A stretch of DNA of 64,000 nt from Candidatus Latescibacterota bacterium (GTDB lineage: Bacteria > Latescibacterota > UBA2968 > UBA8231): the NCBI GenBank assembly GCA_965242865.1, contig CBDETK010000013.1, forward strand, positions 4,640,001-4,704,000. Direction: 5' to 3'. The translations under genes were made by a program, and so were the position numbers. Below the pieces are notes generated by a model. That model had not been told where the DNA came from and ran no database searches. It saw only the letters and a program-made list of their open reading frames with translations. This document shows, one piece after another, positions 1-64,000 of this stretch (the first letter of the stretch is position 1; each line of letters begins with the position of its first letter).

Positions 1-99
1 GAGGACGAGCATCCCCTCGGCTTGTGCCCGGATTGCGACAAGCCGGTGGAATCGCCCGCGTGGGAACGCTGCCCCCGTTGCGACGCCGAGTTGCTCTAA
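1..99 (+). CDS. 3' end of an upstream gene with a C-terminal zinc ribbon (partial)
   Basis: Frame 1 reads EDEHPLGLCPDCDKPVESPAWERCPRCDAELL* (two CxxC pairs); TAA at 97-99. Confidence 0.55.
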   Translation, partial: EDEHPLGLCPDCDKPVESPAWERCPRCDAELL

Positions 100-127
100 A
101 TCATTCATTTGCAGATAGGAGAACGCC

Positions 128-943
128 ATGAGCGAACTTAGACCCGTACCCATGACTGAAGAGCAGAAGTTTTTTTTCGACCTGCAAGGCTGGATCTTGT
201 TGCCCGCGGTGCTGTCTGAAGCGGAAATCGCAGCGATGAAGGCCGAGGTGTATGGCGGCGCCAAACAGGGCTACCAAGGCGTCTTGCAGGAACTGTTGGA
301 CCACCCGGCCGTGGTCGGCATCCTCACCGAGATCCTCGCCGAAGAGCCGTACCTCGGGGCCGAGTACCACAGTTTCCGCTGCGAAAATTCCTTTATCACA
401 GTGCGACGCGCCGGTTGGAAAAGCACGGACAACGGCACTGGCCTGCCGCATGTGGTGCGGCCGCCGCAACAGGCCAATGCCATGCGCTACCAAGTGGCCG
501 GGAACAAGATATTTTCCGGGCTGACGCGGGTGGTGTGGGAGCTTGAAGAAGTGAAAGCCGGCCAAGGGGGCACCACGTTTCTGTCCGGCTCGCACAAGGC
601 CCATTTCAACTACGGCGGCCCCGACCCAAACCGGCCCAATATCGGCGAATCGCCTTGGGAGGAACCCATGCGGGCGGCCATGGCCCAATACAGCTGCCCG
701 CCCGGCTCGGCCATTGTCTTCACCGAAAGCCTGCTACACGCGGCCAACGATTGGCTCAACCGCGACAATCCGCGTTGCGCCGTGTTCAATTGCTACAATT
801 CTCTGTGGGCGCAATGGCACCGGCTCAACCTCAGCCACGAGATCATCGAAGCCATGCCGCCCAAGCGCCGCTCGCTGTTTCGCGGCACGTGGCAAATAGG
901 CGGCGACAATCGCGCTTATTCGCAGGACAATCGCTCGGTTTGA
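128..943 (+). CDS. Phytanoyl-CoA dioxygenase (PhyH)-family Fe(II)/2OG oxygenase
   Basis: FFFDLQGWILLPAVLS N-terminus, GGTTFLSGSHK, PGSAIVFTESLLHA..R motifs; AGGAG SD before the ATG. Confidence 0.85.
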   Translation: MSELRPVPMTEEQKFFFDLQGWILLPAVLSEAEIAAMKAEVYGGAKQGYQGVLQELLDHPAVVGILTEILAEEPYLGAEYHSFRCENSFITVRRAGWKSTDNGTGLPHVVRPPQQANAMRYQVAGNKIFSGLTRVVWELEEVKAGQGGTTFLSGSHKAHFNYGGPDPNRPNIGESPWEEPMRAAMAQYSCPPGSAIVFTESLLHAANDWLNRDNPRCAVFNCYNSLWAQWHRLNLSHEIIEAMPPKRRSLFRGTWQIGGDNRAYSQDNRSV

Positions 944-1003
944 AGTCGCCGTAGCTGCGAATTTGTGCCGCCGGTAGAACCCCAGAAGGCGGGGTGGGAG
1001 CGA

Positions 1004-2998
1004 ATGGCCGAGACCTTTATCAGCCAAGCCCACTTGGAGGCGACTCCGACCGGGAAGAGCCAGCCCCTTTCCGGCCGGGCCTTTGTGTTGGGTGCCCTGT
1101 TGTGCCTGCTCATTGGCGTCGGCACCATCTACGCCAACGCCATCATCCAAGGCACCTTCATGGCTTGGTGCTTTAGCAATCCCGTCGCTCTCTTTCTGTT
1201 CTTCTATTTGGTGTTGGGCAACATCTTGGTGGGAACCTTGGCCCGCAATTTGATGCTCAGGCGGGAGGAATTGGTGCTGATCTACGCCATGATGATGGTG
1301 TCGGCCTCGATTCCCACCTTTGGTTTGGTCGAGCACTTGCTGCCCATGATCACCGGGGTTTTCTATTACGCCACCCCGGAAAACAACTGGGACGAGCTGA
1401 TCCAGCCCTATGTACCCGCTTGGCTCGCCCCCAGCGATGAGCCGTTGATCCAAGGGTTCTACGAGGGCCTGCCCAAGGGGACGCCGGTGCCTTGGGCAGG
1501 CTGGTTGGAGGCGTTGGGCTATTGGTCTGTTTTCCTCATTGCCCTCTATCTAGTATCAATCGGCCTGATGGTGCTTTTGCGCCGGCCGTGGATGGAAGGG
1601 GAACGCCTGCTCTATCCGATGATGCAGGTCCCCATTGAGATGATCAACGGACGCGAAGGGCGCGAGGGGACGGCCTTGGTCAGCGCGGTCTTCCGCCAGC
1701 CGCAGATGTGGATCGGCTTTGCCCTGCCCGTCCTCGTGGGCTGCTGCAACGCCCTACACAATTACTATCCGCAATGGCCGGCGCTGTACTTTCGCTCCAG
1801 TATGTACTTGTTCCGCGATACCATCAATCTGCCCTTTGAGTTTTCTTTTTCTTTAGTGGGTTTTTCCTATTTCATCAACCGCAACCTCGCCTTGGGGATC
1901 TGGTTTTTCTATTTGCTGGCCCTAGTGGAGCAGGGTTGTTTCAATATTTTAGGCGTCCACAGCACGGAAAAGTTGGGCTGGTTTAGCAATCCGAGTTCTC
2001 CCTATCTGACCCATCAGGCTTTGGGGGCCATGCTGGTATTCGCTCTATATACGCTGTGGAAGGCGCGCTTCCACTTGCTGGCAGTGGTGCGACGGACTTG
2101 GAGTCGCGGCGGCGACGATAGCGACGATGGCGACGAGATCATGTCGTACCGGGCGGCCCTGTGGACGGTGCTGGTGGGGTTGGTCATCATGGTCGGGTGG
2201 CTCGAAGCTACGGGCATCCCCTTAGCCTCGGTCTTGCTCTTAGTCGCGGTGGCGATGCTGATTTTCATTGCCTTGTCGCGCATTGTCGTTGAGGCTGGGG
2301 TCGCGTTGGTGCGGGCGCCGCTCATCGCGCCCGATTTTGTCATGGCCAGCATGGGCTCCTCCTTCCTCGGGCCGAAGGGCTTGACCGGCTTGGCGTACAC
2401 CTATCCGTGGACGGCGGATATTGTCACCTTCCCCATGGCGGCCTGCGCCAATAGCCTGAAGATGATCCACGAGGTGGTGCGGGGGAGAAAACGAGCCTTT
2501 TTCTGGGGCATGGTGCTGGCCTTGGTGGTTACTTTGGGGGGAGCGTTCTGGATTGTGCTGTATCTGTCCTATCGGCACGGCGGCATCAATCTCAATAGCT
2601 GGTTCTGGCTCACCTCTTCCTCGGTGCCCCTCTCCTATATCTCGATGATGATGCGCAGTCCCTCCACTACCGACCTAGGCGGTTGGCTGTTTACGGGCTT
2701 GGGTGCTGGGCTGATGTGGCTGCTAATTGGGGTCCATCAGCGGGTCCTCTGGTGGCCCATTCATCCGCTCGGCTTGGCCATGACCGGGACGGTCTTCACC
2801 TCGGGGGTGATGTGGTTCAACGTCTTTTTGGCTTGGGCCATAAAAGGCGTGGTGCTCAAGTACGGCGGGGGCGTTTTGTACCGTCAGACTCGGTATTTTT
2901 TCGTCGGCATGATTTTGGGGGCCTTTGTCGTGGCCGGTACTTGGCTGGTGATTGATTTCATCACCGGGAAGCAGGGCAACTTCGTATTGATATGGTGA
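1004..2998 (+). CDS. Polytopic membrane protein, OPT-like (DUF6785/DUF6784-type) putative transporter
   Basis: About 16 hydrophobic segments; YYATPENNW, ERLLYPMMQVP, WWPIHPLG motifs; GGGAG before ATG 1004 (ORF open from 965). Confidence 0.7.
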   Translation: MAETFISQAHLEATPTGKSQPLSGRAFVLGALLCLLIGVGTIYANAIIQGTFMAWCFSNPVALFLFFYLVLGNILVGTLARNLMLRREELVLIYAMMMVSASIPTFGLVEHLLPMITGVFYYATPENNWDELIQPYVPAWLAPSDEPLIQGFYEGLPKGTPVPWAGWLEALGYWSVFLIALYLVSIGLMVLLRRPWMEGERLLYPMMQVPIEMINGREGREGTALVSAVFRQPQMWIGFALPVLVGCCNALHNYYPQWPALYFRSSMYLFRDTINLPFEFSFSLVGFSYFINRNLALGIWFFYLLALVEQGCFNILGVHSTEKLGWFSNPSSPYLTHQALGAMLVFALYTLWKARFHLLAVVRRTWSRGGDDSDDGDEIMSYRAALWTVLVGLVIMVGWLEATGIPLASVLLLVAVAMLIFIALSRIVVEAGVALVRAPLIAPDFVMASMGSSFLGPKGLTGLAYTYPWTADIVTFPMAACANSLKMIHEVVRGRKRAFFWGMVLALVVTLGGAFWIVLYLSYRHGGINLNSWFWLTSSSVPLSYISMMMRSPSTTDLGGWLFTGLGAGLMWLLIGVHQRVLWWPIHPLGLAMTGTVFTSGVMWFNVFLAWAIKGVVLKYGGGVLYRQTRYFFVGMILGAFVVAGTWLVIDFITGKQGNFVLIW

Positions 2999-3116
2999 GT
3001 GCCAAGCGGCCCGGGCGGCGCGACAACTGCGCGGTGGACGGCGGTTGGAGCGCGGCGGTGCGCGACCTATCTTTTCCGGCATCCGCAACGGCAACGAGTT
3101 CATCAAGGAGGGACAA

Positions 3117-4043
3117 ATGGGAGTGTGGCTCGAAAAAGCACCCATGCCGACCAATCGGCACGACCTACAGGCCATTGCTGTGGCAGGCGAGATCTATGCC
3201 ATTTCTGGAGCCGGAGACTATACGGTCCACGCGGTTGAAATCTACGACGTAGCCAGCGACACTTGGCGGCCGGGACCGCCCATTCCCACGCAGCGGGGGT
3301 GGTTCGGCGCAGCGCGGATCGGCGACGAGGTGTACGTCTGCGGTGGCAAGCGGGTGCGCTCGGACGAGGAAAAGCAGCAAACCGGCGACGACTATCACTT
3401 TGAAATCCGCGACAGCGTCGAGGTGTTGGATCTAAGGACGCAGACTTGGTCAGCCGCTGCTCCCTTGAGCAAGCCCCGGGCCGGTCTGGTGGCCGTTGCC
3501 TGTAAGGGGAAGATCTACGCGGTCGGCGGCAACAGCATGAACGCCGAGCCCGAAATAGGCCAGCGGCACTTGGACCGCGTCGAGGTCTTCAACCCGGCCA
3601 CGGCCCGCTGGACCGTAGGCGTGCCCCTGCCCAAAGCAGTCCAAGGGCCTGGAGTCGCCGTCGTAGAAGACAAAATCTACGTCGCGACCGGAATAGGCGG
3701 CGATGGCCCCCGGCCCGACTTCAACGTCTTTGACCCAGCGACCAACCATTGGTCGCCGCTGCCGCCCATTCCCACGCCGCGCTGCGATCCGGGCTGTGTG
3801 GCGGTGGGGCGTGCGATCTACGTTTTTGGCGGCTGGGGCGGGTCCGCGCCCTATCACACAGCGGTTGAAGTGTACGATATCGACGCCGGCACTTGGTCGA
3901 GCGAGACCCCCATGCCGCTAAAAAAAGCCTGGATGGCCACGGCAACCGTCGGCGAGCGGATTTTCGTCATGGGTGGGGCCCACAAGTGGGAGGATCGCGC
4001 GGGGTACAACTGGATCGCGGATCTACACGAGTACGTTCCCTAA
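3117..4043 (+). CDS. Kelch-repeat beta-propeller protein
   Basis: Six repeats of IYxxGG...VEvYD...W...pMP; AAGGAG SD before ATG 3117; no signal peptide. Confidence 0.9.
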   Translation: MGVWLEKAPMPTNRHDLQAIAVAGEIYAISGAGDYTVHAVEIYDVASDTWRPGPPIPTQRGWFGAARIGDEVYVCGGKRVRSDEEKQQTGDDYHFEIRDSVEVLDLRTQTWSAAAPLSKPRAGLVAVACKGKIYAVGGNSMNAEPEIGQRHLDRVEVFNPATARWTVGVPLPKAVQGPGVAVVEDKIYVATGIGGDGPRPDFNVFDPATNHWSPLPPIPTPRCDPGCVAVGRAIYVFGGWGGSAPYHTAVEVYDIDAGTWSSETPMPLKKAWMATATVGERIFVMGGAHKWEDRAGYNWIADLHEYVP

Positions 4044-4057
4044 GTCGGTGCTTGCTG

Positions 4058-5728
4058 ATGTCCAAAGGGGTTGCCGAGGTACTGGTGGTCATGCTACTGG
4101 GCTGCCAAGCGCAATCCGGGCGGGAACAGAGCGAGCCGCCCCCCTCCCCCTTTTACTTCGTCGATGTCAGCCGGGCGGCCGGGCTAGACTTCACCAATGT
4201 TTCCGGCAGCGCAGACCAGAATTACGTCCTCGAGTCCATGTCCACCGGGGCGGCTTTCCTCGACTACGACGACGATGGCTTTCAAGATTTGTTCGTCGTC
4301 AATGGGACGCGGTTAGAATACCAACCCGAGGGCGCCCGCAACCGGCTGTTCCACAATGAGCCGGGTGCGGGCGGGGAGCGAATTTTCCGCGAGGTGGCAG
4401 CCGATTTCGGCGTTGGCGGCTGGGGGATGGGATGCGCTGTAGGGGACTACGACAACGATGGCGACGTCGATCTATACGTCACGTATTGGGGCCCCAACCA
4501 ACTCTGGCGCAACGACGGAGCCGGCCGCTTTGCCCAAGTGGCCACGGCCGCCGGAGTGGATGACGAGCGCTGGGGCTCCAGTGCCGCCTTCGGGGACCTT
4601 GACGGCGATGGGTGGCTCGATCTATACGTGGCCAACTACCTCGAATTCGACTTGAAGAATCCGCCAGCGGGCGGGTCTAAATGCCACTACAAAGGGCTGT
4701 ACGTGTACTGCGGCCCCGAATACGCCGGCCGGTCGGCGGATCGGCTCTACCGCAACCGGGGCGACGGAACGTTTCAGGATATGAGCGATTCCACCGGAGT
4801 CGGCGTCCGGCGCTATCCGGCGATGGGGGTCGTCTTCAACGACTTGGACCGCGACGGCGATCTCGATCTGTACGTGGCCAACGACACCGAACCCAACCTG
4901 CTCTGGCGCAACGATGGCAACTGGCGTCTGGCCGAGGTAGCTGTCGAGGCTGGTGCCGCGTACAGCGGCGATGGCTTGCCGCAAGCCAGCATGGGGTTGC
5001 ACGCTGGCGATTTTGACAACGACGGCGATCTCGATCTGTTTGCGACGCACTTTTCCGAAGAGCTCAATACCCTGTACTGCAACGAGGGGGCTTGGAGGTT
5101 CCGGGATTGCACCCGCGCGGTCGGCTTGGGCCAGATTGAGGCCCCCTATTTGGGCTGGGGCACGGCCTTTGTCGATTTTGACCGCGATGGCTGGCTCGAC
5201 TTATTCGTCGCCAATGGACACGTCTATCCGCAACTGGACCAACACTACGCCGATTTGCGCTACGCCCAGCGCAATTTGCTCTACCGCAACGAGGGCGGGC
5301 AGTTTGGTGAGGTGGGCGAGCAGAGCGGAGCCGGGTGGACGTTGCAGAAAGTGAGCCGCGCTGCGGCCGTGGGCGATTACGACAACGACGGCGACGTCGA
5401 TGTTTTCATTATGAACTTGAACGACGCGCCGACCCTGCTGCGCAACGACAGCGCGGCGGATAACCGCTGGTTGGGTCTGCGGTTGGTGGGTGCCGAAGGG
5501 CGGCTGGCCATTGGCGCTGTGGTGCGCGTGCGAGCGGGCGGCATGGAGCAAGTGCGGGAGGTGCATCGCGGGTATAGCTTCCAAGCCCAAAACGACCCGC
5601 GCTTGTTGTTTGGCTTGGGACCGACGGCCGAGGTGGAGCAGGTGGAAATCCGCTGGCCTTCTGGCCGGCGGCAGGTTTTGCCGGGCTTACCGACCGACCG
5701 CTACGTGGAGATAGTAGATAGGCGCTGA
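4058..5728 (+). CDS. CRTAC1-family FG-GAP/VCBS repeat lipoprotein with ASPIC/UnbV domain
   Basis: Lipobox-like LLGC; repeated GDYDNDGDxDLYV; C-terminal LLFGLG...VEIRWPSG. Confidence 0.9.
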   Translation: MSKGVAEVLVVMLLGCQAQSGREQSEPPPSPFYFVDVSRAAGLDFTNVSGSADQNYVLESMSTGAAFLDYDDDGFQDLFVVNGTRLEYQPEGARNRLFHNEPGAGGERIFREVAADFGVGGWGMGCAVGDYDNDGDVDLYVTYWGPNQLWRNDGAGRFAQVATAAGVDDERWGSSAAFGDLDGDGWLDLYVANYLEFDLKNPPAGGSKCHYKGLYVYCGPEYAGRSADRLYRNRGDGTFQDMSDSTGVGVRRYPAMGVVFNDLDRDGDLDLYVANDTEPNLLWRNDGNWRLAEVAVEAGAAYSGDGLPQASMGLHAGDFDNDGDLDLFATHFSEELNTLYCNEGAWRFRDCTRAVGLGQIEAPYLGWGTAFVDFDRDGWLDLFVANGHVYPQLDQHYADLRYAQRNLLYRNEGGQFGEVGEQSGAGWTLQKVSRAAAVGDYDNDGDVDVFIMNLNDAPTLLRNDSAADNRWLGLRLVGAEGRLAIGAVVRVRAGGMEQVREVHRGYSFQAQNDPRLLFGLGPTAEVEQVEIRWPSGRRQVLPGLPTDRYVEIVDRR

Positions 5729-5737
5729 CGCCGCTAT

Positions 5738-7450
5738 TCAGCGCGAAGGCGCGGGCGGGTCGAGCTGGATTTGGGGAATGGCTGCTTCAAAGACGCGCAC
5801 CCGATCGGCGTACTCTGCTCGGCAGCGGGCGACCAATTCGTTGAAGCGCCGTTCCTGCTCTATGACGCGCAAAATCGCCGCTACGCGCTGGTGTACCGCT
5901 TTTAAGGGGGGGATTTCCCCGCCGCTGCGCTCTTTGACGCGGAAGATCGAATAGCCGCCGGCCACCGCTACCGGGCCGACCAAGGCCCCGATGTCGGCGG
6001 CCATAGCATGGTCCACCAGCGCGCCGTAAATCCCTTGCTGATACGAATGGAGATGAAGTTTCCCCCGGCCATCAGGCCCCCCGGGACGCTGACTCAGGGA
6101 AGCTACATCGGCGATGGTTTCGCCGCGGTCTAGACGCTGGCGCAGAACCTCGGCTCGGTCGCGGTCTTCGACTAAGAGCTCGTCTAGCCATATTTCCACC
6201 GGGGTGCGAAATTGTTGCCGATGGTCTTGGTAGTACTGGGCTACGGCCGCATCGGTGATGGTTATTTGGTCGCCGATCTCGCGCTGGCGCAGGGCGAGGA
6301 TGAGCAGTTCCTCGGTCTTGCGCTGCTTCCAGTAGCGCATGGCCGGGCTCTCGGTGTGGCCGGCCTCTTTGGCCGCGCGCCAGACCAGCGTCTTGGGAAT
6401 GGGCAATTTCCAGGCCGCCCGGATTATTTGCAGGCTGTCGCCCAAGGCCGGCACCTGCCGGCTGCGGCGGAACGATTCAATGTAGTGAGTCGCGGTTATG
6501 CGGCCGCCGTCAAACGTGAACAGCGGTGCCGAACCTTCCTCGGGGGCGAGTGTGGGATAGGGCTCGATGGCGGGGTCTTGGGCCGCAAGGACCGCCAGCC
6601 CAGCAGAGTGCAGGCGCAGGTTTAGGGAAATCGCCAATTCCTCGATCAGGGCCTGATGTTCGGCGACGAAGCGTTCCTTCCACACATCTTTGTACAAGCC
6701 TTGGCGATGCTGGGCGAAATCGCCTTGGCGTTCAGCGGTGCAGAAAACGAGCTGGTAATTTTTGCTCAGGGGCAGGACCTCAGACAGGGAACCGCGCTTT
6801 AGGTTGGCAAAAACTTGGGCGGGAATGCCGTGATTGGCGGCCCCGACGCGGTTGACATAGCCCAAATCGCCGCCCTGCTCGGCGGATTGCAGGTCAAGGG
6901 AATGGGCTTGGGCCAAGGCGGCGAAGTCGTCGGCCGTGGCTATTTGCTGGCGCAGTTTCACGGCTTCGTCGCGGGTGTTGACCAACAGGCGGAGTAAGCG
7001 CTTTTCGCGCTGAAAATCGCCGGCCACAAACAGCGCTTCGAGCTCCTCGTCGGAAATTTCGATCCGGGCGCTTACTTTGACGCTTTGGTAGGTGTTGATG
7101 ACCTTTTCGCGAAATTTCCACGCGAGTTTGTTCTCAAAGGTCCGCACCGTGTCCAAACCGCGCGCGCGGGCCGCATGCGCTAGCAGCTTCTGGTCTATGA
7201 GCGATTGCAGATAATCGCGGCGTGCGGCATCGCCGCTCTCCTTGGATTTTAGACCCGGCCCCAACGAGGCAATGAGACGCTCTACTTCAACCGCGAAAAT
7301 AGAATCGCGGCCGACTCGGGCGACGGCGATTGGCGGGGCCGTTTGCTCGGGCGGGGGCGGGGCGGGCGCGGGGGATTGGTCTTGGGGCACACAAGCAGAC
7401 AGAACCCAACTGAGTGCCAAACACGGCATTGAAACGGTGGGGCGATACAT
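5738..7450 (-). CDS. Lipoprotein peptidyl-prolyl isomerase/foldase (SurA/PrsA-like, two parvulin domains)
   Basis: LSAC lipobox; YLQSLIDQKLLAHAARARGLD SurA-N-like segment; FAALAQAHSLD..SAEQGGDLG; second parvulin-like domain with GPVAVAGGYSIFRV. Confidence 0.85.
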   Translation of the reverse strand: MYRPTVSMPCLALSWVLSACVPQDQSPAPAPPPPEQTAPPIAVARVGRDSIFAVEVERLIASLGPGLKSKESGDAARRDYLQSLIDQKLLAHAARARGLDTVRTFENKLAWKFREKVINTYQSVKVSARIEISDEELEALFVAGDFQREKRLLRLLVNTRDEAVKLRQQIATADDFAALAQAHSLDLQSAEQGGDLGYVNRVGAANHGIPAQVFANLKRGSLSEVLPLSKNYQLVFCTAERQGDFAQHRQGLYKDVWKERFVAEHQALIEELAISLNLRLHSAGLAVLAAQDPAIEPYPTLAPEEGSAPLFTFDGGRITATHYIESFRRSRQVPALGDSLQIIRAAWKLPIPKTLVWRAAKEAGHTESPAMRYWKQRKTEELLILALRQREIGDQITITDAAVAQYYQDHRQQFRTPVEIWLDELLVEDRDRAEVLRQRLDRGETIADVASLSQRPGGPDGRGKLHLHSYQQGIYGALVDHAMAADIGALVGPVAVAGGYSIFRVKERSGGEIPPLKAVHQRVAAILRVIEQERRFNELVARCRAEYADRVRVFEAAIPQIQLDPPAPSR

Positions 7451-7722
7451 GAATGAAGCGGTTCCTTTGTAGACTCAATGGGCCGTGGTTGGGCAGAATA
7501 TATAGTTCTCTGGCAAAGAGCACGAATCAGGGCAAAGGGGGCGAGCACGGGTGGCCGTTCTTTTATTTTTCTTGATTTTTAATTTTTAATTTTCGTACCT
7601 TGGAAGCCGAGTAGTAAGTCGCTTTTGTCCCACTCAATCGCAGAAAGGAGGAAGCGCAGCAGGCTCAGAGAAGTATTCGACGTAGAACGCAAGTTTTCCT
7701 GCTTTGCGAGAAAGGAACAGAC

Positions 7723-8613
7723 ATGGCACGTCGCATTATGACGGCTGCTTTGGCTCTCACGTTGGGCCTTGCGGTCAATGTTTCGGCGCACTCGCCCGAA
7801 GGCGCCATTTTTCCGGCCTTCCAGTGGCCAGCCGGCCTCGAGCCCGTCCTAGACGGCGTCGGCAGTGAATACGATATCGTCCCCGAGGCGTACTGGCAGA
7901 CCACCGAGCAGTTTCCCGATACCCAAGGTGGGCGGGAGATAGATGCGTCCAATTTCGACGCCAAAGCCACGGTGACCTTCAGTTTGGGGACCAACCGGCT
8001 CTACTTTTACAGCCAAGTATTCGACGACATCAACCGGCCGGGCGACACGTGGCAAATTCTCCTCGACGCCGACCACAGCGGGGGCGAATGCTATCCGGGC
8101 GATGAGCGGTTGGACGGTTCCCAGTGCTATCAGACCGAGACCTACAACAACATCGGCGACACGGTGTTAGGCTCGGAAATTGTCCACTTCTTCTGGGGCG
8201 CGGCGACTTGGTTGCCCGAGGAGGGCTGGTACAATGCCGTGGCCACTTTTGAAGGCGAGCACTACGGTCCGGGGACGACTTGGCTGGAAATCCGCTTGGC
8301 GCCCACCGACGACATCAATCCCGCCGGCCCGGGCGAGTCCATCCTCCACACGATGCAAGAGAGCAACATAATCGGCATCCACTACAACTGGATGGATTAC
8401 GACGTGGGCTGCCGCGAGCCGCGCGCGGGCGAAGAGTGCAGCGGCTGGGACGCTTTTTACAACCTGAGCCAGAGCGACATTGGCTTTAGGAACGCCGATG
8501 GCTGCAGCGACTTCTTCTTGTCGCCCATTGACGAGAGCGTTGACTTCGGCTCGATTCCCTCGGCGGTTGAAGCCACGACTTGGGGCCGGCTCAAGGCCGG
8601 TTTCGTCCACTAA
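7723..8613 (+). CDS. Secreted protein, CBM9/DOMON-like sugar-binding fold (tentative), with C-terminal AVEATTWGRLK motif
   Basis: Signal peptide (VSA|H); PVLDG..SEY, RLYFYSQVFDD, ILLDADHSGG, IIG..YNWMDYD pattern; strong AGAAAGGA SD. Confidence 0.7.
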   Translation: MARRIMTAALALTLGLAVNVSAHSPEGAIFPAFQWPAGLEPVLDGVGSEYDIVPEAYWQTTEQFPDTQGGREIDASNFDAKATVTFSLGTNRLYFYSQVFDDINRPGDTWQILLDADHSGGECYPGDERLDGSQCYQTETYNNIGDTVLGSEIVHFFWGAATWLPEEGWYNAVATFEGEHYGPGTTWLEIRLAPTDDINPAGPGESILHTMQESNIIGIHYNWMDYDVGCREPRAGEECSGWDAFYNLSQSDIGFRNADGCSDFFLSPIDESVDFGSIPSAVEATTWGRLKAGFVH

Positions 8614-8639
8614 GCGACCCTCCAGCGGGTGTTGTTTTC

Positions 8640-8681
8640 GCTGCCTGGTGTACCGCGACGGTGCGCCAGGCAGCACCTTTT
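8640..8681 (+). terminator. Intra-operon stem-loop (attenuator/terminator or mRNA-stabilising hairpin)
   Basis: GCTGCCTGGTGTACCG-cga-CGGTGCGCCAGGCAGC, 16-bp stem with 2 G-U pairs, followed by ACCTTTT. Confidence 0.65.
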
Positions 8682-8695
8682 AACCCAATTAAAGT

Positions 8696-10543
8696 ATGAA
8701 AGCCGCGCTGCTGTCTTTTCTGGCCCCGACCTTGGCTTGGGGACTCACCATATATCGAGTGGGTGGCCATGGGCTTCCGCCGCCCGAATTGGCGAGCCAT
8801 CCAGCCGTGGAGTTTGTCCAGTTGAGCTGGGAGCGCTTTGCCGAGGGCACCGAGGGGGTGCAGGTCGGCGTGGAGGTCGGCCAGGAGGGCCGGCTCGCCC
8901 CGGTGTTCATTCCTTCGGACGAGAATATGGCGCGGTCTTCCTTTGCCCGCGGCGGCGGCCCCGGCAGTTGGAAGTACAATTTTCTCACCAAAGGCGAAGA
9001 AATCGATCGGATCGCCGACGGCGATTCAACCACTTTTCTCGACCCGGCCGTGCTGGTCGCGCGCTCGGAGTCGTCCTTGGTGTATCTCGATTTAGGCGGC
9101 CGCTTCTTGGTGAACCGAGTGGTCGTCTATCCCCGCCCGAATCATCCCGACCGCCTCATTGCGGACTACACCCTGTACTCGTTGCCCAAGGGGACGATAA
9201 GGCCACAGAGCAAAAACGCAATCGCGCGGGGGACCGACAACCGAAATCCGCGGCTCGAAATCAACTTTGTCCCCCGGGTTCTCGATCAGATCCAGCTCAA
9301 TATCCACAAAAAAGAGGGTTGGGAGATCGCCGAGCTGGAGGTCTATGGCGAGGGCTATGTATCGAGTGCCCTGTACACTTCCGGGGCTTTTGACCTCGGC
9401 CAGCCATCCAGCTTGGGTGCGGTCCGCTGGTCGGGCTTTGCAGATACCCACGCTAAACTGAGCATCCGCACGCGCAGCGGCCATACGGCGGATCCCAATC
9501 GCTACTGGCGGTTTACCGGCCGCGGCCAAGAGAAAACCTTCCGCAATGCACAGGGGGAGCCCTTGACCGGGGCCGACTACCACAACCTAAAGGGCAACAA
9601 AGCCGAAATCACCACGGACCTCGACAACTGGAGTTCGTGGTCCGGGCCGTACGATTGGGCCGACCGGCGCGGCACGGCGATTACCTCGCCGAGCCCCCGA
9701 CAATTCATCCAAGTGCAGTTGGAGTTTGTACCCAGTGGACTGGACGGCGCGGCCCTCGATTTTATTGAATTCCGCGTCACCCAGCCGCCGGTGGCCGGGC
9801 GGGTGCTCGGCGAGATCTGGCCGATTGAGGTAACGCCCGGGGAAGAGACGGCCTTTGTCTATGCCATGCGGCCGGATTTTGCCGGCGGCGAAAGCGGCTT
9901 TGACCGCTTGGTGCTGGAGACGGCGGGGCAGTTCACCAGCGTCGATTCCGTGCGCGTCAATGAGGAAGTGCAGGATTGGCGCCTCGTCGAGCCGTTGACG
10001 GACCAGCGGTTGGTCTTGGAAGTGGGGCGCATGGACCGGAGCAAGACCGGCCGCGTGGTGGAGGTGTTCTTTAAGGGGCGGGTGTTTCGCTTTGGCACGG
10101 TGTTCGCCGCCGAGGTCTTCGATAGCCAACGCCCGCTGGAGGTGGGGCAGTTGGTCGAAGATGGGGATGCGACCTTCCGCCTAGACGGCAACCAGCGGTC
10201 GGTGGGGATTGAGTTGGGCCGCACGATCGTCAGTGAGTTGGTGCTCAGTTCGCAGGTATGCACGCCCAATGGCGACCGAGTCAACGACGAGGTCCATATC
10301 GAGTACACGCTGCTCGAACTGGCCGGCACCGGCGCGGTGGAAGTGGGCATATTCGATCTGGCGGGACGCCGAGTGCGCCAGGTGTATCGGGGCGCGGATA
10401 CCAGCGGCCAATACGCCCGGAGGTGGGATGGCCGGGCCGATGGCGGGAGCGTGGTGGCGCCGGGTGTATATCTCTACCGAGTACAGGTGGATACAGACGA
10501 AGGACGGACCGAACGCAGTGGACTCGTGGCGGTCGCGTATTGA
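8696..10543 (+). CDS. Secreted protein with discoidin/galactose-binding-like domain and C-terminal FlgD-Ig domain (paralog 1)
   Basis: Signal peptide; DGDSTT..LDLG..EIAELEVYGEGY; WSSWS..SPSPRQFIQ; TPNGDRVND..IFDLAGRRVR..WDGR..PGVYLY; ends LVAVAY. Confidence 0.8.
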   Translation: MKAALLSFLAPTLAWGLTIYRVGGHGLPPPELASHPAVEFVQLSWERFAEGTEGVQVGVEVGQEGRLAPVFIPSDENMARSSFARGGGPGSWKYNFLTKGEEIDRIADGDSTTFLDPAVLVARSESSLVYLDLGGRFLVNRVVVYPRPNHPDRLIADYTLYSLPKGTIRPQSKNAIARGTDNRNPRLEINFVPRVLDQIQLNIHKKEGWEIAELEVYGEGYVSSALYTSGAFDLGQPSSLGAVRWSGFADTHAKLSIRTRSGHTADPNRYWRFTGRGQEKTFRNAQGEPLTGADYHNLKGNKAEITTDLDNWSSWSGPYDWADRRGTAITSPSPRQFIQVQLEFVPSGLDGAALDFIEFRVTQPPVAGRVLGEIWPIEVTPGEETAFVYAMRPDFAGGESGFDRLVLETAGQFTSVDSVRVNEEVQDWRLVEPLTDQRLVLEVGRMDRSKTGRVVEVFFKGRVFRFGTVFAAEVFDSQRPLEVGQLVEDGDATFRLDGNQRSVGIELGRTIVSELVLSSQVCTPNGDRVNDEVHIEYTLLELAGTGAVEVGIFDLAGRRVRQVYRGADTSGQYARRWDGRADGGSVVAPGVYLYRVQVDTDEGRTERSGLVAVAY

Positions 10544-10566
10544 GCGGCAGCTCAAAGGAGAAAGCA

Positions 10567-11436
10567 ATGGACAGCATGTATCTGCGCTGGGCTGGCTGTG
10601 GGCACTTTGAGGCCCTATTGGGCGATGTCAACGTGTGTTTTGATCCCTATCTCTTCGGCGAAGAACTCGACCGAGCCGAACCGATTTTCGACTACGTTTT
10701 CATCAGCCACGAGCACTTTGACCATTGTCACCCCAAGACCTTGCACAAGCTCTGTAGGGGCGAGCGCTGGAAAAAACTCTTCGTCCCCATCGGCTGTCTG
10801 ACGCCCAACGAACCCATTGACGAACACTACGGCGACGCCGCTTTTGCCCGCGACCTGCCCATCACCAAGCACATCGACCCGGCCAAGGTCCAAGTGGTCT
10901 ATCCCAAGTACCAGGACGTCGCGCGCTATGGCCGCCGCGAATTTCCCGGCCCCTTTGCGCTCGACCTAGGGCCGCTTCAAGTCGAAGTGTACGAAAGCGG
11001 CGAAAGCGCCCGGCCGGACCTGCCCACTTGCGCCTATCTAGTCACCCATGCCGCCCGGGATGTAGCCATTTTCCACACCGGAGATTTGCACGGGGCCTAT
11101 CCGCCGCTGGAGAATCTGCGCGGCCGCGTCGATTACTTAGTGCATATGAAGACGCCGATGGGGCCGCTGATCAATGCGGTGCGGCCCAAATTCGTCATTC
11201 CCACCCACTATCGGACGGACCGCCAGTCCGAGCCGATTCCGGCCGGCCATTGGCCGCCCAATCTAACGGACGTCAACGCCTTCCTCGAAGACCTGCGGCA
11301 GCAGATTGACGGTCAAGCCCAATTGCTGCCCTTTACCGCGCCCATTCAATACGAAGTGGAGCTGCCAGCCAAAAAGGTCAAGTGGGCGTGGGCGTGGTAC
11401 AATTCATGGGATGTTCCGGCTTGGCGCGCCGAGTAA
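10567..11436 (+). CDS. MBL-fold metallo-hydrolase (UlaG-like)
   Basis: ISHEHFDHC, FHTGD, IPTHY motifs; AAAGGAG SD before ATG 10567. Confidence 0.85.
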   Translation: MDSMYLRWAGCGHFEALLGDVNVCFDPYLFGEELDRAEPIFDYVFISHEHFDHCHPKTLHKLCRGERWKKLFVPIGCLTPNEPIDEHYGDAAFARDLPITKHIDPAKVQVVYPKYQDVARYGRREFPGPFALDLGPLQVEVYESGESARPDLPTCAYLVTHAARDVAIFHTGDLHGAYPPLENLRGRVDYLVHMKTPMGPLINAVRPKFVIPTHYRTDRQSEPIPAGHWPPNLTDVNAFLEDLRQQIDGQAQLLPFTAPIQYEVELPAKKVKWAWAWYNSWDVPAWRAE

Positions 11437-11450
11437 GCGCGCCCCTTGGG

Positions 11451-13586
11451 GTGGCCCAACCTTTTCGGCCCATAGGAAGGAAAAGGTACGGCCTTCTCGC
11501 CTTGGCGTGGCTGTCGTTGGCCGCCGAGGCCCCAGCGCAGACCATCGCCTTGGGGGAAGGCGGGCGGGCGTGGTTGGGCGGGGGAGAAGAAATGGACCCG
11601 CAATTCCGCTTGTCTAATACCGAGTTGGCCGTTGGCAATACGCCGGGCGGCGTCATCGACTTTGCGTTTGCCGAGGGGTGGATTTTCCCGCAACAGATCG
11701 ACCCCGGGCGGAATCTGGCCCTCGGCGCGGCCGACCGGGAGGGCGGCATGAATTCGCCCCTGCCCTCGATCAGCGAGGCTTCGCTGGCGGCCATGATTGA
11801 CGGGGATGCAGAAACGGCCTTTCGCCGCAAGGCCAACGCGGCCGGAGAAGTGGTCATCGCCCGCGGCATCATTATGGACTTGGACTTGGGGGCGCGCTTT
11901 GGCGTCAACCGAATCCGGTTTTTCCCGCGCAACACCATTCGCCCCAGCGCGGAGTTCAAGTTTGAAAACGACTTCATGCGCGGCTATGCCCTCCAACTAA
12001 ACGACGGCAGCGAGGAAGCGTCGGTGGAAGGCCGCCCGCAGTACACGACCTTCGTGCGGGTCGAGGACAATACCGAGGCCGTCGTCGAGTGGTCTCTGCC
12101 CTTGCAATTCGTGCGCTACGTGCGATTGGTGTCCCTGTCCAACATCGGCTTTGAGGTGGATGAGTTGGAGGTCTTCGGCGCGGGCTTCGTGCCCGAAGCC
12201 CAGTACTTGTCGGACATCTTCGATCTGGGCGATTTAGCCAACTGGGGCCATATCCGCTGGAGCGAGCGGCGCGAGGGCCTAGCCGGCCTGTCGGCCATTC
12301 GCGTTTTCACCCGGTCCGGCCGCGACCCTACGCCCTTTATCTTCAATCGCTTCAACGCCGACTTGCAGGAAGTGCCTTGGCAGGAGGCGGCCGCAATCAA
12401 CGGCGTCTTGCTCGACGACCTGCCCCTAGACGAGGCGTTCGATCAGTACAACTCCCAATCCGCAGCCGTGCGGCAAGCCCTCGCGCTGTCGCAGGCCGAG
12501 CACGCCGGTTTGCCCCTCCAGCAAAAAGCACCCATAAGAGACGACCTAATCAACTGGAGCAACTGGTCGCCCCCCTACCCGCCCGCGGGAACGACCCCGG
12601 CCGGCACGCCCATTGTCTCGCCCGGTCCGCGGCAGTACTTCCAGTTCAGGATCGATTTTGTCAGCCGCGATTTTCTCGCCGCGGCCGGGGTTGGCGTCCT
12701 GTCCTTTGACCTCGCCCGACCGGTGCCGGCCGAAAAAATCGTCGGCGAAATTTTCCCCCGCGAGGTCGCGGCCGGGGAGGTGGTGGAGTTCACCTACGGG
12801 GCGCGGGTGGGAGTCCGGCCGCAGGATACGGGGTTCAATCGCTTTGAAGTATCCTCGCCGAGCGTCTTTGAAAAAATCGGCCGCATCGAGGTGCTCAATG
12901 CCCGGGACGAGCTCATCGCCGGGGAGGATTTTGACGCGGTCCTCGCCGAGGCGCGCCTGCCGCTGCGGGCGGGCGAGTTCAGCATTGAGAGCGCCGCGGC
13001 CGGCCGCTTTGTCGTCGGCTTCCCGCTGGTCGGCGATGGCGATTTGCTCAAAATTTCGTTCACGACTTCGGTTTTGCGCTTTGGACAGGGGTTTGCCGGT
13101 AGCGCTTGGCTGGTCGATCCGGCCGCGCCCGAGCCGTTGCCGCAGTCGGTGGTGCCGGGCAATGCGGCTCAACTGGGGGCCGCAGACGTGGATCCGCGGC
13201 CGGTGGGCAGCGAGGATTTGACTGCAGTGGACAACAACTTAGCGGTGCGCATCGCCATAAGGGGCTCGCTGCTGGGGCGACTGCACGTGACCCCGGAGGT
13301 TTTTACCCCCAACGGCGACGGGATCAACGAGGCGGCCGCGGTCCATTTTGAGGTGCTGCGGCTGGGGGTAGGCGCTCCGCTCAGGGTGGAGATCCGCGAT
13401 TTGAGCGGTCGGTTCATCGCCGCGCCCTTTGCGGATGACCGGGCCAGCGGTCGCTTTGCCGCCGCTTGGGATGGGCGGGATGGCACCGGCGCGGTGGTGG
13501 CGCCGGGCATCTATTTGGTGCGCGTCTCGCTCGCTACAAATGTCGGCGCCGAGGCCAAAACCGGCCTCGTTCGCGTGGCGTACTGA
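11451..13586 (+). CDS. Secreted discoidin-like/FlgD-Ig protein (paralog 2); start codon uncertain
   Basis: Signal peptide-like RKRYGLLALAWLSLAAEAPAQ; MIDGDAETAF, LDLGARFGVNRIRFFP, SPGPRQYFQ, TPNGDGINE; ends LVRVAY. Confidence 0.8.
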   Translation: MAQPFRPIGRKRYGLLALAWLSLAAEAPAQTIALGEGGRAWLGGGEEMDPQFRLSNTELAVGNTPGGVIDFAFAEGWIFPQQIDPGRNLALGAADREGGMNSPLPSISEASLAAMIDGDAETAFRRKANAAGEVVIARGIIMDLDLGARFGVNRIRFFPRNTIRPSAEFKFENDFMRGYALQLNDGSEEASVEGRPQYTTFVRVEDNTEAVVEWSLPLQFVRYVRLVSLSNIGFEVDELEVFGAGFVPEAQYLSDIFDLGDLANWGHIRWSERREGLAGLSAIRVFTRSGRDPTPFIFNRFNADLQEVPWQEAAAINGVLLDDLPLDEAFDQYNSQSAAVRQALALSQAEHAGLPLQQKAPIRDDLINWSNWSPPYPPAGTTPAGTPIVSPGPRQYFQFRIDFVSRDFLAAAGVGVLSFDLARPVPAEKIVGEIFPREVAAGEVVEFTYGARVGVRPQDTGFNRFEVSSPSVFEKIGRIEVLNARDELIAGEDFDAVLAEARLPLRAGEFSIESAAAGRFVVGFPLVGDGDLLKISFTTSVLRFGQGFAGSAWLVDPAAPEPLPQSVVPGNAAQLGAADVDPRPVGSEDLTAVDNNLAVRIAIRGSLLGRLHVTPEVFTPNGDGINEAAAVHFEVLRLGVGAPLRVEIRDLSGRFIAAPFADDRASGRFAAAWDGRDGTGAVVAPGIYLVRVSLATNVGAEAKTGLVRVAY

Positions 13587-13598
13587 GGGAGGGCGTTT

Positions 13599-16328
13599 AT
13601 GTATGGCCGGTGCGGGTTGGCTTTTCTGCTCCTTTGCTGCTTGCTGAGTCCAGCGTGGGTCCAAGCGCAGGATTACGGCTCGCGCCTCGGGGTGCAGCGC
13701 GGCGGTCGGGTGTCGTACGAACCTCGGGGGCCGGGCGTGCTCTTTGACGCCCTCGACCCCACCCTCAAACGCTGGTACGTGCCTCAAGAACTCTACAACG
13801 AGTACCGCTGGCGGCCTTGGCAGTACAACAACTACGCCCGCGAGAACTACCAGCGCTACGTCAATACGGCCATTGAGGGCCATTACTTCTACGACCTATA
13901 CGGCAATTTTGTCACCCAAGGCTGGCTGATCTACGACATGCGCCGGCAACAACCGGCCGAGTTCGGCAGCACCGTGTTTAAGGACAGCCGCTACGGCTCG
14001 TGGTTCAACAACGTCTTGATCGCCTCGGACAGCAAGGGCCAAAACCACTACGCGGTGACCATTGGCAACAGCATTCGCACGACCCTGACGCCGCTGACTT
14101 TTTCCAAGCCGGCCTTCAACGGCATCGAGGCCGATTTTGCCGCGGACAAATACCAAGCCACCGTGCTGTTGTCGCGCATCAGCGCCCCCAACCAAGTGGG
14201 CGTCGCCGTGGGCGCCGTGCCCACGGGCGTATCGAACACCACCGACTTTCTCGGCGGCCACTTCACCGCGCAGGTGGGCGATTTCGTCTCCTTGGGCGCC
14301 ACCTATGTCAACGCCCACCAGTCCAACACGCTGTTGGAGAGCTTTCTCGGGGGGCGCGCCCAAGGCGATTTGACCGTCGAGCAAAACAGCAGCGCGGTCA
14401 CCCGCATTGAAATTTTGCTCGAAGACGACTCGCCCGCCGATGGCCGGGGGGGGGCCGCGCTGTTTTCGCAAAACATCATCATCACGGCGATTCGGGACTT
14501 CAACACCGGCGAGCGCGAAACCGTCACCGGCAAGGAGATCAACTTCACGCCCCTCGTCCAAGGCGGCTTCCAGCGGCCGGGGGGCTTTTTGGCCGCGGAC
14601 GGGGACGAGGCCATTCGCCTGATCTACGATTTTTCCGACCGCGCCTATTTGGGGCCAGACCCCTCGACCATTGTCGAGGTTACGTTCGAGTTGGTGCTGG
14701 CCAACGACTACAAGGTGTCGATGGCCTCCAATCGCCAACTGAGCCGCACGGGCGAATTCCATCCCCTGCTCATCGCCCGGGCCGACGGCAATGTGCGCGA
14801 CACTTCAAACCAGCGGCTCGTGCGCTTTGACTACGGCCTACCCACCGCCAACCAAATTTTCGGCTTCCACCTCGCGACGACTCGCTTCTTAGGCTTTGAC
14901 ACCTATGCCGAATACGCGGTCAACCACCAATTCAGAAAATACCCCAACCCCAATGTAGAAGGCGACCACCAAGCGGCTGCGCGGCGGGCCGATGCTTGGA
15001 TGCTCAACGCGGCGAAAACCGCCTATCCGTGGTTTGTCTATGGCGAGGCTTTCAGCATGGGCAAAGACTACGCGACCCGCATCTTTCTCAGCGACCCGCG
15101 GGGCGTCATTGACTATGCGACCCACAACCGATTCTTCGAGTTCGTCGAGGACAACGACGACCAAGACCGCACGCCCGACTGGGGACGAGCCAACCAAGCC
15201 GGCCCCGACATTGAAGTCTTTCCCGGCTGGGACGAAAACAACGATTTCATCAACGACTTCAACCAAAACGACAACCGCACGCGCGAGAACCAGTTGCCCG
15301 ATTACGAAGAACCCTTCCTGCGCTATCACAGCGACCGGCCCGAATTTCTCTTTGGCATTGATCTCAACAACAACGGCTGGATTGACCGCTTTGAAAACGA
15401 CACCGAGCCCGACTTCCCGTACAAGCGAGACCATCGGGGGTACAACGCCTACGGCGGCGTTCACCTGACGCCGGAGATCCGGCTGACCGCGGGGCGGACC
15501 CGGCAGTGGTTGATCTCGGCGGCGCGGCGCAGCGAGACCAGTTACGCCCTCTTTACCTTGGACAAGGATATTGCCGGCTGGGGGCGCGTCCGGGTCTTTG
15601 AACACCTCAAACGGGCGCGCGACGCGATCGCGGACGACCGCATCGCGCCCCTGCCCTTTTTCCGCGGGCCGCAGCTACCGGTCCAAGATGTACTGCCGGC
15701 CCAAGACACGTGGATCAACGCGGTGTGGCTGGGCTTTAAGTACACGGGCACGGCCAACCTCGTGGTGGAAAACAAGCTCAAGTGGGAATTTTTCCACCAA
15801 TTGCTCGACGATGAGGTCTTGGCCGAGCGGGGGGCGCGGCGGGATTCGCGCTTTTTCGGGCTGATCAATAAGGCGGAGTATGCCCTCGACCTAGCCGGGG
15901 TGGAGCTGATGCCGCGGGTCAAAAGCGAGTACCTGATTGACTCGCCCTTTCTGCGGGCCGAAGACGAGCGCAAGCAGTGGACGCCGAGTCTGTTTTTCAT
16001 TACCCGCCTGCCGCTGATGCCGCGCACCCAGATCGAAGCGGGCTGGGAGCAAAATTACCGCTGGGAGTTGCTGCGCGACGAAAAGGCCCTAGTGGAGACG
16101 GGGGCCGAGGGGGTGGATACCGGGGATCAGCGCGAGACCATTCTGGCGATTCAGGCGACCAACATCAGCGATTATTTGGGCTATAAACTGATCACCCAGC
16201 TCGGGTTCCAATACGAGCGCCGCGCCGCGGAAATCGTCGAAAAGAAAGCCGCGGATTTCGGCTTGGGGAACCGGACCTCGACCGGGTTCACGACCTTCAT
16301 CACGGTGTACGCCGGGCTGGGTCTCTAG
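13599..16328 (+). CDS. Large exported hypothetical protein, putative outer-membrane beta-barrel with Ca-binding loops (paralog A)
   Basis: Signal peptide (AQA/VQA|Q); amphipathic beta-strand patterns; DNDDQD, WDENND, DLNNNG motifs; GGAGG SD; colinear with the next ORF. Confidence 0.75.
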   Translation: MYGRCGLAFLLLCCLLSPAWVQAQDYGSRLGVQRGGRVSYEPRGPGVLFDALDPTLKRWYVPQELYNEYRWRPWQYNNYARENYQRYVNTAIEGHYFYDLYGNFVTQGWLIYDMRRQQPAEFGSTVFKDSRYGSWFNNVLIASDSKGQNHYAVTIGNSIRTTLTPLTFSKPAFNGIEADFAADKYQATVLLSRISAPNQVGVAVGAVPTGVSNTTDFLGGHFTAQVGDFVSLGATYVNAHQSNTLLESFLGGRAQGDLTVEQNSSAVTRIEILLEDDSPADGRGGAALFSQNIIITAIRDFNTGERETVTGKEINFTPLVQGGFQRPGGFLAADGDEAIRLIYDFSDRAYLGPDPSTIVEVTFELVLANDYKVSMASNRQLSRTGEFHPLLIARADGNVRDTSNQRLVRFDYGLPTANQIFGFHLATTRFLGFDTYAEYAVNHQFRKYPNPNVEGDHQAAARRADAWMLNAAKTAYPWFVYGEAFSMGKDYATRIFLSDPRGVIDYATHNRFFEFVEDNDDQDRTPDWGRANQAGPDIEVFPGWDENNDFINDFNQNDNRTRENQLPDYEEPFLRYHSDRPEFLFGIDLNNNGWIDRFENDTEPDFPYKRDHRGYNAYGGVHLTPEIRLTAGRTRQWLISAARRSETSYALFTLDKDIAGWGRVRVFEHLKRARDAIADDRIAPLPFFRGPQLPVQDVLPAQDTWINAVWLGFKYTGTANLVVENKLKWEFFHQLLDDEVLAERGARRDSRFFGLINKAEYALDLAGVELMPRVKSEYLIDSPFLRAEDERKQWTPSLFFITRLPLMPRTQIEAGWEQNYRWELLRDEKALVETGAEGVDTGDQRETILAIQATNISDYLGYKLITQLGFQYERRAAEIVEKKAADFGLGNRTSTGFTTFITVYAGLGL

Positions 16329-16330
16329 CC

Positions 16331-19051
16331 GTGGCCCGGGTGGTTATGGCCATACTCGCCCTGTTGTCGCTCGGCGGCGAGCTCGGCGGCGAGGAATACG
16401 GCAATCGCTTGGGGCGGGGGCACGGCGGCGGGCTGCAATACGTCACGCGCAGCCGCAGCACGCTCATCAACGCCATTGATCCGCGGATCCAGAAGTGGTA
16501 CATGCCCCAAGAACTGTACCGCGAATACCGCCTCAAGCAGTGGGAATACACCAATTATGCGCGGAATTTCTATCGCAGCTATTTATCGGCCACGCTCGAA
16601 GGAGATTACTTCTACGACTTGTTTGGCCGCCGCGTGATGCACGGGTGGTTGGTGTACGAGGCGAGAAAGGAGCAGCCTAGAGCGTCGGAGGGCAACAGCC
16701 TGCTCAAGGGCCTGCCCTACGGCGGCAATTTCCAGAACCTGATCATCGCCTCGGACTCCAAGGGGCAGCACCACTTCTCCCTGACCATAGGCGATGCGAT
16801 CGCCACGACCCTCACGCCGATGACGTTCCGCAAGGCCGCCTTCAACGGCGTCCAGTTTCACTATCTGCAAAACCGCTACGCGGGCACGGTGCTGTTGTCG
16901 CGCATCAGTGCGCCGCTGGTCACCACCTCGTCGTTCGACGTGGGGCTGACCAATGCCACGGAATTGACCGCCGGGCGGCTCACCGCCCAGTTGGGCGATC
17001 ACCTCACGGTCGGCGGTACGTACGTCAACAGCCACAACAGCCGCGCCACCTTGGAGCGCTTTGCCGGCAACATGTTCAAGGGGTTTCTCACCACCGACCA
17101 AGCCAGCAACGCCGTCACATTTGTCGAGGTGCGCCTCAGCGACGATTCGCCCGAAGACGGCGAGAATGGGGCCGTTCTCTTTGCCGAGAACATCATCTTA
17201 AAGGACGTGCGCGGTCATCAGTGGAACGGGGCGCAGGTCGGGTACGTGCCGGCGCGCACGGGCGGCGAATTGCGCGACGGTTTTGCGGTGGCCGACGGCG
17301 GCGACCGCATGGTGCTGCGCTACAATCTCGAAGCCTTGGCCGCGGCGCGGGTCGTGGAAGTGGATGGCGAGCGTACATGGCAGCCGACTGCGGTCGATTC
17401 CCTCGCCGAGGTGCGCTTTGAATTGGCCTTAGCCAATGATTATCGGGTCGAGGTCGCTTCAAATCGCCAGACCAATATCGAGGCGCAGCCGGTCTTCCTC
17501 TTGGTCGAGCGCGCCCCGGGCAATGTCGGCGATACCTCCAATCGGCGCACCGTGCGGTTTGACTACGGCTTACCCACGGCCAATCAGCTCGCGGGCCTCA
17601 CCTTGGAGGTGCGCCAACTGTGGGGTTTTGACCTGTACGCCGAATTAAACGTCAACCACCGCTTTGCCCAGTACCCCAGCCCCCTGCTGGCGACCCACCG
17701 CACCTCCTCTCGCCGGGCCGCGGCGTGGATGGTTGAGCTCGCGCATAGACGAGCGCCCTATTTTTTGCACGGCGAAGTCTTCAGCATGGACCCAGAGTAC
17801 ACCACCAGCGTCTTTATGACCGAGACCAACGGGCGCGTCGATTACGTCGATCCAGAGTCCTTTTTGTACGACTATGTCGATGACAACGACGATTTGGACC
17901 GCTTCCCGGATCAAAAGCGCCGGTGGCAATCCTCGAGATTGGGGCAAACCCTTTCCACGGGCGAGGGCGCGGCCGACCCGGCCGTGTTCCCCGGTTGGGA
18001 CGAGAACGGCGATTTCATCTCCGATTTCAATCAGAACGACACGCCGACGCGCCGCAATGCACTGGCCGATTACGAGGAGCCCTTTTTGCGCTTTAGCGTC
18101 GATCGCCCCGAGTTCCTTTTTGGCCTGGACATGAACAACAACGGCTGGATCGACCGCTTTGAAGACGACGCAGAGCCGGACTATCCCTACGACCGGGATC
18201 TGCGGGGATACAACGTGTACGGCGGCGTTGACATCGCGCCCCAGGTGCGCTTGATCGCGGGCCAGACGCAGCAGTGGCAGTTGTCGAGCAAGCGGCGCAG
18301 CGAGGCCGCCTACGGCCTTTTGGTCCTAGAGCAAGACTGGCCCGGCCTAGGGCGTCTGCGAGTCTTTGAGCAGCTAAAAAAGGTGCGCGACAATATCGCG
18401 GACGACCGCTTGGCCCCGCCGCAGGCACTGGGCGAGCAGCAGGCCGTGGTCGAGGACCCGCTCGCGGCCCAGAACACTTGGATCCACACCGCGTGGCTGG
18501 GGTTTGATTACACGGGCCTAAAATCGCTGCAGGTGATCAACAAGTTCAAGTACCAGGGCTTTCACCAACGCGCCGCCCAGCCGGTGCTCGCCGCGCGCGG
18601 GGCGCGGCCCTTGGGGTACTTTTTGGGCGTGGTCAACAAGGTCGATTACGGCCGCGATCTGGGCCGAGTACACCTCCGCCCGCGCCTTAAAAACGAGTTG
18701 TTCTGGGAGGTCCCCTATCTAGCGCGAGCCAGCGCGCGTCAGTGGTGGAAACAGTTGCTGTCGTTCAGCGTGCGGTTCCCCATTTTTAAGGAGTCGTGGA
18801 TTGAGACGGGCGTTGAGCAGGTTTTTACCACCGACCTCGCCACGGCCCCCCAAGCAGGTGACCGCACGGGCGATGGCCAGCAGACGATTCTGGCGATTGA
18901 GCTGACCAATTACGGCACGTACTTGGGCTACCGCTCGGTCATGCAGTGCGGCCTGCGCTTCGATCGGGACCAGTTTGAGCGCGTTGGCCGCCGGGCCGCA
19001 ACCCAGACCGGCAGCCTCGTCTTTGTCTCGTTCTACGCCGGGCTGGAGTAG
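16331..19051 (+). CDS. Large exported hypothetical protein (paralog B)
   Basis: Shares YGxRLG, WYxPQELY, IIASDSKGQHH, FDYGLPTANQ, FPGWDENxDF and final YAGL with 13599..16328. Confidence 0.75.
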   Translation: MARVVMAILALLSLGGELGGEEYGNRLGRGHGGGLQYVTRSRSTLINAIDPRIQKWYMPQELYREYRLKQWEYTNYARNFYRSYLSATLEGDYFYDLFGRRVMHGWLVYEARKEQPRASEGNSLLKGLPYGGNFQNLIIASDSKGQHHFSLTIGDAIATTLTPMTFRKAAFNGVQFHYLQNRYAGTVLLSRISAPLVTTSSFDVGLTNATELTAGRLTAQLGDHLTVGGTYVNSHNSRATLERFAGNMFKGFLTTDQASNAVTFVEVRLSDDSPEDGENGAVLFAENIILKDVRGHQWNGAQVGYVPARTGGELRDGFAVADGGDRMVLRYNLEALAAARVVEVDGERTWQPTAVDSLAEVRFELALANDYRVEVASNRQTNIEAQPVFLLVERAPGNVGDTSNRRTVRFDYGLPTANQLAGLTLEVRQLWGFDLYAELNVNHRFAQYPSPLLATHRTSSRRAAAWMVELAHRRAPYFLHGEVFSMDPEYTTSVFMTETNGRVDYVDPESFLYDYVDDNDDLDRFPDQKRRWQSSRLGQTLSTGEGAADPAVFPGWDENGDFISDFNQNDTPTRRNALADYEEPFLRFSVDRPEFLFGLDMNNNGWIDRFEDDAEPDYPYDRDLRGYNVYGGVDIAPQVRLIAGQTQQWQLSSKRRSEAAYGLLVLEQDWPGLGRLRVFEQLKKVRDNIADDRLAPPQALGEQQAVVEDPLAAQNTWIHTAWLGFDYTGLKSLQVINKFKYQGFHQRAAQPVLAARGARPLGYFLGVVNKVDYGRDLGRVHLRPRLKNELFWEVPYLARASARQWWKQLLSFSVRFPIFKESWIETGVEQVFTTDLATAPQAGDRTGDGQQTILAIELTNYGTYLGYRSVMQCGLRFDRDQFERVGRRAATQTGSLVFVSFYAGLE

Positions 19052-19055
19052 CAAG

Positions 19056-21572
19056 ATGCGAAAGGGGATTTCTATGGCGATCTGGATTTTGGTCGTCGCG
19101 CTCGGTTGCCGGGCCGCGGCGGCCGAGGAGGGGTACGCGATCCAAGGCGACCGCATTGTCGTGCGCGGCGCGGATCAGTGGCGGCAATGGCTCTTTCCCT
19201 TTGGCACGGTCGACATCGACTCCGCAGGCGCTCGGCCGCACTTTGTGGCGTCGGAACTCAACGCCAGCCTCAATGCCCACCGCTTTCCCTTGGGGGCGGA
19301 CGAGGACGAAAAGGAAGGGGGAATTTTGGCCGCTGGCTCGGGCTTGGCCGGGGCCGCGCACCTCCTCGACGGCCAAGTAGATACCTATTGGGCACCCGAC
19401 CTAGACGATCCCCCGGAGCTGTGGTGGGTGGCGATTGACTTGGGGCGGATCGTTTCGGCCCAGCGCATTGTCTTGCGCTTTGCCGGCGAGGGCGAGGGCG
19501 ATCCCTTTTACCAATTTCGCCTGATGGTGGCCGACGGCGAGGGCAAAGTAGGCGACAATCTCGATTATCACTTGGTCGGCAAGACCGAGCGGCCCAATGG
19601 GACCCAACGCGAATTTTCTTTTGACCTCCAGCCCTTCCAACAGGCCGATCCCCATTTTATCGGCGATGCCTTTCGCTTTGTGCAGGTGGTGATGACGGAC
19701 AGCCGCTTGGGCAAGGCCGAGGAAGTGGACCGCTCGGCCTACCAGAATTTGCCTGCGGAGCTGCAGGGCGCTGTGGAGCACTTTGGCCGCAGCCGCACCG
19801 GGAACGAGTGGCTGCTCGACGAAGAGGCGTACGCGCTGCTCGACCCGGCTGAGCGGGGTTCAATCCGCTATTATCGCCGCGAACAACCGCGCCTCGCCGA
19901 GGTCGAGGTCTGGACCTTGGGCGAGAACATAGCGCTGGGGGCGATCCAGCGGGGCGGCACGGTGGAAGGGCACGGCTTTAACCCCACCCGCAGCCTCGAT
20001 GGGGACTACACCACTTGGTACGGTCTGCAACAGAGTTACACCCGCGAGGCGGCCGAGCCCGAACGGCAAGTCCTCTTTGACCTAGGGGCTTTGTACTGGC
20101 TGGACCTATTCCACTTTCTACCGCCCGCCGCCCGCAGCGCCGGCGGTACGCTGGGCAACTATCGGATGAAGCTGTCGGACGGTTCGCTCGCGCCGGACGG
20201 GAGCTTGCAGTGGGTGCCCGTTGAAGAGCGGCGGGCCTTTCGCCAGCCCCGGTTCCAAGAAGTGCGCTTTGCGCTGCAAAAGGTCCGCTACATCGCCTTC
20301 GATTATCTGGTGGGCAGGGGGGGAAGCAGAGCCGGTTGGTCCGAACTGCAGGCCTACGGCGAAGGCTATCAGCCGGAGGTGGTGTTGGAATCGCCGTTGA
20401 TCGACTTGAGCAGTAGCCGGAATTTGACCGCGCTCCACTGGGACGCCGACATCCCGCCCGGGACGCGCCTGGAGGTGGCCACCCGCACCGGCGACCAGAC
20501 CAAAGTCAACACCACGTATTACCGGAGCGACGGCGCCGAAGTAGATAAAAAAGCGTACCACAAGTTGATTGCCGCGCTCCGGGGGGATTCGCTCAATGTG
20601 TTGGTCGTTGATGAGGAGACTTGGAGCCCTTGGAGCAAACCGCACCTGCGGTCGGGCCAAGTGGTCACGTCGCCATCGCCGCGCCGCTTCCTCAAGGCCC
20701 AAGTGCGGTTGAGCAGCGACGACCCGCAAAACGCCGTGCTCTTGCGCCGCTTGGAGGTGTGGTTTTCCCAACCCTGGGTGGGCCGAGCCTTGGGCGAGGT
20801 GTTTCCGGTGCAGGTGGAACGCCCGGGCGAGAACATGCCGCTGACCTTTTTCGTGCGGCCGGTGCGGCGGGTGGGCGATCCGGGGATCGACGAGGTGTTG
20901 TTGGTCAGCTCCGGGGGGACGCCGCTGTCGCTGCGGGAGGTTCGCCTCGGCGCGGCCGCAGCTGTAGCGGCTGGTGGTGGCCAAGCGCTGGGCCTAGCCG
21001 GGGTGGAGGTGCTCAAGACAGGGGCCGACTCGTTGTGGGTGCGGCTGCCGGCCGCCGTGGGCCGCGCCGAGATAGTCGCCGTTGACGTCTGGACCTCGCT
21101 GTTTGGCCACGGCGTTTCCTTTGCGGGGCGGGTGGGCAACCGCGCCGATTCGGGAACTTGGCAATTGGTCGAAGCCGACCAAGAGGCCGTGGCCGAAGTG
21201 GAAAGCGGCGTCCTGCGGGTGCTGGTGCCCTCGGGCCCGGTGGGGTTGTCGAACCTGACGCTCGCCGCCAAGGTCGTGACGCCCAACGGCGACGGGATCA
21301 ACGACGCCGTGCGGATTGGCTTTGAAGTGCTGCGCTTGGACGGAACCGAGGCCGTGCGCGTGTCGGTGCACGATCTGGCCGGTCGGCGCGTTTGGACGCT
21401 GGAGCAGGTGCGGGCCCGGGCGAGCGGCCAATACTCAGTAGCTTGGGAGGGGGTCAATGACGAGGGCGAGCGGGTGCGGCCGGGGACTTACCTCTTGCGG
21501 GTGGAGGTCCATGCGGATGCGCGCCGCAACGTGCGCACCCAGATCACGCGCCTCGTTCACGTGGTGTATTGA
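19056..21572 (+). CDS. Secreted discoidin-like/FlgD-Ig protein (paralog 3, two discoidin-like segments)
   Basis: Signal peptide; LLDGQVDTYW..IDLGR; LDGDYTT..FDLG; WSPWS..SPSPRRF; TPNGDGIND; ends LVHVVY. Confidence 0.8.
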   Translation: MRKGISMAIWILVVALGCRAAAAEEGYAIQGDRIVVRGADQWRQWLFPFGTVDIDSAGARPHFVASELNASLNAHRFPLGADEDEKEGGILAAGSGLAGAAHLLDGQVDTYWAPDLDDPPELWWVAIDLGRIVSAQRIVLRFAGEGEGDPFYQFRLMVADGEGKVGDNLDYHLVGKTERPNGTQREFSFDLQPFQQADPHFIGDAFRFVQVVMTDSRLGKAEEVDRSAYQNLPAELQGAVEHFGRSRTGNEWLLDEEAYALLDPAERGSIRYYRREQPRLAEVEVWTLGENIALGAIQRGGTVEGHGFNPTRSLDGDYTTWYGLQQSYTREAAEPERQVLFDLGALYWLDLFHFLPPAARSAGGTLGNYRMKLSDGSLAPDGSLQWVPVEERRAFRQPRFQEVRFALQKVRYIAFDYLVGRGGSRAGWSELQAYGEGYQPEVVLESPLIDLSSSRNLTALHWDADIPPGTRLEVATRTGDQTKVNTTYYRSDGAEVDKKAYHKLIAALRGDSLNVLVVDEETWSPWSKPHLRSGQVVTSPSPRRFLKAQVRLSSDDPQNAVLLRRLEVWFSQPWVGRALGEVFPVQVERPGENMPLTFFVRPVRRVGDPGIDEVLLVSSGGTPLSLREVRLGAAAAVAAGGGQALGLAGVEVLKTGADSLWVRLPAAVGRAEIVAVDVWTSLFGHGVSFAGRVGNRADSGTWQLVEADQEAVAEVESGVLRVLVPSGPVGLSNLTLAAKVVTPNGDGINDAVRIGFEVLRLDGTEAVRVSVHDLAGRRVWTLEQVRARASGQYSVAWEGVNDEGERVRPGTYLLRVEVHADARRNVRTQITRLVHVVY

Positions 21573-21581
21573 GGCCGAGGA

Positions 21582-23396
21582 GTGGGCCGCCCAGTCCAAC
21601 GGTGGATGGCTGTTTGGGTGCTTGGCTGGGCCGTGGGCTGCCAAAGCGAGCGGCCGGCCGTGTACTTCACCGATGCCACCGACCAAGCCGGCCTTTCTTT
21701 TATCCACGAAAACGGCGCGGCCGGGCAGTACTGGCTCATCGAGACCATGGGGGCCGGCGGGGCCCTTGCCGACTTGGACGAGGACAGCGACTTGGACGTC
21801 TATCTGGTCAACGGCTTCGATCTAAGGGGCTTGAACGCCCGGCCGATCAACTTGGTGCGCCGCGAAAACGGCCTCTATTGGGTGGCTCCGTCGGCCCCCA
21901 GCCCCGAGCCACGCTCGGCGGACCCGGCCGATTATGCGGTTGAGCTGACGCCCGCGGCCGGGGTGGTGCCAAGGGGCAACGCGCTCTACCGCAACGAAGG
22001 GACTGGTACTTTTGTCGAAGTGCCCAATGCCGGTGGGGCCGCGGATGTAAGCTATGGCATGGGCGTAGCCGTGGCCGATGCCGACAACGACGGCGACCAA
22101 GACCTGTACGCGACCAACTACGGACCCAACGCCTTCTATCGCAACCGCGGGGACGCTACCTTCGTCCGCGCCCGGGGCGTTAAGGCTCCCCAATGGAGCA
22201 CCAGCGCCGCCTTTTTCGACCGCGACAACGATGGCTCGCTCGACCTGTACGTGGTCAACTATCTCGATTTTACCCCAGCTACCAACAAAATCTGCGGCGG
22301 CTTCATCCACACGGACGACGCGGGCTTGCGCGCCATTGGCGAAGATTCGCGCTCGTACTGTGCGCCCAGCGAGTACGGGGGCGTGCCCGATGTGCTCTAC
22401 CACAACGCGGAGGACGGAACCTTTGTCGATGTATCCCTGGCTGCCGGCGTGGCCAATCCCGAGGGCAAGGGGCTGGGCGTGGTGGCTTGGGACTGGAACG
22501 AGGACGGGTACCAAGACCTGTACGTAGCCAACGACGGGGTGGCCAACTTCCTCTACCAAAACGCCGGCGATGGCACGTTCCGCGATGTAGCCCTGCAAGC
22601 TGGGGTGGCCTACAATGTGCGCGGCCAAGCCGAGGCCGGCATGGGAGTCGATATCGGCGATTGCGACCGCGATGGCGACTGGGACCTGTTCGTCACCAAT
22701 TTCTCCCGCGAAACCAATACGCTCTATCGCAATGAGGGAACCTACTTCAAGGATGTGACCGCGGCGGCGGGCTTGGGCCGGCCGAGCTGGCTCTATTTGG
22801 GCTTTGGCACCGCGTTTTTCGATTACGACCACGACGGCGACCCGGATCTGTACGTGGCCAACGGCCACGTCTTGGACCGCGTCGAGGTACTGCAACCCGG
22901 GGTGCGCTACGCCCAAGAGCATCAGTTGTTTCGCAACGATGGCTCCTGTCGCTTTGCCGAGGTGGGGGACCGCGCGGGGAGTTGGTTCGCGCAAGCGCAA
23001 ATAAGTCGGGGGCTGGCCCGGGGCGACTGGGATGGCGATGGCGATTTAGACCTGCTGGTGACCAATTGCGGCGGCCCGGCCAAGCTGGCCCGCAACCACC
23101 ACGGCAACGGGCGTCACTGGGCCTCGATCAAGCTGGTGGCTACAGCGGCCAACCGCGACGCAGTGGGAGCCGAGGTGCGCGTGGTGACCGATTCGTTGGA
23201 CCAGCGCCGTCTCGTGAGCAGCGGGAGCAGCTATTTATCGGCCGGCGATCGGCGGCTCCACTTTGGCTTGGGTGACCGCCAGCGCATTGATCGGCTCGAA
23301 GTCCAATGGCCCCATGGCGTCAGGCAGGTATTTCGGGAGCTACCCGCCAACCGGAATTTGCTCGTTGAGCAAGGACGGGGCGTGCAGTATGAATGA
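21582..23396 (+). CDS. CRTAC1-family FG-GAP lipoprotein with ASPIC/UnbV domain
   Basis: AVGC lipobox; DxDxDGDxDLY repeats; SYLS..RLHFGLG..LEVQWP. Confidence 0.9.
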   Translation: MGRPVQRWMAVWVLGWAVGCQSERPAVYFTDATDQAGLSFIHENGAAGQYWLIETMGAGGALADLDEDSDLDVYLVNGFDLRGLNARPINLVRRENGLYWVAPSAPSPEPRSADPADYAVELTPAAGVVPRGNALYRNEGTGTFVEVPNAGGAADVSYGMGVAVADADNDGDQDLYATNYGPNAFYRNRGDATFVRARGVKAPQWSTSAAFFDRDNDGSLDLYVVNYLDFTPATNKICGGFIHTDDAGLRAIGEDSRSYCAPSEYGGVPDVLYHNAEDGTFVDVSLAAGVANPEGKGLGVVAWDWNEDGYQDLYVANDGVANFLYQNAGDGTFRDVALQAGVAYNVRGQAEAGMGVDIGDCDRDGDWDLFVTNFSRETNTLYRNEGTYFKDVTAAAGLGRPSWLYLGFGTAFFDYDHDGDPDLYVANGHVLDRVEVLQPGVRYAQEHQLFRNDGSCRFAEVGDRAGSWFAQAQISRGLARGDWDGDGDLDLLVTNCGGPAKLARNHHGNGRHWASIKLVATAANRDAVGAEVRVVTDSLDQRRLVSSGSSYLSAGDRRLHFGLGDRQRIDRLEVQWPHGVRQVFRELPANRNLLVEQGRGVQYE

Positions 23397-25383
23397 ACCG
23401 CCAGCCCCGCGGCGAGACTTGGGGCTGGCCGGCGGTGTCTTGCTCCTAGCTTTGGCCGTGCGTCTGGTCTATCTGGCGCACAGCGCGGCCAATCCCTTCT
23501 TCGCGGCCCCGGTTGTGGACGCCCACTCATACATGGCGCAGGCGCGGCAGCTCGCCGAGGGGTCTTGGGTGGGCGACAAGCCCTTTTGGCAGCCGCCTCT
23601 ATACCCTTATTTCCTCGCCTCGATTTACGCGGTTTCCGGCGACTTGTTGTGGACGCCCCGGTGTATCCAGCTTCTCTTGGGAGCGGCCTCAGCTGCCTTG
23701 GTCTTTGCCCTCGGTCGGCAGGTTTTTGGCACCCGAGTCGGTCTCTTGGCTGGGGGCATGGCCTGTCTATACGGCCCCTCCATCTATTTTGAAGGCGAGC
23801 TGCTGCCCACCGCGCTGGCCGTTTTCCTCAATCTCCTGTTGCTCTTTATCCTGCTCCAGCCCGGCCGGGGCTGGGGACAGGCCCTAGCCGCGGGCCTGGT
23901 CCAAGGCTTGGCCATAATCGCCGTGCCCAATGCGGCTGGGTTGGCTTTTTGCGCCGGCCTGTGGTACTGGAAGAGCGCCGAGCGAGCCGTGCGGGGCAAG
24001 CTGGCTTGGTGCCTGCTTTTTGCGGCGGCCGCCAGCGCCGTGGTCGGAGCGGTGACGGCGAGGAATTGGGTGGTCAGCGGCGAGTTCATCCCCTTGTCTT
24101 GGAACGGCGGCGTGAATTTCTACTTGGGCAACCATCCCGAGTACGACCGCTTGGTGGCAATTCGCCCCGGGCCGGCCTGGGAGGCCCTGATGGAGCAGCC
24201 GGTGGCCGCGGGCCATGTGGGGTACGCGGACCGCTCGGCGTACTTCTACCGGCAAGCTGGCGACTGGATCGCCCGTGCGCCGGGGGATTTTGTGCGGTTG
24301 TTGGGATACAAGGCGTTCTTGCTGGTGCGCGGCGAGGAGATCAAACGCAACCAAGACGTGTACTTTGCCCGCACCTATTCTTGGCTGCTCGGCGTCTTGC
24401 TGTGGAAAATCCACCACTTCGCCGTTCCGTTTGGGCTACTGGGGCCTTTGGCCGCTGTGGGCATGGTGCTCGCTTGGCGTCGTCGGCCCCAAGCGGGTTT
24501 GCTGCTGCTTTGCACTGGCGCGTACAGCGCCTCGCTGCTGCTCTTTTTTGTGACTAGCCGCTATCGCTTGCCCTTGGTGCCGCTGCTGTTGCCGTTTGCC
24601 GGGTACGCGCTGGTCTGGCTGGTGCAACAGGGGCGGGCCAGCCAGTGGCGTCTCTTGGGGAGCGGGGTGGTGGTCGTCGTCTTGCTGGCGATGGTATCCA
24701 ACGCTGGCCTGCGGCCGGCCGACCCCTTGGCCGACGCGGAAATACACTTTGAGCTGGGGCGCGTCCAAGCCCAACAAGGGCAGTACGCGGCCGCGGTGCG
24801 CTCCTTTGGAACCGCCGTGCAGCTCGATCCCAATTACCTGCGGGCGCGCCACAATCTAGGCGCGGCGCTGGCCGCGATGCGGCGCTACCGCGAAGCCGAA
24901 GCGGTTTATCAGCGGGCCTTGGCGCAAGCTCCCGACGATCAGGGACTGCATCTCAACTTGGCGGCTCTGTACCGGGCTACGGGACGATACGAGCAAGCGG
25001 TGGAGCACTACCGCCGAGTGCTGGCCACCAAGGCCGACGCCGCGGTTTTTCTCTCGCTGGGACGGGTCTATGAGAGCATGGGGGCAACCGAGCAGGCTCG
25101 GCACGCCTTTGCCGCAGCACTAAGCGACGACGAGGTGCGGGCGCAGGCGGCCAATGCGCTGGGATTGATCGCGGTCCGGCAAGGGTCGTTGGAGCGGGCG
25201 GTTGATTACTTTGCCATGGCGCTAAAGGCCGCGCCCGGCAATCACTTGATCGCCTTCAATTTAGGAGCGGCCTACCGCGACTTGGGCCAATTCGACGAGG
25301 CGGCAACGTTCTACCGCCTGACGCTGCGCTTGGCCCCCGAGTACGCCAAAGCCGAGCGTGCGTTGGCGCGATTGGAGCGGTGA
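23389..25383 (+). CDS. GT-C fold (ArnT/GT39-like) membrane glycosyltransferase with C-terminal TPR repeats
   Basis: VVDA..Y, FWQPPLYPYFL, NFYLGN, SRYRLP; about 6 TPRs (HNLGAAL, LNLAALY, FNLGAAY); start overlaps the upstream stop. Confidence 0.8.
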   Translation: MNEPPAPRRDLGLAGGVLLLALAVRLVYLAHSAANPFFAAPVVDAHSYMAQARQLAEGSWVGDKPFWQPPLYPYFLASIYAVSGDLLWTPRCIQLLLGAASAALVFALGRQVFGTRVGLLAGGMACLYGPSIYFEGELLPTALAVFLNLLLLFILLQPGRGWGQALAAGLVQGLAIIAVPNAAGLAFCAGLWYWKSAERAVRGKLAWCLLFAAAASAVVGAVTARNWVVSGEFIPLSWNGGVNFYLGNHPEYDRLVAIRPGPAWEALMEQPVAAGHVGYADRSAYFYRQAGDWIARAPGDFVRLLGYKAFLLVRGEEIKRNQDVYFARTYSWLLGVLLWKIHHFAVPFGLLGPLAAVGMVLAWRRRPQAGLLLLCTGAYSASLLLFFVTSRYRLPLVPLLLPFAGYALVWLVQQGRASQWRLLGSGVVVVVLLAMVSNAGLRPADPLADAEIHFELGRVQAQQGQYAAAVRSFGTAVQLDPNYLRARHNLGAALAAMRRYREAEAVYQRALAQAPDDQGLHLNLAALYRATGRYEQAVEHYRRVLATKADAAVFLSLGRVYESMGATEQARHAFAAALSDDEVRAQAANALGLIAVRQGSLERAVDYFAMALKAAPGNHLIAFNLGAAYRDLGQFDEAATFYRLTLRLAPEYAKAERALARLER

Positions 25384-25397
25384 CCGGGACGGAGGGG

Positions 25398-25433
25398 TTG
25401 ACTTTAACCAAAGTGTGTCGTATATATGACACA
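25398..25433 (+). promoter_or_regulatory. Promoter with palindromic operator of the XRE gene
   Basis: TTGACT-N17-TATATA; near-perfect 20-bp palindrome TGTGTCGTATATATGACACA (25414-25433) covering -10 and the start. Confidence 0.6.
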
Positions 25434-25786
25434 TGACACACTTTGGAGATGCCGTCAAAGAGGTGCGCGAACGTCTCCGCCGGGAGGATCGGCACTTTTC
25501 GTTGCGCCAAGTGGCGTTGCGGGTCGGGATTGAACCGGCCTATCTGAGCAAGATCGAGCGCGGCCAAGTGCCGCCGCCTTCGGAGGCCACGACGGTCCGA
25601 CTGGCAGCGGAACTGGGCCAAGACCCGGATGTGCTTTTGGCGCTGGCGGGGAAGGTCTCCGGCGATCTACAAGAAATCATCCGCAAGCGGCCCAAGCTGT
25701 TCGCCGAGTTGATCCGGCAGCTGAAAGAGGCCCCGGATCACGCCATCCTACGAGTGGTGCGCGAGGTGCGAGACGGCGACTGGTAA
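25433..25786 (+). CDS. XRE-family HTH transcriptional regulator
   Basis: SLRQVALRVGIEPAYLSKIERG..PPSE motif. Confidence 0.9.
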   Translation: MTHFGDAVKEVRERLRREDRHFSLRQVALRVGIEPAYLSKIERGQVPPPSEATTVRLAAELGQDPDVLLALAGKVSGDLQEIIRKRPKLFAELIRQLKEAPDHAILRVVREVRDGDW

Positions 25787-25840
25787 GGAGAGGCACCCAA
25801 ACCTTGGATTAACCCCAACCCAACGAGAGGAGACCCCGCT

Positions 25841-26863
25841 GTGATTACCCTTGAAGACGACAGACTGCTTTTCAGCTTTCCCGAAGTACACGACCAAGCG
25901 CGTTGCTCGCTGGGGTTCCAGCGCACCCTGCGAATCCCCGACGACGACCGGGATTACCCTCTGCCGCCGGGCTTAGGCTCCTTCCCGTTGCGGCATATAG
26001 ACGACTACGCGCCCCAGTTGCCCGAGGCATGGTGTCGTCGGGGTGGCGTGGTCGCGCCCATGCACCAAGCCGAGGCATTGTGGATCAACTTTGGGGCGAG
26101 GTCGGATTATCCGTTTGCGGTGAAAGTGGCGACCGGCAAGGTCTGTGCGGTCACGGGTGAGACTTGGGTCAATCACCTGAACAGCGACCCGCAGGACTAT
26201 GTCGTGCTGCCCGAACAGCCATGGCTCGACGGGTACTGCGTCGAAAAGGGCGTGATCCGCCAGTTCGTCGCCATGCCCTTGGGCGAGGGGTACACGGTGG
26301 AGGAGCAGATAACGGGTGCCGCGCAGCACGGCGGGCTGCAGATCGTCGCCTATCCCATGAAGCCGGAACGGTACGAGGAGCTGTGCAAGCGGGGCAAGCG
26401 GTCCCGCAAGCGGAGCAAGCTGTTTCCGTTTGTACTCGGGTGCTTCGTTAAACCTATCGGTATGGGGCTCGCGCCCGGTGGTCGGATGAAGCAGGCTATC
26501 TACGACGATTCGTACGGCCTAGATGCGTGGGATCAGCGGCACGCCAGCCGGTGCTTTGTCTCCATCGTCAATTCCGTCCAATGGATGGCGATCACCCATG
26601 AGCCGCCGCCGACCGAGCCCCCGACGGCGCAGCAATACACGCAAGCGGGCCTCCCTTGGTTCGACTATTACGGCGGCGATGCTGAAGCTATCGCTGGCAG
26701 CGAAAAGCTGAAGGCGGTTGCGAGCGTGGGGCAAATTTCCAAGGAAAAAGGCAATGCGCTGTCAGCAAACGAAACGCTCAATGTGGGCCACGTCATCAGG
26801 CTGCGAAAAGGTCGCTCGCGCCGAGTGCGGGAGTGTCCCGCTGGAGAGGTCGTGGATTTATGA
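25841..26863 (+). CDS. Conserved hypothetical protein (FQRTLRIPD/LPPGLGxFP family)
   Basis: Motifs FQRTLRIPDD..LPPGLGSFPL, QDYVVLPEQPWLDG, RQFVAMPLGEGYTVEEQITG, MGLAPGG, YTQAGLPWFDYY; GAGGAG SD, GTG start. Confidence 0.75.
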   Translation: MITLEDDRLLFSFPEVHDQARCSLGFQRTLRIPDDDRDYPLPPGLGSFPLRHIDDYAPQLPEAWCRRGGVVAPMHQAEALWINFGARSDYPFAVKVATGKVCAVTGETWVNHLNSDPQDYVVLPEQPWLDGYCVEKGVIRQFVAMPLGEGYTVEEQITGAAQHGGLQIVAYPMKPERYEELCKRGKRSRKRSKLFPFVLGCFVKPIGMGLAPGGRMKQAIYDDSYGLDAWDQRHASRCFVSIVNSVQWMAITHEPPPTEPPTAQQYTQAGLPWFDYYGGDAEAIAGSEKLKAVASVGQISKEKGNALSANETLNVGHVIRLRKGRSRRVRECPAGEVVDL

Positions 26864-26882
26864 CAGCCGCGGAGGTGTTTTT

Positions 26883-27030
26883 GGCCGTTTAAGTACACGA
26901 CAGTAGCGGCCAACCTTCCAAGGATCGAGGGCATCTTGCCCTCGTCGAGGGCGGGACGCCCTCGATCCCGGATTCAGCAGGAACCGCAGAAAAGGCGGAC
27001 TTAAAGCAAGTGTCGCGTACTTAGCAGGCC
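26883..27030. mobile_element. Putative MITE-like element enclosing REP-like double hairpins
   Basis: Imperfect terminal IRs TAAGTACACGACA (26890-26902) / TGTCGCGTACTTA (27011-27023); internal GGATCGAGGGC...GCCCTCGATCC with two GAGGGC-N5-GCCCTC hairpins. Confidence 0.5.
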
Positions 27031-27081
27031 GTTACAAAGGATCGCTTAAACAACTAAACAACGCCGAAAGGAGGCGTAGAA

Positions 27082-27633
27082 ATGCTTCAGACTCAGCAGA
27101 CGTTTCTCGATTATCTCGACGCGGTACAAGCGGAATTGGGCAGGGCCGGCTCTGGGGGTTTGCAAGAAAACATCCAAGCCATAGAGCGGTTGAAGCAAGA
27201 GTTGGCCGAGGCCGAGTTGATCGTGCCGGTGGTGGGGGCTTTCAGCGCGGGCAAGAGCACGTTGATCAACTCCTTTTTAGGCGCAGGGCCTCTATCTGTG
27301 GGGATTACCCCGGAAACCGCGTTGGCGACCGAGTTGCGGCATTCGGCCAGCGAGTATGTCGAGGGGATTAGAGCCGATGGCGAGGTTGACCGTTTTGACA
27401 TCGGGGAGATCGCAGAAGCCAAAGTCAACGCCCAGGACATAGACGGCAACAGGCCACTACACATTGCGGCACAAAAAGACGCTAGTGATGCGGCAAAGGT
27501 ATTGCTCAGTTATGGATCCTATTTCCATACGAAAAACTACATTGGCTTTACACCCCTAGATATTGCGAGGAAACACAATGCTCACAAGACGGTCGCGGTA
27601 TTGGATCGTCGCAACGGGATAACATGGTTTTGA
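27082..27633 (+). CDS. Chimeric ORF: truncated dynamin-like GTPase N-terminus fused to ankyrin repeats
   Basis: VVGAFSAGKSTLINSFLG (G1) and TPETALATEL (G2) followed by VNAQDIDGNRPLHIAA..GFTPLDIA; AAGGAGG SD. Confidence 0.7.
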   Translation: MLQTQQTFLDYLDAVQAELGRAGSGGLQENIQAIERLKQELAEAELIVPVVGAFSAGKSTLINSFLGAGPLSVGITPETALATELRHSASEYVEGIRADGEVDRFDIGEIAEAKVNAQDIDGNRPLHIAAQKDASDAAKVLLSYGSYFHTKNYIGFTPLDIARKHNAHKTVAVLDRRNGITWF

Positions 27634-27762
27634 CCGGGTGCTCCTGATCTCCTGCGACCCGATTTCCTCGTTCCGCACTTCCAACCGCTAGCCTTCCTAA
27701 GAAGCTGTCTGAAAACTCCATTTTTCATTCGATCTCTTCCTATCGAGCCAAATCGGAAAACC

Positions 27763-28476
27763 ATGAATCTATTGCGGAAATGCTCCGCTGAATTCATCGG
27801 CGCGTTTGCCATTGTCTTTGCCGGCTGCGGCGCGGTGGCTATCGACCAGATTTCTGGCGGCGCGGTTGGCCATGTCGGCATTGCCGCGGCGTTTGGGCTG
27901 GTCGTCATGGTGATGATCTATGCCACCGGCCACATTTCTGGAGCGCATTTCAACCCGGCGGTGACCCTCGCGTTCGCCCTGACGCGGCATTTTCCCAAAC
28001 GGGAGATCGCGCCCTATATCTCGGCCCAGTGCGCCGGGGCCGTGGCGGCTAGCGGCGTCCACGCGGCGAGTTTGTCGTCGGTGCTGGCCGCGGCGCGCCC
28101 TCAACAGGTGCTGAACTTGGGAGTTACCCGGCCGGTAGATGGACTGTTCGCCACGGCCCTCGTGTGGGAATTCATGCTGACCTTTTTGCTGATGCTGGTC
28201 ATTATGAGCATGGCGACCGATTTTCGCGCCGTGGAGCCGGCGGCTGGATTGGCCATTGGCGGCACGGTGGGGCTAGAAGCCCTGTTCGCCGGGCCGTTGT
28301 GCGGGGCCTCGATGAATCCAGCTCGCAGCTTAGGCCCCGCGCTGGTCGCCGGCGAATGGACGGCTTTTGCGGCCTACGTCGTCGGTCCGGTGCTAGGGGC
28401 GGCGGCCGGTGCGCTGTTCTACGAATTCATTCGCTGCCAAACCCCTTCCGACCGAGAAGTGAAGGGCTGTTGTTAA
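27763..28476 (+). CDS. MIP-family aquaporin/aquaglyceroporin
   Basis: GHISGAHFNPAVT and GASMNPARSLGPA motifs; six TM helices; C-terminal KGCC. Confidence 0.92.
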   Translation: MNLLRKCSAEFIGAFAIVFAGCGAVAIDQISGGAVGHVGIAAAFGLVVMVMIYATGHISGAHFNPAVTLAFALTRHFPKREIAPYISAQCAGAVAASGVHAASLSSVLAAARPQQVLNLGVTRPVDGLFATALVWEFMLTFLLMLVIMSMATDFRAVEPAAGLAIGGTVGLEALFAGPLCGASMNPARSLGPALVAGEWTAFAAYVVGPVLGAAAGALFYEFIRCQTPSDREVKGCC

Positions 28477-29177
28477 GTGCGCACCGCGTAAAGCCTGTTC
28501 ACCGCCGCTAGGGACACCCGCTTGGAATAGTGATACACCTGCTCGTCGCCCACGCGGGTCGGTGCTTCGAGGACGAAATCGGCAAAGTGCGGGGCGTTAA
28601 AGACCACAAAGGCGAGGGATAGGGCATCGACGTGGCGGGCGCGACGCTGGCTCAGGTCTGGGAAGGCCACCGGGCCGGTGTCCACTTGGTAGAGGTCGTT
28701 GGCGCGATTGGTGTTCATGGTTTTGACCGGGTACTCCATGATCGCCTGCAACCCGGTTTCCTCGTTCCGCACTTGGGTTTGCGCGACGATGGGCACGGCC
28801 GCGTAGGTCGCTTCGCGCACGGCCGCTGCGCTGGTCAGTTCCTCCACCTCGCGCCCGACAATCAGATGGTACTGTTGCCCGTTCCACCACTCCTGTGAGC
28901 GGCGAATTTCTCGATAGCGGTCGCGCAGGTCCGCGTGACGCCGATAGACGACCGACCACTCTGGGCCGAAGACCGGCAGAAAGTCGTAATTGTCCTCGTG
29001 CAGGAGGTTTTCTCGGGCAAAGGTGTGCTCGCTCTTGCACGACCCCACCTGCACGTAATCCTCGCGCTGGCCAGAGGCTTCGTCGATGATGCGCGTCCGC
29101 GACTCGACCCAAAACCGCACCTCGTTTTCCGGGCCGTTGCCGAGTATAAATGAGCGTCCGTAGTCTAGTGGTGTCAC
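28473..29177 (-). CDS. Hypothetical protein
   Basis: 234-aa ORF with GC3-biased codons; AAGGAGG SD before GTG start; no recognised motif. Confidence 0.7.
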   Translation of the reverse strand: MTPLDYGRSFILGNGPENEVRFWVESRTRIIDEASGQREDYVQVGSCKSEHTFARENLLHEDNYDFLPVFGPEWSVVYRRHADLRDRYREIRRSQEWWNGQQYHLIVGREVEELTSAAAVREATYAAVPIVAQTQVRNEETGLQAIMEYPVKTMNTNRANDLYQVDTGPVAFPDLSQRRARHVDALSLAFVVFNAPHFADFVLEAPTRVGDEQVYHYSKRVSLAAVNRLYAVRT

Positions 29178-29301
29178 AACAGCACCTCCTTTGAAGTGGG
29201 CAAAGTGCGAAAACTTGACAATTGTTCAGGGTACGTTATTTAATTATTGTATTGAAGCCCCACGAAATGGGGGTAAGCCTCGCCGAGAAAGGGTCCGAGT
29301 A

Positions 29302-29586
29302 ATGGCGACGTCAACGTTTGTTGTTTTATTAAATGATGCAGCCGCGCCGCGCTTCCGAAATCTAATTGATCAGTGGTATTCAAAACACTATGAATTTTCG
29401 GAGACTATATTCTTTATTCAAGACGACGATATTCCTGAAACCATAGCGAAGAGATTGGGAATTAAGGGAGAGGAATCTATAGCTCCTGGCGTCGTTCTAA
29501 AATTAGAAGGTTCATACGCGGGTTTTACTGCCCGCGCTCTATGGGATTGGTTCAAATGGGTGGAGAAACACGATGAGCACTATTAA
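29302..29586 (+). CDS. Small hypothetical protein in a low-GC islet
   Basis: AT-rich ORF downstream of TTGACA (29215-29220); overlaps the next ORF. Confidence 0.55.
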   Translation: MATSTFVVLLNDAAAPRFRNLIDQWYSKHYEFSETIFFIQDDDIPETIAKRLGIKGEESIAPGVVLKLEGSYAGFTARALWDWFKWVEKHDEHY

Positions 29587-29857
29587 ACCTGATTTTCGGC
29601 AAGACCCAAATCAAGAAAACGCTCGGGGTCATAATGGAAATGGAAATCGCCTAAGAGATTACAGGCTAGATACACTAGAAGAGCGAATTTCTAATCTTGA
29701 AACAACAGTAAATGAAATAAAAACGGCTGTAACAGAAATCAAAGCTAGCATGATTACAGCGAAACAACTCCTATATACTGTTATTTCCATCGCTGTAACC
29801 TTAGTTGGCACTATTGTGGTTCATGTAATCATAAGATCGTTCTTTACCAATAGCTAA
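29573..29857 (+). CDS. Small coiled-coil protein with C-terminal TM helix (XhlA-like architecture)
   Basis: RLDTLEERISNLETTVNEIK heptads then a hydrophobic tail; GGAG SD; low GC. Confidence 0.6.
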   Translation: MSTIKPDFRQDPNQENARGHNGNGNRLRDYRLDTLEERISNLETTVNEIKTAVTEIKASMITAKQLLYTVISIAVTLVGTIVVHVIIRSFFTNS

Positions 29858-29930
29858 ACCCGCCCACAGGCAACCCCCGTGCCAACTTCCCCGGCACGGG
29901 TTTTTTATGTTCAAACGCGAGAAACGAATT

Positions 29931-30716
29931 ATGACCTTAAAAATCACCGACGATGTTTTCTTGGATCCGGCGGGACAGCCGCGTCGGATTCGCGGCGTCA
30001 CCGTCAATAGTGCCTCGCCCTTGCTCGTCTCGCTGGCGGCGCAGGTCGGTTTTGAAGCGGTGTGGATCGAAAGCGAACACGGCCCGGTCGGCTTTGAGCG
30101 CGCCGAGACCTTGTGCTTGGCCGCAGAGGCCGGCGGCATTTTCCCGCTCATCCGCCTGCCCGATGGCGAGCGCCACCACGTGTTGCGCGCCCTCGAAATC
30201 GGAGCGCGGATCATTCTCGTCCCCATGGTGGACGATGCGGAGTACGCGCGCCGCATCGTCGAGGCCGGCAAGTACCCGCCGTTGGGGCGGCGCGGCTTCA
30301 ACGTGCGGACGCGCGGCATGGGCTTTGGCATGGAAAACCTGCCAGACGCCCTAGCCCGCGCCAATGCGCGCACCCATCTCTTTGTCCAGATCGAGACCGT
30401 GCAGGCCGTGGCGAATGTCGAGGCGATACTGGCGGTGGAAGGGCTCGCTGGAATCTTCATGGGGCCGAGCGATTTGGCCGTCAGCATGGGCTGCACCGGC
30501 CAGATGGGCGATCCCAAGCTGCGTGCGGCCGTGCTCTCGTGCTTGGCCAAGGCGCGGGCCGCCGGCAAGCTGAGCGGCATTTTCACCTTGCCGGGGCCGC
30601 TGCTGACGGCCGCCATGGACGCGGGCTGCGACTTGGTAATCTGCGGCGGCGACGTGATGGACTTGGGCGCGGCTTGGAGCGCGTTGCTGCGCCAGATTCC
30701 GGCCGAGCGCGGGTGA
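29931..30716 (+). CDS. HpcH/HpaI aldolase family protein
   Basis: GFEAVWIESEHG, PPLGRRG, VQIET, IFMGPSDL motifs. Confidence 0.9.
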   Translation: MTLKITDDVFLDPAGQPRRIRGVTVNSASPLLVSLAAQVGFEAVWIESEHGPVGFERAETLCLAAEAGGIFPLIRLPDGERHHVLRALEIGARIILVPMVDDAEYARRIVEAGKYPPLGRRGFNVRTRGMGFGMENLPDALARANARTHLFVQIETVQAVANVEAILAVEGLAGIFMGPSDLAVSMGCTGQMGDPKLRAAVLSCLAKARAAGKLSGIFTLPGPLLTAAMDAGCDLVICGGDVMDLGAAWSALLRQIPAERG

Positions 30717-30729
30717 GGGTAGCAGACGC

Positions 30730-33156
30730 CTACTTGAGCAGGATCATTTTCTCGACGAGAAAGACCGAGCCTGCTTGCAGCCGATAGAAGTAAATCCCCG
30801 CTGACAAATCGCGCCCGTCGTAGTGGACGGCGTACCGCCCTGCTGGCTGATACTCGGCGACGAGGGTGTGGAGGAACTGCCCCAAGGCATTGTGAATGGT
30901 CAACTGCACCTCGGCGGCTTGCGGCAGCGCGTACTGAATCGTCGTAGCCGGGTTGAACGGGTTGGGATAGTTGGGGCCGAGGGCAAACGCGGCCGGGGTG
31001 CTGGAGGCGATGGCACCGACGCGCCCTTCGGTGGCGGTCATGGCCGATTGCACGACCGGCTGGGCAAGCAGCACGGCCCGTCCGTCGCGGGCGGAGGGCA
31101 CTAGTTTGGCCCGGTCGTCGGCCACCCTCAAGGAGGTGCGCTGGCGGCCGCACTCGGCCGCTACCGCCCAGCGGGTCGCCCGGTAATCGAGCGTCGTCAC
31201 GACGGCGCGCCCCACGGAAACGCCCGGCACTGCATCGACCCGCGTCCACGGCACGAACTCGTCGCGGGGTTCGTCCAACTCAACCAACTTGCCGTGCTCG
31301 TCGGCACTGTACGTCATTAACATCTCGCGGTAAATGCGGTAGGCATCCACAAAGGCATGCTGGCTCGGCAAAGCCCACGTCAGCAGGACAAAGCCGCCCC
31401 AAGTGCTCGTGCTATCGGCCCCGAGGTAGTTTTCGGCGCGCACCCAATCGGGCGCGTCCAAGCCGGTATGGACCGTTAGGGTGAAGGGCAGGGTGGCCGC
31501 GTCGCCGTCGGCATCGGTGACCGTGTAGGTCCCCTGTATGGTGCTCGTCTGGCCCTCGTCGCCCAAGGCTGGGGGGGGGGAACCCTGCAACTGGCGGGTG
31601 TCAGGGTGGAACACCAAGCCGGCCGGCAGGTTTGACAGACTATACGTCAGCGGCTCGTCGCCGCCGCTGGCGGCCGGCAGGGACTGAGCAATCGGTTGGC
31701 AAGCGGTCGCCGTCAGCGGCGCGATCGCGGCGTCGCCAAAGGTCGGCATTAGATCGGCGTCGATGACGGCGATGGTAAACGTCAGGGTCGCTTCATCGCC
31801 GTCGGCATCGGTGACCGTGTAGGTGGCGACGGTGGTGTCGGCAGCGGTTGCCGCGCCGCGCAACTGGCGGGTGTTGGCATGGAACACCAAGCCGGCCGGC
31901 AGGTTCGACAGACTATACCGCAGCGGGTAGTCGCCGCCGCTGGCCGACGGCAGATCCACCGGCTCAATCGCTTCACCCGGCTCAATCGCTTCACCTACCT
32001 CGGCGACGAGGTCGGCAATCGTGGCATCGCCAAAGGTCGGCTTTCGGTTCGCGGGGATGATGGTCACGGTAAACGGCAGGATGGCCTGATCGCCATCGAC
32101 GTCCGTGGCCCTGAAGGAGACGATAGCCGTGTCGGTCGCCGTTGCCGCGCCCTGCAACTGCTGCTGCACCGGATTGAACACCAAGCCGTCCGGCAGATTC
32201 AACAGGCTGTACCGCAGGGGACCGTCGCCGCCGGTAGCCTGCGGCAGCGACCATAAGACCTCTTGATTCACCTCGGCGACGAGGTCGGCAATCGTGGCGT
32301 CGCCAAAGGTCGGCTTTAGATCCGGGGGCGTGACGGTAATGGTGAACATCAGGGTGTCGGCGTCGAAATCGGCATCGCGGACCCGGTAAATCATGGTCTC
32401 GGTGCTGTCGGTCTCGGTCGTGGGGGTGCCCTGCAACCAGCGGGTGTTGGCGTGGAACACCAAGCCCTCTGGCAGGTTGCCGAGCAGGCTATAGGTCAGG
32501 GGGGTGTCGCCGCCGGTGGCCTTGGGCAGCCTCTGCGAGACAATCGGTTGGCGGACCTCGGCGACGAGATCGGCGATCATCGCGGTGGCTTCAAAAGACG
32601 GCAGCAGATCCTCCGGTACATAGAAGTTCAAAGGTGTCAGGGGGTCAGATGTCTCCACCTCATCGTCTATTATTCGGATGGTCACCGTGGCGCTGAGACC
32701 GTCGTGGGGCTCTCCACTCGCACTCGCAGTGTGGGTGATCGTCGTACTCTGCTTTTCGGGCGGATTGACTGTATCGTTGTCAACCGCTCTCACCGTTACC
32801 TCCTGAGAAGCGAGTAGTGGGGTGAAGGTCAACTCCGGAGGCGATGGCGATACCACCTCCGCCACAGTAGCGTCGCCTGTTGACACTGTCACGGTGATAT
32901 TCCCGCTCCCCGGCGTACCAACTGGTACCACTCGGTAGGTCGCCGTGCGGCCTTCACGTATCCTGATTTCAGATATGCTGATTTCAGGTATGCTGCTAGT
33001 GCCTTGCCACACCCGCAAATCCTGCGGCGTCGGCGTAACATCCTGCGCGTAGAGCGGCTCTGGGCCTAAAATTCCCGCGACGACGAGCGCGAACGCCCAG
33101 AAGTTGGAGGCCGGTGTCAGACGACTGCTGCTTCCTACAAAGGCTTCACTGAACAT
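30730..33156 (-). CDS. Secreted surface protein with putative-Ig (He_PIG-like) repeats and T9SS type-A-like sorting tail
   Basis: Signal peptide ..LYAQ; four LP.A.GGD.PL.YSL.NLP.GL.F..T..DADGD repeats; NYPNPFNPATTIQY..YFYRLQAG..KMILLK. Confidence 0.85.
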   Translation of the reverse strand: MFSEAFVGSSSRLTPASNFWAFALVVAGILGPEPLYAQDVTPTPQDLRVWQGTSSIPEISISEIRIREGRTATYRVVPVGTPGSGNITVTVSTGDATVAEVVSPSPPELTFTPLLASQEVTVRAVDNDTVNPPEKQSTTITHTASASGEPHDGLSATVTIRIIDDEVETSDPLTPLNFYVPEDLLPSFEATAMIADLVAEVRQPIVSQRLPKATGGDTPLTYSLLGNLPEGLVFHANTRWLQGTPTTETDSTETMIYRVRDADFDADTLMFTITVTPPDLKPTFGDATIADLVAEVNQEVLWSLPQATGGDGPLRYSLLNLPDGLVFNPVQQQLQGAATATDTAIVSFRATDVDGDQAILPFTVTIIPANRKPTFGDATIADLVAEVGEAIEPGEAIEPVDLPSASGGDYPLRYSLSNLPAGLVFHANTRQLRGAATAADTTVATYTVTDADGDEATLTFTIAVIDADLMPTFGDAAIAPLTATACQPIAQSLPAASGGDEPLTYSLSNLPAGLVFHPDTRQLQGSPPPALGDEGQTSTIQGTYTVTDADGDAATLPFTLTVHTGLDAPDWVRAENYLGADSTSTWGGFVLLTWALPSQHAFVDAYRIYREMLMTYSADEHGKLVELDEPRDEFVPWTRVDAVPGVSVGRAVVTTLDYRATRWAVAAECGRQRTSLRVADDRAKLVPSARDGRAVLLAQPVVQSAMTATEGRVGAIASSTPAAFALGPNYPNPFNPATTIQYALPQAAEVQLTIHNALGQFLHTLVAEYQPAGRYAVHYDGRDLSAGIYFYRLQAGSVFLVEKMILLK

Positions 33157-33213
33157 GACGAACTCCTTGGTTGGTGTTGAGCTATCCCTGCTTGGGCCGC
33201 TTAACCGAACTAA

Positions 33214-33945
33214 TCAGTGGGAGCGGACCGGCACGCCTTCCAGCAAGCCGCTCTGGTGCATGTCGATCCACTCGTCCATAAAGGTCTTGTTCCACTGGGC
33301 GGTTAGCGGATGGTCCATCATGTCGCGGTACACCGTCCACATGGTGACGAGCTCGTCGGCCCCGTCGCGGAAGGCGGCGTGCGCGGTCTCGACCGAGCGG
33401 ATGAGGGCGGCCATAATGAAGGGCCGCTGGCCCCAGCCGCTGAACATCTGGGCGCATTCGCGGATCAGCCGGGTCGGGTCGCCGCCCACTTCCTTGACCG
33501 GCTCGCAGAACGGCAAGATGTGATCGACCCCGGCTTGGGCGACGGCCGCAGCTTGCGTCAGGGAGAACACCGTGGTACAGAAGGTCTCGACCCCTTGGTC
33601 CTTGAGGATGCTAAATGCCTTGAGGCCGTTGACGTTGCAGGGGATCTTGAGGATGATCTGAGCGGACAAGTCGGTGAACACTTGCCCGACCTCCAACAGC
33701 TCTTCAACGCAGTGGCCGTCGATTTCTACCACTACGGGCTTGTCTGTGAGCGCGAGGTATTGTTCTATTAGGCCGATGACTGAGCCGCATTGCTTGGCGT
33801 ATTGGTTGAGCACCACCGTGTTGGTGACGATTCCGGCGATTCCGAGGGGCATCCACTCCTTTAGCTCGTCGGGCGATCCAGCGAGCCAGATGGTGGGGCC
33901 GCGGCCTTGGGCGCGGGCGATGGGAACGGGTCCGCTTATTGTCAT
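33214..33945 (-). CDS. Transaldolase/fructose-6-phosphate aldolase family protein
   Basis: GIVTNT (TTNP-like), Schiff-base ILKIPC, TTVFSLTQAAAVAQAG; AGGAG SD. Confidence 0.8.
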   Translation of the reverse strand: MTISGPVPIARAQGRGPTIWLAGSPDELKEWMPLGIAGIVTNTVVLNQYAKQCGSVIGLIEQYLALTDKPVVVEIDGHCVEELLEVGQVFTDLSAQIILKIPCNVNGLKAFSILKDQGVETFCTTVFSLTQAAAVAQAGVDHILPFCEPVKEVGGDPTRLIRECAQMFSGWGQRPFIMAALIRSVETAHAAFRDGADELVTMWTVYRDMMDHPLTAQWNKTFMDEWIDMHQSGLLEGVPVRSH

Positions 33946-34013
33946 AATCAGGTCTCCTGTGGTTTTGCAACGGTTAAGGGCTTGCAGTTATTGTTTATGG
34001 GAGCGACAGCAAT

Positions 34014-34382
34014 TTATCTATCCGCCATTATCTTTTTCGCCTTCAGGACGCCCTTTATTTCGGCAACCTCATTCGAGAGTACATCTACCTTGTCGTCAAG
34101 ACGGTCGACTCTATTCTCAAGTTGCCCCATTCTATGCTCCAGTTGTCCCATTCTGTTTTCAAGCTGTCCCATTTTATTTTCAAGCTGCCCCATTCTGTGC
34201 TCAAGCTGCCCCATTTTACTCTCAAGCCGATCGATTCTGCCCCCAAGCACACTTTCAAGTTGCTTGATTTTACCCTCAACCCGCTCAAACCCCGAGACAT
34301 TATAAGAAGTTGAGACGATTACAACCGTGGAAAACATGGCTACCACTAGGGTTAGTACTGCCATTAACTGCTTCCAATTCAT
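34014..34382 (-). CDS. Membrane-anchored heptad-repeat coiled-coil protein
   Basis: N-terminal TM helix, (MGQLExR/K)x5; AAGGAGGAG SD; low GC. Confidence 0.75.
   Translation of the reverse strand: MNWKQLMAVLTLVVAMFSTVVIVSTSYNVSGFERVEGKIKQLESVLGGRIDRLESKMGQLEHRMGQLENKMGQLENRMGQLEHRMGQLENRVDRLDDKVDVLSNEVAEIKGVLKAKKIMADR
34120..34224. repeat. Five tandem 21-bp units (coding heptads)
   Basis: AGYTGYCCCATTYTR..YTCM units at 34120, 34141, 34162, 34183 and 34204. Confidence 0.85.
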
Positions 34383-34489
34383 GATCTCCTCCTTTGATTG
34401 GTGAATTGGCGATTGGCTTTCATTGTAAGCAATATAATGATTGTTGAGAATGTCAAGAACCTGTCGAGGAAAAAGTCCATGGAGGTATT

Positions 34490-35641
34490 GTGAAAACCAA
34501 TCAGACTAAGGCCGCCCTGCTCGGAGGGGCAACGGTGGAGATCGTCGAAATCAACCGGATCTTCGACCCTGTGGTCGTCGAGCTCGCGGCCCAAGCGGGC
34601 TTTGGCTGCGTCTGGATCGACATGGAGCATTCTCACCTCGCGCTCGACGCGCTTTCGCAGCTAATTTTGGCGGCGCGGGCCACCGGGGTCAATTCCGTAG
34701 TCCGCATCGCCAAGGGGCCGTACAACCAAGCGATCAAGCCGCTGGAGTTGGGGGCCGAGGGCTTGGTTTGGCCCCATTGCAAGAGCGCGGACGAAGCGCG
34801 CGCTTTTGTGCGGATGGCCAAGTTCCGGCCGCTGGGCTTGCGCGGCGTGGGCTGCGGCCGAGATTCGCACTACGGCACGCTCGATGCCGCCGAGTACATG
34901 GAACGGGCCAATGCCGAGACCTTGCTCGGCGTGATGATCGAAGACGCCGAGGGCGTGGAGGCGGTGGAAGCGATTGCCGCGGTCGAGGGAATCGACTTGC
35001 TCTTCGTGGGGCCGAGCGACTTGGCGCACAGCTACGGCGTCGAGCGCGCCGGCGTCCCCCCCATAGAGCACGAGCGCGTGCAGGAGGCTTTCAGCCGCGT
35101 GGGAGCGGCATGCGCGGCCAGCGGCAAGGCCATGGGCACGGCCGTCGGCCCGGGCGCGTCCATGCGCCGCGTGGTTGCCAAAGGGGTGCGCTGGCTCAAC
35201 TGCTGCCACGAGATGGCCGCGCTCACCAGCGGCTTGCGTCGCGCTCGGCAGGCAACCGCTGGCGCCAAGCAGCTTACGCTCACTCAGCAGTTGTTGGCGT
35301 TGTATCACCGGGGCGAGTTGGACCTCGGCGACGTATCCGGCGCGGCCAAGCGGCACGATGTCAGCCGCAGCTTGGTCAAGCACTTGGCCAATTTTGTCCA
35401 GCACAAGGCGCGGTGTATCGAAGCCTTGCCCGAGGTGACGCCGTGGGTCGAGCGCATAGAGCAAGCCCTCGTGGATGGACGGCGCGGCTTGGCGTTGACC
35501 GATGCCTATTACGTCTGCCTAGCGGTGCAAAGCCTGCCCCAAGAGCGTTGGCTGGCCGTGCTGCAAGCGACCTTTGATCGGTGGGAGCCGGCCGCCACGG
35601 GTTCCTTTAAGACGTTTTTTGACGAGGTTAGAGAAACGTAA
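34490..35641 (+). CDS. HpcH/HpaI aldolase with ~125-aa C-terminal extension
   Basis: GFGCVWIDMEH, FRPLGLRG, VMIED, LFVGPSDL; GGAGG SD, GTG start. Confidence 0.85.
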   Translation: MKTNQTKAALLGGATVEIVEINRIFDPVVVELAAQAGFGCVWIDMEHSHLALDALSQLILAARATGVNSVVRIAKGPYNQAIKPLELGAEGLVWPHCKSADEARAFVRMAKFRPLGLRGVGCGRDSHYGTLDAAEYMERANAETLLGVMIEDAEGVEAVEAIAAVEGIDLLFVGPSDLAHSYGVERAGVPPIEHERVQEAFSRVGAACAASGKAMGTAVGPGASMRRVVAKGVRWLNCCHEMAALTSGLRRARQATAGAKQLTLTQQLLALYHRGELDLGDVSGAAKRHDVSRSLVKHLANFVQHKARCIEALPEVTPWVERIEQALVDGRRGLALTDAYYVCLAVQSLPQERWLAVLQATFDRWEPAATGSFKTFFDEVRET

Positions 35642-35701
35642 GTTCGGGTGCAGTGCGCGATACCTGTCGCCCGCCTTGCAAAAATTTGGAGCAATGAAAC
35701 A

Positions 35702-38700
35702 ATGTTAGATAGTTTCCATAAGTCGTTGAAAAACAACAAGTTACCCCCCCCCCCCCCCCCGAAAATTCGGTCCCGAGTTTCGGCATCCGACAGCGTCCAG
35801 AAAATGAGGTGGCGTTGTGCTGTCAGTCTGGTGTTCGCGCTGCTCGTCGGCGCGGAGAACCTCTACGCGCAGACCACACCCGCGTTGGTGTTGCCGCGAC
35901 GTATTGGCGGCCTCAATGAACCCTCGGATACTCCTAGTATTATTACCTCTAGTATTATTACCTCTCGTACCTACACCGTGGCGCTGGAGACCCAGCCGAC
36001 CGGGGAAGTCACCGTGGCGGTGGCGAGTAACGACATAACCATAGCGACCGTGTCGCCTTCGAGCTTGACCTTCACTACGACGAACTGGAGCACCGGGCAG
36101 ACAGTAACGGTGACAGCGGTGGATGACGATGTAGATAATGGTTACCAGCGGCAGACGAGGGTCACCCACATTCCGAGAGGAGGTGGTTACGATGGGGTCA
36201 CAAGCCGCCCGATATTCGTCAATGTGCTCAACGATGACACGAAGGGGATACGTGTTCGGAACGTCAATTTGGCCGTGCTCGAGAGCGGTACTATGGACAA
36301 TGAGGTGTGGTTGGACAGCGAACCGACGGGGAATGTCAAGATACGCCTCACCAGTCAGGACCCAACGCGGGTGACCATAAGTGACGAGGACACGTTGTTG
36401 ACGTTCACTCCGTCGAACTGGGACACCAAGCAGACCGTGACGCTTTCCGGGGTAGATGACACGGTGAGTAACACAGGGCAGCCGCAACGGCAAGCGACCA
36501 TCAATCTTAGAGGAAGAGGTGCGGATTACGAGGGCCTCACCAATACAATGACAGTTGACGTCGTCGATGATGAGCCTATATCGCTCGGCACACTAGACGA
36601 GGGGAGCCAGACGACATACAGTGTGACAGTGCTCATGCACGTAGGCTGGTCCGATATAGTGCTAAATCCCACGAGCTCTGACCCCGACAAGGTGAAAGTC
36701 ACACCTACTGAATTGACTTGGACCTTAGATAGATCGAGACAGGGTCAGACCATAGCTTACTCGAACCGGGGTCAGACCATTACCGTAGAGGTTTTGGAAG
36801 GCAGCGATTCCGACGATGAGTCCGTCACGATTTCGCATCCGCTCGGCATCAGTACCCCTCCTCGGTGGATCCCAATACAGGACCACTACGTCATTCTTGG
36901 ACGACGTAGTAGTGTAGGCGCCCCCGTCGTGACCGACCCCGACACGGATTTACCCTCGACGGAGCCGGGTGCCGCCGATGGCGACAGCGACGCCGCCGAC
37001 CCCGACCCCAACACCGGAGCCCCCTTTGAGAATTTGCTGCCGGCTTTTGCGGACACCGCGATGATTGGCGATCTCGTCTTTGAGGTGAATCAAGCGATTG
37101 AGCCGTTGACGCTGCCGCAGGCTATCGGCGGCGACATGGCCCGCTGATGTATGGCCTGCTCGGGCAACCTGCCAGACAGCTTGGCGTTTCACGACAATGC
37201 CTCGAGACTGGTTGCAGCGGCACTCCCACCGACCGAGACTGGCCGCGCCGAGTGCCCATGCTATATCGGGTTTGGGATATTGACAACTTTGATGCCGACA
37301 CGCTGAAGTTCACCATCACGGTCACGGCCCCGGATCTGAAAGCCGACCTTTGGCGACGCCACGATTGCCGCCCTCGTTGCGGAGGTGGATCAAGCGGTGG
37401 CTTGGCCCCTGCCGTCAGGCTACCGGTGGCGATGGTGCGCTTGCGGTATAGTCTGTCGGGTTTGCCGGAGGGTTTGGTGTTCAATGCGGCGATGGCGGCA
37501 GGTGCAGGGCGCGGCGATGGCTACCGACACGACCGATCGCCACCTACAGCGGTCACCGATGCCGATGGCGATGCGGCCACGCTGCCGTTTGCCGTGACCA
37601 TCATCTCCTCGGATCTGAAAGCCGACCTTTGGCGACACGACAATTGCCGATCTTGTCGCCGAGGTGGGTGAAATGATTGAGCCGCGTAGACATTGCCGGC
37701 GGCGACTGGCGGCTACGGTACCCGTTGACGGTATCGCCTGTCGGAACCTGCCAGACGGCTTGGCGTTCCATGCCGACACCCGCCAGTTGCGCGGCGCGGC
37801 GGTGGCTACCGACACGACCGTCGCTATCTACACGGCCACGGATGTCGAGGGCGATGCCGACACGCTGCGGTTCGCCATCGCCATTATCGACCCGGATCGA
37901 AAACCGACCTTTAGCGACACGACGCTTGCGCCGCTGATGGCGACGGCGTGCCAACCGATTGCTCGGATGCTGCCAGCGGCTGTCGGTGGCGACGCTCCGT
38001 TGCGGTATAGCCTGTCGAACCTGCCGGACTGGCTTGATGTTCCATGCGGCGCGGCGTCAGGTGCAGGGCGCGGCGACTGGCCACCGACACGACCGTCGCC
38101 ACTTACGCGGTCACCGATGCCGATGGCGATGCGGCTTCCCTGCCGTTTGCCATCTCGATAAGAGGGTTGGACGCGCCCGCTTGGGTGCAGGCGGAAAACT
38201 ATCTCGGGGCCGACCTCGCTGGCGATTGGGATGGCGCGGTGCTGCTGACGTGGGCACTGCCGAGCCAACACGCCTTTGTCGAAGCCTACCGCATTTACCG
38301 CGAGGTGGAGATAACCCACAGCCCGGATGCAAGCGGCCGAGTGGTCGCGCTCGACGCCCCCCGCGGTGAGTTCATTCCGTGGGCGCGGGTCGATGCGGTG
38401 CCGGGCGTTTCGGTGGGGCGTACCATCGTGCAGACGCTGGATTTTAAGGCGACCCGCTGGGCGGTCGCCGCCGAGTGCGGCGGCCAACGCGCCTGCCTGC
38501 GGGTAACGGGCGATCCCGAATCGGGCTGTGGGGTTGGCTGTCCCCGGGACGCTCCCGCTTGGGTCCGTGCGGAAGATTACCGCGGGGCCGATCACGCGGG
38601 CGATTTGCGCGGCGCGGTGCTGCTGACGTGGGCGTTGCCGCGGGAACACGCCTTTGTTGAAGCGTACCACATTTACCGCGAAGTGCAGATAAGCCACGGC

Positions 38701-39351
38701 CCGGATGCAAGCGGCCGGGTGGTCGCGCTGGCCGAACCTCGCGACGAGTTCATCCCGTGGGTGCGGGTGGATGCGGTGCCGGGCGTTTCGCTCGGCAGCA
38801 CCATCGTGCATACGCTGGATTACCGGGCGACGCGCTGGGCGGTAGCGGCCGAGTGCGCTGGCCAGCGCACCTACTTGCGGATCACGTCGAATCAGGCGGG
38901 CGGCACGAGTGAAGCGGTCCGGGCCAAAGCCGCGGCTCCGCAGGCACCGGTCGCCCTGCTGCCGGAAGCATTCGCCTTTGTTCAGCAGGGCACCGCCCCG
39001 CAGCAGAACAGCCCAGCCGCGCCGGTCGTGCAATCGGCGAGGACGGCGACCGAAGGGCGCGTCGGCTCCAGTGTTCCCAACACCCCGGTCGCGTTTGCTC
39101 TCGGCCCCAACTACCCCAACCCGTTCAACCCGGCTACGACGATTCAGTACGCGCTGCCGCACGCCGCCGAGGTGCAGTTGACCATTCACAATGTCTTGGG
39201 GCAGGTTCTCCACACCCTCGTCGCCGAGTATCAGCCAGCAGGTCGCTACGCTGTCCGCTGGGACGGACGCGACTTGGCGGCGGGGATGTACTTTTACCGG
39301 CTGCAAGCAGGCCCGGTCACTCGGGTCGGGAAGATGATCTTGCTCAAGTAG
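35702..39351 (+). pseudogene. Frameshifted Ig-repeat surface protein with T9SS-like tail, paralog of 30730..33156 (frameshifts may be sequencing errors)
   Basis: Intact 5' part (signal ..ENLYAQ, SSLTFTTTNW/LTFTPSNW cadherin/Calx-like domains) and 3' part (..NYPNPFNP..KMILLK); the Ig repeats at ~37135-38100 switch frame repeatedly. Confidence 0.75.
35744..35760. repeat. C17 homopolymer tract
   Basis: TTA followed by 17 C; in frame encodes the poly-Pro of LPPPPPPK. Confidence 0.9.
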
Positions 39352-39485
39352 GACCGCGCCGCCTAGCCGGACAGCGTTCATCGGGCGAGGGCGATTGAAG
39401 GGCCTTGGCCCTTTGCGTACATTAGCCTCTTTCGCCGCCTAGCGGCTGGTATTTTTCTCAATTTCATCAACCCAAGGAGGGTATA

Positions 39486-39935
39486 ATGATCAAGCGTTTG
39501 CGGGGAAGTTTTCCCCTAGTCTTTTTCGGCCTGTTTCTCTTGGCCGGCTGTTATCATGCTACCGTTGATATGGGGCTTGCCCCGGGTAAGACGGTGACAA
39601 TGTGGAAGCATAGCTTTGTATATGGCCTCGTGCCGCTGGAGGTCGTTGAAGCCCAAAGCGTGTGCGCCAATGGCGTAGCCAAGGTTGAGACGCAGCATAC
39701 TTTTGTTAATGGCCTCGTGAATGCTTTGACCCTTGGCATATACGCGCCCATGACGGTAATGGTGACGTGTGCGGCCGACGACATGTCCTCGGCCGCGGTG
39801 GATTCCGCATCGGTTGTCACCGTGTCCTATCATTCGGATTACGAAGCGATCCTGGATGCCTTTGGCGAAGCTGCCGACAAGGCGGTAGCGGCCGAGCAGC
39901 CCGCGTACGTGCAGTTCAAGCGCGACTCGCTGTAA
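39486..39935 (+). CDS. Bor/Iss-family lipoprotein
   Basis: LAGC lipobox; SFVYGLV..VCANGVAKVETQHTFVNG..LTLGIYAP..VTC; AAGGAGG SD. Confidence 0.8.
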   Translation: MIKRLRGSFPLVFFGLFLLAGCYHATVDMGLAPGKTVTMWKHSFVYGLVPLEVVEAQSVCANGVAKVETQHTFVNGLVNALTLGIYAPMTVMVTCAADDMSSAAVDSASVVTVSYHSDYEAILDAFGEAADKAVAAEQPAYVQFKRDSL

Positions 39936-39941
39936 CAACAA

Positions 39942-39983
39942 CCGGCCTCTGCGTTGCGATATGTGACGCAGAGGCCGGCCTTT
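39942..39983 (+). terminator. Probable intrinsic terminator
   Basis: CCGGCCTCTGCGT...ACGCAGAGGCCGG 13-bp stem right after the stop, short T tract. Confidence 0.65.
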
Positions 39984-40057
39984 AGAAGCGTTCTTAAAAC
40001 TAGGGTTTCCGTCTCAAAAAAGGTCGAGGTGCGCCTGACCACTAAAAAATGGCGTAA

Positions 40058-42034
40058 ATGAAGTGTTCCGCATTCAAGCGCATCGCCTGGTGGGGGCGCG
40101 ACCCCTTCGCGCTACTCATCGTCCTCCTCGCCGGGCTGGGCACCGCCCACATCCTCGTCCGCACCGCCACCTACGGCGCGGCCCTCACCGTGGACTCCAT
40201 AACTTTTCTGTCCACGGCCACGAACTTCCTCGCGGGAGAGGGCTGGCGGGATGTCAGGGGCAACCCGCTGGTGGGATGGCCGCCGTTGTTTCCCTTGCTG
40301 ATAGCGGCCTTAGGTTGGGTCGGCATCGACTTGGTGGAGGCCGGACGGTGGGTCAACGCCGCGGCCTTCGGGCTGACCATCCTCGCCGCGGGCGACTGGC
40401 TGCGCTCGAATCTCCGGGCACAGTGGCTGGTGCTGACCGCCACCGGGGCCATCGCGGCGTCCCTGCCCCTCACCCATTTCGCGTCCTACTGCATCACCGA
40501 GCCGCTCTTCGTCTTGTTGACGCTCCTCGCCTTGATCCAGTTGGCATCCTCCCGCAACCGGCGGACGGACGCACCCCTGTGGTGGGCAGCGGTTCTTACC
40601 GCGCTGGCCGTGCTGACCCACTATCTGGGCGCGGTGCTGATCGGCGCCGGCGTCCTCCTGCTGCGACCCCTCGCCCGGCCTAAGCACACCCTCGTCTTTG
40701 GCGCGGTCTCGTCCCTGCCCTTGTTGGCGGTATTGGCGGTCAATTGGGCGGTCTCCGAAACCTTGGCTGGCGACCGAACAGCACCGTCGGGGCAGTCCCT
40801 ATTCGAGAGGCTGCGCCAGACCGTCGAGGTGTTCCGCGAGTGGGTCGTCCCCCCGCACGCGCCGGATGGGTTGGCGTATCTGCTATGGCTGGCGGTCGGG
40901 TTCGTCGTCCTCGCTGGCGCGGTGGTCGTCTTGCGCGGTCGCCGACTGGGCCCAGCGGCCACGCCGGCGCAAAGCCGCTTGGGACCGGCGTTCCCTTTCG
41001 CGGTGTTCGCGTTGATCTACCTCGGATTCATGGTCGTCGTCGTGCCCTTCACGGTTGCTCAGGACATCGACAGCCGCTACCTGCTGCCGGTGTACCTGCC
41101 GCTGCTGTTGACGACGGTGTTGCTGCTGGATCGGTTCCTGTCTATCGATCGCGCCGGGGCGGCCCCTGTGCCGCGCATACGGAATCGGTTCCGTGCGGCG
41201 GGACGGGGCCGCGCCGCCTACGGGCTGGCGGCCCTCGTCCTGCTGGCGACCCTCGTCCACGTCGGCTACTCGGCGCGAGAAAATCTTCGTCTCACCGCCC
41301 GAGCGTATGCTGTCGGGTACAAAGACCGGACGTACAACGCCGCCCATTGGCGACGCTCCGAAACCTTGCAGTACCTCCGGGACCACCCTATAGAGGGCAG
41401 GATTTACAGCAACCACGCCGCCCTTGCTTGGTTTGCAGACCGGACCGCGGCCCCGGGCAAGTACCAAGATTTCCCGCCCGAGAGGCAGTGGACCGAGGTC
41501 GGCACTGGCGCGCATATCGTTTGGTTTGAGGGGGTCCATGCGGGCGATCGCTCCGGCGACGACCTCGACCTCCGTCTCCTGCCCGGCGTGGAAACCGTGG
41601 CCGAACTGGCCGATGGCGTGGTATTCCGCGTAACGGGCGCCGGACCGTTCCAGAAGGGACGCTACATGGAGCTGGAGGAACTCGTCAGACAGGCCACACA
41701 GGCTGGCGAGCAGGTGGTCCGCTCTGGCTGGGACGTGTACCGCAATGGACGCTGGTTGACGTACCTCAAGCAGCCGTGCGCTCCGGCGGACGCGCAGGCG
41801 AAGTTCGTCTTGCACGTCATCCCGGTCGATTTGGCCGACCTGCCAGCCGACCGCAAACAATACGGTTTTGATAATCTCGACTTCTACTTCAACCGGCGCG
41901 GCGTCCTGCTCGGCGACCAGTGCATCGCGCTCGTCCGTCTCCCGGACTACGCCATCGACCACGTCCGAGTCGGCCAGTGGATTGCCGAGGAGAACCAGCA
42001 CCTCTGGGGCGCAGAGTTTTTCCCGGACCAGTGA
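40058..42034 (+). CDS. GT-C-like membrane glycosyltransferase with C-terminal soluble domain
   Basis: TVDSITF, WPPLFPLL, TEPLF, RYLLP motifs; many TM helices. Confidence 0.7.
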   Translation: MKCSAFKRIAWWGRDPFALLIVLLAGLGTAHILVRTATYGAALTVDSITFLSTATNFLAGEGWRDVRGNPLVGWPPLFPLLIAALGWVGIDLVEAGRWVNAAAFGLTILAAGDWLRSNLRAQWLVLTATGAIAASLPLTHFASYCITEPLFVLLTLLALIQLASSRNRRTDAPLWWAAVLTALAVLTHYLGAVLIGAGVLLLRPLARPKHTLVFGAVSSLPLLAVLAVNWAVSETLAGDRTAPSGQSLFERLRQTVEVFREWVVPPHAPDGLAYLLWLAVGFVVLAGAVVVLRGRRLGPAATPAQSRLGPAFPFAVFALIYLGFMVVVVPFTVAQDIDSRYLLPVYLPLLLTTVLLLDRFLSIDRAGAAPVPRIRNRFRAAGRGRAAYGLAALVLLATLVHVGYSARENLRLTARAYAVGYKDRTYNAAHWRRSETLQYLRDHPIEGRIYSNHAALAWFADRTAAPGKYQDFPPERQWTEVGTGAHIVWFEGVHAGDRSGDDLDLRLLPGVETVAELADGVVFRVTGAGPFQKGRYMELEELVRQATQAGEQVVRSGWDVYRNGRWLTYLKQPCAPADAQAKFVLHVIPVDLADLPADRKQYGFDNLDFYFNRRGVLLGDQCIALVRLPDYAIDHVRVGQWIAEENQHLWGAEFFPDQ

Positions 42035-42038
42035 TGGG

Positions 42039-42890
42039 CTAGGCGTACAGCCCGAATACGCTGGCCCCCAACCAGAGCAGGGCATTGATCTGCAAGGGCC
42101 GGTCGCGCCAGACGACGGCCGTTGGGTCGTCCCCCAGCCCCCGGTGGTACACTAGATAGAGATAGCGCAACACGCCGTAGAGCACGAAAGGGATCGTCCA
42201 CTGCATTTGCCCGCCCTCCCCCATCGCGTAGAGCGCGTAGCAGACTATGGTCACGGCCGTGAGGATGGCGATCATCTGGTCGAGGAAAGGGGTGCTGTAT
42301 TCGTCGAGGATGGCGCGGTGATCGGCGGCCCCATCCAGCAGTTGTACCATCTCCTGCCGGCGCTTGATCGTAACCACGAAGAGCACCAGGGCGAAGATGC
42401 AGATGATAAACCAAGTGGAAATAGGCACCTCAATGACCAAGCCGCCGCCGACTGCGCGCAGCAGGTAACACGCGGCCACGATTAGTACATCCACCAACAC
42501 CACGTGCTTGAGCCGGAGCGAGTACGCCGCGTTGAGCAGAGCGTAGCAGGCGGCAACCCCCCCCAAATGAGGGTGGAGCCAAAAAGCACCGGCCAACGCC
42601 AAGGTCAACGCGCCCAAAGCCGCCGCCCCGGCCCCGGCGACCGAGAGGCGACCGGCGGCAATTGGCCGGTGGCGTTTTTGGGGATGCTGGCGGTCGCACT
42701 GGCGGTCGAAGATGTCGTTGAAGAGATAGACGCCTCCGCTCAGCAGGACGAAGCAGAGGGCCGCCCCGGTGCTGCGTAGCAGGTAGGGAATTTCAAAGAG
42801 GTGTTCGGAAAAGACGAGGGCGGGAAAGACGAAGGCATTCTTGATCCACTGCCGGGGGCGCATGGACCACAGGATGTAGTAGAGCGACAA
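42039..42890 (-). CDS. Decaprenyl-phosphate phosphoribosyltransferase (UbiA family)
   Basis: MRPRQWIKN, YLFNDIFD..DRQHPQKRHRPIAAG, YSLRLKH, KRRQE. Confidence 0.88.
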   Translation of the reverse strand: MSLYYILWSMRPRQWIKNAFVFPALVFSEHLFEIPYLLRSTGAALCFVLLSGGVYLFNDIFDRQCDRQHPQKRHRPIAAGRLSVAGAGAAALGALTLALAGAFWLHPHLGGVAACYALLNAAYSLRLKHVVLVDVLIVAACYLLRAVGGGLVIEVPISTWFIICIFALVLFVVTIKRRQEMVQLLDGAADHRAILDEYSTPFLDQMIAILTAVTIVCYALYAMGEGGQMQWTIPFVLYGVLRYLYLVYHRGLGDDPTAVVWRDRPLQINALLWLGASVFGLYA

Positions 42891-42930
42891 AACAGGGCTA
42901 TGCTTCTACACGACCGGAGAGCAGAGGCCA

Positions 42931-43491
42931 TCAGACCTCCATGATCTCCTTTTCTTTGGTGTCGATGATCCCGTCGATGGAGGCTACGTATTCAGCGGTC
43001 AACTCCTGCACCCTTTTCTGCGCGCTGCGCGATTCGTCTTCAGAGATCTCCCCGTCCTTTTGGGCTTGCTGGAGCAGGTCTATCCCGTCGCGCCGCGCAT
43101 GCCGCACCGCGACTCGCCCTTCCTCGGCTCGGTGCCGGGCGACTTTGGTGATTTCCACCCGCCGCTCCTCGGTCAGTTCGGGAATGGGCAGCCGGATGAT
43201 GGCGCCGTCGTTGGCCGGGTTGAGGCCCAAGCTCTTGTCGGCGAGAATGGCCCTTTCAATCACAGGAATCAAGGCCGCCTCCCAAGGCTTGATCGCCAAC
43301 AAGCGCGGCTCGGGGACGCTGATCGTCGCCACCTGATTGAGCGGCGTCTGTTGGCCGTAGTAATCCACCCGCACATTGTCGAGCATGGCGACTGAGGCTC
43401 GCCCCGTGCGGATAGAGGCCAAGTCGCGGCGCAGGGACTCAATGGCCTTGTCCATTGCCTCTTTTACTGTCTCAAGGACCTCTTCGAGCAT
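42931..43491 (-). CDS. frr: Ribosome recycling factor
   Basis: IRTGRAS, VDYYG..TPLNQVA, LTEERR. Confidence 0.97.
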   Translation of the reverse strand: MLEEVLETVKEAMDKAIESLRRDLASIRTGRASVAMLDNVRVDYYGQQTPLNQVATISVPEPRLLAIKPWEAALIPVIERAILADKSLGLNPANDGAIIRLPIPELTEERRVEITKVARHRAEEGRVAVRHARRDGIDLLQQAQKDGEISEDESRSAQKRVQELTAEYVASIDGIIDTKEKEIMEV

Positions 43492-43502
43492 GGCGGCCTC
43501 GT

Positions 43503-44105
43503 TCAGGCGTCTTCGCCCAAGACGAACCGCTCAAAGCGCCGCACGGTAATTTTTTCGCCGATTTTGGCGGTTATCTCGGAGATTAGTTCGCCGATGGTCT
43601 GGTCGGGGTTTTTGACGAAGACCTGTTCCATTAGGCAGTTTTCCTGATAGAACTTCTCCAGCCGGCCCTCGACGATTTTCGCGGCAATGTGCTCGGGCTT
43701 GCCCTCGTTTTTGGCCTGTTCGAGGTAGATAGCCCGCTCTCTTGCCACGGCGTCGGCCGCAATGCCCTCCCGATCGACCGCCAACGGCTGGGAGGCAGCA
43801 ATGTGCATGGCCACGTCCTTGGCGAACCCTTGGAAGTCGTCGGTGCGCGCGACGAAGTCGGTTTCGCAGTTGACCTCTAACAGCACGCCGAGGCGGCTGC
43901 CTTGGTGAATATACGCTTGGATCAGGCCCTCGCTGGCGTCGCGGCCGGCCCGCTTCTCCACGGCGGACAAGCCCTGCTTGCGCAAGTACTCAATGGCCTT
44001 TTCGCTGTCGCCGCCGGTCTCTTGCAGGGCCTTCTTGCAATCCATCATGCCCAAGCCCGTCTTTTGCCGGAGCATTCGGACGCTTTGTGCGGTAATCTGA
44101 GTCAT
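43503..44105 (-). CDS. tsf: Elongation factor Ts (short form)
   Basis: LRQKTGLGMMDCKKAL, EVNCETDFVAR. Confidence 0.97.
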   Translation of the reverse strand: MTQITAQSVRMLRQKTGLGMMDCKKALQETGGDSEKAIEYLRKQGLSAVEKRAGRDASEGLIQAYIHQGSRLGVLLEVNCETDFVARTDDFQGFAKDVAMHIAASQPLAVDREGIAADAVARERAIYLEQAKNEGKPEHIAAKIVEGRLEKFYQENCLMEQVFVKNPDQTIGELISEITAKIGEKITVRRFERFVLGEDA

Positions 44106-44127
44106 CGTCGTTTGCTTTCAAAAAGGT

Positions 44128-44886
44128 CTAGGCCATGGCCACGGCCACGGCCGGGGTCTCTTCGGCCTCTCGCTTGTCGTCGCGGGCGGCCTTCTCGGCC
44201 TCGGCTTCGGCCCGGCCCTCGATCACCGCGTCGGCGATGAGGCGCGTGATCAGGCCGATCGAGCGGATGGCATCGTCGTTGCCCGGGATTGGATAGGTCA
44301 CTAAGTCGGGGTCGCAGTTGGTATCGACGATGGCCACCGAAGGAATGCCCAGTTTGGCCGTCTCGCGCACGGCGATGTGCTCCTTCTTGATGTCGATGAT
44401 AAAGACCAAGCCGGGCAGGCCGCCCATGTTGCGGATGCCGGCCAAGGTCCGCTGGAGCCGGGTGCGCTCTTTTTCGAGCAGCAGGACCTCTTTTTTCTTG
44501 AGGTTTTCGTACGTCCCGTCGCCCGAGATGCGGTCGAGATGCTCTAGGTGGCGGATGCTTTGGCGGATGGTCTGCCAGTTGGTCAGCATCCCGCCGAGCC
44601 AGCGCTCGGTGGCGTGAAACATGCCGCAGCGCTCGGCCTCCTGCCGCACGAGATCTGCCGCCTGCTTCTTCGTGCCGACAAAGAACACGGCGCGGCCGGC
44701 GCGGGCCGTCTGGCGCACGGCTTGGCAAGCGGCTTCAACCTTGCCGACCGTCTTTTGCAGGTCGATGATGTGAATGCCGTTGCGCTCGGTGAAGATGTAG
44801 GGCCGCATTTTGGGATTCCAGCGCCGAGTTTGGTGCCCGAAGTGGGTCCCGGCTTCCAGCAAATCGCGGATGGTAAAATCGGCCAT
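44128..44886 (-). CDS. rpsB: 30S ribosomal protein S2
   Basis: [28 protein letters not shown]; AGGAG SD. Confidence 0.97.
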
Positions 44887-44899
44887 TGTCGCTCCTAAC

Positions 44900-45000
44900 G
44901 GTGAGTTGGGCCTCCGCCTCCGTCGCCTACACACAGAAGACCCGCAGCCGCCGAACGCCTGCGGGACACTCTCTGCTGTGCATCGGGAAGCGTGTGTATT
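44900..45000 (-). ncRNA. Putative rpsB leader (S2 autogenous-control structure)
   Basis: Minus strand ACACACG...internal hairpin CCCGCAG/CTGCGGG...GTGTGT...GGAGGCCCAAC, resembling known rpsB 5' leaders. Confidence 0.5.
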
Positions 45001-45009
45001 GGAATGGGA

Positions 45010-45402
45010 CTAGCGCTTGGAAAATTGGAAGCGCTTGCGCGCCCCGGCCAATCCGTACTTTTTGCGCTCTTTCTCGCGGGCATCGCGCGTCAAAAAGCCG
45101 CCCTTCTTCAGCACTTCCCGCTTCTGCGGGTCGTACTGAACCAAGGCGCGGGCAATGCCCAAACAGGCGGCCCCGGCTTGGCCGCGCAGGCCGCCGCCCC
45201 GGGTGGAAATGTGAATGTCAAACGTATGGCGCGTCTCAGTCAGATCCAGCGGCTGCACCAAGATCATTTCTAGAGAGTCCCGACGCAGGTATTCGCCGAC
45301 CACACGGCCGTTCATGTAAATAGTGCCATCGCCGAGCTGCATCCGCACTCGGGCCACTGAGGTCTTTCGGCGGCCGGTCGCTTCGTAGCTTTCTAAGGGC
45401 AT
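45010..45402 (-). CDS. rpsI: 30S ribosomal protein S9
   Basis: TGRRKTSVARV..ERKKYGLAGARKRFQFSKR. Confidence 0.97.
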   Translation of the reverse strand: MPLESYEATGRRKTSVARVRMQLGDGTIYMNGRVVGEYLRRDSLEMILVQPLDLTETRHTFDIHISTRGGGLRGQAGAACLGIARALVQYDPQKREVLKKGGFLTRDAREKERKKYGLAGARKRFQFSKR

Positions 45403-45420
45403 AAACGCGTGGCCTTTGGC

Positions 45421-45855
45421 TTAAAGTTCGAGAGGCTGGGGGTTTTGCGCTTGATGCCGGTGTTGGCCGCCGACATAGACGCGGAGCTTCTTTAGCTGCA
45501 TCCGGCCCAACTTGGTGTGCGGCAGCATGCCCCGCACGGCCCTGCGAATGATCCGATCGGGATGCCGCTCGGCCATGCGGCTGTAGGGCGTGACCCGCAA
45601 GCCACCTGGATAGCCGGTGTGGCGGTAATAGACCTTCTTGGCGGCCTTGTCGCCCGTGACCCGCACCTTATCGGCGTGAATCACGATGACGTGGTCGCCT
45701 ATATCGACGTGCGGGGCGTATTCGGGCTTGCCCTTGCCGCGCAGCACTTGGGCGATTTCCGAAGCCAGCCGCCCCAGCACCTTGTCTGTGGCATCGACCA
45801 CAAACCACTGCCGCTCAATTTCGCCCGCTTTTGGGGCGTAGGTAATGTCGTTCAT
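45421..45855 (-). CDS. rplM: 50S ribosomal protein L13
   Basis: [30 protein letters not shown]. Confidence 0.97.
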
Positions 45856-45907
45856 CGGCTTTTCTTCGGCTTTTCTTTGGATTATTCAGATTATATAGAA
45901 GTTGTTT

Positions 45908-45936
45908 AACCTAAGCCCTCTATTTCGGCTTGTCAA
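45908..45936 (-). promoter_or_regulatory. Sigma70-type promoter for rplM-rpsI-rpsB-tsf-frr
   Basis: Minus strand TTGACA-N17-TAGGTT. Confidence 0.6.
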
Positions 45937-46550
45937 GATGGGTCCACCCGGCGCTTGCGCCACCAGCGCCCGAGCAGCACCGCCCCCACCAAGCACAATA
46001 TCCCGACCAAGACTCTATTGTATTGCGTGTATTGCGCGAGCATTTCCGCGACCTGTTCCCAGTTCTCGCCCACCAAAAACCCGGCGTAGAGCAGCAAGCC
46101 GTTCCAAACCGCCATGCCAATCGCGCTGCATAGTACAACGGTCAGCCAAGGCATGCGGCCGAGCCCCGCGCCGATGGCGATGACCGACCGAATGCCGCTC
46201 AAGAACCGATTGCCCAGAATGAGCGCGACGCCGTAGCGACCGAGCCACCGCTCGGCTTGGGCCAGCTTTGCCGTGCCCCGCCGCCCCGCAAAGAAGGCGC
46301 GCCCCCGGCTGTAGCCCAGATAGTACATGGCTAGAAAACCAGCCGTGCCCCCAACGCAGGTCGCAAAAAAAACCGGCCATATATCCAAGAGGCCGCGCCC
46401 TACCAGATAGGCACTAAACACCACCACCGTATCGCCCGGTACAGGCGGCACGATGTTTTCCAAAAAAGCACTGAGCAACAACAGGCCGTATGCCCACAGG
46501 GGATCAACGCCCGCCAAGACCGCGAGCAGGGAATCTAAATAGGCCGCCAT
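45933..46550 (-). CDS. DedA family membrane protein
   Basis: LENIVPPVPGD, RFLSGIRS motifs. Confidence 0.9.
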   Translation of the reverse strand: MAAYLDSLLAVLAGVDPLWAYGLLLLSAFLENIVPPVPGDTVVVFSAYLVGRGLLDIWPVFFATCVGGTAGFLAMYYLGYSRGRAFFAGRRGTAKLAQAERWLGRYGVALILGNRFLSGIRSVIAIGAGLGRMPWLTVVLCSAIGMAVWNGLLLYAGFLVGENWEQVAEMLAQYTQYNRVLVGILCLVGAVLLGRWWRKRRVDPS

Positions 46551-46553
46551 GCT

Positions 46554-47729
46554 TTAGAGCGTCAAAAGGGCCACGGCTTGGGCCGCCATACCCTCCTCGC
46601 GCCCGACGAACCCCAAGCACTCGGTCGTCGTGGCCTTGAGCGAAACTTGCTCCACCGCTAGGCCCAAGGTCTCAGCGAGCGTCTGGCGCATCGCCGCTAG
46701 GTGCGGCGCGAGTTTGGGCCGCTGGGCCGCGACGCCGGCGTCGATATGTAAGACCCGCGCTCCTCGTTCCGCCAGCAGGTGGCCGACCCGTTCGAGCAGC
46801 ACCAAGCTCGATATATCCTTGTATTGCGCGTCCGAGTCGGGAAAGAGTTGGCCAATATCTCCGGCCGCCAGCGCGCCCAAGAGCGCGTCTATGATCGCAT
46901 GCGTCAGCACATCCGCGTCCGAATGGCCCGCCAGTCCCCGCGCAAAAGGCACGACGACCCCGCCCAAAATTAGGGGCCGCCCTTCCACCAAGCGATGCAC
47001 GTCGTATCCCTGTCCTATGCGCAAGCCCATGGCCGGCTCCTCCTCCTTGGTGCGCATTCGCCACTCGGCCCAAGCCAGATCCTCGGGCGTGGTGATCTTG
47101 CGGTTGTCCGCTTCTCCGGGCACGACGCAGACGGGGTGGCCCAATCGCTCGACCAGCGCGGCGTCGTCCGTGGTCGCGGCATCGGGGCCGGCTGCTCGGT
47201 AGGCTCTCAGGAGCAGGGCGCGGTCAAAGCCCTGCGGGGTCTGCGCCTGCCACAACCGCTCGCGCCGCGGCGTACCGACGACCCGCTCGTCCGTCACCTC
47301 TTTGATCGTCTCTACTACGGGTAGCGCGGGCAGTGCCGCTCCGTGCGTGCGCGTGGCCGCGACCACTCTCTCCAGCAATCCCTCCGAAATAAAGGGCCGC
47401 ACCGCGTCGTGGACCAAAACCATATCGGCGTGGGTCTCCTGCAAACCCCGATACACAGAGGCGCTGCGCTCAGCTCCCCCGGGCACCAGGGCGGCGATTT
47501 TGGCAAAGCCGCCGCGCTCGCTCAACTGGCGGCGACAAGGGTCCAAGTCCGCGCCCCGCACGACCAAGACGATGTCGGTCACCAGCGGACTGGCTTCGAG
47601 GCGTGCGAGCGCGTGCCAGAGTAGGGGCCGACCTCCCAACGGCAGGTACTGCTTGGGCCGATTGCCGCCCATGCGCTGGCCCCGGCCGCCGGCCGGCACG
47701 ATGGCGGTTATGCGTTCCACCGCTGTCAC
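46554..47729 (-). CDS. ispDF: Bifunctional IspD/IspF
   Basis: AGGRGQRMG..PKQY, VHDAVRP, QTPQGF, then RIGQGYDVH, GHSDADVLTHA, KATTTE. Confidence 0.95.
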   Translation of the reverse strand: MTAVERITAIVPAGGRGQRMGGNRPKQYLPLGGRPLLWHALARLEASPLVTDIVLVVRGADLDPCRRQLSERGGFAKIAALVPGGAERSASVYRGLQETHADMVLVHDAVRPFISEGLLERVVAATRTHGAALPALPVVETIKEVTDERVVGTPRRERLWQAQTPQGFDRALLLRAYRAAGPDAATTDDAALVERLGHPVCVVPGEADNRKITTPEDLAWAEWRMRTKEEEPAMGLRIGQGYDVHRLVEGRPLILGGVVVPFARGLAGHSDADVLTHAIIDALLGALAAGDIGQLFPDSDAQYKDISSLVLLERVGHLLAERGARVLHIDAGVAAQRPKLAPHLAAMRQTLAETLGLAVEQVSLKATTTECLGFVGREEGMAAQAVALLTL

Positions 47730-48754
47730 GCGATCATCATGGCGTCGCCGTAGCTGTAGAAGCGATAGCCCCGCTCTACGGCCTCGCGGTAGGCGGCCAA
47801 AAGCCGATCCCGCCCGACGAACGCCGCCACGAGCAACAACAGGCTCGAGCGCGGCAAGTGAAAGTTGGTCACCAAGCTATCGACCGCTTTGAATGGGTAG
47901 GGTGGGTAGATAAACGCATCGGCCAATCCCGCTTTGGCCCGCACTTGGCCCGCGGCATCGACACTCGACTCCAAGGTCCGCACCACCGTTGTTCCGACGG
48001 CGACGACGCGCCCAGCGGCTGCGCGGCAACGCTGGAGCGCGGCCGCCACGGGCTCGTCAATTTCGCAGTATTCAGGCTCGAGTACGTGCTGGCGCGGGTC
48101 CGCGCAGCGCACCGGCTCAAACGTGCCCGGCCCCACGTGCAAGACCACCTTGAGAACCGCCACGCCCTTGGCCGCGATCGCCGCGAGCAGCTGAGGGGTA
48201 AAGTGCAGGCCGGCCGTGGGCGCGGCAACAGCGCCCGGACGCGCCGCATACACGGTCTGATAGCGCGCTCGGTCTGCGGCCTCGGGTGCCCGCCGGATGT
48301 AAGGCGGCAGTGGGATTTCCCCGATCTCTTCCAGCCGCGCCAGCACGTCCTCAACGGCAAAGCGCACGCGGAACCGCCCCGGCGCAACCTGCTCGACGAT
48401 GTGCGCTTTTATTGCTCCATCGCCAAACTCCAACCGCGTCGTTGGTTTTAAGCCCCGCCCGGGTCGCCCCATAACCAGCCAATCGCCGGCCGCTAGCGGC
48501 CTGAGCAACAGCAACTCAACCCGGCCGCCGGTGGCCGCTTTACGGCCCCGGAGCCGCGCCGGCACGACCTCGGTTTGGTTCAATACTAGGGCGTCGCCGG
48601 GCGCGAGTTGATCGACGATGGCCCCAAAGTGCAGGTGCTGCAATGAGCCATCCGCCCGGTTCAAGAGCAAAAGGCGCGCTTGATCGCGCTCGGGGGGCGG
48701 GCGTTGGGCGATCAGCGCGTCGGGCAGGTCAAAATCGTAGTCCACCAAGTGCAT
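47726..48754 (-). CDS. queA: S-adenosylmethionine:tRNA ribosyltransferase-isomerase
   Basis: DYDFDLP..LIAQ, PLPPYI, AAPTAGLHF, TNFHLPRSSL, YRFYSYGDAM. Confidence 0.97.
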   Translation of the reverse strand: MHLVDYDFDLPDALIAQRPPPERDQARLLLLNRADGSLQHLHFGAIVDQLAPGDALVLNQTEVVPARLRGRKAATGGRVELLLLRPLAAGDWLVMGRPGRGLKPTTRLEFGDGAIKAHIVEQVAPGRFRVRFAVEDVLARLEEIGEIPLPPYIRRAPEAADRARYQTVYAARPGAVAAPTAGLHFTPQLLAAIAAKGVAVLKVVLHVGPGTFEPVRCADPRQHVLEPEYCEIDEPVAAALQRCRAAAGRVVAVGTTVVRTLESSVDAAGQVRAKAGLADAFIYPPYPFKAVDSLVTNFHLPRSSLLLLVAAFVGRDRLLAAYREAVERGYRFYSYGDAMMIA

Positions 48755-48758
48755 TGAG

Positions 48759-49451
48759 TTATGCCCGCCACCGCGCATAGCGGAAAATGGTCCAGAGGAT
48801 TTTGTAACCGGCCCGCAGCGTCCCGCCGAGCGTTCCGGTAATTTTGGAGGTGCCGATGCGGCGGCGATAGCGCACCGGCACCTCGGCCGTCCGCAGGCCG
48901 AGTCGAGCGGCTTTGACCTGCATCTCAACGGTCCAGCCAAAGGTGCGGTCCCGCATTTTTAGCCGCCGGAGCGCGCCGGAGCGCACAGCGCGAAAAGGCC
49001 CCAAATCCGTAAAGGTGACCCCGAACAACAGGCGAATTAAGAAGGTGGCCAACCCATTGCCAAACCGAGCCTGCGGCAAGAGCGCGCCCGGTTCTCGCTC
49101 CCCCAAGACCCGCGAGCCAATGACCATATCGGCGTGGCCGGCGACAATGGGACGCACTAAAGCGAGCATGTCGGCGGGATAATCGCTGTAATCGCCGTCG
49201 AGAAAGACCACGATATCCGGGCTGTCGAGCTGGGCCATGCCGGCCAAACAGGCTTGGCCGTAGCCGCGGCGCGGCTCCCTGACGACGCAAGCACCCCAGC
49301 GGCGCGCCACCGCGGCCGTGCGGTCGCTGGAGCCATTATCGACGACGATGATCTGCTGGGCGATGTTCGGTATGTCTTGCAGCACCTTGCCGATGGCCTC
49401 TTCTTCGTTGTAGGCGGGAATGACGACGGCAATGGCAGGAGGCGAGTCCAT
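48759..49451 (-). CDS. Glycosyltransferase family 2 (DPM1-like)
   Basis: VIPAYNEE, VVDNGSSD, FLDGD, DLGPFRA. Confidence 0.92.
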   Translation of the reverse strand: MDSPPAIAVVIPAYNEEEAIGKVLQDIPNIAQQIIVVDNGSSDRTAAVARRWGACVVREPRRGYGQACLAGMAQLDSPDIVVFLDGDYSDYPADMLALVRPIVAGHADMVIGSRVLGEREPGALLPQARFGNGLATFLIRLLFGVTFTDLGPFRAVRSGALRRLKMRDRTFGWTVEMQVKAARLGLRTAEVPVRYRRRIGTSKITGTLGGTLRAGYKILWTIFRYARWRA

Positions 49452-49478
49452 GCGCTGGGCACCGCAGGGGGAGGGCTG

Positions 49479-50309
49479 CTAGAGGTTTTCCTCCAACCAG
49501 AGGAAGAATAGATCTTGGGCCTCGGCGATATTGTCGAGCAGGGCAAAGCCGTGGTCGGCCGAGTCGAGGAAAACGCGCAGGTCCTTGGGCGCGGCCGTCT
49601 GGGCCTCTAGGCTGCGGGCGAATTCGGCATAGCTGAGCACGCGATCGCCAGCCTGAATTTGGTCTTGCTCGCCGGCCATAAAGAGCATGGACCGCGGGCG
49701 AAACGGATCGAGGTCGGCCCCGGTGACCACCGGCTCTAGCGAAGAGGTCCTCCACAGCCCGGGAGAGAGGGAGACGCCGGTTTTTATTTGCTCGGGGAAC
49801 GTGCCCAAACTCACGAAGGCCACATTGCCTCCCGAGCCACTGCCCACGACCGCGATGCGGCTGACATTGACCATGGACTGGCTCTGCAGCCAGATCAGCG
49901 CGGCGTGGACATCGAGAAAGCCCTGTTCTAGATCGACTAAGTCCAAGACCTCCCGGTCGTTGGGCAGGGGCGTATCGCCGTGCCCGCGCATGTCGAGGGC
50001 CAAGACCGCATACCCGCGCTCTAGCAAGGCCACGTACGTGCCGGTGTTGTTCAGCCAGTCGGATTTGCTCCCCCCCAGATCGTGCAGGAGGATCACCACC
50101 GGCAGGGATGCGCCGTCTTTGATCGTGCCAAAAAGCGCGCTCACTTCGACGCCGTCGTTGGCCGGGAAGCTAACGGATGAAACGGGATATGCGCGCCCCG
50201 GACCTTTGGGCAGCTCGGGACCGACGATCTGGAGATCGTCTTCGGAGTCGCCGCACCCCACGACCCCAGCGGCGAGCACCCAAACCCACGTACGCAATAC
50301 CTTGCTCAT
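49479..50309 (-). CDS. Alpha/beta-hydrolase-fold lipoprotein
   Basis: VVGC lipobox; DMRGHG, GSGSGG at the nucleophile elbow, DHG. Confidence 0.8.
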   Translation of the reverse strand: MSKVLRTWVWVLAAGVVGCGDSEDDLQIVGPELPKGPGRAYPVSSVSFPANDGVEVSALFGTIKDGASLPVVILLHDLGGSKSDWLNNTGTYVALLERGYAVLALDMRGHGDTPLPNDREVLDLVDLEQGFLDVHAALIWLQSQSMVNVSRIAVVGSGSGGNVAFVSLGTFPEQIKTGVSLSPGLWRTSSLEPVVTGADLDPFRPRSMLFMAGEQDQIQAGDRVLSYAEFARSLEAQTAAPKDLRVFLDSADHGFALLDNIAEAQDLFFLWLEENL

Positions 50310-50426
50310 AAGACCAATCCTCGCCAAAAGCGCGTTGCGAGTGCCCGCACTGGGCAACGCTCCTGCTGTTCGTAACTCCTTGGGTTTGAATAAACCATCT
50401 CGCGCTCTAGGTGTCAACTTGACGCC

Positions 50427-50455
50427 TTGACGCCAACATCCTTTTGCCCTATGCT
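50427..50455 (+). promoter_or_regulatory. Sigma70 promoter, probably giving a leaderless ECF-ATPase/pyrC transcript
   Basis: TTGACG-N17-TATGCT, 8 nt before ATG 50464, no SD. Confidence 0.55.
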
Positions 50456-50463
50456 GCCGCGCT

Positions 50464-52158
50464 ATGATCTGCGTCGAAAAACTCGGCCTGTGCTATGGCG
50501 ACGGCCGAGCCGCCTTGCGCTCGATTGACCTCCACATCAGCCCCGGGGAAAACATCGCCCTCATCGGCCCCAACGGTTCGGGCAAAACCACCCTCGCCCG
50601 TTGCTTAAACGGACTGCTGCGGCCCCACGCCGGTCGGGTCCTCGTCGATGGCATGGACACTGGCGACCCGACTCAGTGCCGCTCCATCCGCCAGCGCGTC
50701 GGCATGGTCTTTCAAAACCCGGACGATCAGCTCGTCGGCAGCACGGTTGCCGACGAATTGGCCTTTGGCTTGGAAAACCTCGCGCTGGCCAGCACTGAAA
50801 TTCAGCGCCGCGTCCAAGAAACCCTCACCGCTTTTGACCTCGAACCCCACCGCCGCTGTCCACCGCACCAACTCGCTGGCGGCGAGAAGCAGCGCGTGGC
50901 CATTGCGGCCGCAGTGGCTAGGCGACCGCGCTATCTGGTCTTGGACGAGGCAACGGCCCTGCTCGACCCCGGCGAAAGACAGCAAGTAGCCGCGCTGCTC
51001 CAGCGGCTGCGCGCCGCCTACCGCATTGCGACGATCCTCATAACCCAGTCCCCGGAAGAAGCCGTACGCGCCGACCGCGTCATCGTCCTCCACGCCGGCC
51101 GGGTCCAAGCCGACGGCTCTCCTACCGCCCTGTTTGCCAACCCCGCCCTCGGCCTCAACCTCCCCTTTGCAAGAGCACTGGCCGATCGCTTGGCGCTGGC
51201 CGAGCCCCACTTGGAGCTAGACGCCTTGTCCGACGCGCTAGCCGCGCTAAAACCCCAGACGCCCCTGCCGCCTTGGACCCCGCCCGCCCCACCCCCGCCC
51301 ACCCCGAGCAAACTAGCAACTCAAGGGCTGACGCACCTCTACGACGAGCCGCTGCCCACTCGGCGGCGCGGCATTCGCGACATCGACCTAGCCATCCCCA
51401 ACCGCTCCGTCTTAGCCCTAGTCGGCCCCAACGGAGCGGGTAAGACCACCCTCGCTCAGCACTTCAACGCCCTGCTCAAACCCTCGCACGGGCGCGTACT
51501 CCTCGACGGCTGCGACATTGACGGCCAGCCCCTAACTCGCGTGCGGCAGCGCGTTGGCTTGGCCTTCCAGTTTCCCGAGCTCCAGCTCTTTGCCGAATCC
51601 GTGGCTGAGGATGTGGCTTTTGGGCCGCGCAACCTCGGGTTTGCGCCCGAGCGCGTCCATGGCCTCGTGGAGCGCGCCCTCGCCATGGTGGGCATGCCGC
51701 TCGCAGCCTTTGGGCCGCGGCCGCCCCTGTCGTTGAGCGGCGGCGAAAGGCGTTGCGTCGCCCTCGCCGGGGTCTTGGCCATGGACCCAGAGGTCTTGGT
51801 GCTCGACGAACCGACCGCCGGCCTCGACCCCCCAACGACGGCCCGCTTGTGCCAGCTCTTCGCCGGTCTAAGCCACCAAGGCCGCACCCTCGTACTGATC
51901 AGCCACGATATGGAGCTCGTCGGCCGCCTAGCCACCCACGTAGCGGTCCTGCGCCAAGGCCGCATCCCGCTGCAAGGGCCGGCCCGCGCCGTGCTCGCCC
52001 ATCCCGAATTCGCGTCCATCAGTGGGCTTGTACCGCCGCCGTCCGTGCAGTTGGCCCGCCGCCTGCGCCGACGCGGTCTAGCCCTAGCCGGCGATCCGCT
52101 GACCCTAGGCGAAACCATCGGCTGGCTCACCCCCCTCGTCGCCCGCGCCCATGGCTAA
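50464..52158 (+). CDS. ECF transporter ATPase with two fused ABC domains (EcfA-EcfA')
   Basis: GPNGSGKTT..VFQNPDDQ..GGEKQR; GPNGAGKTT..FQFPELQLF..LSGGE..LDEPTAGLD. Confidence 0.9.
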   Translation: MICVEKLGLCYGDGRAALRSIDLHISPGENIALIGPNGSGKTTLARCLNGLLRPHAGRVLVDGMDTGDPTQCRSIRQRVGMVFQNPDDQLVGSTVADELAFGLENLALASTEIQRRVQETLTAFDLEPHRRCPPHQLAGGEKQRVAIAAAVARRPRYLVLDEATALLDPGERQQVAALLQRLRAAYRIATILITQSPEEAVRADRVIVLHAGRVQADGSPTALFANPALGLNLPFARALADRLALAEPHLELDALSDALAALKPQTPLPPWTPPAPPPPTPSKLATQGLTHLYDEPLPTRRRGIRDIDLAIPNRSVLALVGPNGAGKTTLAQHFNALLKPSHGRVLLDGCDIDGQPLTRVRQRVGLAFQFPELQLFAESVAEDVAFGPRNLGFAPERVHGLVERALAMVGMPLAAFGPRPPLSLSGGERRCVALAGVLAMDPEVLVLDEPTAGLDPPTTARLCQLFAGLSHQGRTLVLISHDMELVGRLATHVAVLRQGRIPLQGPARAVLAHPEFASISGLVPPPSVQLARRLRRRGLALAGDPLTLGETIGWLTPLVARAHG

Positions 52159-53449
52159 ATTTTCGGCCGACTTGCTCGTCCGCCGAGGACGCCTCATCGA
52201 TCCGGCCAACGGCACCGATGCCCTAGGGGACCTCCTCATCCGCGAGGGGAAAATAGTCCAAGCGGCCCCCCGCCTGACAGCCCCGCCCGACGTGCCCGTC
52301 CTGACGGCTACCGGCTTGGTCGTCGCTCCGGGTTTTATCGACGTTCACACCCACCTCCGCGAACCGGGCTACGAACACAAGGAGACCATTCAGAGCGGCA
52401 CGGCCGCGGCCGCGGCCGGCGGCATCTGTGCCGTAGCCGCCATGCCCAACACCAACCCGCCCCCGGACCGCAGCGACCACCTGCAACTCATGCTGGAGCG
52501 CGCCCAGACGACCGTCGTGCGCTACTATCCAATCGCCTGTATCACCGTGGGCCGCCGAGGACGCGGCGCGCTCGCCCCTCTCGCGGAGTTGGCCGAATTG
52601 GGCGCGGTGGCCTTTTCCGACGATGGCGACCCAGTCGAAGACGCGGCCTTGATGCGGCGCGCCCTCGAAATCGCCCGCGAGCTCGACCGGCCCATCTTCC
52701 CGCATGCCGAGGTCAAGTCGCTTACGGCTGGTGGCTGTATGCACGCCGGCGCAGTGGCCGCACGCCTCGGCGTCCGAGGCATGCCCGCGGCCGGCGAGGA
52801 GGCCATGGTGGCCCGCGATATAGAACTCGTCCGCCAGACCGGCGGCCCGTTGCACATCGCCCATATCAGCACGGCCGGCACCGCGCAATTGGTCCGACGC
52901 GCCCAAGCCGATGGCCTCCCTGTGACCTGCGAAGTGCTCCCCCATCACTTCGCACTCACCGACCACGAGGTCGAGCACCAAGGCACAGCCGCCAAGATGA
53001 GCCCGCCGCTGCGCGAGCCCGCGGATGTCGAGGCCATGCGTACGGGGCTAGCCGATGGCACCATAGAAGTCATTGCGACCGACCACGCGCCGCACACGGC
53101 CGCGGAAAAAGCCCAACCCCTCGCGCAAGCCCCCATGGGCATCGTCGGTCTAGAGACGGCCATCGGCCTCACCTTGACCTATTTGGTGGACCGCGTTTTG
53201 TCCCTGCCCGAGGCCATCGCTTGCTGGACCTGCCACCCGGCGCGCATCTTGCGGCTGCCGGGGGGTGCTCTCACCCCGGGCATGCCCGGCGATCTCACCC
53301 TGCTCGACCTGACGCGCGACTGGGAGGTCGCGCCCGAGCGCTTCCGCTCCAAATCGCGGAATACCCCCTTTGCCGGGTATCGCCTAAGGGGCAAGGCCGT
53401 GGCCACCATCGTCGGCGGCCAGATCGTCTATAGCGAGTTGGCCGCTTAG
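52151..53449 (+). CDS. pyrC: Dihydroorotase
   Basis: PGFIDVHTHLREPG, AMPNT, ATDHAPH, SKSRNTPF. Confidence 0.93.
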   Translation: MAKFSADLLVRRGRLIDPANGTDALGDLLIREGKIVQAAPRLTAPPDVPVLTATGLVVAPGFIDVHTHLREPGYEHKETIQSGTAAAAAGGICAVAAMPNTNPPPDRSDHLQLMLERAQTTVVRYYPIACITVGRRGRGALAPLAELAELGAVAFSDDGDPVEDAALMRRALEIARELDRPIFPHAEVKSLTAGGCMHAGAVAARLGVRGMPAAGEEAMVARDIELVRQTGGPLHIAHISTAGTAQLVRRAQADGLPVTCEVLPHHFALTDHEVEHQGTAAKMSPPLREPADVEAMRTGLADGTIEVIATDHAPHTAAEKAQPLAQAPMGIVGLETAIGLTLTYLVDRVLSLPEAIACWTCHPARILRLPGGALTPGMPGDLTLLDLTRDWEVAPERFRSKSRNTPFAGYRLRGKAVATIVGGQIVYSELAA

Positions 53450-54780
53450 TCGAGGGGCTCGAACGCGGCCGGCCAATGCTCAATTTCCGCGCCGGCCGCG
53501 CGCAGCCACACGGCGATCACGTCGAAGCGGCAGCCCCGATCGGCCGCGGCCCCGTATTGGATGTAGTGCCGAGCGGCCCGCGTTAGACGCTGCCGCTTGG
53601 CGCGATGTACCCTCTGTTCCGGGCGCGACGCCCGCTCGCTGGCTTTTACCTCGACAAAGACCAAGTCGCCCCCCTCTTCGGCCACCAAGTCGATCTCGCC
53701 TCCGGCGGCGCGATAGCGGCGCGCCCGAATGCGGTAGCCCCGTTCTTCCAAATAGGCCGCGGCCGCGGCTTCGCCCCGCCGACCCGTATCCCCCAGCCTG
53801 TCGCGCTGCTCTCGATAGGCCCCTCTCAGGGCCGCTAGCTCGTCGGCCGTTAAATCATCAGCCGCGTCTTTGATCAACTGCGCCAACCGCGCTAGCTCGG
53901 CGAGATTGGCGCAATCGTATAGGCCCTCTGCAAACGAGAGAAAAAGCTCCGAGCGCGGCTCGGCCACGCGCGCGGCCACCGGGCCGAAACTGCGGCGGTG
54001 CAGGGGGCAAGGGCCGTGGGCGTCCAGCGCGGCTAAGTGCGCGGCGCTGCCGTAGCCCTTGTGGGCGGCAAAGCCGTATTCGGGATAGCGGGCGTCGCAG
54101 GCGCACATCAGGCGGTCGCGGTGTACTTTGGCCGCGATCGAGGCCGCGGCAATCGACAGCGAGCGGGCGTCTCCGTCAATGATGGCTTGCTCGGGGTAAG
54201 GGCTGCGCGCTGGCAGGTGCCCGTCAATCAGCACCCGGTCGGGCGGGGGATGCACCTTCTCCAGCGCCAAGCGCATGGCCTTGAGCGAGGCCTGCAGGAT
54301 GTTCAAGCGGTCTATCTCGGCGGCCTCGACCTGCCCTATCTCCACGGACAGGGCTTGGGCCGTGAGCTCCTCGTACAGGGCCTCGCGCTGGGTGCGCGAC
54401 AGCTTCTTGGAATCGTCGATCCCAGCGATGACGCAGTCCGGCGGCAAGACGACGGCCGCGGCCACCACCGGCCCCGCCAAGCAGCCGCGCCCGGCCTCAT
54501 CCACCCCGGCCACTCGGCCCACCCCCTGCGCCCAAAGGCGGCGTTCAAAGTGCAGGAGCCGTACGCGCCGCTGGGCCTCGGCCTGCTCCCGCGCATCGCG
54601 CCGCCGCCGCGCAACCACCAAGCGCCGCACGCCAACGCGGCGATCTGCTTCGAGCAAGGCCCAGCCCGGATCGTCGCTTTTCCACTCGGCCGCTTGGGCG
54701 CGGATCTGGGCTATGGTCATTCCGGCGAGTTCGGTCGCGCCGGAACGACTCGTCTCGGCAGACGTCTCATCTATTGACAT
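53446..54780 (-). CDS. rnhB: Ribonuclease HII fused to a YraN (UPF0102) nuclease domain; true start may be ATG 54720
   Basis: AGVDEAGRGCLAGPVV, DSKKL, IAAASIAAK, HKGYG; then GRRGEAAAAAYLEERGY..GEIDLVA..LVFVEVK..CRFDVIAV. Confidence 0.9.
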   Translation of the reverse strand: MSIDETSAETSRSGATELAGMTIAQIRAQAAEWKSDDPGWALLEADRRVGVRRLVVARRRRDAREQAEAQRRVRLLHFERRLWAQGVGRVAGVDEAGRGCLAGPVVAAAVVLPPDCVIAGIDDSKKLSRTQREALYEELTAQALSVEIGQVEAAEIDRLNILQASLKAMRLALEKVHPPPDRVLIDGHLPARSPYPEQAIIDGDARSLSIAAASIAAKVHRDRLMCACDARYPEYGFAAHKGYGSAAHLAALDAHGPCPLHRRSFGPVAARVAEPRSELFLSFAEGLYDCANLAELARLAQLIKDAADDLTADELAALRGAYREQRDRLGDTGRRGEAAAAAYLEERGYRIRARRYRAAGGEIDLVAEEGGDLVFVEVKASERASRPEQRVHRAKRQRLTRAARHYIQYGAAADRGCRFDVIAVWLRAAGAEIEHWPAAFEPLD

Positions 54781-54801
54781 GGCATACCCACCTCGTATAT
54801 T
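54774..54801 (+). promoter_or_regulatory. Sigma70 promoter for the 54832 gene
   Basis: TTGACA-N16-TATATT. Confidence 0.5.
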
Positions 54802-54831
54802 TGCGAAAAAGCTACCCAGAGGAGCCTTAAC

Positions 54832-55415
54832 ATGAAGAGCTACACGGCGTTAGTTGCCTGCTTTTGCCTCGTTTTGCAACCCAGCATGGCCCTCGCAGAG
54901 CCGGAACCAACACCTATCGCCGGGGCAGACACCCGCCTCTATCTGGCCGACGGCAGCTTGGTGGAAGGCACGCTAATCGAACGCGACCAAGAGCTGGTCA
55001 TCCTGCGCGTCAACGACAAGATCTTCACGTTTGACAAAACCGAAATCGACAAGATCATCACCCTCGAATCGCTGGGCGGGGGGGCCGAAACGATCACGGT
55101 GACCGAGTTTCCTTACATCAGCTTTCTCGGGGGGCCCTCGCCTTTAGCCTGCTCTCGTGGCTGCAATTCGACCGGGCTTCCGACAACGAAGCCGAAGCGG
55201 CCCTCAACCGCGATCACGACCAGCTCGCCCGCGCCAAAAAGCTCGACGACAAAGCCGACCGCGCTCGCCTCTACGGCCGGGCCACAGCCGTTCTCGCGGC
55301 CGGCAGCTTAGTAGTGGCCTTAATCCCGCGCAAAAGCACCCGCCGGGTCTTTCCCGAACTCGGTTTCCGCGACGGCGAGCCGCGCATCGGCGTATCCTAC
55401 GTCTATTCGTTCTGA
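54832..55415 (+). CDS. Exported hypothetical protein with a single frameshift at G6 (55129-55134)
   Basis: Signal peptide; adding one G gives [19 protein letters not shown]...[10 protein letters not shown]; AGGAG SD. Confidence 0.6.
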
Positions 55416-55864
55416 GCGCCCTGAGTGCCTTCCGCACTCCGCAGGTAATGCACCAACGCCTCTAGCCCGAGCGCGTAGCTAAACCGGCCAAATCCGGCGA
55501 TTTGCCCCAAGCAGACCGGCGCGATAACCGACTGCTGGCGAAACGCTTCCCGGGCATGCACATTGGACAGATGCACCTCAACGGTCGGCAACCCCTTGGC
55601 CGCCACGGCGTCGCGCAAGGCGAGGCTATAGTGGGTAAAGGCCCCCGGATTGAATAGCAGGCCCTGCTCTTGGGCTTGGTGCAGCGCGTCGATTAGGGGC
55701 CCCTCGCCATTGGATTGATAGCAGCGCACCTGCACGCCAAGGCGCTGGGCGTGGTCGGCGAGCGACGCATCAATCGCGGCCAAGGTTTCCCGCCCATAGA
55801 CCTCGGGCTCGCGCGTTCCCAGCAAGTTGAGATTGGGTCCGTGTAGAACTAGGATGCTAGTCAA
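55403..55864 (-). CDS. aroQ: Type II 3-dehydroquinate dehydratase
   Basis: [44 protein letters not shown]; GGAGG before TTG. Confidence 0.95.
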
Positions 55865-56738
55865 ATTGACCTCCGCTGTTGCGCGCCACCACGCAGATCC
55901 ACGCCCCTTTTGCCAAGACGGCATCGACCACTAGGGCAGCTTCTGTGACCCCGCGGCAAAAAGCCGCCTCTTCCCGCGCCAGCAACCCCGAAAACGCGAT
56001 CCGCCCACCCGCGGCCAATAAGCCGCGCAATGGGCGCAAAAGGGGCCGCAACACGTGGCTTTGAATGTTGGCCATCACCAAGTCAAAGGGCTTTTCCGCG
56101 ACCGCCTCCACTCCGCCCAGCCGCACCTCGACCTGCCCAAGGCCCAAGCCGTTGTGCGCCAAGTTTTCCCGCGCATTCGCCACGGCCCGCTCGTCGATAT
56201 CCACGGCCAGCACCGGCCCGGCCCCCAGCCGCGCGGCCGCAATGCTGAGGATGCCGCTGCCCGTCCCCAAGTCCAAGCAGCGCGCCCCGGGGCGCAGATA
56301 GCGCGCTAGCGCCTGCAAGCAGAGCTGAGTCGATTCGTGCGACCCCGCGCCAAAGGCCATTTTGGGGTCTATGGTCACGGCGACTTGGCCCTCGGCCGTC
56401 TCGACCGGAACCCACGAAGGGTGGACGACGATTCGCTCGGTGGCCCACACCGGCGCGAAGAACCGCCGCCACTCGGCCTCCCAATCCCGCTCCTCCACGC
56501 ACTCGGAGTCGATCGACGACGCCAACCCGAGCGCGGCGAGCCGCTGCGCCAGCTCGCGCCGAACTCCAGCCAAATCGCACCTCGGCTCGGCGGCAAAGTA
56601 TGCGCTCAACCGGGTTCGCTCGCTCGCTTCTTCGGCCTGTAGGCCGCAGCTACCGAGCTGATATGCCCACGCGCTCACATCCTCGGCGCAAGCCGTGGGC
56701 ACCTCTAGCCGCAAGCAGTGCCAAGCCCGTTTATTCAT
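55857..56738 (-). CDS. prmA: Ribosomal protein L11 methyltransferase
   Basis: [37 protein letters not shown]. Confidence 0.93.
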
Positions 56739-57504
56739 GGGCTTCCAACCGGCGCAACTGGGCGACCAGTCCCTCGCCGATTGCGGCGAAAAGGGGGTCC
56801 GGCGCGGCCCGGCCCTCATCCCCGCGCTGGCGGATTGCAGCCGACAGGGGCAGCGCACCCAAAAAGGGCAGCCCCAACCGCGCCGCGGCCCCGGCCCCGC
56901 CGCCGCGGCCAAAGACCTCGTGGCGGTGGTCGCAGTGACCGCACAGGTAGTAGCTCATGTTTTCGACGATCCCGAGCACATCCACCTCGACCTTGGCAAA
57001 CATGGCGATGCCCCGTTCCACGTCCTCCAACGCCACGCGCTGCGGAGTGGTCACGATCAGGGCCCCGGACAGGGCGACGGCTTGGCTCAAGGTCAGCGGC
57101 ACATCGCCCGTGCCGGGCGGCAGGTCGATCAACAAGTAGTCGAGTGCCCCCCATGCTACTTGGTTCAAAAACTGCTGCAACGCCCGCGCCAACAGGGGCC
57201 CGCGCCAGACCACCGGCGTGTCCTCGCCGGCGATGAAACCAATCGACATTAGGGCGACCCCGGCCTTATGCACCGGGCGCATCGCACCTCGGCGCTCGGT
57301 TGCGGGCTGCTGCCTAATACCCATCATCAGGGGAATGCTCGGGCCGTAGATGTCGGCGTCGAGCAGGCCAACGCGCGCGCCTTGGGCCGCCAGACTCACG
57401 GCCAAGTTGACGCTTACGGTTGATTTTCCCACGCCTCCCTTAGCACTGGCAATGGCGACGGTATGGCCCACTTGGGCTAAGGGACCGGGTTGGGGAATGG
57501 ACAA
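56731..57504 (-). CDS. Mrp/NBP35 (ApbC) Fe-S carrier ATPase; start approximate
   Basis: SAKGGVGKSTV, DADIYGPS, WRGP, DLPPGTGD, ENMS..CGHC. Confidence 0.9.
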   Translation of the reverse strand: MSIPQPGPLAQVGHTVAIASAKGGVGKSTVSVNLAVSLAAQGARVGLLDADIYGPSIPLMMGIRQQPATERRGAMRPVHKAGVALMSIGFIAGEDTPVVWRGPLLARALQQFLNQVAWGALDYLLIDLPPGTGDVPLTLSQAVALSGALIVTTPQRVALEDVERGIAMFAKVEVDVLGIVENMSYYLCGHCDHRHEVFGRGGGAGAAARLGLPFLGALPLSAAIRQRGDEGRAAPDPLFAAIGEGLVAQLRRLEAHE

Positions 57505-57515
57505 GGACGCCTGCT

Positions 57516-58658
57516 TTAGGACCGGAAAGCCTTGCGCATTTTGGCGAGGAAGCTCTCGCCTTCTTGGGCGACGCGCGCTTGTTCGAGCTGGGCTAGCTCG
57601 CTGAACAGTTCGCGCTCGCGGCGGCTGAGGCCCTCGGGCGTCCACAAGACGACCTCGACGAGCTGGTCGCCGTGGCCGCGGCCGTTGACGTCGGGAATGC
57701 CCCGGCCGCTCATGCGGAAGACGCGCCCGGATTGAGTGCCCGCGGGGATTTTCAACATCGCCTTGCCGGCCAAGGTCGGGACTTCGACGGACGCGCCGAG
57801 GGTGGCTTGGCCAAACCCGACGGGCAACTGGTAAATGACGTGATTGCCGTCGCGGATGAAATAGTCGTGCTCTTTTTCTTCGATAAAGACCAAGCAATCC
57901 CCCGAAGGCCCCCCGCGCGGCCCGACTTCGCCTTGGCCGCGCAATGGAATGTAGTTGCCCTCTTGGACGCCGGCGGGAATGCGCACCGTCAGGGTCGTTT
58001 GGCCGCGCTGGCGGCCCTCGCCTCGGCACGCTGGACAGGGATTGGAGACGATGTGGCCTTCCCCTTCGCAGGCCGGGCACGTCACCACGGTCATCGACGG
58101 CCCGAACAGGGTGCGCGCCATCTGTTGCACTTGGCCCTGCCCGCCGCACGTGTTGCAGGTCTTGCGGCCCGCGCGGCTGGCCGCGCCCGTCCCCTCGCAG
58201 CTCGTACAGCGCTGCAAGCGCGTCAGGGCGATGTTCTTTTCTACGCCCGTGGCGATCTCCTCCAACGTTAGGGCCACCTTGATTTTTAAGTCGCGGCCTT
58301 TGGCCCGCGCCGATCCCCCCCGCGACCGCCGCCCCCCGCCGAAGAAGCTCTCGAAAATCTCGCCGAAAATGTCTTGAAAATCGCCGGCGTGCGTAAAATC
58401 CGACCACTGAAAGCCGCCGCGGCCGAAATTGCCCTCAATGCCGGCGTGACCATAGCGATCGTACGCGGCCTTTTTCTCGGGATCGGAAAGCACCTCGTAG
58501 GCTTCGGAGGCCTCCTTGAAGTGCTCCTCGGCCGCGGCGTTTCCGGGGTTGCGGTCAGGATGGTACTTCAGCGCCTTCTTGCGATAGGCTCCTTTGATCG
58601 CGCCCTCGCTGGCGTCGCGCTCGACGCCCAGTACTTCGTAGTAGTCCCTTTTGGACAT
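57516..58658 (-). CDS. dnaJ: Chaperone DnaJ
   Basis: J domain with HPD, four CxxCxGxG repeats. Confidence 0.97.
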
Positions 58659-58666
58659 TCGGTTCC

Positions 58667-59236
58667 TCAGCTCTCCACGCTCGCCTTGCTGACGACGACG
58701 CGGGCGAAACGGACCACCTTGTCGTTGAGTTTGTAGCCCTTTTCCATCTCCTCAATAATCGTGCCCGGGGGGTGCTCGCCGTCTGGAACTTCGGCGAGTG
58801 CCTCGTGGACTGCCGGGTCAAAGGGCTGCCCCACCGCCTCGATCTCGGCCAGCCCATAGCCTTTGAGAACGTCGTTGAATTGGCCGCAGATCAACTCGAC
58901 GCCCTGCTTGAGCTGCTCGGCTTCTTGGGTCTCCTGACCGAGGGCGCGGCGCAAGTTGTCCAAAATGGGCGCGACCTGCAACAAGACATCGCGCACGGTC
59001 TCATCCCGCGCTTCCGCCCGCATCCGCACCGTGCGCTTGCGGTAGTTGTCCAACTCGGCCACCGCCCGCACATAGCGGTCGTAATTGGCTGCGGCCTCGG
59101 CGCGCGCCGCCGCCAGTTCGGCCTCAAACTCGGCTGCTGCTTTTTCGCCGGCCGCCGCGGCCTGCTCCTCAACGGCCCCCTCCGCGCTCGCCTCTTCCAC
59201 GGCGACGCGGTCCTGAGTTTCGCGCTCGCTCATCAA
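58667..59236 (-). CDS. grpE: Nucleotide exchange factor GrpE
   Basis: [28 protein letters not shown]. Confidence 0.96.
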
Positions 59237-59268
59237 CGCTCCTTACTCTTTACGCTTTGTGAATTGGA

Positions 59269-60303
59269 TTAGCAGATCAAATCCGCCGCTCGGGAGGCCG
59301 CGCAATTGACCAAGCTCACCAAGGGCCGGTAGGGCATGCGCGTCGGGCCGATTACGCCCAGCACGCCGACCACGCCTTTGGCTCCGGCGACCTCGTAGCT
59401 GGCCGTCACCATGCCGCACCGCCCCATCGCCCGCGGCCGGTGCTCGGAACCAATGGTGACGACCACGCCGCGCCGCTCGCTCATAAGCCGGGCGAGGATG
59501 TCCTTTTTCTCCACCAAATCGATCAAACTGGCCACTTCGCTCGGATCGTCAAACTCGGGCTTTAGGCACAGATTGCGGGTCCCCGACACGTGCAAATCGG
59601 CCCCGCTCGTGGTGGCCAAGTCTTTGATGTGCCGCACGACCGCTTTCACAACCGGCGACGGGATCGGCTCCAACTCGGCCATCCGCTCCTCAACCGCGCC
59701 TTGGATTTCAGCCAGCGTCAACCCGTGCAAACGCTCGTTAAAAAGCCGGCTCAACCCCTCTAAGTCGCGCTGCGACACCACGCAATCTACTTCGACCAGC
59801 AGGCTTTTGGTCAGGCCGCCGCGAATCGTGATGATGAGCAACAGGCGATGATCGCCCAAACGCCAAAGCTCCAGCTTGTGAAAGATGCCCTGCTTGAAGC
59901 GCGGGGCCAAAACCAACCCGAGTTGGTTCGACAAATCGCCGATGGTCCGCGCCAGTTGGTGGAGGATCTCTTCGTAATCGCCCGCCAGTTGGGCGACCGC
60001 GAGCTGCTGTCGCAGGGTGGTCTCAGCCTCGTCCAAGCCAGCGTCTGCCGCCTCCATGCAGCGTTGCACGTAGAACCGGTACCCCTTTTCAGAGGGAATG
60101 CGGCCGGCCGAGACATGGGGCTGGGAGACGTAGCCCTTTTCCTCTAGGGAGGCCAAGGCATTTCTTATGGTAGCCGAGCTAACGCCCAAGTTCTCGCACT
60201 GATTCAACGTCTGCGAGCCAACCGGAATACCGAGGGCGACGTGGACTTTGACTAAGGCAAGGAGGACTTGGATTTCGCGTTTGGACAGCGGGCTAGTGGC
60301 CAT
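59269..60303 (-). CDS. hrcA: Heat-inducible transcription repressor HrcA
   Basis: PVGS, SSATIRN, PHVSAGRIPSEKGYRFYV, GVIGPTRMPY. Confidence 0.95.
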   Translation of the reverse strand: MATSPLSKREIQVLLALVKVHVALGIPVGSQTLNQCENLGVSSATIRNALASLEEKGYVSQPHVSAGRIPSEKGYRFYVQRCMEAADAGLDEAETTLRQQLAVAQLAGDYEEILHQLARTIGDLSNQLGLVLAPRFKQGIFHKLELWRLGDHRLLLIITIRGGLTKSLLVEVDCVVSQRDLEGLSRLFNERLHGLTLAEIQGAVEERMAELEPIPSPVVKAVVRHIKDLATTSGADLHVSGTRNLCLKPEFDDPSEVASLIDLVEKKDILARLMSERRGVVVTIGSEHRPRAMGRCGMVTASYEVAGAKGVVGVLGVIGPTRMPYRPLVSLVNCAASRAADLIC

Positions 60304-60358
60304 GGCCGGGAGGCAGCTCCAGCGGCATAAACGCCATTAAGTATCGAGGTTTTGCAAA

Positions 60359-60433
60359 ATAATAAAAGCCGCCGATTGCTTGTCAAGGCTCGCTCTCTAC
60401 TTGCTTGACAGCCAATTTACAGGGCCGTACTAT
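60359..60433. promoter_or_regulatory. Back-to-back sigma70 promoters for hrcA and glnA
   Basis: Plus: TTGACA(60405)-N17-TACTAT; minus: TTGACA(60386-60381)-N16-TATTAT. Confidence 0.65.
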
Positions 60434-60497
60434 ATACGCTTTGTTTTCCTTCCAACCACCCTAAAGCCGTATCATTCGACGCGAGAAAGGATTTGTC

Positions 60498-61961
60498 ATG
60501 GCCAAAGCCAAAGCCAAAGCCAAAACCAAACCAAAAGCCAAAGGGGCCAGCGCAGTGGACGCCGCGCTGAACTTAGCGCGCGACCAGCAGGCGACGATGG
60601 TCGATTTCAAGTTCGTCGATCTGCCCGGCATCTGGCAGCACTTTACCATCCCGGTGTCCGAGCTGAAAGCCGACCTGTTCGAGGACGGCCTCGGCTTCGA
60701 CGGGTCCTCCATCCGCGGCTGGCAGGCCATCAACGAATCCGACATGCTCGTCCTGCCCGATCCGACCACCGCGATGATGGATCCGTTCACCGAGGTCCCA
60801 ACCCTGTCGCTGGTCTGCTCCATTGAAGACCCGATCACCCGCCAGCCTTATGAGCGCGACCCGCGCGGCGTCGCCCAGCGGGCGCAGGCGTACCTGCGGC
60901 GCACCCAGATCGCCGACGTGGCCGTTTTCGGCCCAGAAGCGGAGTTTTTCGTCTTTGACGACATCCGGTTCGATCAGCAAGCCCATCAGGGGTTCTATAA
61001 GATCGACTCGCGGGAAGGCCGTTGGAACAGCGGCACCGACGAAGGCCCCAATCTCGGCTACAAGCCCGATTACAAGGGCGGCTACTTCCCCGTGCCTCCC
61101 ACCGACTCCCTACACGACCTCCGCGTCCAGATGGTGCAGACGATGATCGACTGCGGCATCGAAATCGAGTTGCACCACCACGAGGTGGGCACGGGCGGCC
61201 AATGCGAAATCGACATCCGCTTTTGTCCGATGTTGGTGTGCGGCGACCGGATGATGCTGTACAAATACATCGTCAAGAATGTGGCGCGTCGGCACGGCAA
61301 GACGGCCACGTTCATGCCCAAGCCCCTGTTTGAGGACAACGGCACGGGCATGCACACCCACCAGAGCCTGTGGAAGGACGACCAGCCCCTGTTTGCCGGC
61401 AATGGCTACGCCGGGCTGAGCCAGATGGCACTGCACTACATCGGCGGGCTGCTCGAACACGCGCCGGCGCTGTTGGCGTTTACCAACCCAACGACCAACT
61501 CGTACAAGCGGCTGGTGCCGGGCTACGAAGCCCCGGTGAACTTGGCGTACTCCCAGCGCAACCGCAGTGCGTCCGTGCGCATTCCCATGTATTCGCCCAG
61601 TCCCAAGAGCAAGCGGGTGGAGTTCCGCTGCCCGGACCCGTCGTGCAACATCTACTTGGCACTGGCGGCCATGCTGATGGCGGGGTTGGACGGCATTGAG
61701 CGGCAGCTCGACCCGGGCGAGCCGCTCGACAAGAACCTGTACGATCTGTCGGCCGAGGAGCGGGAAGGGGTGCCGCAGACGGCTGGGTCGCTGGAAGAGT
61801 CGTTGGATTCCTTGGATGAGGACCGGGACTTCCTGTTGCAGGGCGATGTGTTCTCCGACAACCTGATCGACGCTTGGATCGACTACAAGCGCACCGAGGA
61901 GGTCGATGCCATCCGCTTGCGTCCCCATCCCTATGAGTTCTCACTCTACTACGACATCTAA
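60498..61961 (+). CDS. glnA: Glutamine synthetase type I
   Basis: [41 protein letters not shown], adenylylation motif KNLYDL. Confidence 0.97.
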
Positions 61962-61987
61962 TCCCACCCCTCCTTCGGGTGTTCACG

Positions 61988-62024
61988 GCAAGGGAAGATT
62001 TCCGCTAGGGGAATCTTCCCTTGC
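61988..62024 (+). terminator. Stem-loop after glnA
   Basis: GCAAGGGAAGATT...AATCTTCCCTTGC 13-bp perfect inverted repeat. Confidence 0.6.
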
Positions 62025-62039
62025 TCTATATATGCCCTC

Positions 62040-62945
62040 GTGAAACTCGTCATCGGCAGCCGCGGCAGCCCGCTCGCCCTCGTCCAAGCCCACGAGGTCC
62101 GCAACCGCTTGCTAGCCTTACGCGACGGACTGGACCTTGAGATTTCGCCCATTCGCACCACAGGTGACGCCACGACCGGGTCGCTGCGCAGCTTCGGCGG
62201 CGCGGGCGTTTTTACCAAAGCCCTCGAATGCGCCCTGCTGGCTGGGCACATTGACCTAGCGGTCCACAGCCTGAAAGACTTGCCGACCCAGATGCACCCG
62301 GCCCTCGCCCTCGTCGCCACGCCCGAGCGCGAAGATGTGCGCGACGCCCTCGTCGGCCCCGGCCTATCCTCGCTGGCCGACTTGCCGGCGGGTGCGCGAG
62401 TGGGCACGGGCAGCCTGCGCCGCGGCGCCCAGCTCAAGGCCCTGCGGCCGGACCTAACCATGCTAGACATCCGCGGCAATCTAGATACCCGCATTGACAA
62501 GGCCGAGCGCGGCGAGTGCGATGCCGTCGTCTTGGCCGTTGCCGGGCTCAACCGCCTCGGCCGGCAGGACCGCGTCGGCTGCTACCTGTCCCTCGAGCAG
62601 GTCCTCCCCGCGCCCGGCCAAGGTGCGTTAGGGCTGCAAATGCGCGCCGATCACCCGGCGCGGCCCGCCATCGCAGCCCTCAACCACGCCCCCACCCTAG
62701 CGGCCGTGCGCGCCGAACGCCACCTGCTGCACGCGCTGCGCGCGGGGTGTCACGCGCCCGTCGGTGCTTGGGGCCGCATCGAGGGCGATCTCCTCGCGCT
62801 CGATGGCTTGGTCGGCCATCCCGCAGGCACTCAATTGCTGCGCACCCACCAGCGCGCCCCCCGCGACTGCGCTGAATCCCTCGGCGCGTCCTTAGCAGAC
62901 TCCCTGCGCGCCCAAGGCGCCGACGACCTCTTGCTGGGGCCTTGA
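62040..62945 (+). CDS. hemC: Hydroxymethylbilane synthase
   Basis: GSRGSPLALVQ, AVHSLKDLP, GTGSLRR, IRGNLDTR, GCHAPVG. Confidence 0.96.
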   Translation: MKLVIGSRGSPLALVQAHEVRNRLLALRDGLDLEISPIRTTGDATTGSLRSFGGAGVFTKALECALLAGHIDLAVHSLKDLPTQMHPALALVATPEREDVRDALVGPGLSSLADLPAGARVGTGSLRRGAQLKALRPDLTMLDIRGNLDTRIDKAERGECDAVVLAVAGLNRLGRQDRVGCYLSLEQVLPAPGQGALGLQMRADHPARPAIAALNHAPTLAAVRAERHLLHALRAGCHAPVGAWGRIEGDLLALDGLVGHPAGTQLLRTHQRAPRDCAESLGASLADSLRAQGADDLLLGP

Positions 62946-64000
62946 TGTCCGCCGAATACGCCACCCCGGGCACGGTGTACATCGTCGGGGCCGGCCCGGG
63001 CGACCCCGGCCTGCTGACCCTCAAGGGGCTGCGCTACCTGCGCGAGGCCGACGTCGTCCTCTACGACGACCTCCTCGACAGCCGCTTGCTCGACCTCGTG
63101 CCCAGCACGTGCGAGCAAATCGCGGTCGGCAAGCGAGGGGGCCGCAAAAACCCCTCCCAAGACGCGATCCACGCGCTCCTCGTCGGCCGCGCTCGCCAAG
63201 GCCATATCGTCGTCCGCCTCAAAGGCGGCGATCCCCTCATCTTCGGGCGCGGCGGTGAAGAGGCCCTGCACCTGCGCCGCGCCGGCATCCCCTTTGAAAT
63301 CGTCTCTGGCGTCTCGGCCGCGTCCGGCGTCTTGGCCTACGCCGGCATTCCCCTGACCCATCGCGGCATGGCCTCGGCCGCGCTGCTGGTCACCGGCAAC
63401 GAAGACCCGGCCAAGCCGGCCGAGGCCATCGACTGGAATCAGCTCGCGGCCTTTAAGGGCACCCTGGTCCTCTTCATGGCCGTGCGCCAGCTCGCCCGGA
63501 TATGCCAGCAGCTCGTCGCTCGGGGCCGACCGGCCTCAACGCCGGCGGCCGCCATCGAATGGGGCACTTGGCCCGACCAGCGCACGGTCGTCGCCGATCT
63601 CCAACATCTACCCGCCCGCGCCGCGGCGCGGCAAATCCGCTCGCCGGCCCTCATTGCGGTCGGTGCGGTCGTCGGGCTGCGCCGAGAACTCAACTGGTTT
63701 GAGAGCAAGCCGCTCTTTGGCCGCCGCCTGCTGGTCACCCGCAGCCGCGAACAGGCCGGTCCCCTTCAGCAACGCCTCGAAGCCCAAGGAGCGGCCGTAG
63801 CAACGCTCCCCCTCTTGCACATCGGCCCGCCCGACGACTGGACGGCCGTGGATGCGGCCCAAGATCGGCTCGCGGACACGGCGTGGGTCGTTTTCACCAG
63901 CCCCAACAGCGCGGCCTTTTTCTGCGACCGGCTCTATCAGCGCGGCCTCGACGCCCGGGCCTTTGCCCACACCCGCATCGCGGCCGTTGGCTTGGCTACG
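62945..64000 (+). CDS. cobA: Uroporphyrinogen-III C-methyltransferase / synthase fusion (CobA-HemD), runs off the window
   Basis: VYIVGAGPGDPGLLT, RLKGGDP, WFESKPLFGRRLLVTR, VFTSPNS. Confidence 0.92.
   Translation, partial: MSAEYATPGTVYIVGAGPGDPGLLTLKGLRYLREADVVLYDDLLDSRLLDLVPSTCEQIAVGKRGGRKNPSQDAIHALLVGRARQGHIVVRLKGGDPLIFGRGGEEALHLRRAGIPFEIVSGVSAASGVLAYAGIPLTHRGMASAALLVTGNEDPAKPAEAIDWNQLAAFKGTLVLFMAVRQLARICQQLVARGRPASTPAAAIEWGTWPDQRTVVADLQHLPARAAARQIRSPALIAVGAVVGLRRELNWFESKPLFGRRLLVTRSREQAGPLQQRLEAQGAAVATLPLLHIGPPDDWTAVDAAQDRLADTAWVVFTSPNSAAFFCDRLYQRGLDARAFAHTRIAAVGLAT

Follow-up and report, generated by a model that had tools for sequence, protein, structure and literature searches.

What do two giant proteins of about 900 amino acids do in the envelope of an uncultured Latescibacterota bacterium, when their genes are packed among those of three tailed secreted paralogs beside a parvulin foldase? 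A first-pass annotation of the window (the whole stretch of 64,000 nucleotides analyzed here) had proposed a multi-component envelope module, and this is supported: the locus represents a cell-surface module that has been multiplied to about 29 copies in the genome. An ORF and translation check of the locus found all ORFs at the coordinates given beforehand (Table 1), and the tight packing of the plus-strand genes was likewise borne out, with successive intergenic gaps of 82, 23, 14, 12, 2, 4, and 9 bp, as was the AT-rich character of the divergent intergenic region. The likely start of the GT-C/TPR gene is the ATG at 23389, not 23263.

Table 1. Features of the locus, with positions counted from the first nucleotide of the window.
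Feature	Position	Strand	Evidence or remark
DUF6785/DUF6784 multi-pass membrane protein; loosely linked accessory	965..2998	+	Pfam 412.9 + 86.2 bits; 8 hydrophobic segments
CRTAC1/ASPIC-like FG-GAP protein (upstream "C")	3893..5728	+	FG-GAP_3 167.9 bits, UnbV_ASPIC 73 bits
Two-parvulin probable lipoprotein foldase "P"	5738..7450	-	Rotamase + Rotamase_2 above cut-off; divergently transcribed
Divergent intergenic region	7451..7722	.	GC 0.467 vs. about 0.62 around
Small secreted protein "t", 296 aa	7723..8613	+	C-terminal tag ...TTWGRLKAGFVH
Tailed surface protein Fa	8696..10543	+	CHU_C 41.8, FlgD_ig 34.8 bits; alignable with Fb, Fc
MBL-fold protein "M", 289 aa, without signal peptide	10567..11436	+	Lactamase_B_3 38.2 bits
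Tailed surface protein Fb	11451..13586	+	Directly upstream of Oa; AF2 model
Giant outer-membrane barrel Oa, 909 aa	13599..16328	+	AF2 model
Giant outer-membrane barrel Ob, 906 aa, "second-position" paralog	16331..19051	+	46% identical to Oa
Tailed surface protein Fc, extra N-terminal F5/8 type C domain	19056..21572	+	F5_F8_type_C 30.6, CHU_C 30.4, FlgD_ig 34.7 bits
CRTAC1/ASPIC-like FG-GAP propeller, probable lipoprotein	21582..23396	+	FG-GAP_3 x7 137 bits, UnbV_ASPIC 73 bits; WAVGC N-terminus
GT-C (PMT_2) glycosyltransferase with C-terminal TPRs; accessory	23389..25383	+	PMT_2 29.2 bits + many TPR families

The two giant proteins (O) align over 894 amino acids. The AF2 model of Oa (pLDDT 82.2, pTM 0.81) has about 24 long strands, with an inserted beta-domain at residues ~269–412 and an acidic loop at ~495–610, and this acidic loop is near-invariant among the barrels. 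Neither Oa nor Ob matches a Pfam family even at E 10 or an NCBIfam family at E 0.01, and fold searches of Oa against solved structures returned generic barrel matches only; the earlier view that the large proteins belong to no characterized family thus holds. Oa has more than 1206 homologs, and any names given to them are "hypothetical." In the tree, Ob falls within a clade formed by all seven second-position barrels, and the Oa and Ob trees mirror each other. Because of this mirroring, we conclude from the sequences that the tandem barrels arose once and were later copied as a pair.

The tailed proteins (F) are paralogs with 30–34% identity, and FlgD_ig scores above the Pfam cut-off in all three and CHU_C in two. 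The AF2 model of Fb (pLDDT 86.0, pTM 0.72) consists of a CBM32-like domain (~83–249), beta-sandwich domains that are Ig-like and S-layer-like by fold, and a C-terminal domain (CTD, ~605–711). Residues 86–243 superpose on the CBM32 module 4zxe (Z 15.2, rmsd 2.1 Å, 123 residues), with many further CBM32 modules next in the ranking, and no enzyme fold occurs among the structure matches of F; in profile searches, PF00754 (F5_F8_type_C) passes its cut-off of 28.2 bits in Fc only. As modeled, the F heads have a CBM32-like lectin fold, and sugar binding is predicted. The best structural match of the Fb CTD is the PorU CTD of P. gingivalis (6za2; Z 12.3, rmsd 2.3 Å, 99 residues), i.e., a type A/PorU-like sandwich. 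Among the NCBIfam CTD models, Fa matches TIGR04183 (type A) with 19.5 bits against a cut-off of 23 and TIGR04131 (type B) with 18 against 35, and Fb and Fc match neither at E 0.01. Judged by sequence and model together, the "FlgD tails" belong to the T9SS type of C-terminal sorting domain.

Parts of such a secretion system are encoded in the genome. SprA_N matches a 2150-aa frame with 87.5 bits (cut-off 27), PorU reaches 624 bits (cut-off 420), and a PorV-like gene that adjoins porU scores 147 bits, below the cut-off of 250. The TIGRFAM profiles for GldL and GldM found no match in the genome, with the controls likewise silent, and for GldK there were FGE-domain matches only, all sub-threshold. 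With tails that appear to be T9SS-type CTDs, and with SprA, PorU, and a PorV-like gene encoded, the system does not appear to be separate from known machinery, contrary to the first view.

If the locus encodes a system, its gene order should be kept across genomes, and an F gene lies directly upstream of O in 76 of the 78 loci examined in other genomes. In the genome itself this holds for 22 of the 37 O genes, and among the remaining 15, 7 stand second in a barrel pair. An ORF of 575–1650 amino acids ends less than 400 bp before O in 31 of 33 sampled loci, and the last residue of these 31 ORFs is Y in 30 and W in one. The CTD subtype with [TS]PNGD and a terminal V/A-Y is found within 12 kb of an O gene for 70 of its 90 carriers, compared to 13 of 96 for other CTD ORFs; the other 20 F-type genes are distant from any O gene. 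When O was compared with the adjacent F (22 pairs), Mantel r was 0.60 with the head and 0.46 with the CTD (p about 5e-4), and the partial r values were 0.47 and 0.20, respectively. These sequence correlations indicate that O diversifies in step with its neighboring F. The head covaries with O more strongly than the CTD does, and therefore there is no CTD-specific signal; copying of whole cassettes alone would explain the correlation.

Multiple copies per genome were also found, with 37 barrels in 29 neighborhoods, and the barrel is present in all 63 sampled genomes of the same GTDB family. Because the same gene set recurs in these 29 neighborhoods and in the 78 loci of other genomes, the cassette is far beyond chance. 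The order C P' t F M F O O F C G, with the upstream C as its first gene, is kept in 10 full-length orthologous loci. Cassettes hold one to four tailed genes and one or two barrels, so that a fixed 1:3:2 stoichiometry, as first suggested, does not apply, and foldase, CRTAC1-like, and GT-C/TPR genes occur often but are optional rather than fixed parts.

The small protein t has no Pfam match even at E 10, and its nearest Atlas clusters, which are a language-model lead only, have CBM9_1 in 13–100% of members. It has 18 paralogs, 13 of them within 12 kb of a barrel and 16 with the tag. Of 48 distinct C-termini among homologs in other genomes, 46 have the tag as well, and it is carried by 59 ORFs in all, many distant from any barrel. 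P matches Rotamase with 44.6 bits (cut-off 21.7) and Rotamase_2 with 59.7 bits (cut-off 27), has a lipobox-like VLSAC at its N-terminus, and finds PrsA, PpiD, and SurA as its nearest sequence relatives in the PDB; it is of the parvulin type, like these, and probably a lipoprotein foldase, and its family counts 26 ORFs in the genome. The CRTAC1/ASPIC-like family has 45 ORFs. DUF6785 proteins occur in 30 copies, 13 within 17 kb of a barrel gene and 17 far from any, and the order O G (GT-C/TPR right after a single barrel) is found at five loci of the genome. The MBL-fold gene, which the first-pass annotation had not named, has no second copy in the genome and is kept in orthologous loci of other genomes; it is locus-specific and outside the repeated module.

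Taken together, we hypothesize, with a chance close to even in our judgment, that the locus encodes a T9SS-fed module for surface display or capture, with the barrel as cognate partner of the cargo; the barrel would work like PorP/SprF, to whose family it does not belong. F, with its CBM32-like head, beta-sandwich stalk, and T9SS-type CTD, would cross the inner membrane via Sec and the outer membrane via the SprA translocon, and the giant barrel encoded downstream (a single O or an Oa/Ob pair) would receive F and hold it at the surface. In the periplasm, P may act as chaperone for the barrel or for the cargo, and the CBM9-like t, with its own short C-terminal tag, might join the assembly; the result would be a surface array of lectin-like binders. 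Gene content, folds, linkage, copy number, and the presence of SprA, PorU, and a PorV-like gene are established; from here we infer T9SS export, physical contact between F and O, surface exposure, and a glycan ligand. Counting against this reading are the F tail scores below both NCBIfam cut-offs, the lack of a CTD-specific signal in the covariation, and the 20 F-type genes distant from any O gene.

There are two precedents for such a role of a barrel, namely PorV with PorU and PorP/SprF with type B CTD cargo. PorU is a T9SS protein held on the surface via its uncleaved CTD, which is bound to PorV, a small FadL-like barrel common to many cargo proteins. The Fb CTD superposes best on that of PorU, and the pair thus offers a precedent for a CTD anchored on a barrel; however, each cassette has its own giant barrel, whereas PorV is small and shared. 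In the known type B systems, the cargo gene is directly followed by one for a PorP/SprF-like protein, and barrels of the PorP type bind this cargo (PMC12618676, PMC9143113). The F–O gene order counts for the cognate-partner reading because it is the same as in this precedent. The Bacteroidota systems (e.g., SprB–SprF and PG1035–PorP) resemble the module in having a CTD surface protein encoded directly upstream of its own barrel, many cargo-barrel pairs per genome along with some orphan cargo genes, and cargo that is adhesin- or lectin-like rather than enzymatic. However, O is not a homolog of the PorP/SprF family (PF11751, TIGR03519), since it has no Pfam match at E 10, is ~900 amino acids long, and has roughly 24 strands, and its acidic loop and inserted domain also set it apart; a whole-genome search with PF11751 (PorP/SprF) gave no match, although the controls were silent too. 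The module further differs in its host phylum, Latescibacterota, in that its barrels can occur as an ancient Oa/Ob pair, and in the addition of t, P, a small lipoprotein, and CRTAC1-like and GT-C/TPR genes. The type B CTD is predicted as a four-strand sheet in PMC12618676, unlike the PorU/type A-like sandwich of the F tail.

Alternative to display on a cognate barrel, O might be a large channel for import that has no TonB-type plug and is fed by F and t as glycan binders, i.e., a counterpart of SusC/SusD, and this would be compatible with F docked on O. Dozens of diverged cassettes per genome, each with a large barrel and CBM-like surface proteins (the CBM32-like F head and the CBM9-like lead for t), recall the PULs of Bacteroidota with their SusC/SusD and surface glycan-binding proteins. 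A modeled barrel of roughly 24 strands would probably leave room for a channel, 13 cassettes have DUF6785 membrane proteins in their vicinity, and sugar-acid/oxidoreductase genes and ABC transporters are scattered nearby. However, neither Oa nor Ob has a Plug or TonB-dependent receptor domain (Pfam, NCBIfam), leaving no evident energy coupling, and O does not replace TonB-dependent receptors, which coexist with the module in the same genomes (Plug in 151 of 151 genomes of the phylum, 22 times in this one); structural matches of the O model to TBDTs are generic (Foldseek TMq/TMt 0.17–0.26; VIA Z 8.8–9.7). The cassettes have no recurrent glycoside hydrolase or other CAZyme, no SusD-like protein (no family match among 10 cassette proteins or 14 recurrent neighbor families), and no regulator such as a sigma/anti-sigma pair, their binders have T9SS-type tails instead of lipid anchors, and the DUF6785 link is loose, with 17 of 30 copies far from barrels. 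We regard uptake of this kind as unlikely.

Rather than a partner for exported cargo, O might also be the core of a self-contained assembly machine, in which an usher- or translocon-like barrel threads or polymerizes F and t into a fibre or S-layer-like coat, P is the dedicated chaperone, and the tail serves assembly instead of T9SS export. Cassettes often have their own parvulin, solved barrels of this size enclose a protein partner, Ig-like and S-layer-like domains build F, and the conserved t tag could be a donor strand or a docking peptide. The Foldseek matches include MtrB, LptD, and PapC/FimD, but those to ushers and LptD are generic (TM-scores 0.14–0.35), the ones to PapC/FimD (E 5e-6 to 1e-4, TM-scores 0.20–0.35) being no better than those to other barrels. 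Pfam found no usher or PapD-type chaperone family among the cassette proteins, the t tag is not cassette-specific, and PorU above its cut-off together with SprA gives the tails an obvious exporter; we consider such a machine quite improbable. The least probable possibility, to which we give very little credence, is that O is a structural porin or scaffold distantly related to SlpA/OmpM (PF21620) and merely co-expressed with surface proteins, with no specific complex. Both are very large outer-membrane beta-barrels, and the SlpA barrel of the Deinococcus SDBC (7zgx) is indeed the top structural match of the O model (Z 15.0, rmsd 8.0 Å, 418 residues), although unrelated porins follow at Z 12–13, so that SlpA is not far above them. 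SlpA_C (cut-off 35 bits) is found sub-threshold in 10 of 44 distant O relatives at a consistent profile position (14.2–30.2 bits; ~231–330, starts 231–233), but does not match Oa or Ob. In addition, O has no SLH domain or coiled-coil stalk, and so many diverged copies (37), all of them tied to their own CTD-bearing F genes, would be unexpected for a housekeeping porin.

A literature search found no paper describing a module of lectins plus giant barrels. If the module does display T9SS-delivered lectins on cognate barrels, its many diverged cassettes may have differing ligand specificities. In a further-reaching version, which we consider unlikely, the acidic-loop barrels, single or in obligate Oa/Ob pairs, would be a new class of outer-membrane machine that docks T9SS-delivered lectin arrays and also passes the substrate they capture inward. 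Latescibacterota would then have a nutrient-capture system specific to them, whose components are related neither to SusC/SusD nor to PorP and which comes with a chaperone and a small tagged subunit of its own and with a C-terminal address tag as yet unread.

The 6.0-Mb host genome, 93.6% complete and 6.8% contaminated, carries the cassette on its 5.6-Mb contig. The first-pass annotation had described a parvulin foldase (P), a small tagged secreted protein (t), three tailed secreted paralogs (Fa, Fb and Fc), two giant outer-membrane paralogs (Oa and Ob), a CRTAC1-like protein (C) and a GT-C/TPR protein (G), and the positions it claimed for them were borne out; an MBL-fold gene (M) had gone unnamed. 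The plus-strand genes of the cassette are separated by intergenic gaps of 82, 23, 14, 12, 2, 4, and 9 bp, and GC content is 0.467 in the divergent intergenic region between P and t, within a window whose GC is high (about 0.62). GC also dips around 27001-30000 (0.542 at 27-28 kb, 0.465 at 29-30 kb), where a short plus-strand ORF (27082-27633) has a Dynamin_N fragment and ankyrin repeats, and this stretch may be foreign or eukaryote-like DNA.

Features of the cassette and of recurrent neighbouring families (window coordinates unless the host-genome contig G000:C13 is named)
Feature	Position	Strand	Description
DUF6785/DUF6784 membrane protein	965-2998	+	8 hydrophobic segments
P	5738-7450	-	two-parvulin probable lipoprotein
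t	7723-8613	+	secreted, 296 aa, C-terminal end TTWGRLKAGFVH
Fa	8696-10543	+	paralog of Fb and Fc, 30-34% identity among the three
M	10567-11436		MBL-fold, without signal peptide; single copy in genome
Fb	11451-13586	+	paralog of Fa and Fc, 30-34% identity among the three
Oa	13599-16328	+	909 aa; paralog of Ob, 46% identity
Ob	16331-19051	+	906 aa; paralog of Oa, 46% identity
Fc	19056-21572	+	paralog of Fa and Fb, 30-34% identity among the three
C	21582-23396	+	probable lipoprotein, FG-GAP/ASPIC (CRTAC1-like)
G	23389-25383	+	PMT_2 + TPR protein
Small lipoprotein family, examples	G000:C13 4609271-4610029, 1999679-2000569, 5437212-5437967		

Conserved co-occurrence and multiple copies per genome, for which the first-pass annotation had proposed a test, were both found. 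The host genome encodes 37 full-length O genes in 29 neighbourhoods, and tblastn mapping located 26 P, 21 t, 45 CRTAC1-like and 13 full GT-C/TPR ORFs. A C-terminal domain (CTD) profile identified 90 host-genome ORFs with the F-type tail subtype ([TS]PNGD ... terminal V/A-Y), 70 of which have an O gene no more than 12 kb away, compared with 13 of 96 ORFs with other CTDs. An F gene is directly upstream of O in 22 of the 37 host-genome cases, and of the other 15 O genes, 7 take second place in a tandem pair of barrels. Among GTDB species representatives, F directly precedes O in 76 of 78 loci, the exceptions being a locus at a contig end (L060) and one other locus (L077). The order C P' t F M F O O F C G is complete in 10 orthologous loci, and its right half is seen in another (L005).

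At an E-value of 1e-20, O was present in 93 of the 151 sampled genomes of the phylum, including all 63 from the GTDB family of the window (5 to 90 first-look candidates per genome), and it was found in none of 30 and none of 19 genomes from two other families of the same class. O-carrying MAGs titled Gemmatimonadota or Handelsmanbacteria are the same genomes as members of the window's GTDB family, with identical contig coordinates. The Plug domain occurs in 151/151 genomes, with or without O (22 in the host genome), ruling out that O replaces TonB-dependent receptors. Among the sequencing runs holding over half of the words sampled from window 7600-17500, four labelled 'sponge metagenome' hold 0.64-0.73 of them, which makes a sponge association of the host lineage probable; no RNA run was listed for this interval. 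Other MAGs with the barrel family name lake and groundwater sources in their titles. A paper on sponge Latescibacterota (PMC12993501) mentions none of the terms outer membrane, secretion system, FlgD, T9SS, adhesi- or paralog.

The first-pass annotation recognised no characterised family in the large proteins, and this view stands: Oa and Ob have no Pfam match even at E 10 and no match to NCBIfam models, and fold searches return generic barrels. More than 1206 Oa homologs of similar length, with identity mostly around 50% from end to end, are present in a 90%-clustered library, any that bear a name being called 'hypothetical', and 787 clusters match Oa at E up to 1e-3 in a 50%-identity-clustered library. 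The AF2 model of Oa, built from 70 sequences, is confident (pLDDT 82.2, pTM 0.81) and contains about 24 long antiparallel strands, as counted from the strand list (residues 104-243, 414-487, and 612-907), a beta-domain insertion (~269-412) and an acidic segment of 120 residues with little regular structure (~495-610). Most of the near-invariant residues of the O family sit in this acidic segment (D518, N519, D520, D521, D523, D527, D545, D549, D553, D588, N590-N592, D596, E599, and D601), which, we infer, may bind Ca2+. The N-terminal 80 residues are conserved and modelled with low confidence. Judging from strand parity in the model, they would be periplasmic, and the two insertions would either point outward or pack inside the lumen.

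The F proteins are connected to type IX secretion (T9SS) by several lines of evidence. FlgD_ig scores above the Pfam cut-off in all three, and CHU_C, Pfam's model of the type B T9SS signal, does so in two of the three; against the NCBIfam type A and type B models the tails stay below cut-off. In the all-beta AF2 model of Fb (pLDDT 86.0), residues 605-711 fit the C-terminal domain of Porphyromonas gingivalis PorU (Z 12.3, rmsd 2.3 A, 99 residues), and residues 86-243 fit the CBM32 module 4zxe (Z 15.2, rmsd 2.1 A, 123 residues), followed among structural matches of the head by many CBM32s that bind galactose, fucose, GalNAc or alginate; structure comparison revealed no enzyme fold in this model. 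The host genome encodes a PorU above the NCBIfam cut-off (624 bits) with an adjoining PorV-like gene, and a 2150-aa frame matches SprA_N. The genome search with GldL, GldM TIGRFAM and PorP_SprF models came back empty and is uninformative, since controls were equally silent, and a search for GldK returned just FGE-sulfatase-domain matches below cut-off. Given the FlgD_ig/CHU_C matches, the PorU-like fold and the T9SS parts in the genome, the tails classify as T9SS-type sorting domains. The earlier statement that nothing here resembles T9SS thus stands where the barrels are concerned and fails for the tails.

Other CTDs also occur in this genome. An 808-aa protein (window 30730-33156, minus strand) has He_PIG Ig domains and a Por_Secre_tail match of 29.1 bits and ends in ...KMILLK; with this classical type A tail, the CTD subtypes in use in the genome number at least three. 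Tandem arrays of ~700-950-aa proteins with another CTD subtype are located at about 367-397, 488-496, and 3157-3203 kb of G000:C13, the copies listed from the first two ending in ...EAKKTTKLP and those of the third being known just as PorU-CTD-like matches; these arrays are a second, separate expansion of T9SS-type cargo.

The small protein t has no Pfam match at E 10, and CBM9_1 occurs in 13%, 37%, and 100% of the members of its nearest language-model clusters, a lead only to a CBM9-like identity. Of its 18 paralogs, 13 have a barrel at most 12 kb away, and 16 terminate in [ST]WGx[IVLM]K. This tag, usually in the form ..(T)SVE..[ST]WGx[IVLM]K.. (window 8560-8613 in t), persists in other genomes, where 46 of the 48 distinct C-termini among t homologs have it. 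It is not confined to cassettes: 59 of the 12,733 host-genome ORFs of at least 120 aa have it in their last 25 residues, most of them small exported-looking proteins from several unrelated families. PEP-CTERM-type signals have a transmembrane segment after the motif, whereas no transmembrane or hydrophobic segment follows the tag, which looks like an undescribed address label.

In a tree of 37 barrels, all 7 second-position barrels form one clade, and the first- and second-position barrels, 7 each, have the same branching order: 1374935 / (2902070, 1714483) / (5519239, (2367379, 2240591)) is mirrored by 1377722 / (2899210, 1716933) / (5522028, (2362249, 2237664)), and Oa and Ob of the window branch near the base of their respective groups. 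These mirrored trees indicate that the pair arose once and was then copied as a unit, which fits two barrels working together. Single-barrel clades match other cassette layouts, e.g., P-F-O-G. Across 22 pairs, distances between O genes correlate with those between the adjacent F genes (p about 5e-4), r being 0.46 for the CTD and 0.60 for the head; the partial correlation is larger for the head (0.47) than for the CTD (0.20). Co-evolution specific to the CTD is therefore unsupported, and since whole-cassette copying alone explains the O-F correlation, it gives no specific support for CTD recognition. Complex prediction for Oa (24-909) with the Fb CTD (602-711) scored 0.00 in both runs against a mark of 0.32, a 'no answer' that is uninformative either way.

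Two further families recur near the barrels. Small lipoproteins of about 250 aa (lipobox ..GC, no Pfam match) number 12; for 10 of these a barrel gene is no more than 7 kb away, and none belongs to the window's cassette. They are likely a further subunit of the module. For the multi-pass DUF6785/DUF6784 membrane family the genome count is 30, of which 13 have a barrel at most 17 kb away; this family may provide a partner in the inner membrane, or just be another expanded family. PhyH, FGE-sulfatase-like, MR/MLE, GFO/IDH/MocA and ABC transporter genes are other recurrent neighbours. A separate paralogous family of ~660-740 aa without Pfam match (39 phmmer matches, a few being fragments) often occurs in tandem runs, e.g., G000:C13 49677-62019 and 1249675-1282021, with no specific linkage to barrels.

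In Flavobacterium and Porphyromonas, a PorP/SprF-like barrel gene follows type B cargo genes; such barrels serve as specific shuttles and anchors, and there are orphan cargo genes too (PMC12618676, PMC9143113). The module resembles this arrangement in its F-then-O order, its barrel-linked tail subtype, its 20 orphan F genes and its adhesin- or lectin-like cargo. In contrast, the family test does not place O with PorP/SprF, and O is novel in its size, its acidic loop and its occurrence in pairs. By this analogy, we hypothesize, with slightly less than even confidence, that the module is a T9SS-fed display or capture system, in which the F proteins would have O, or Oa and Ob together, as their cognate partner, P would act as a dedicated periplasmic chaperone, and t would be an added subunit.

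Import through O is a rather unlikely alternative, and one that would be compatible with display or capture; the neighbour survey, in which 225 ORFs were clustered and the representatives of 14 multi-member groups compared with Pfam (lone ORFs left out), found no recurrent glycoside hydrolase, SusD-like protein, CAZyme or regulator in the cassettes. It is also improbable that the module is a self-contained, usher-like assembly machine: PapC/FimD appear in Foldseek searches with the O model beside MtrB, LptD, SlpA, and SprA, all as generic large barrels with TM-scores of at most 0.35. We give only a slim chance to O being a structural barrel like SlpA. The best VIA-align match of the O model is the Deinococcus SlpA barrel (Z 15.0, rmsd 8.0 A, 418 residues), unrelated porins come next (Z 12-13), and 10 of 44 distant O-family members have SlpA_C matches of 14-30 bits, below the cut-off of 35, all covering profile positions around 231-330. 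The SlpA_C matches are a lead towards distant relatedness rather than a sign that O belongs to that family. The O profile gave two chance-level matches only among PDB sequences (E 0.01 and 0.32), and the Atlas language-model neighbours of O are all unnamed, with DUF6029 as the nearest named cluster (0.89), a lead only.

The literature covered, with most subscription journals outside it, yielded no paper on the O family or the module, nor one joining Latescibacteria with type IX secretion. The O family is an outer-membrane family of about 900 aa, with hundreds of sequence clusters, that is nameless and without known function, and a giant barrel tied gene by gene to T9SS-type cargo outside Bacteroidota. 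If O is the partner of the cargo, the type B logic of cargo plus cognate barrel would reach a different barrel architecture and a different phylum, and should O import as well, there would be a second, independent way to fill the role of PULs. Much of the envelope coding capacity of a widespread uncultured phylum goes to these cassettes, and they probably shape what its cells bind or eat.
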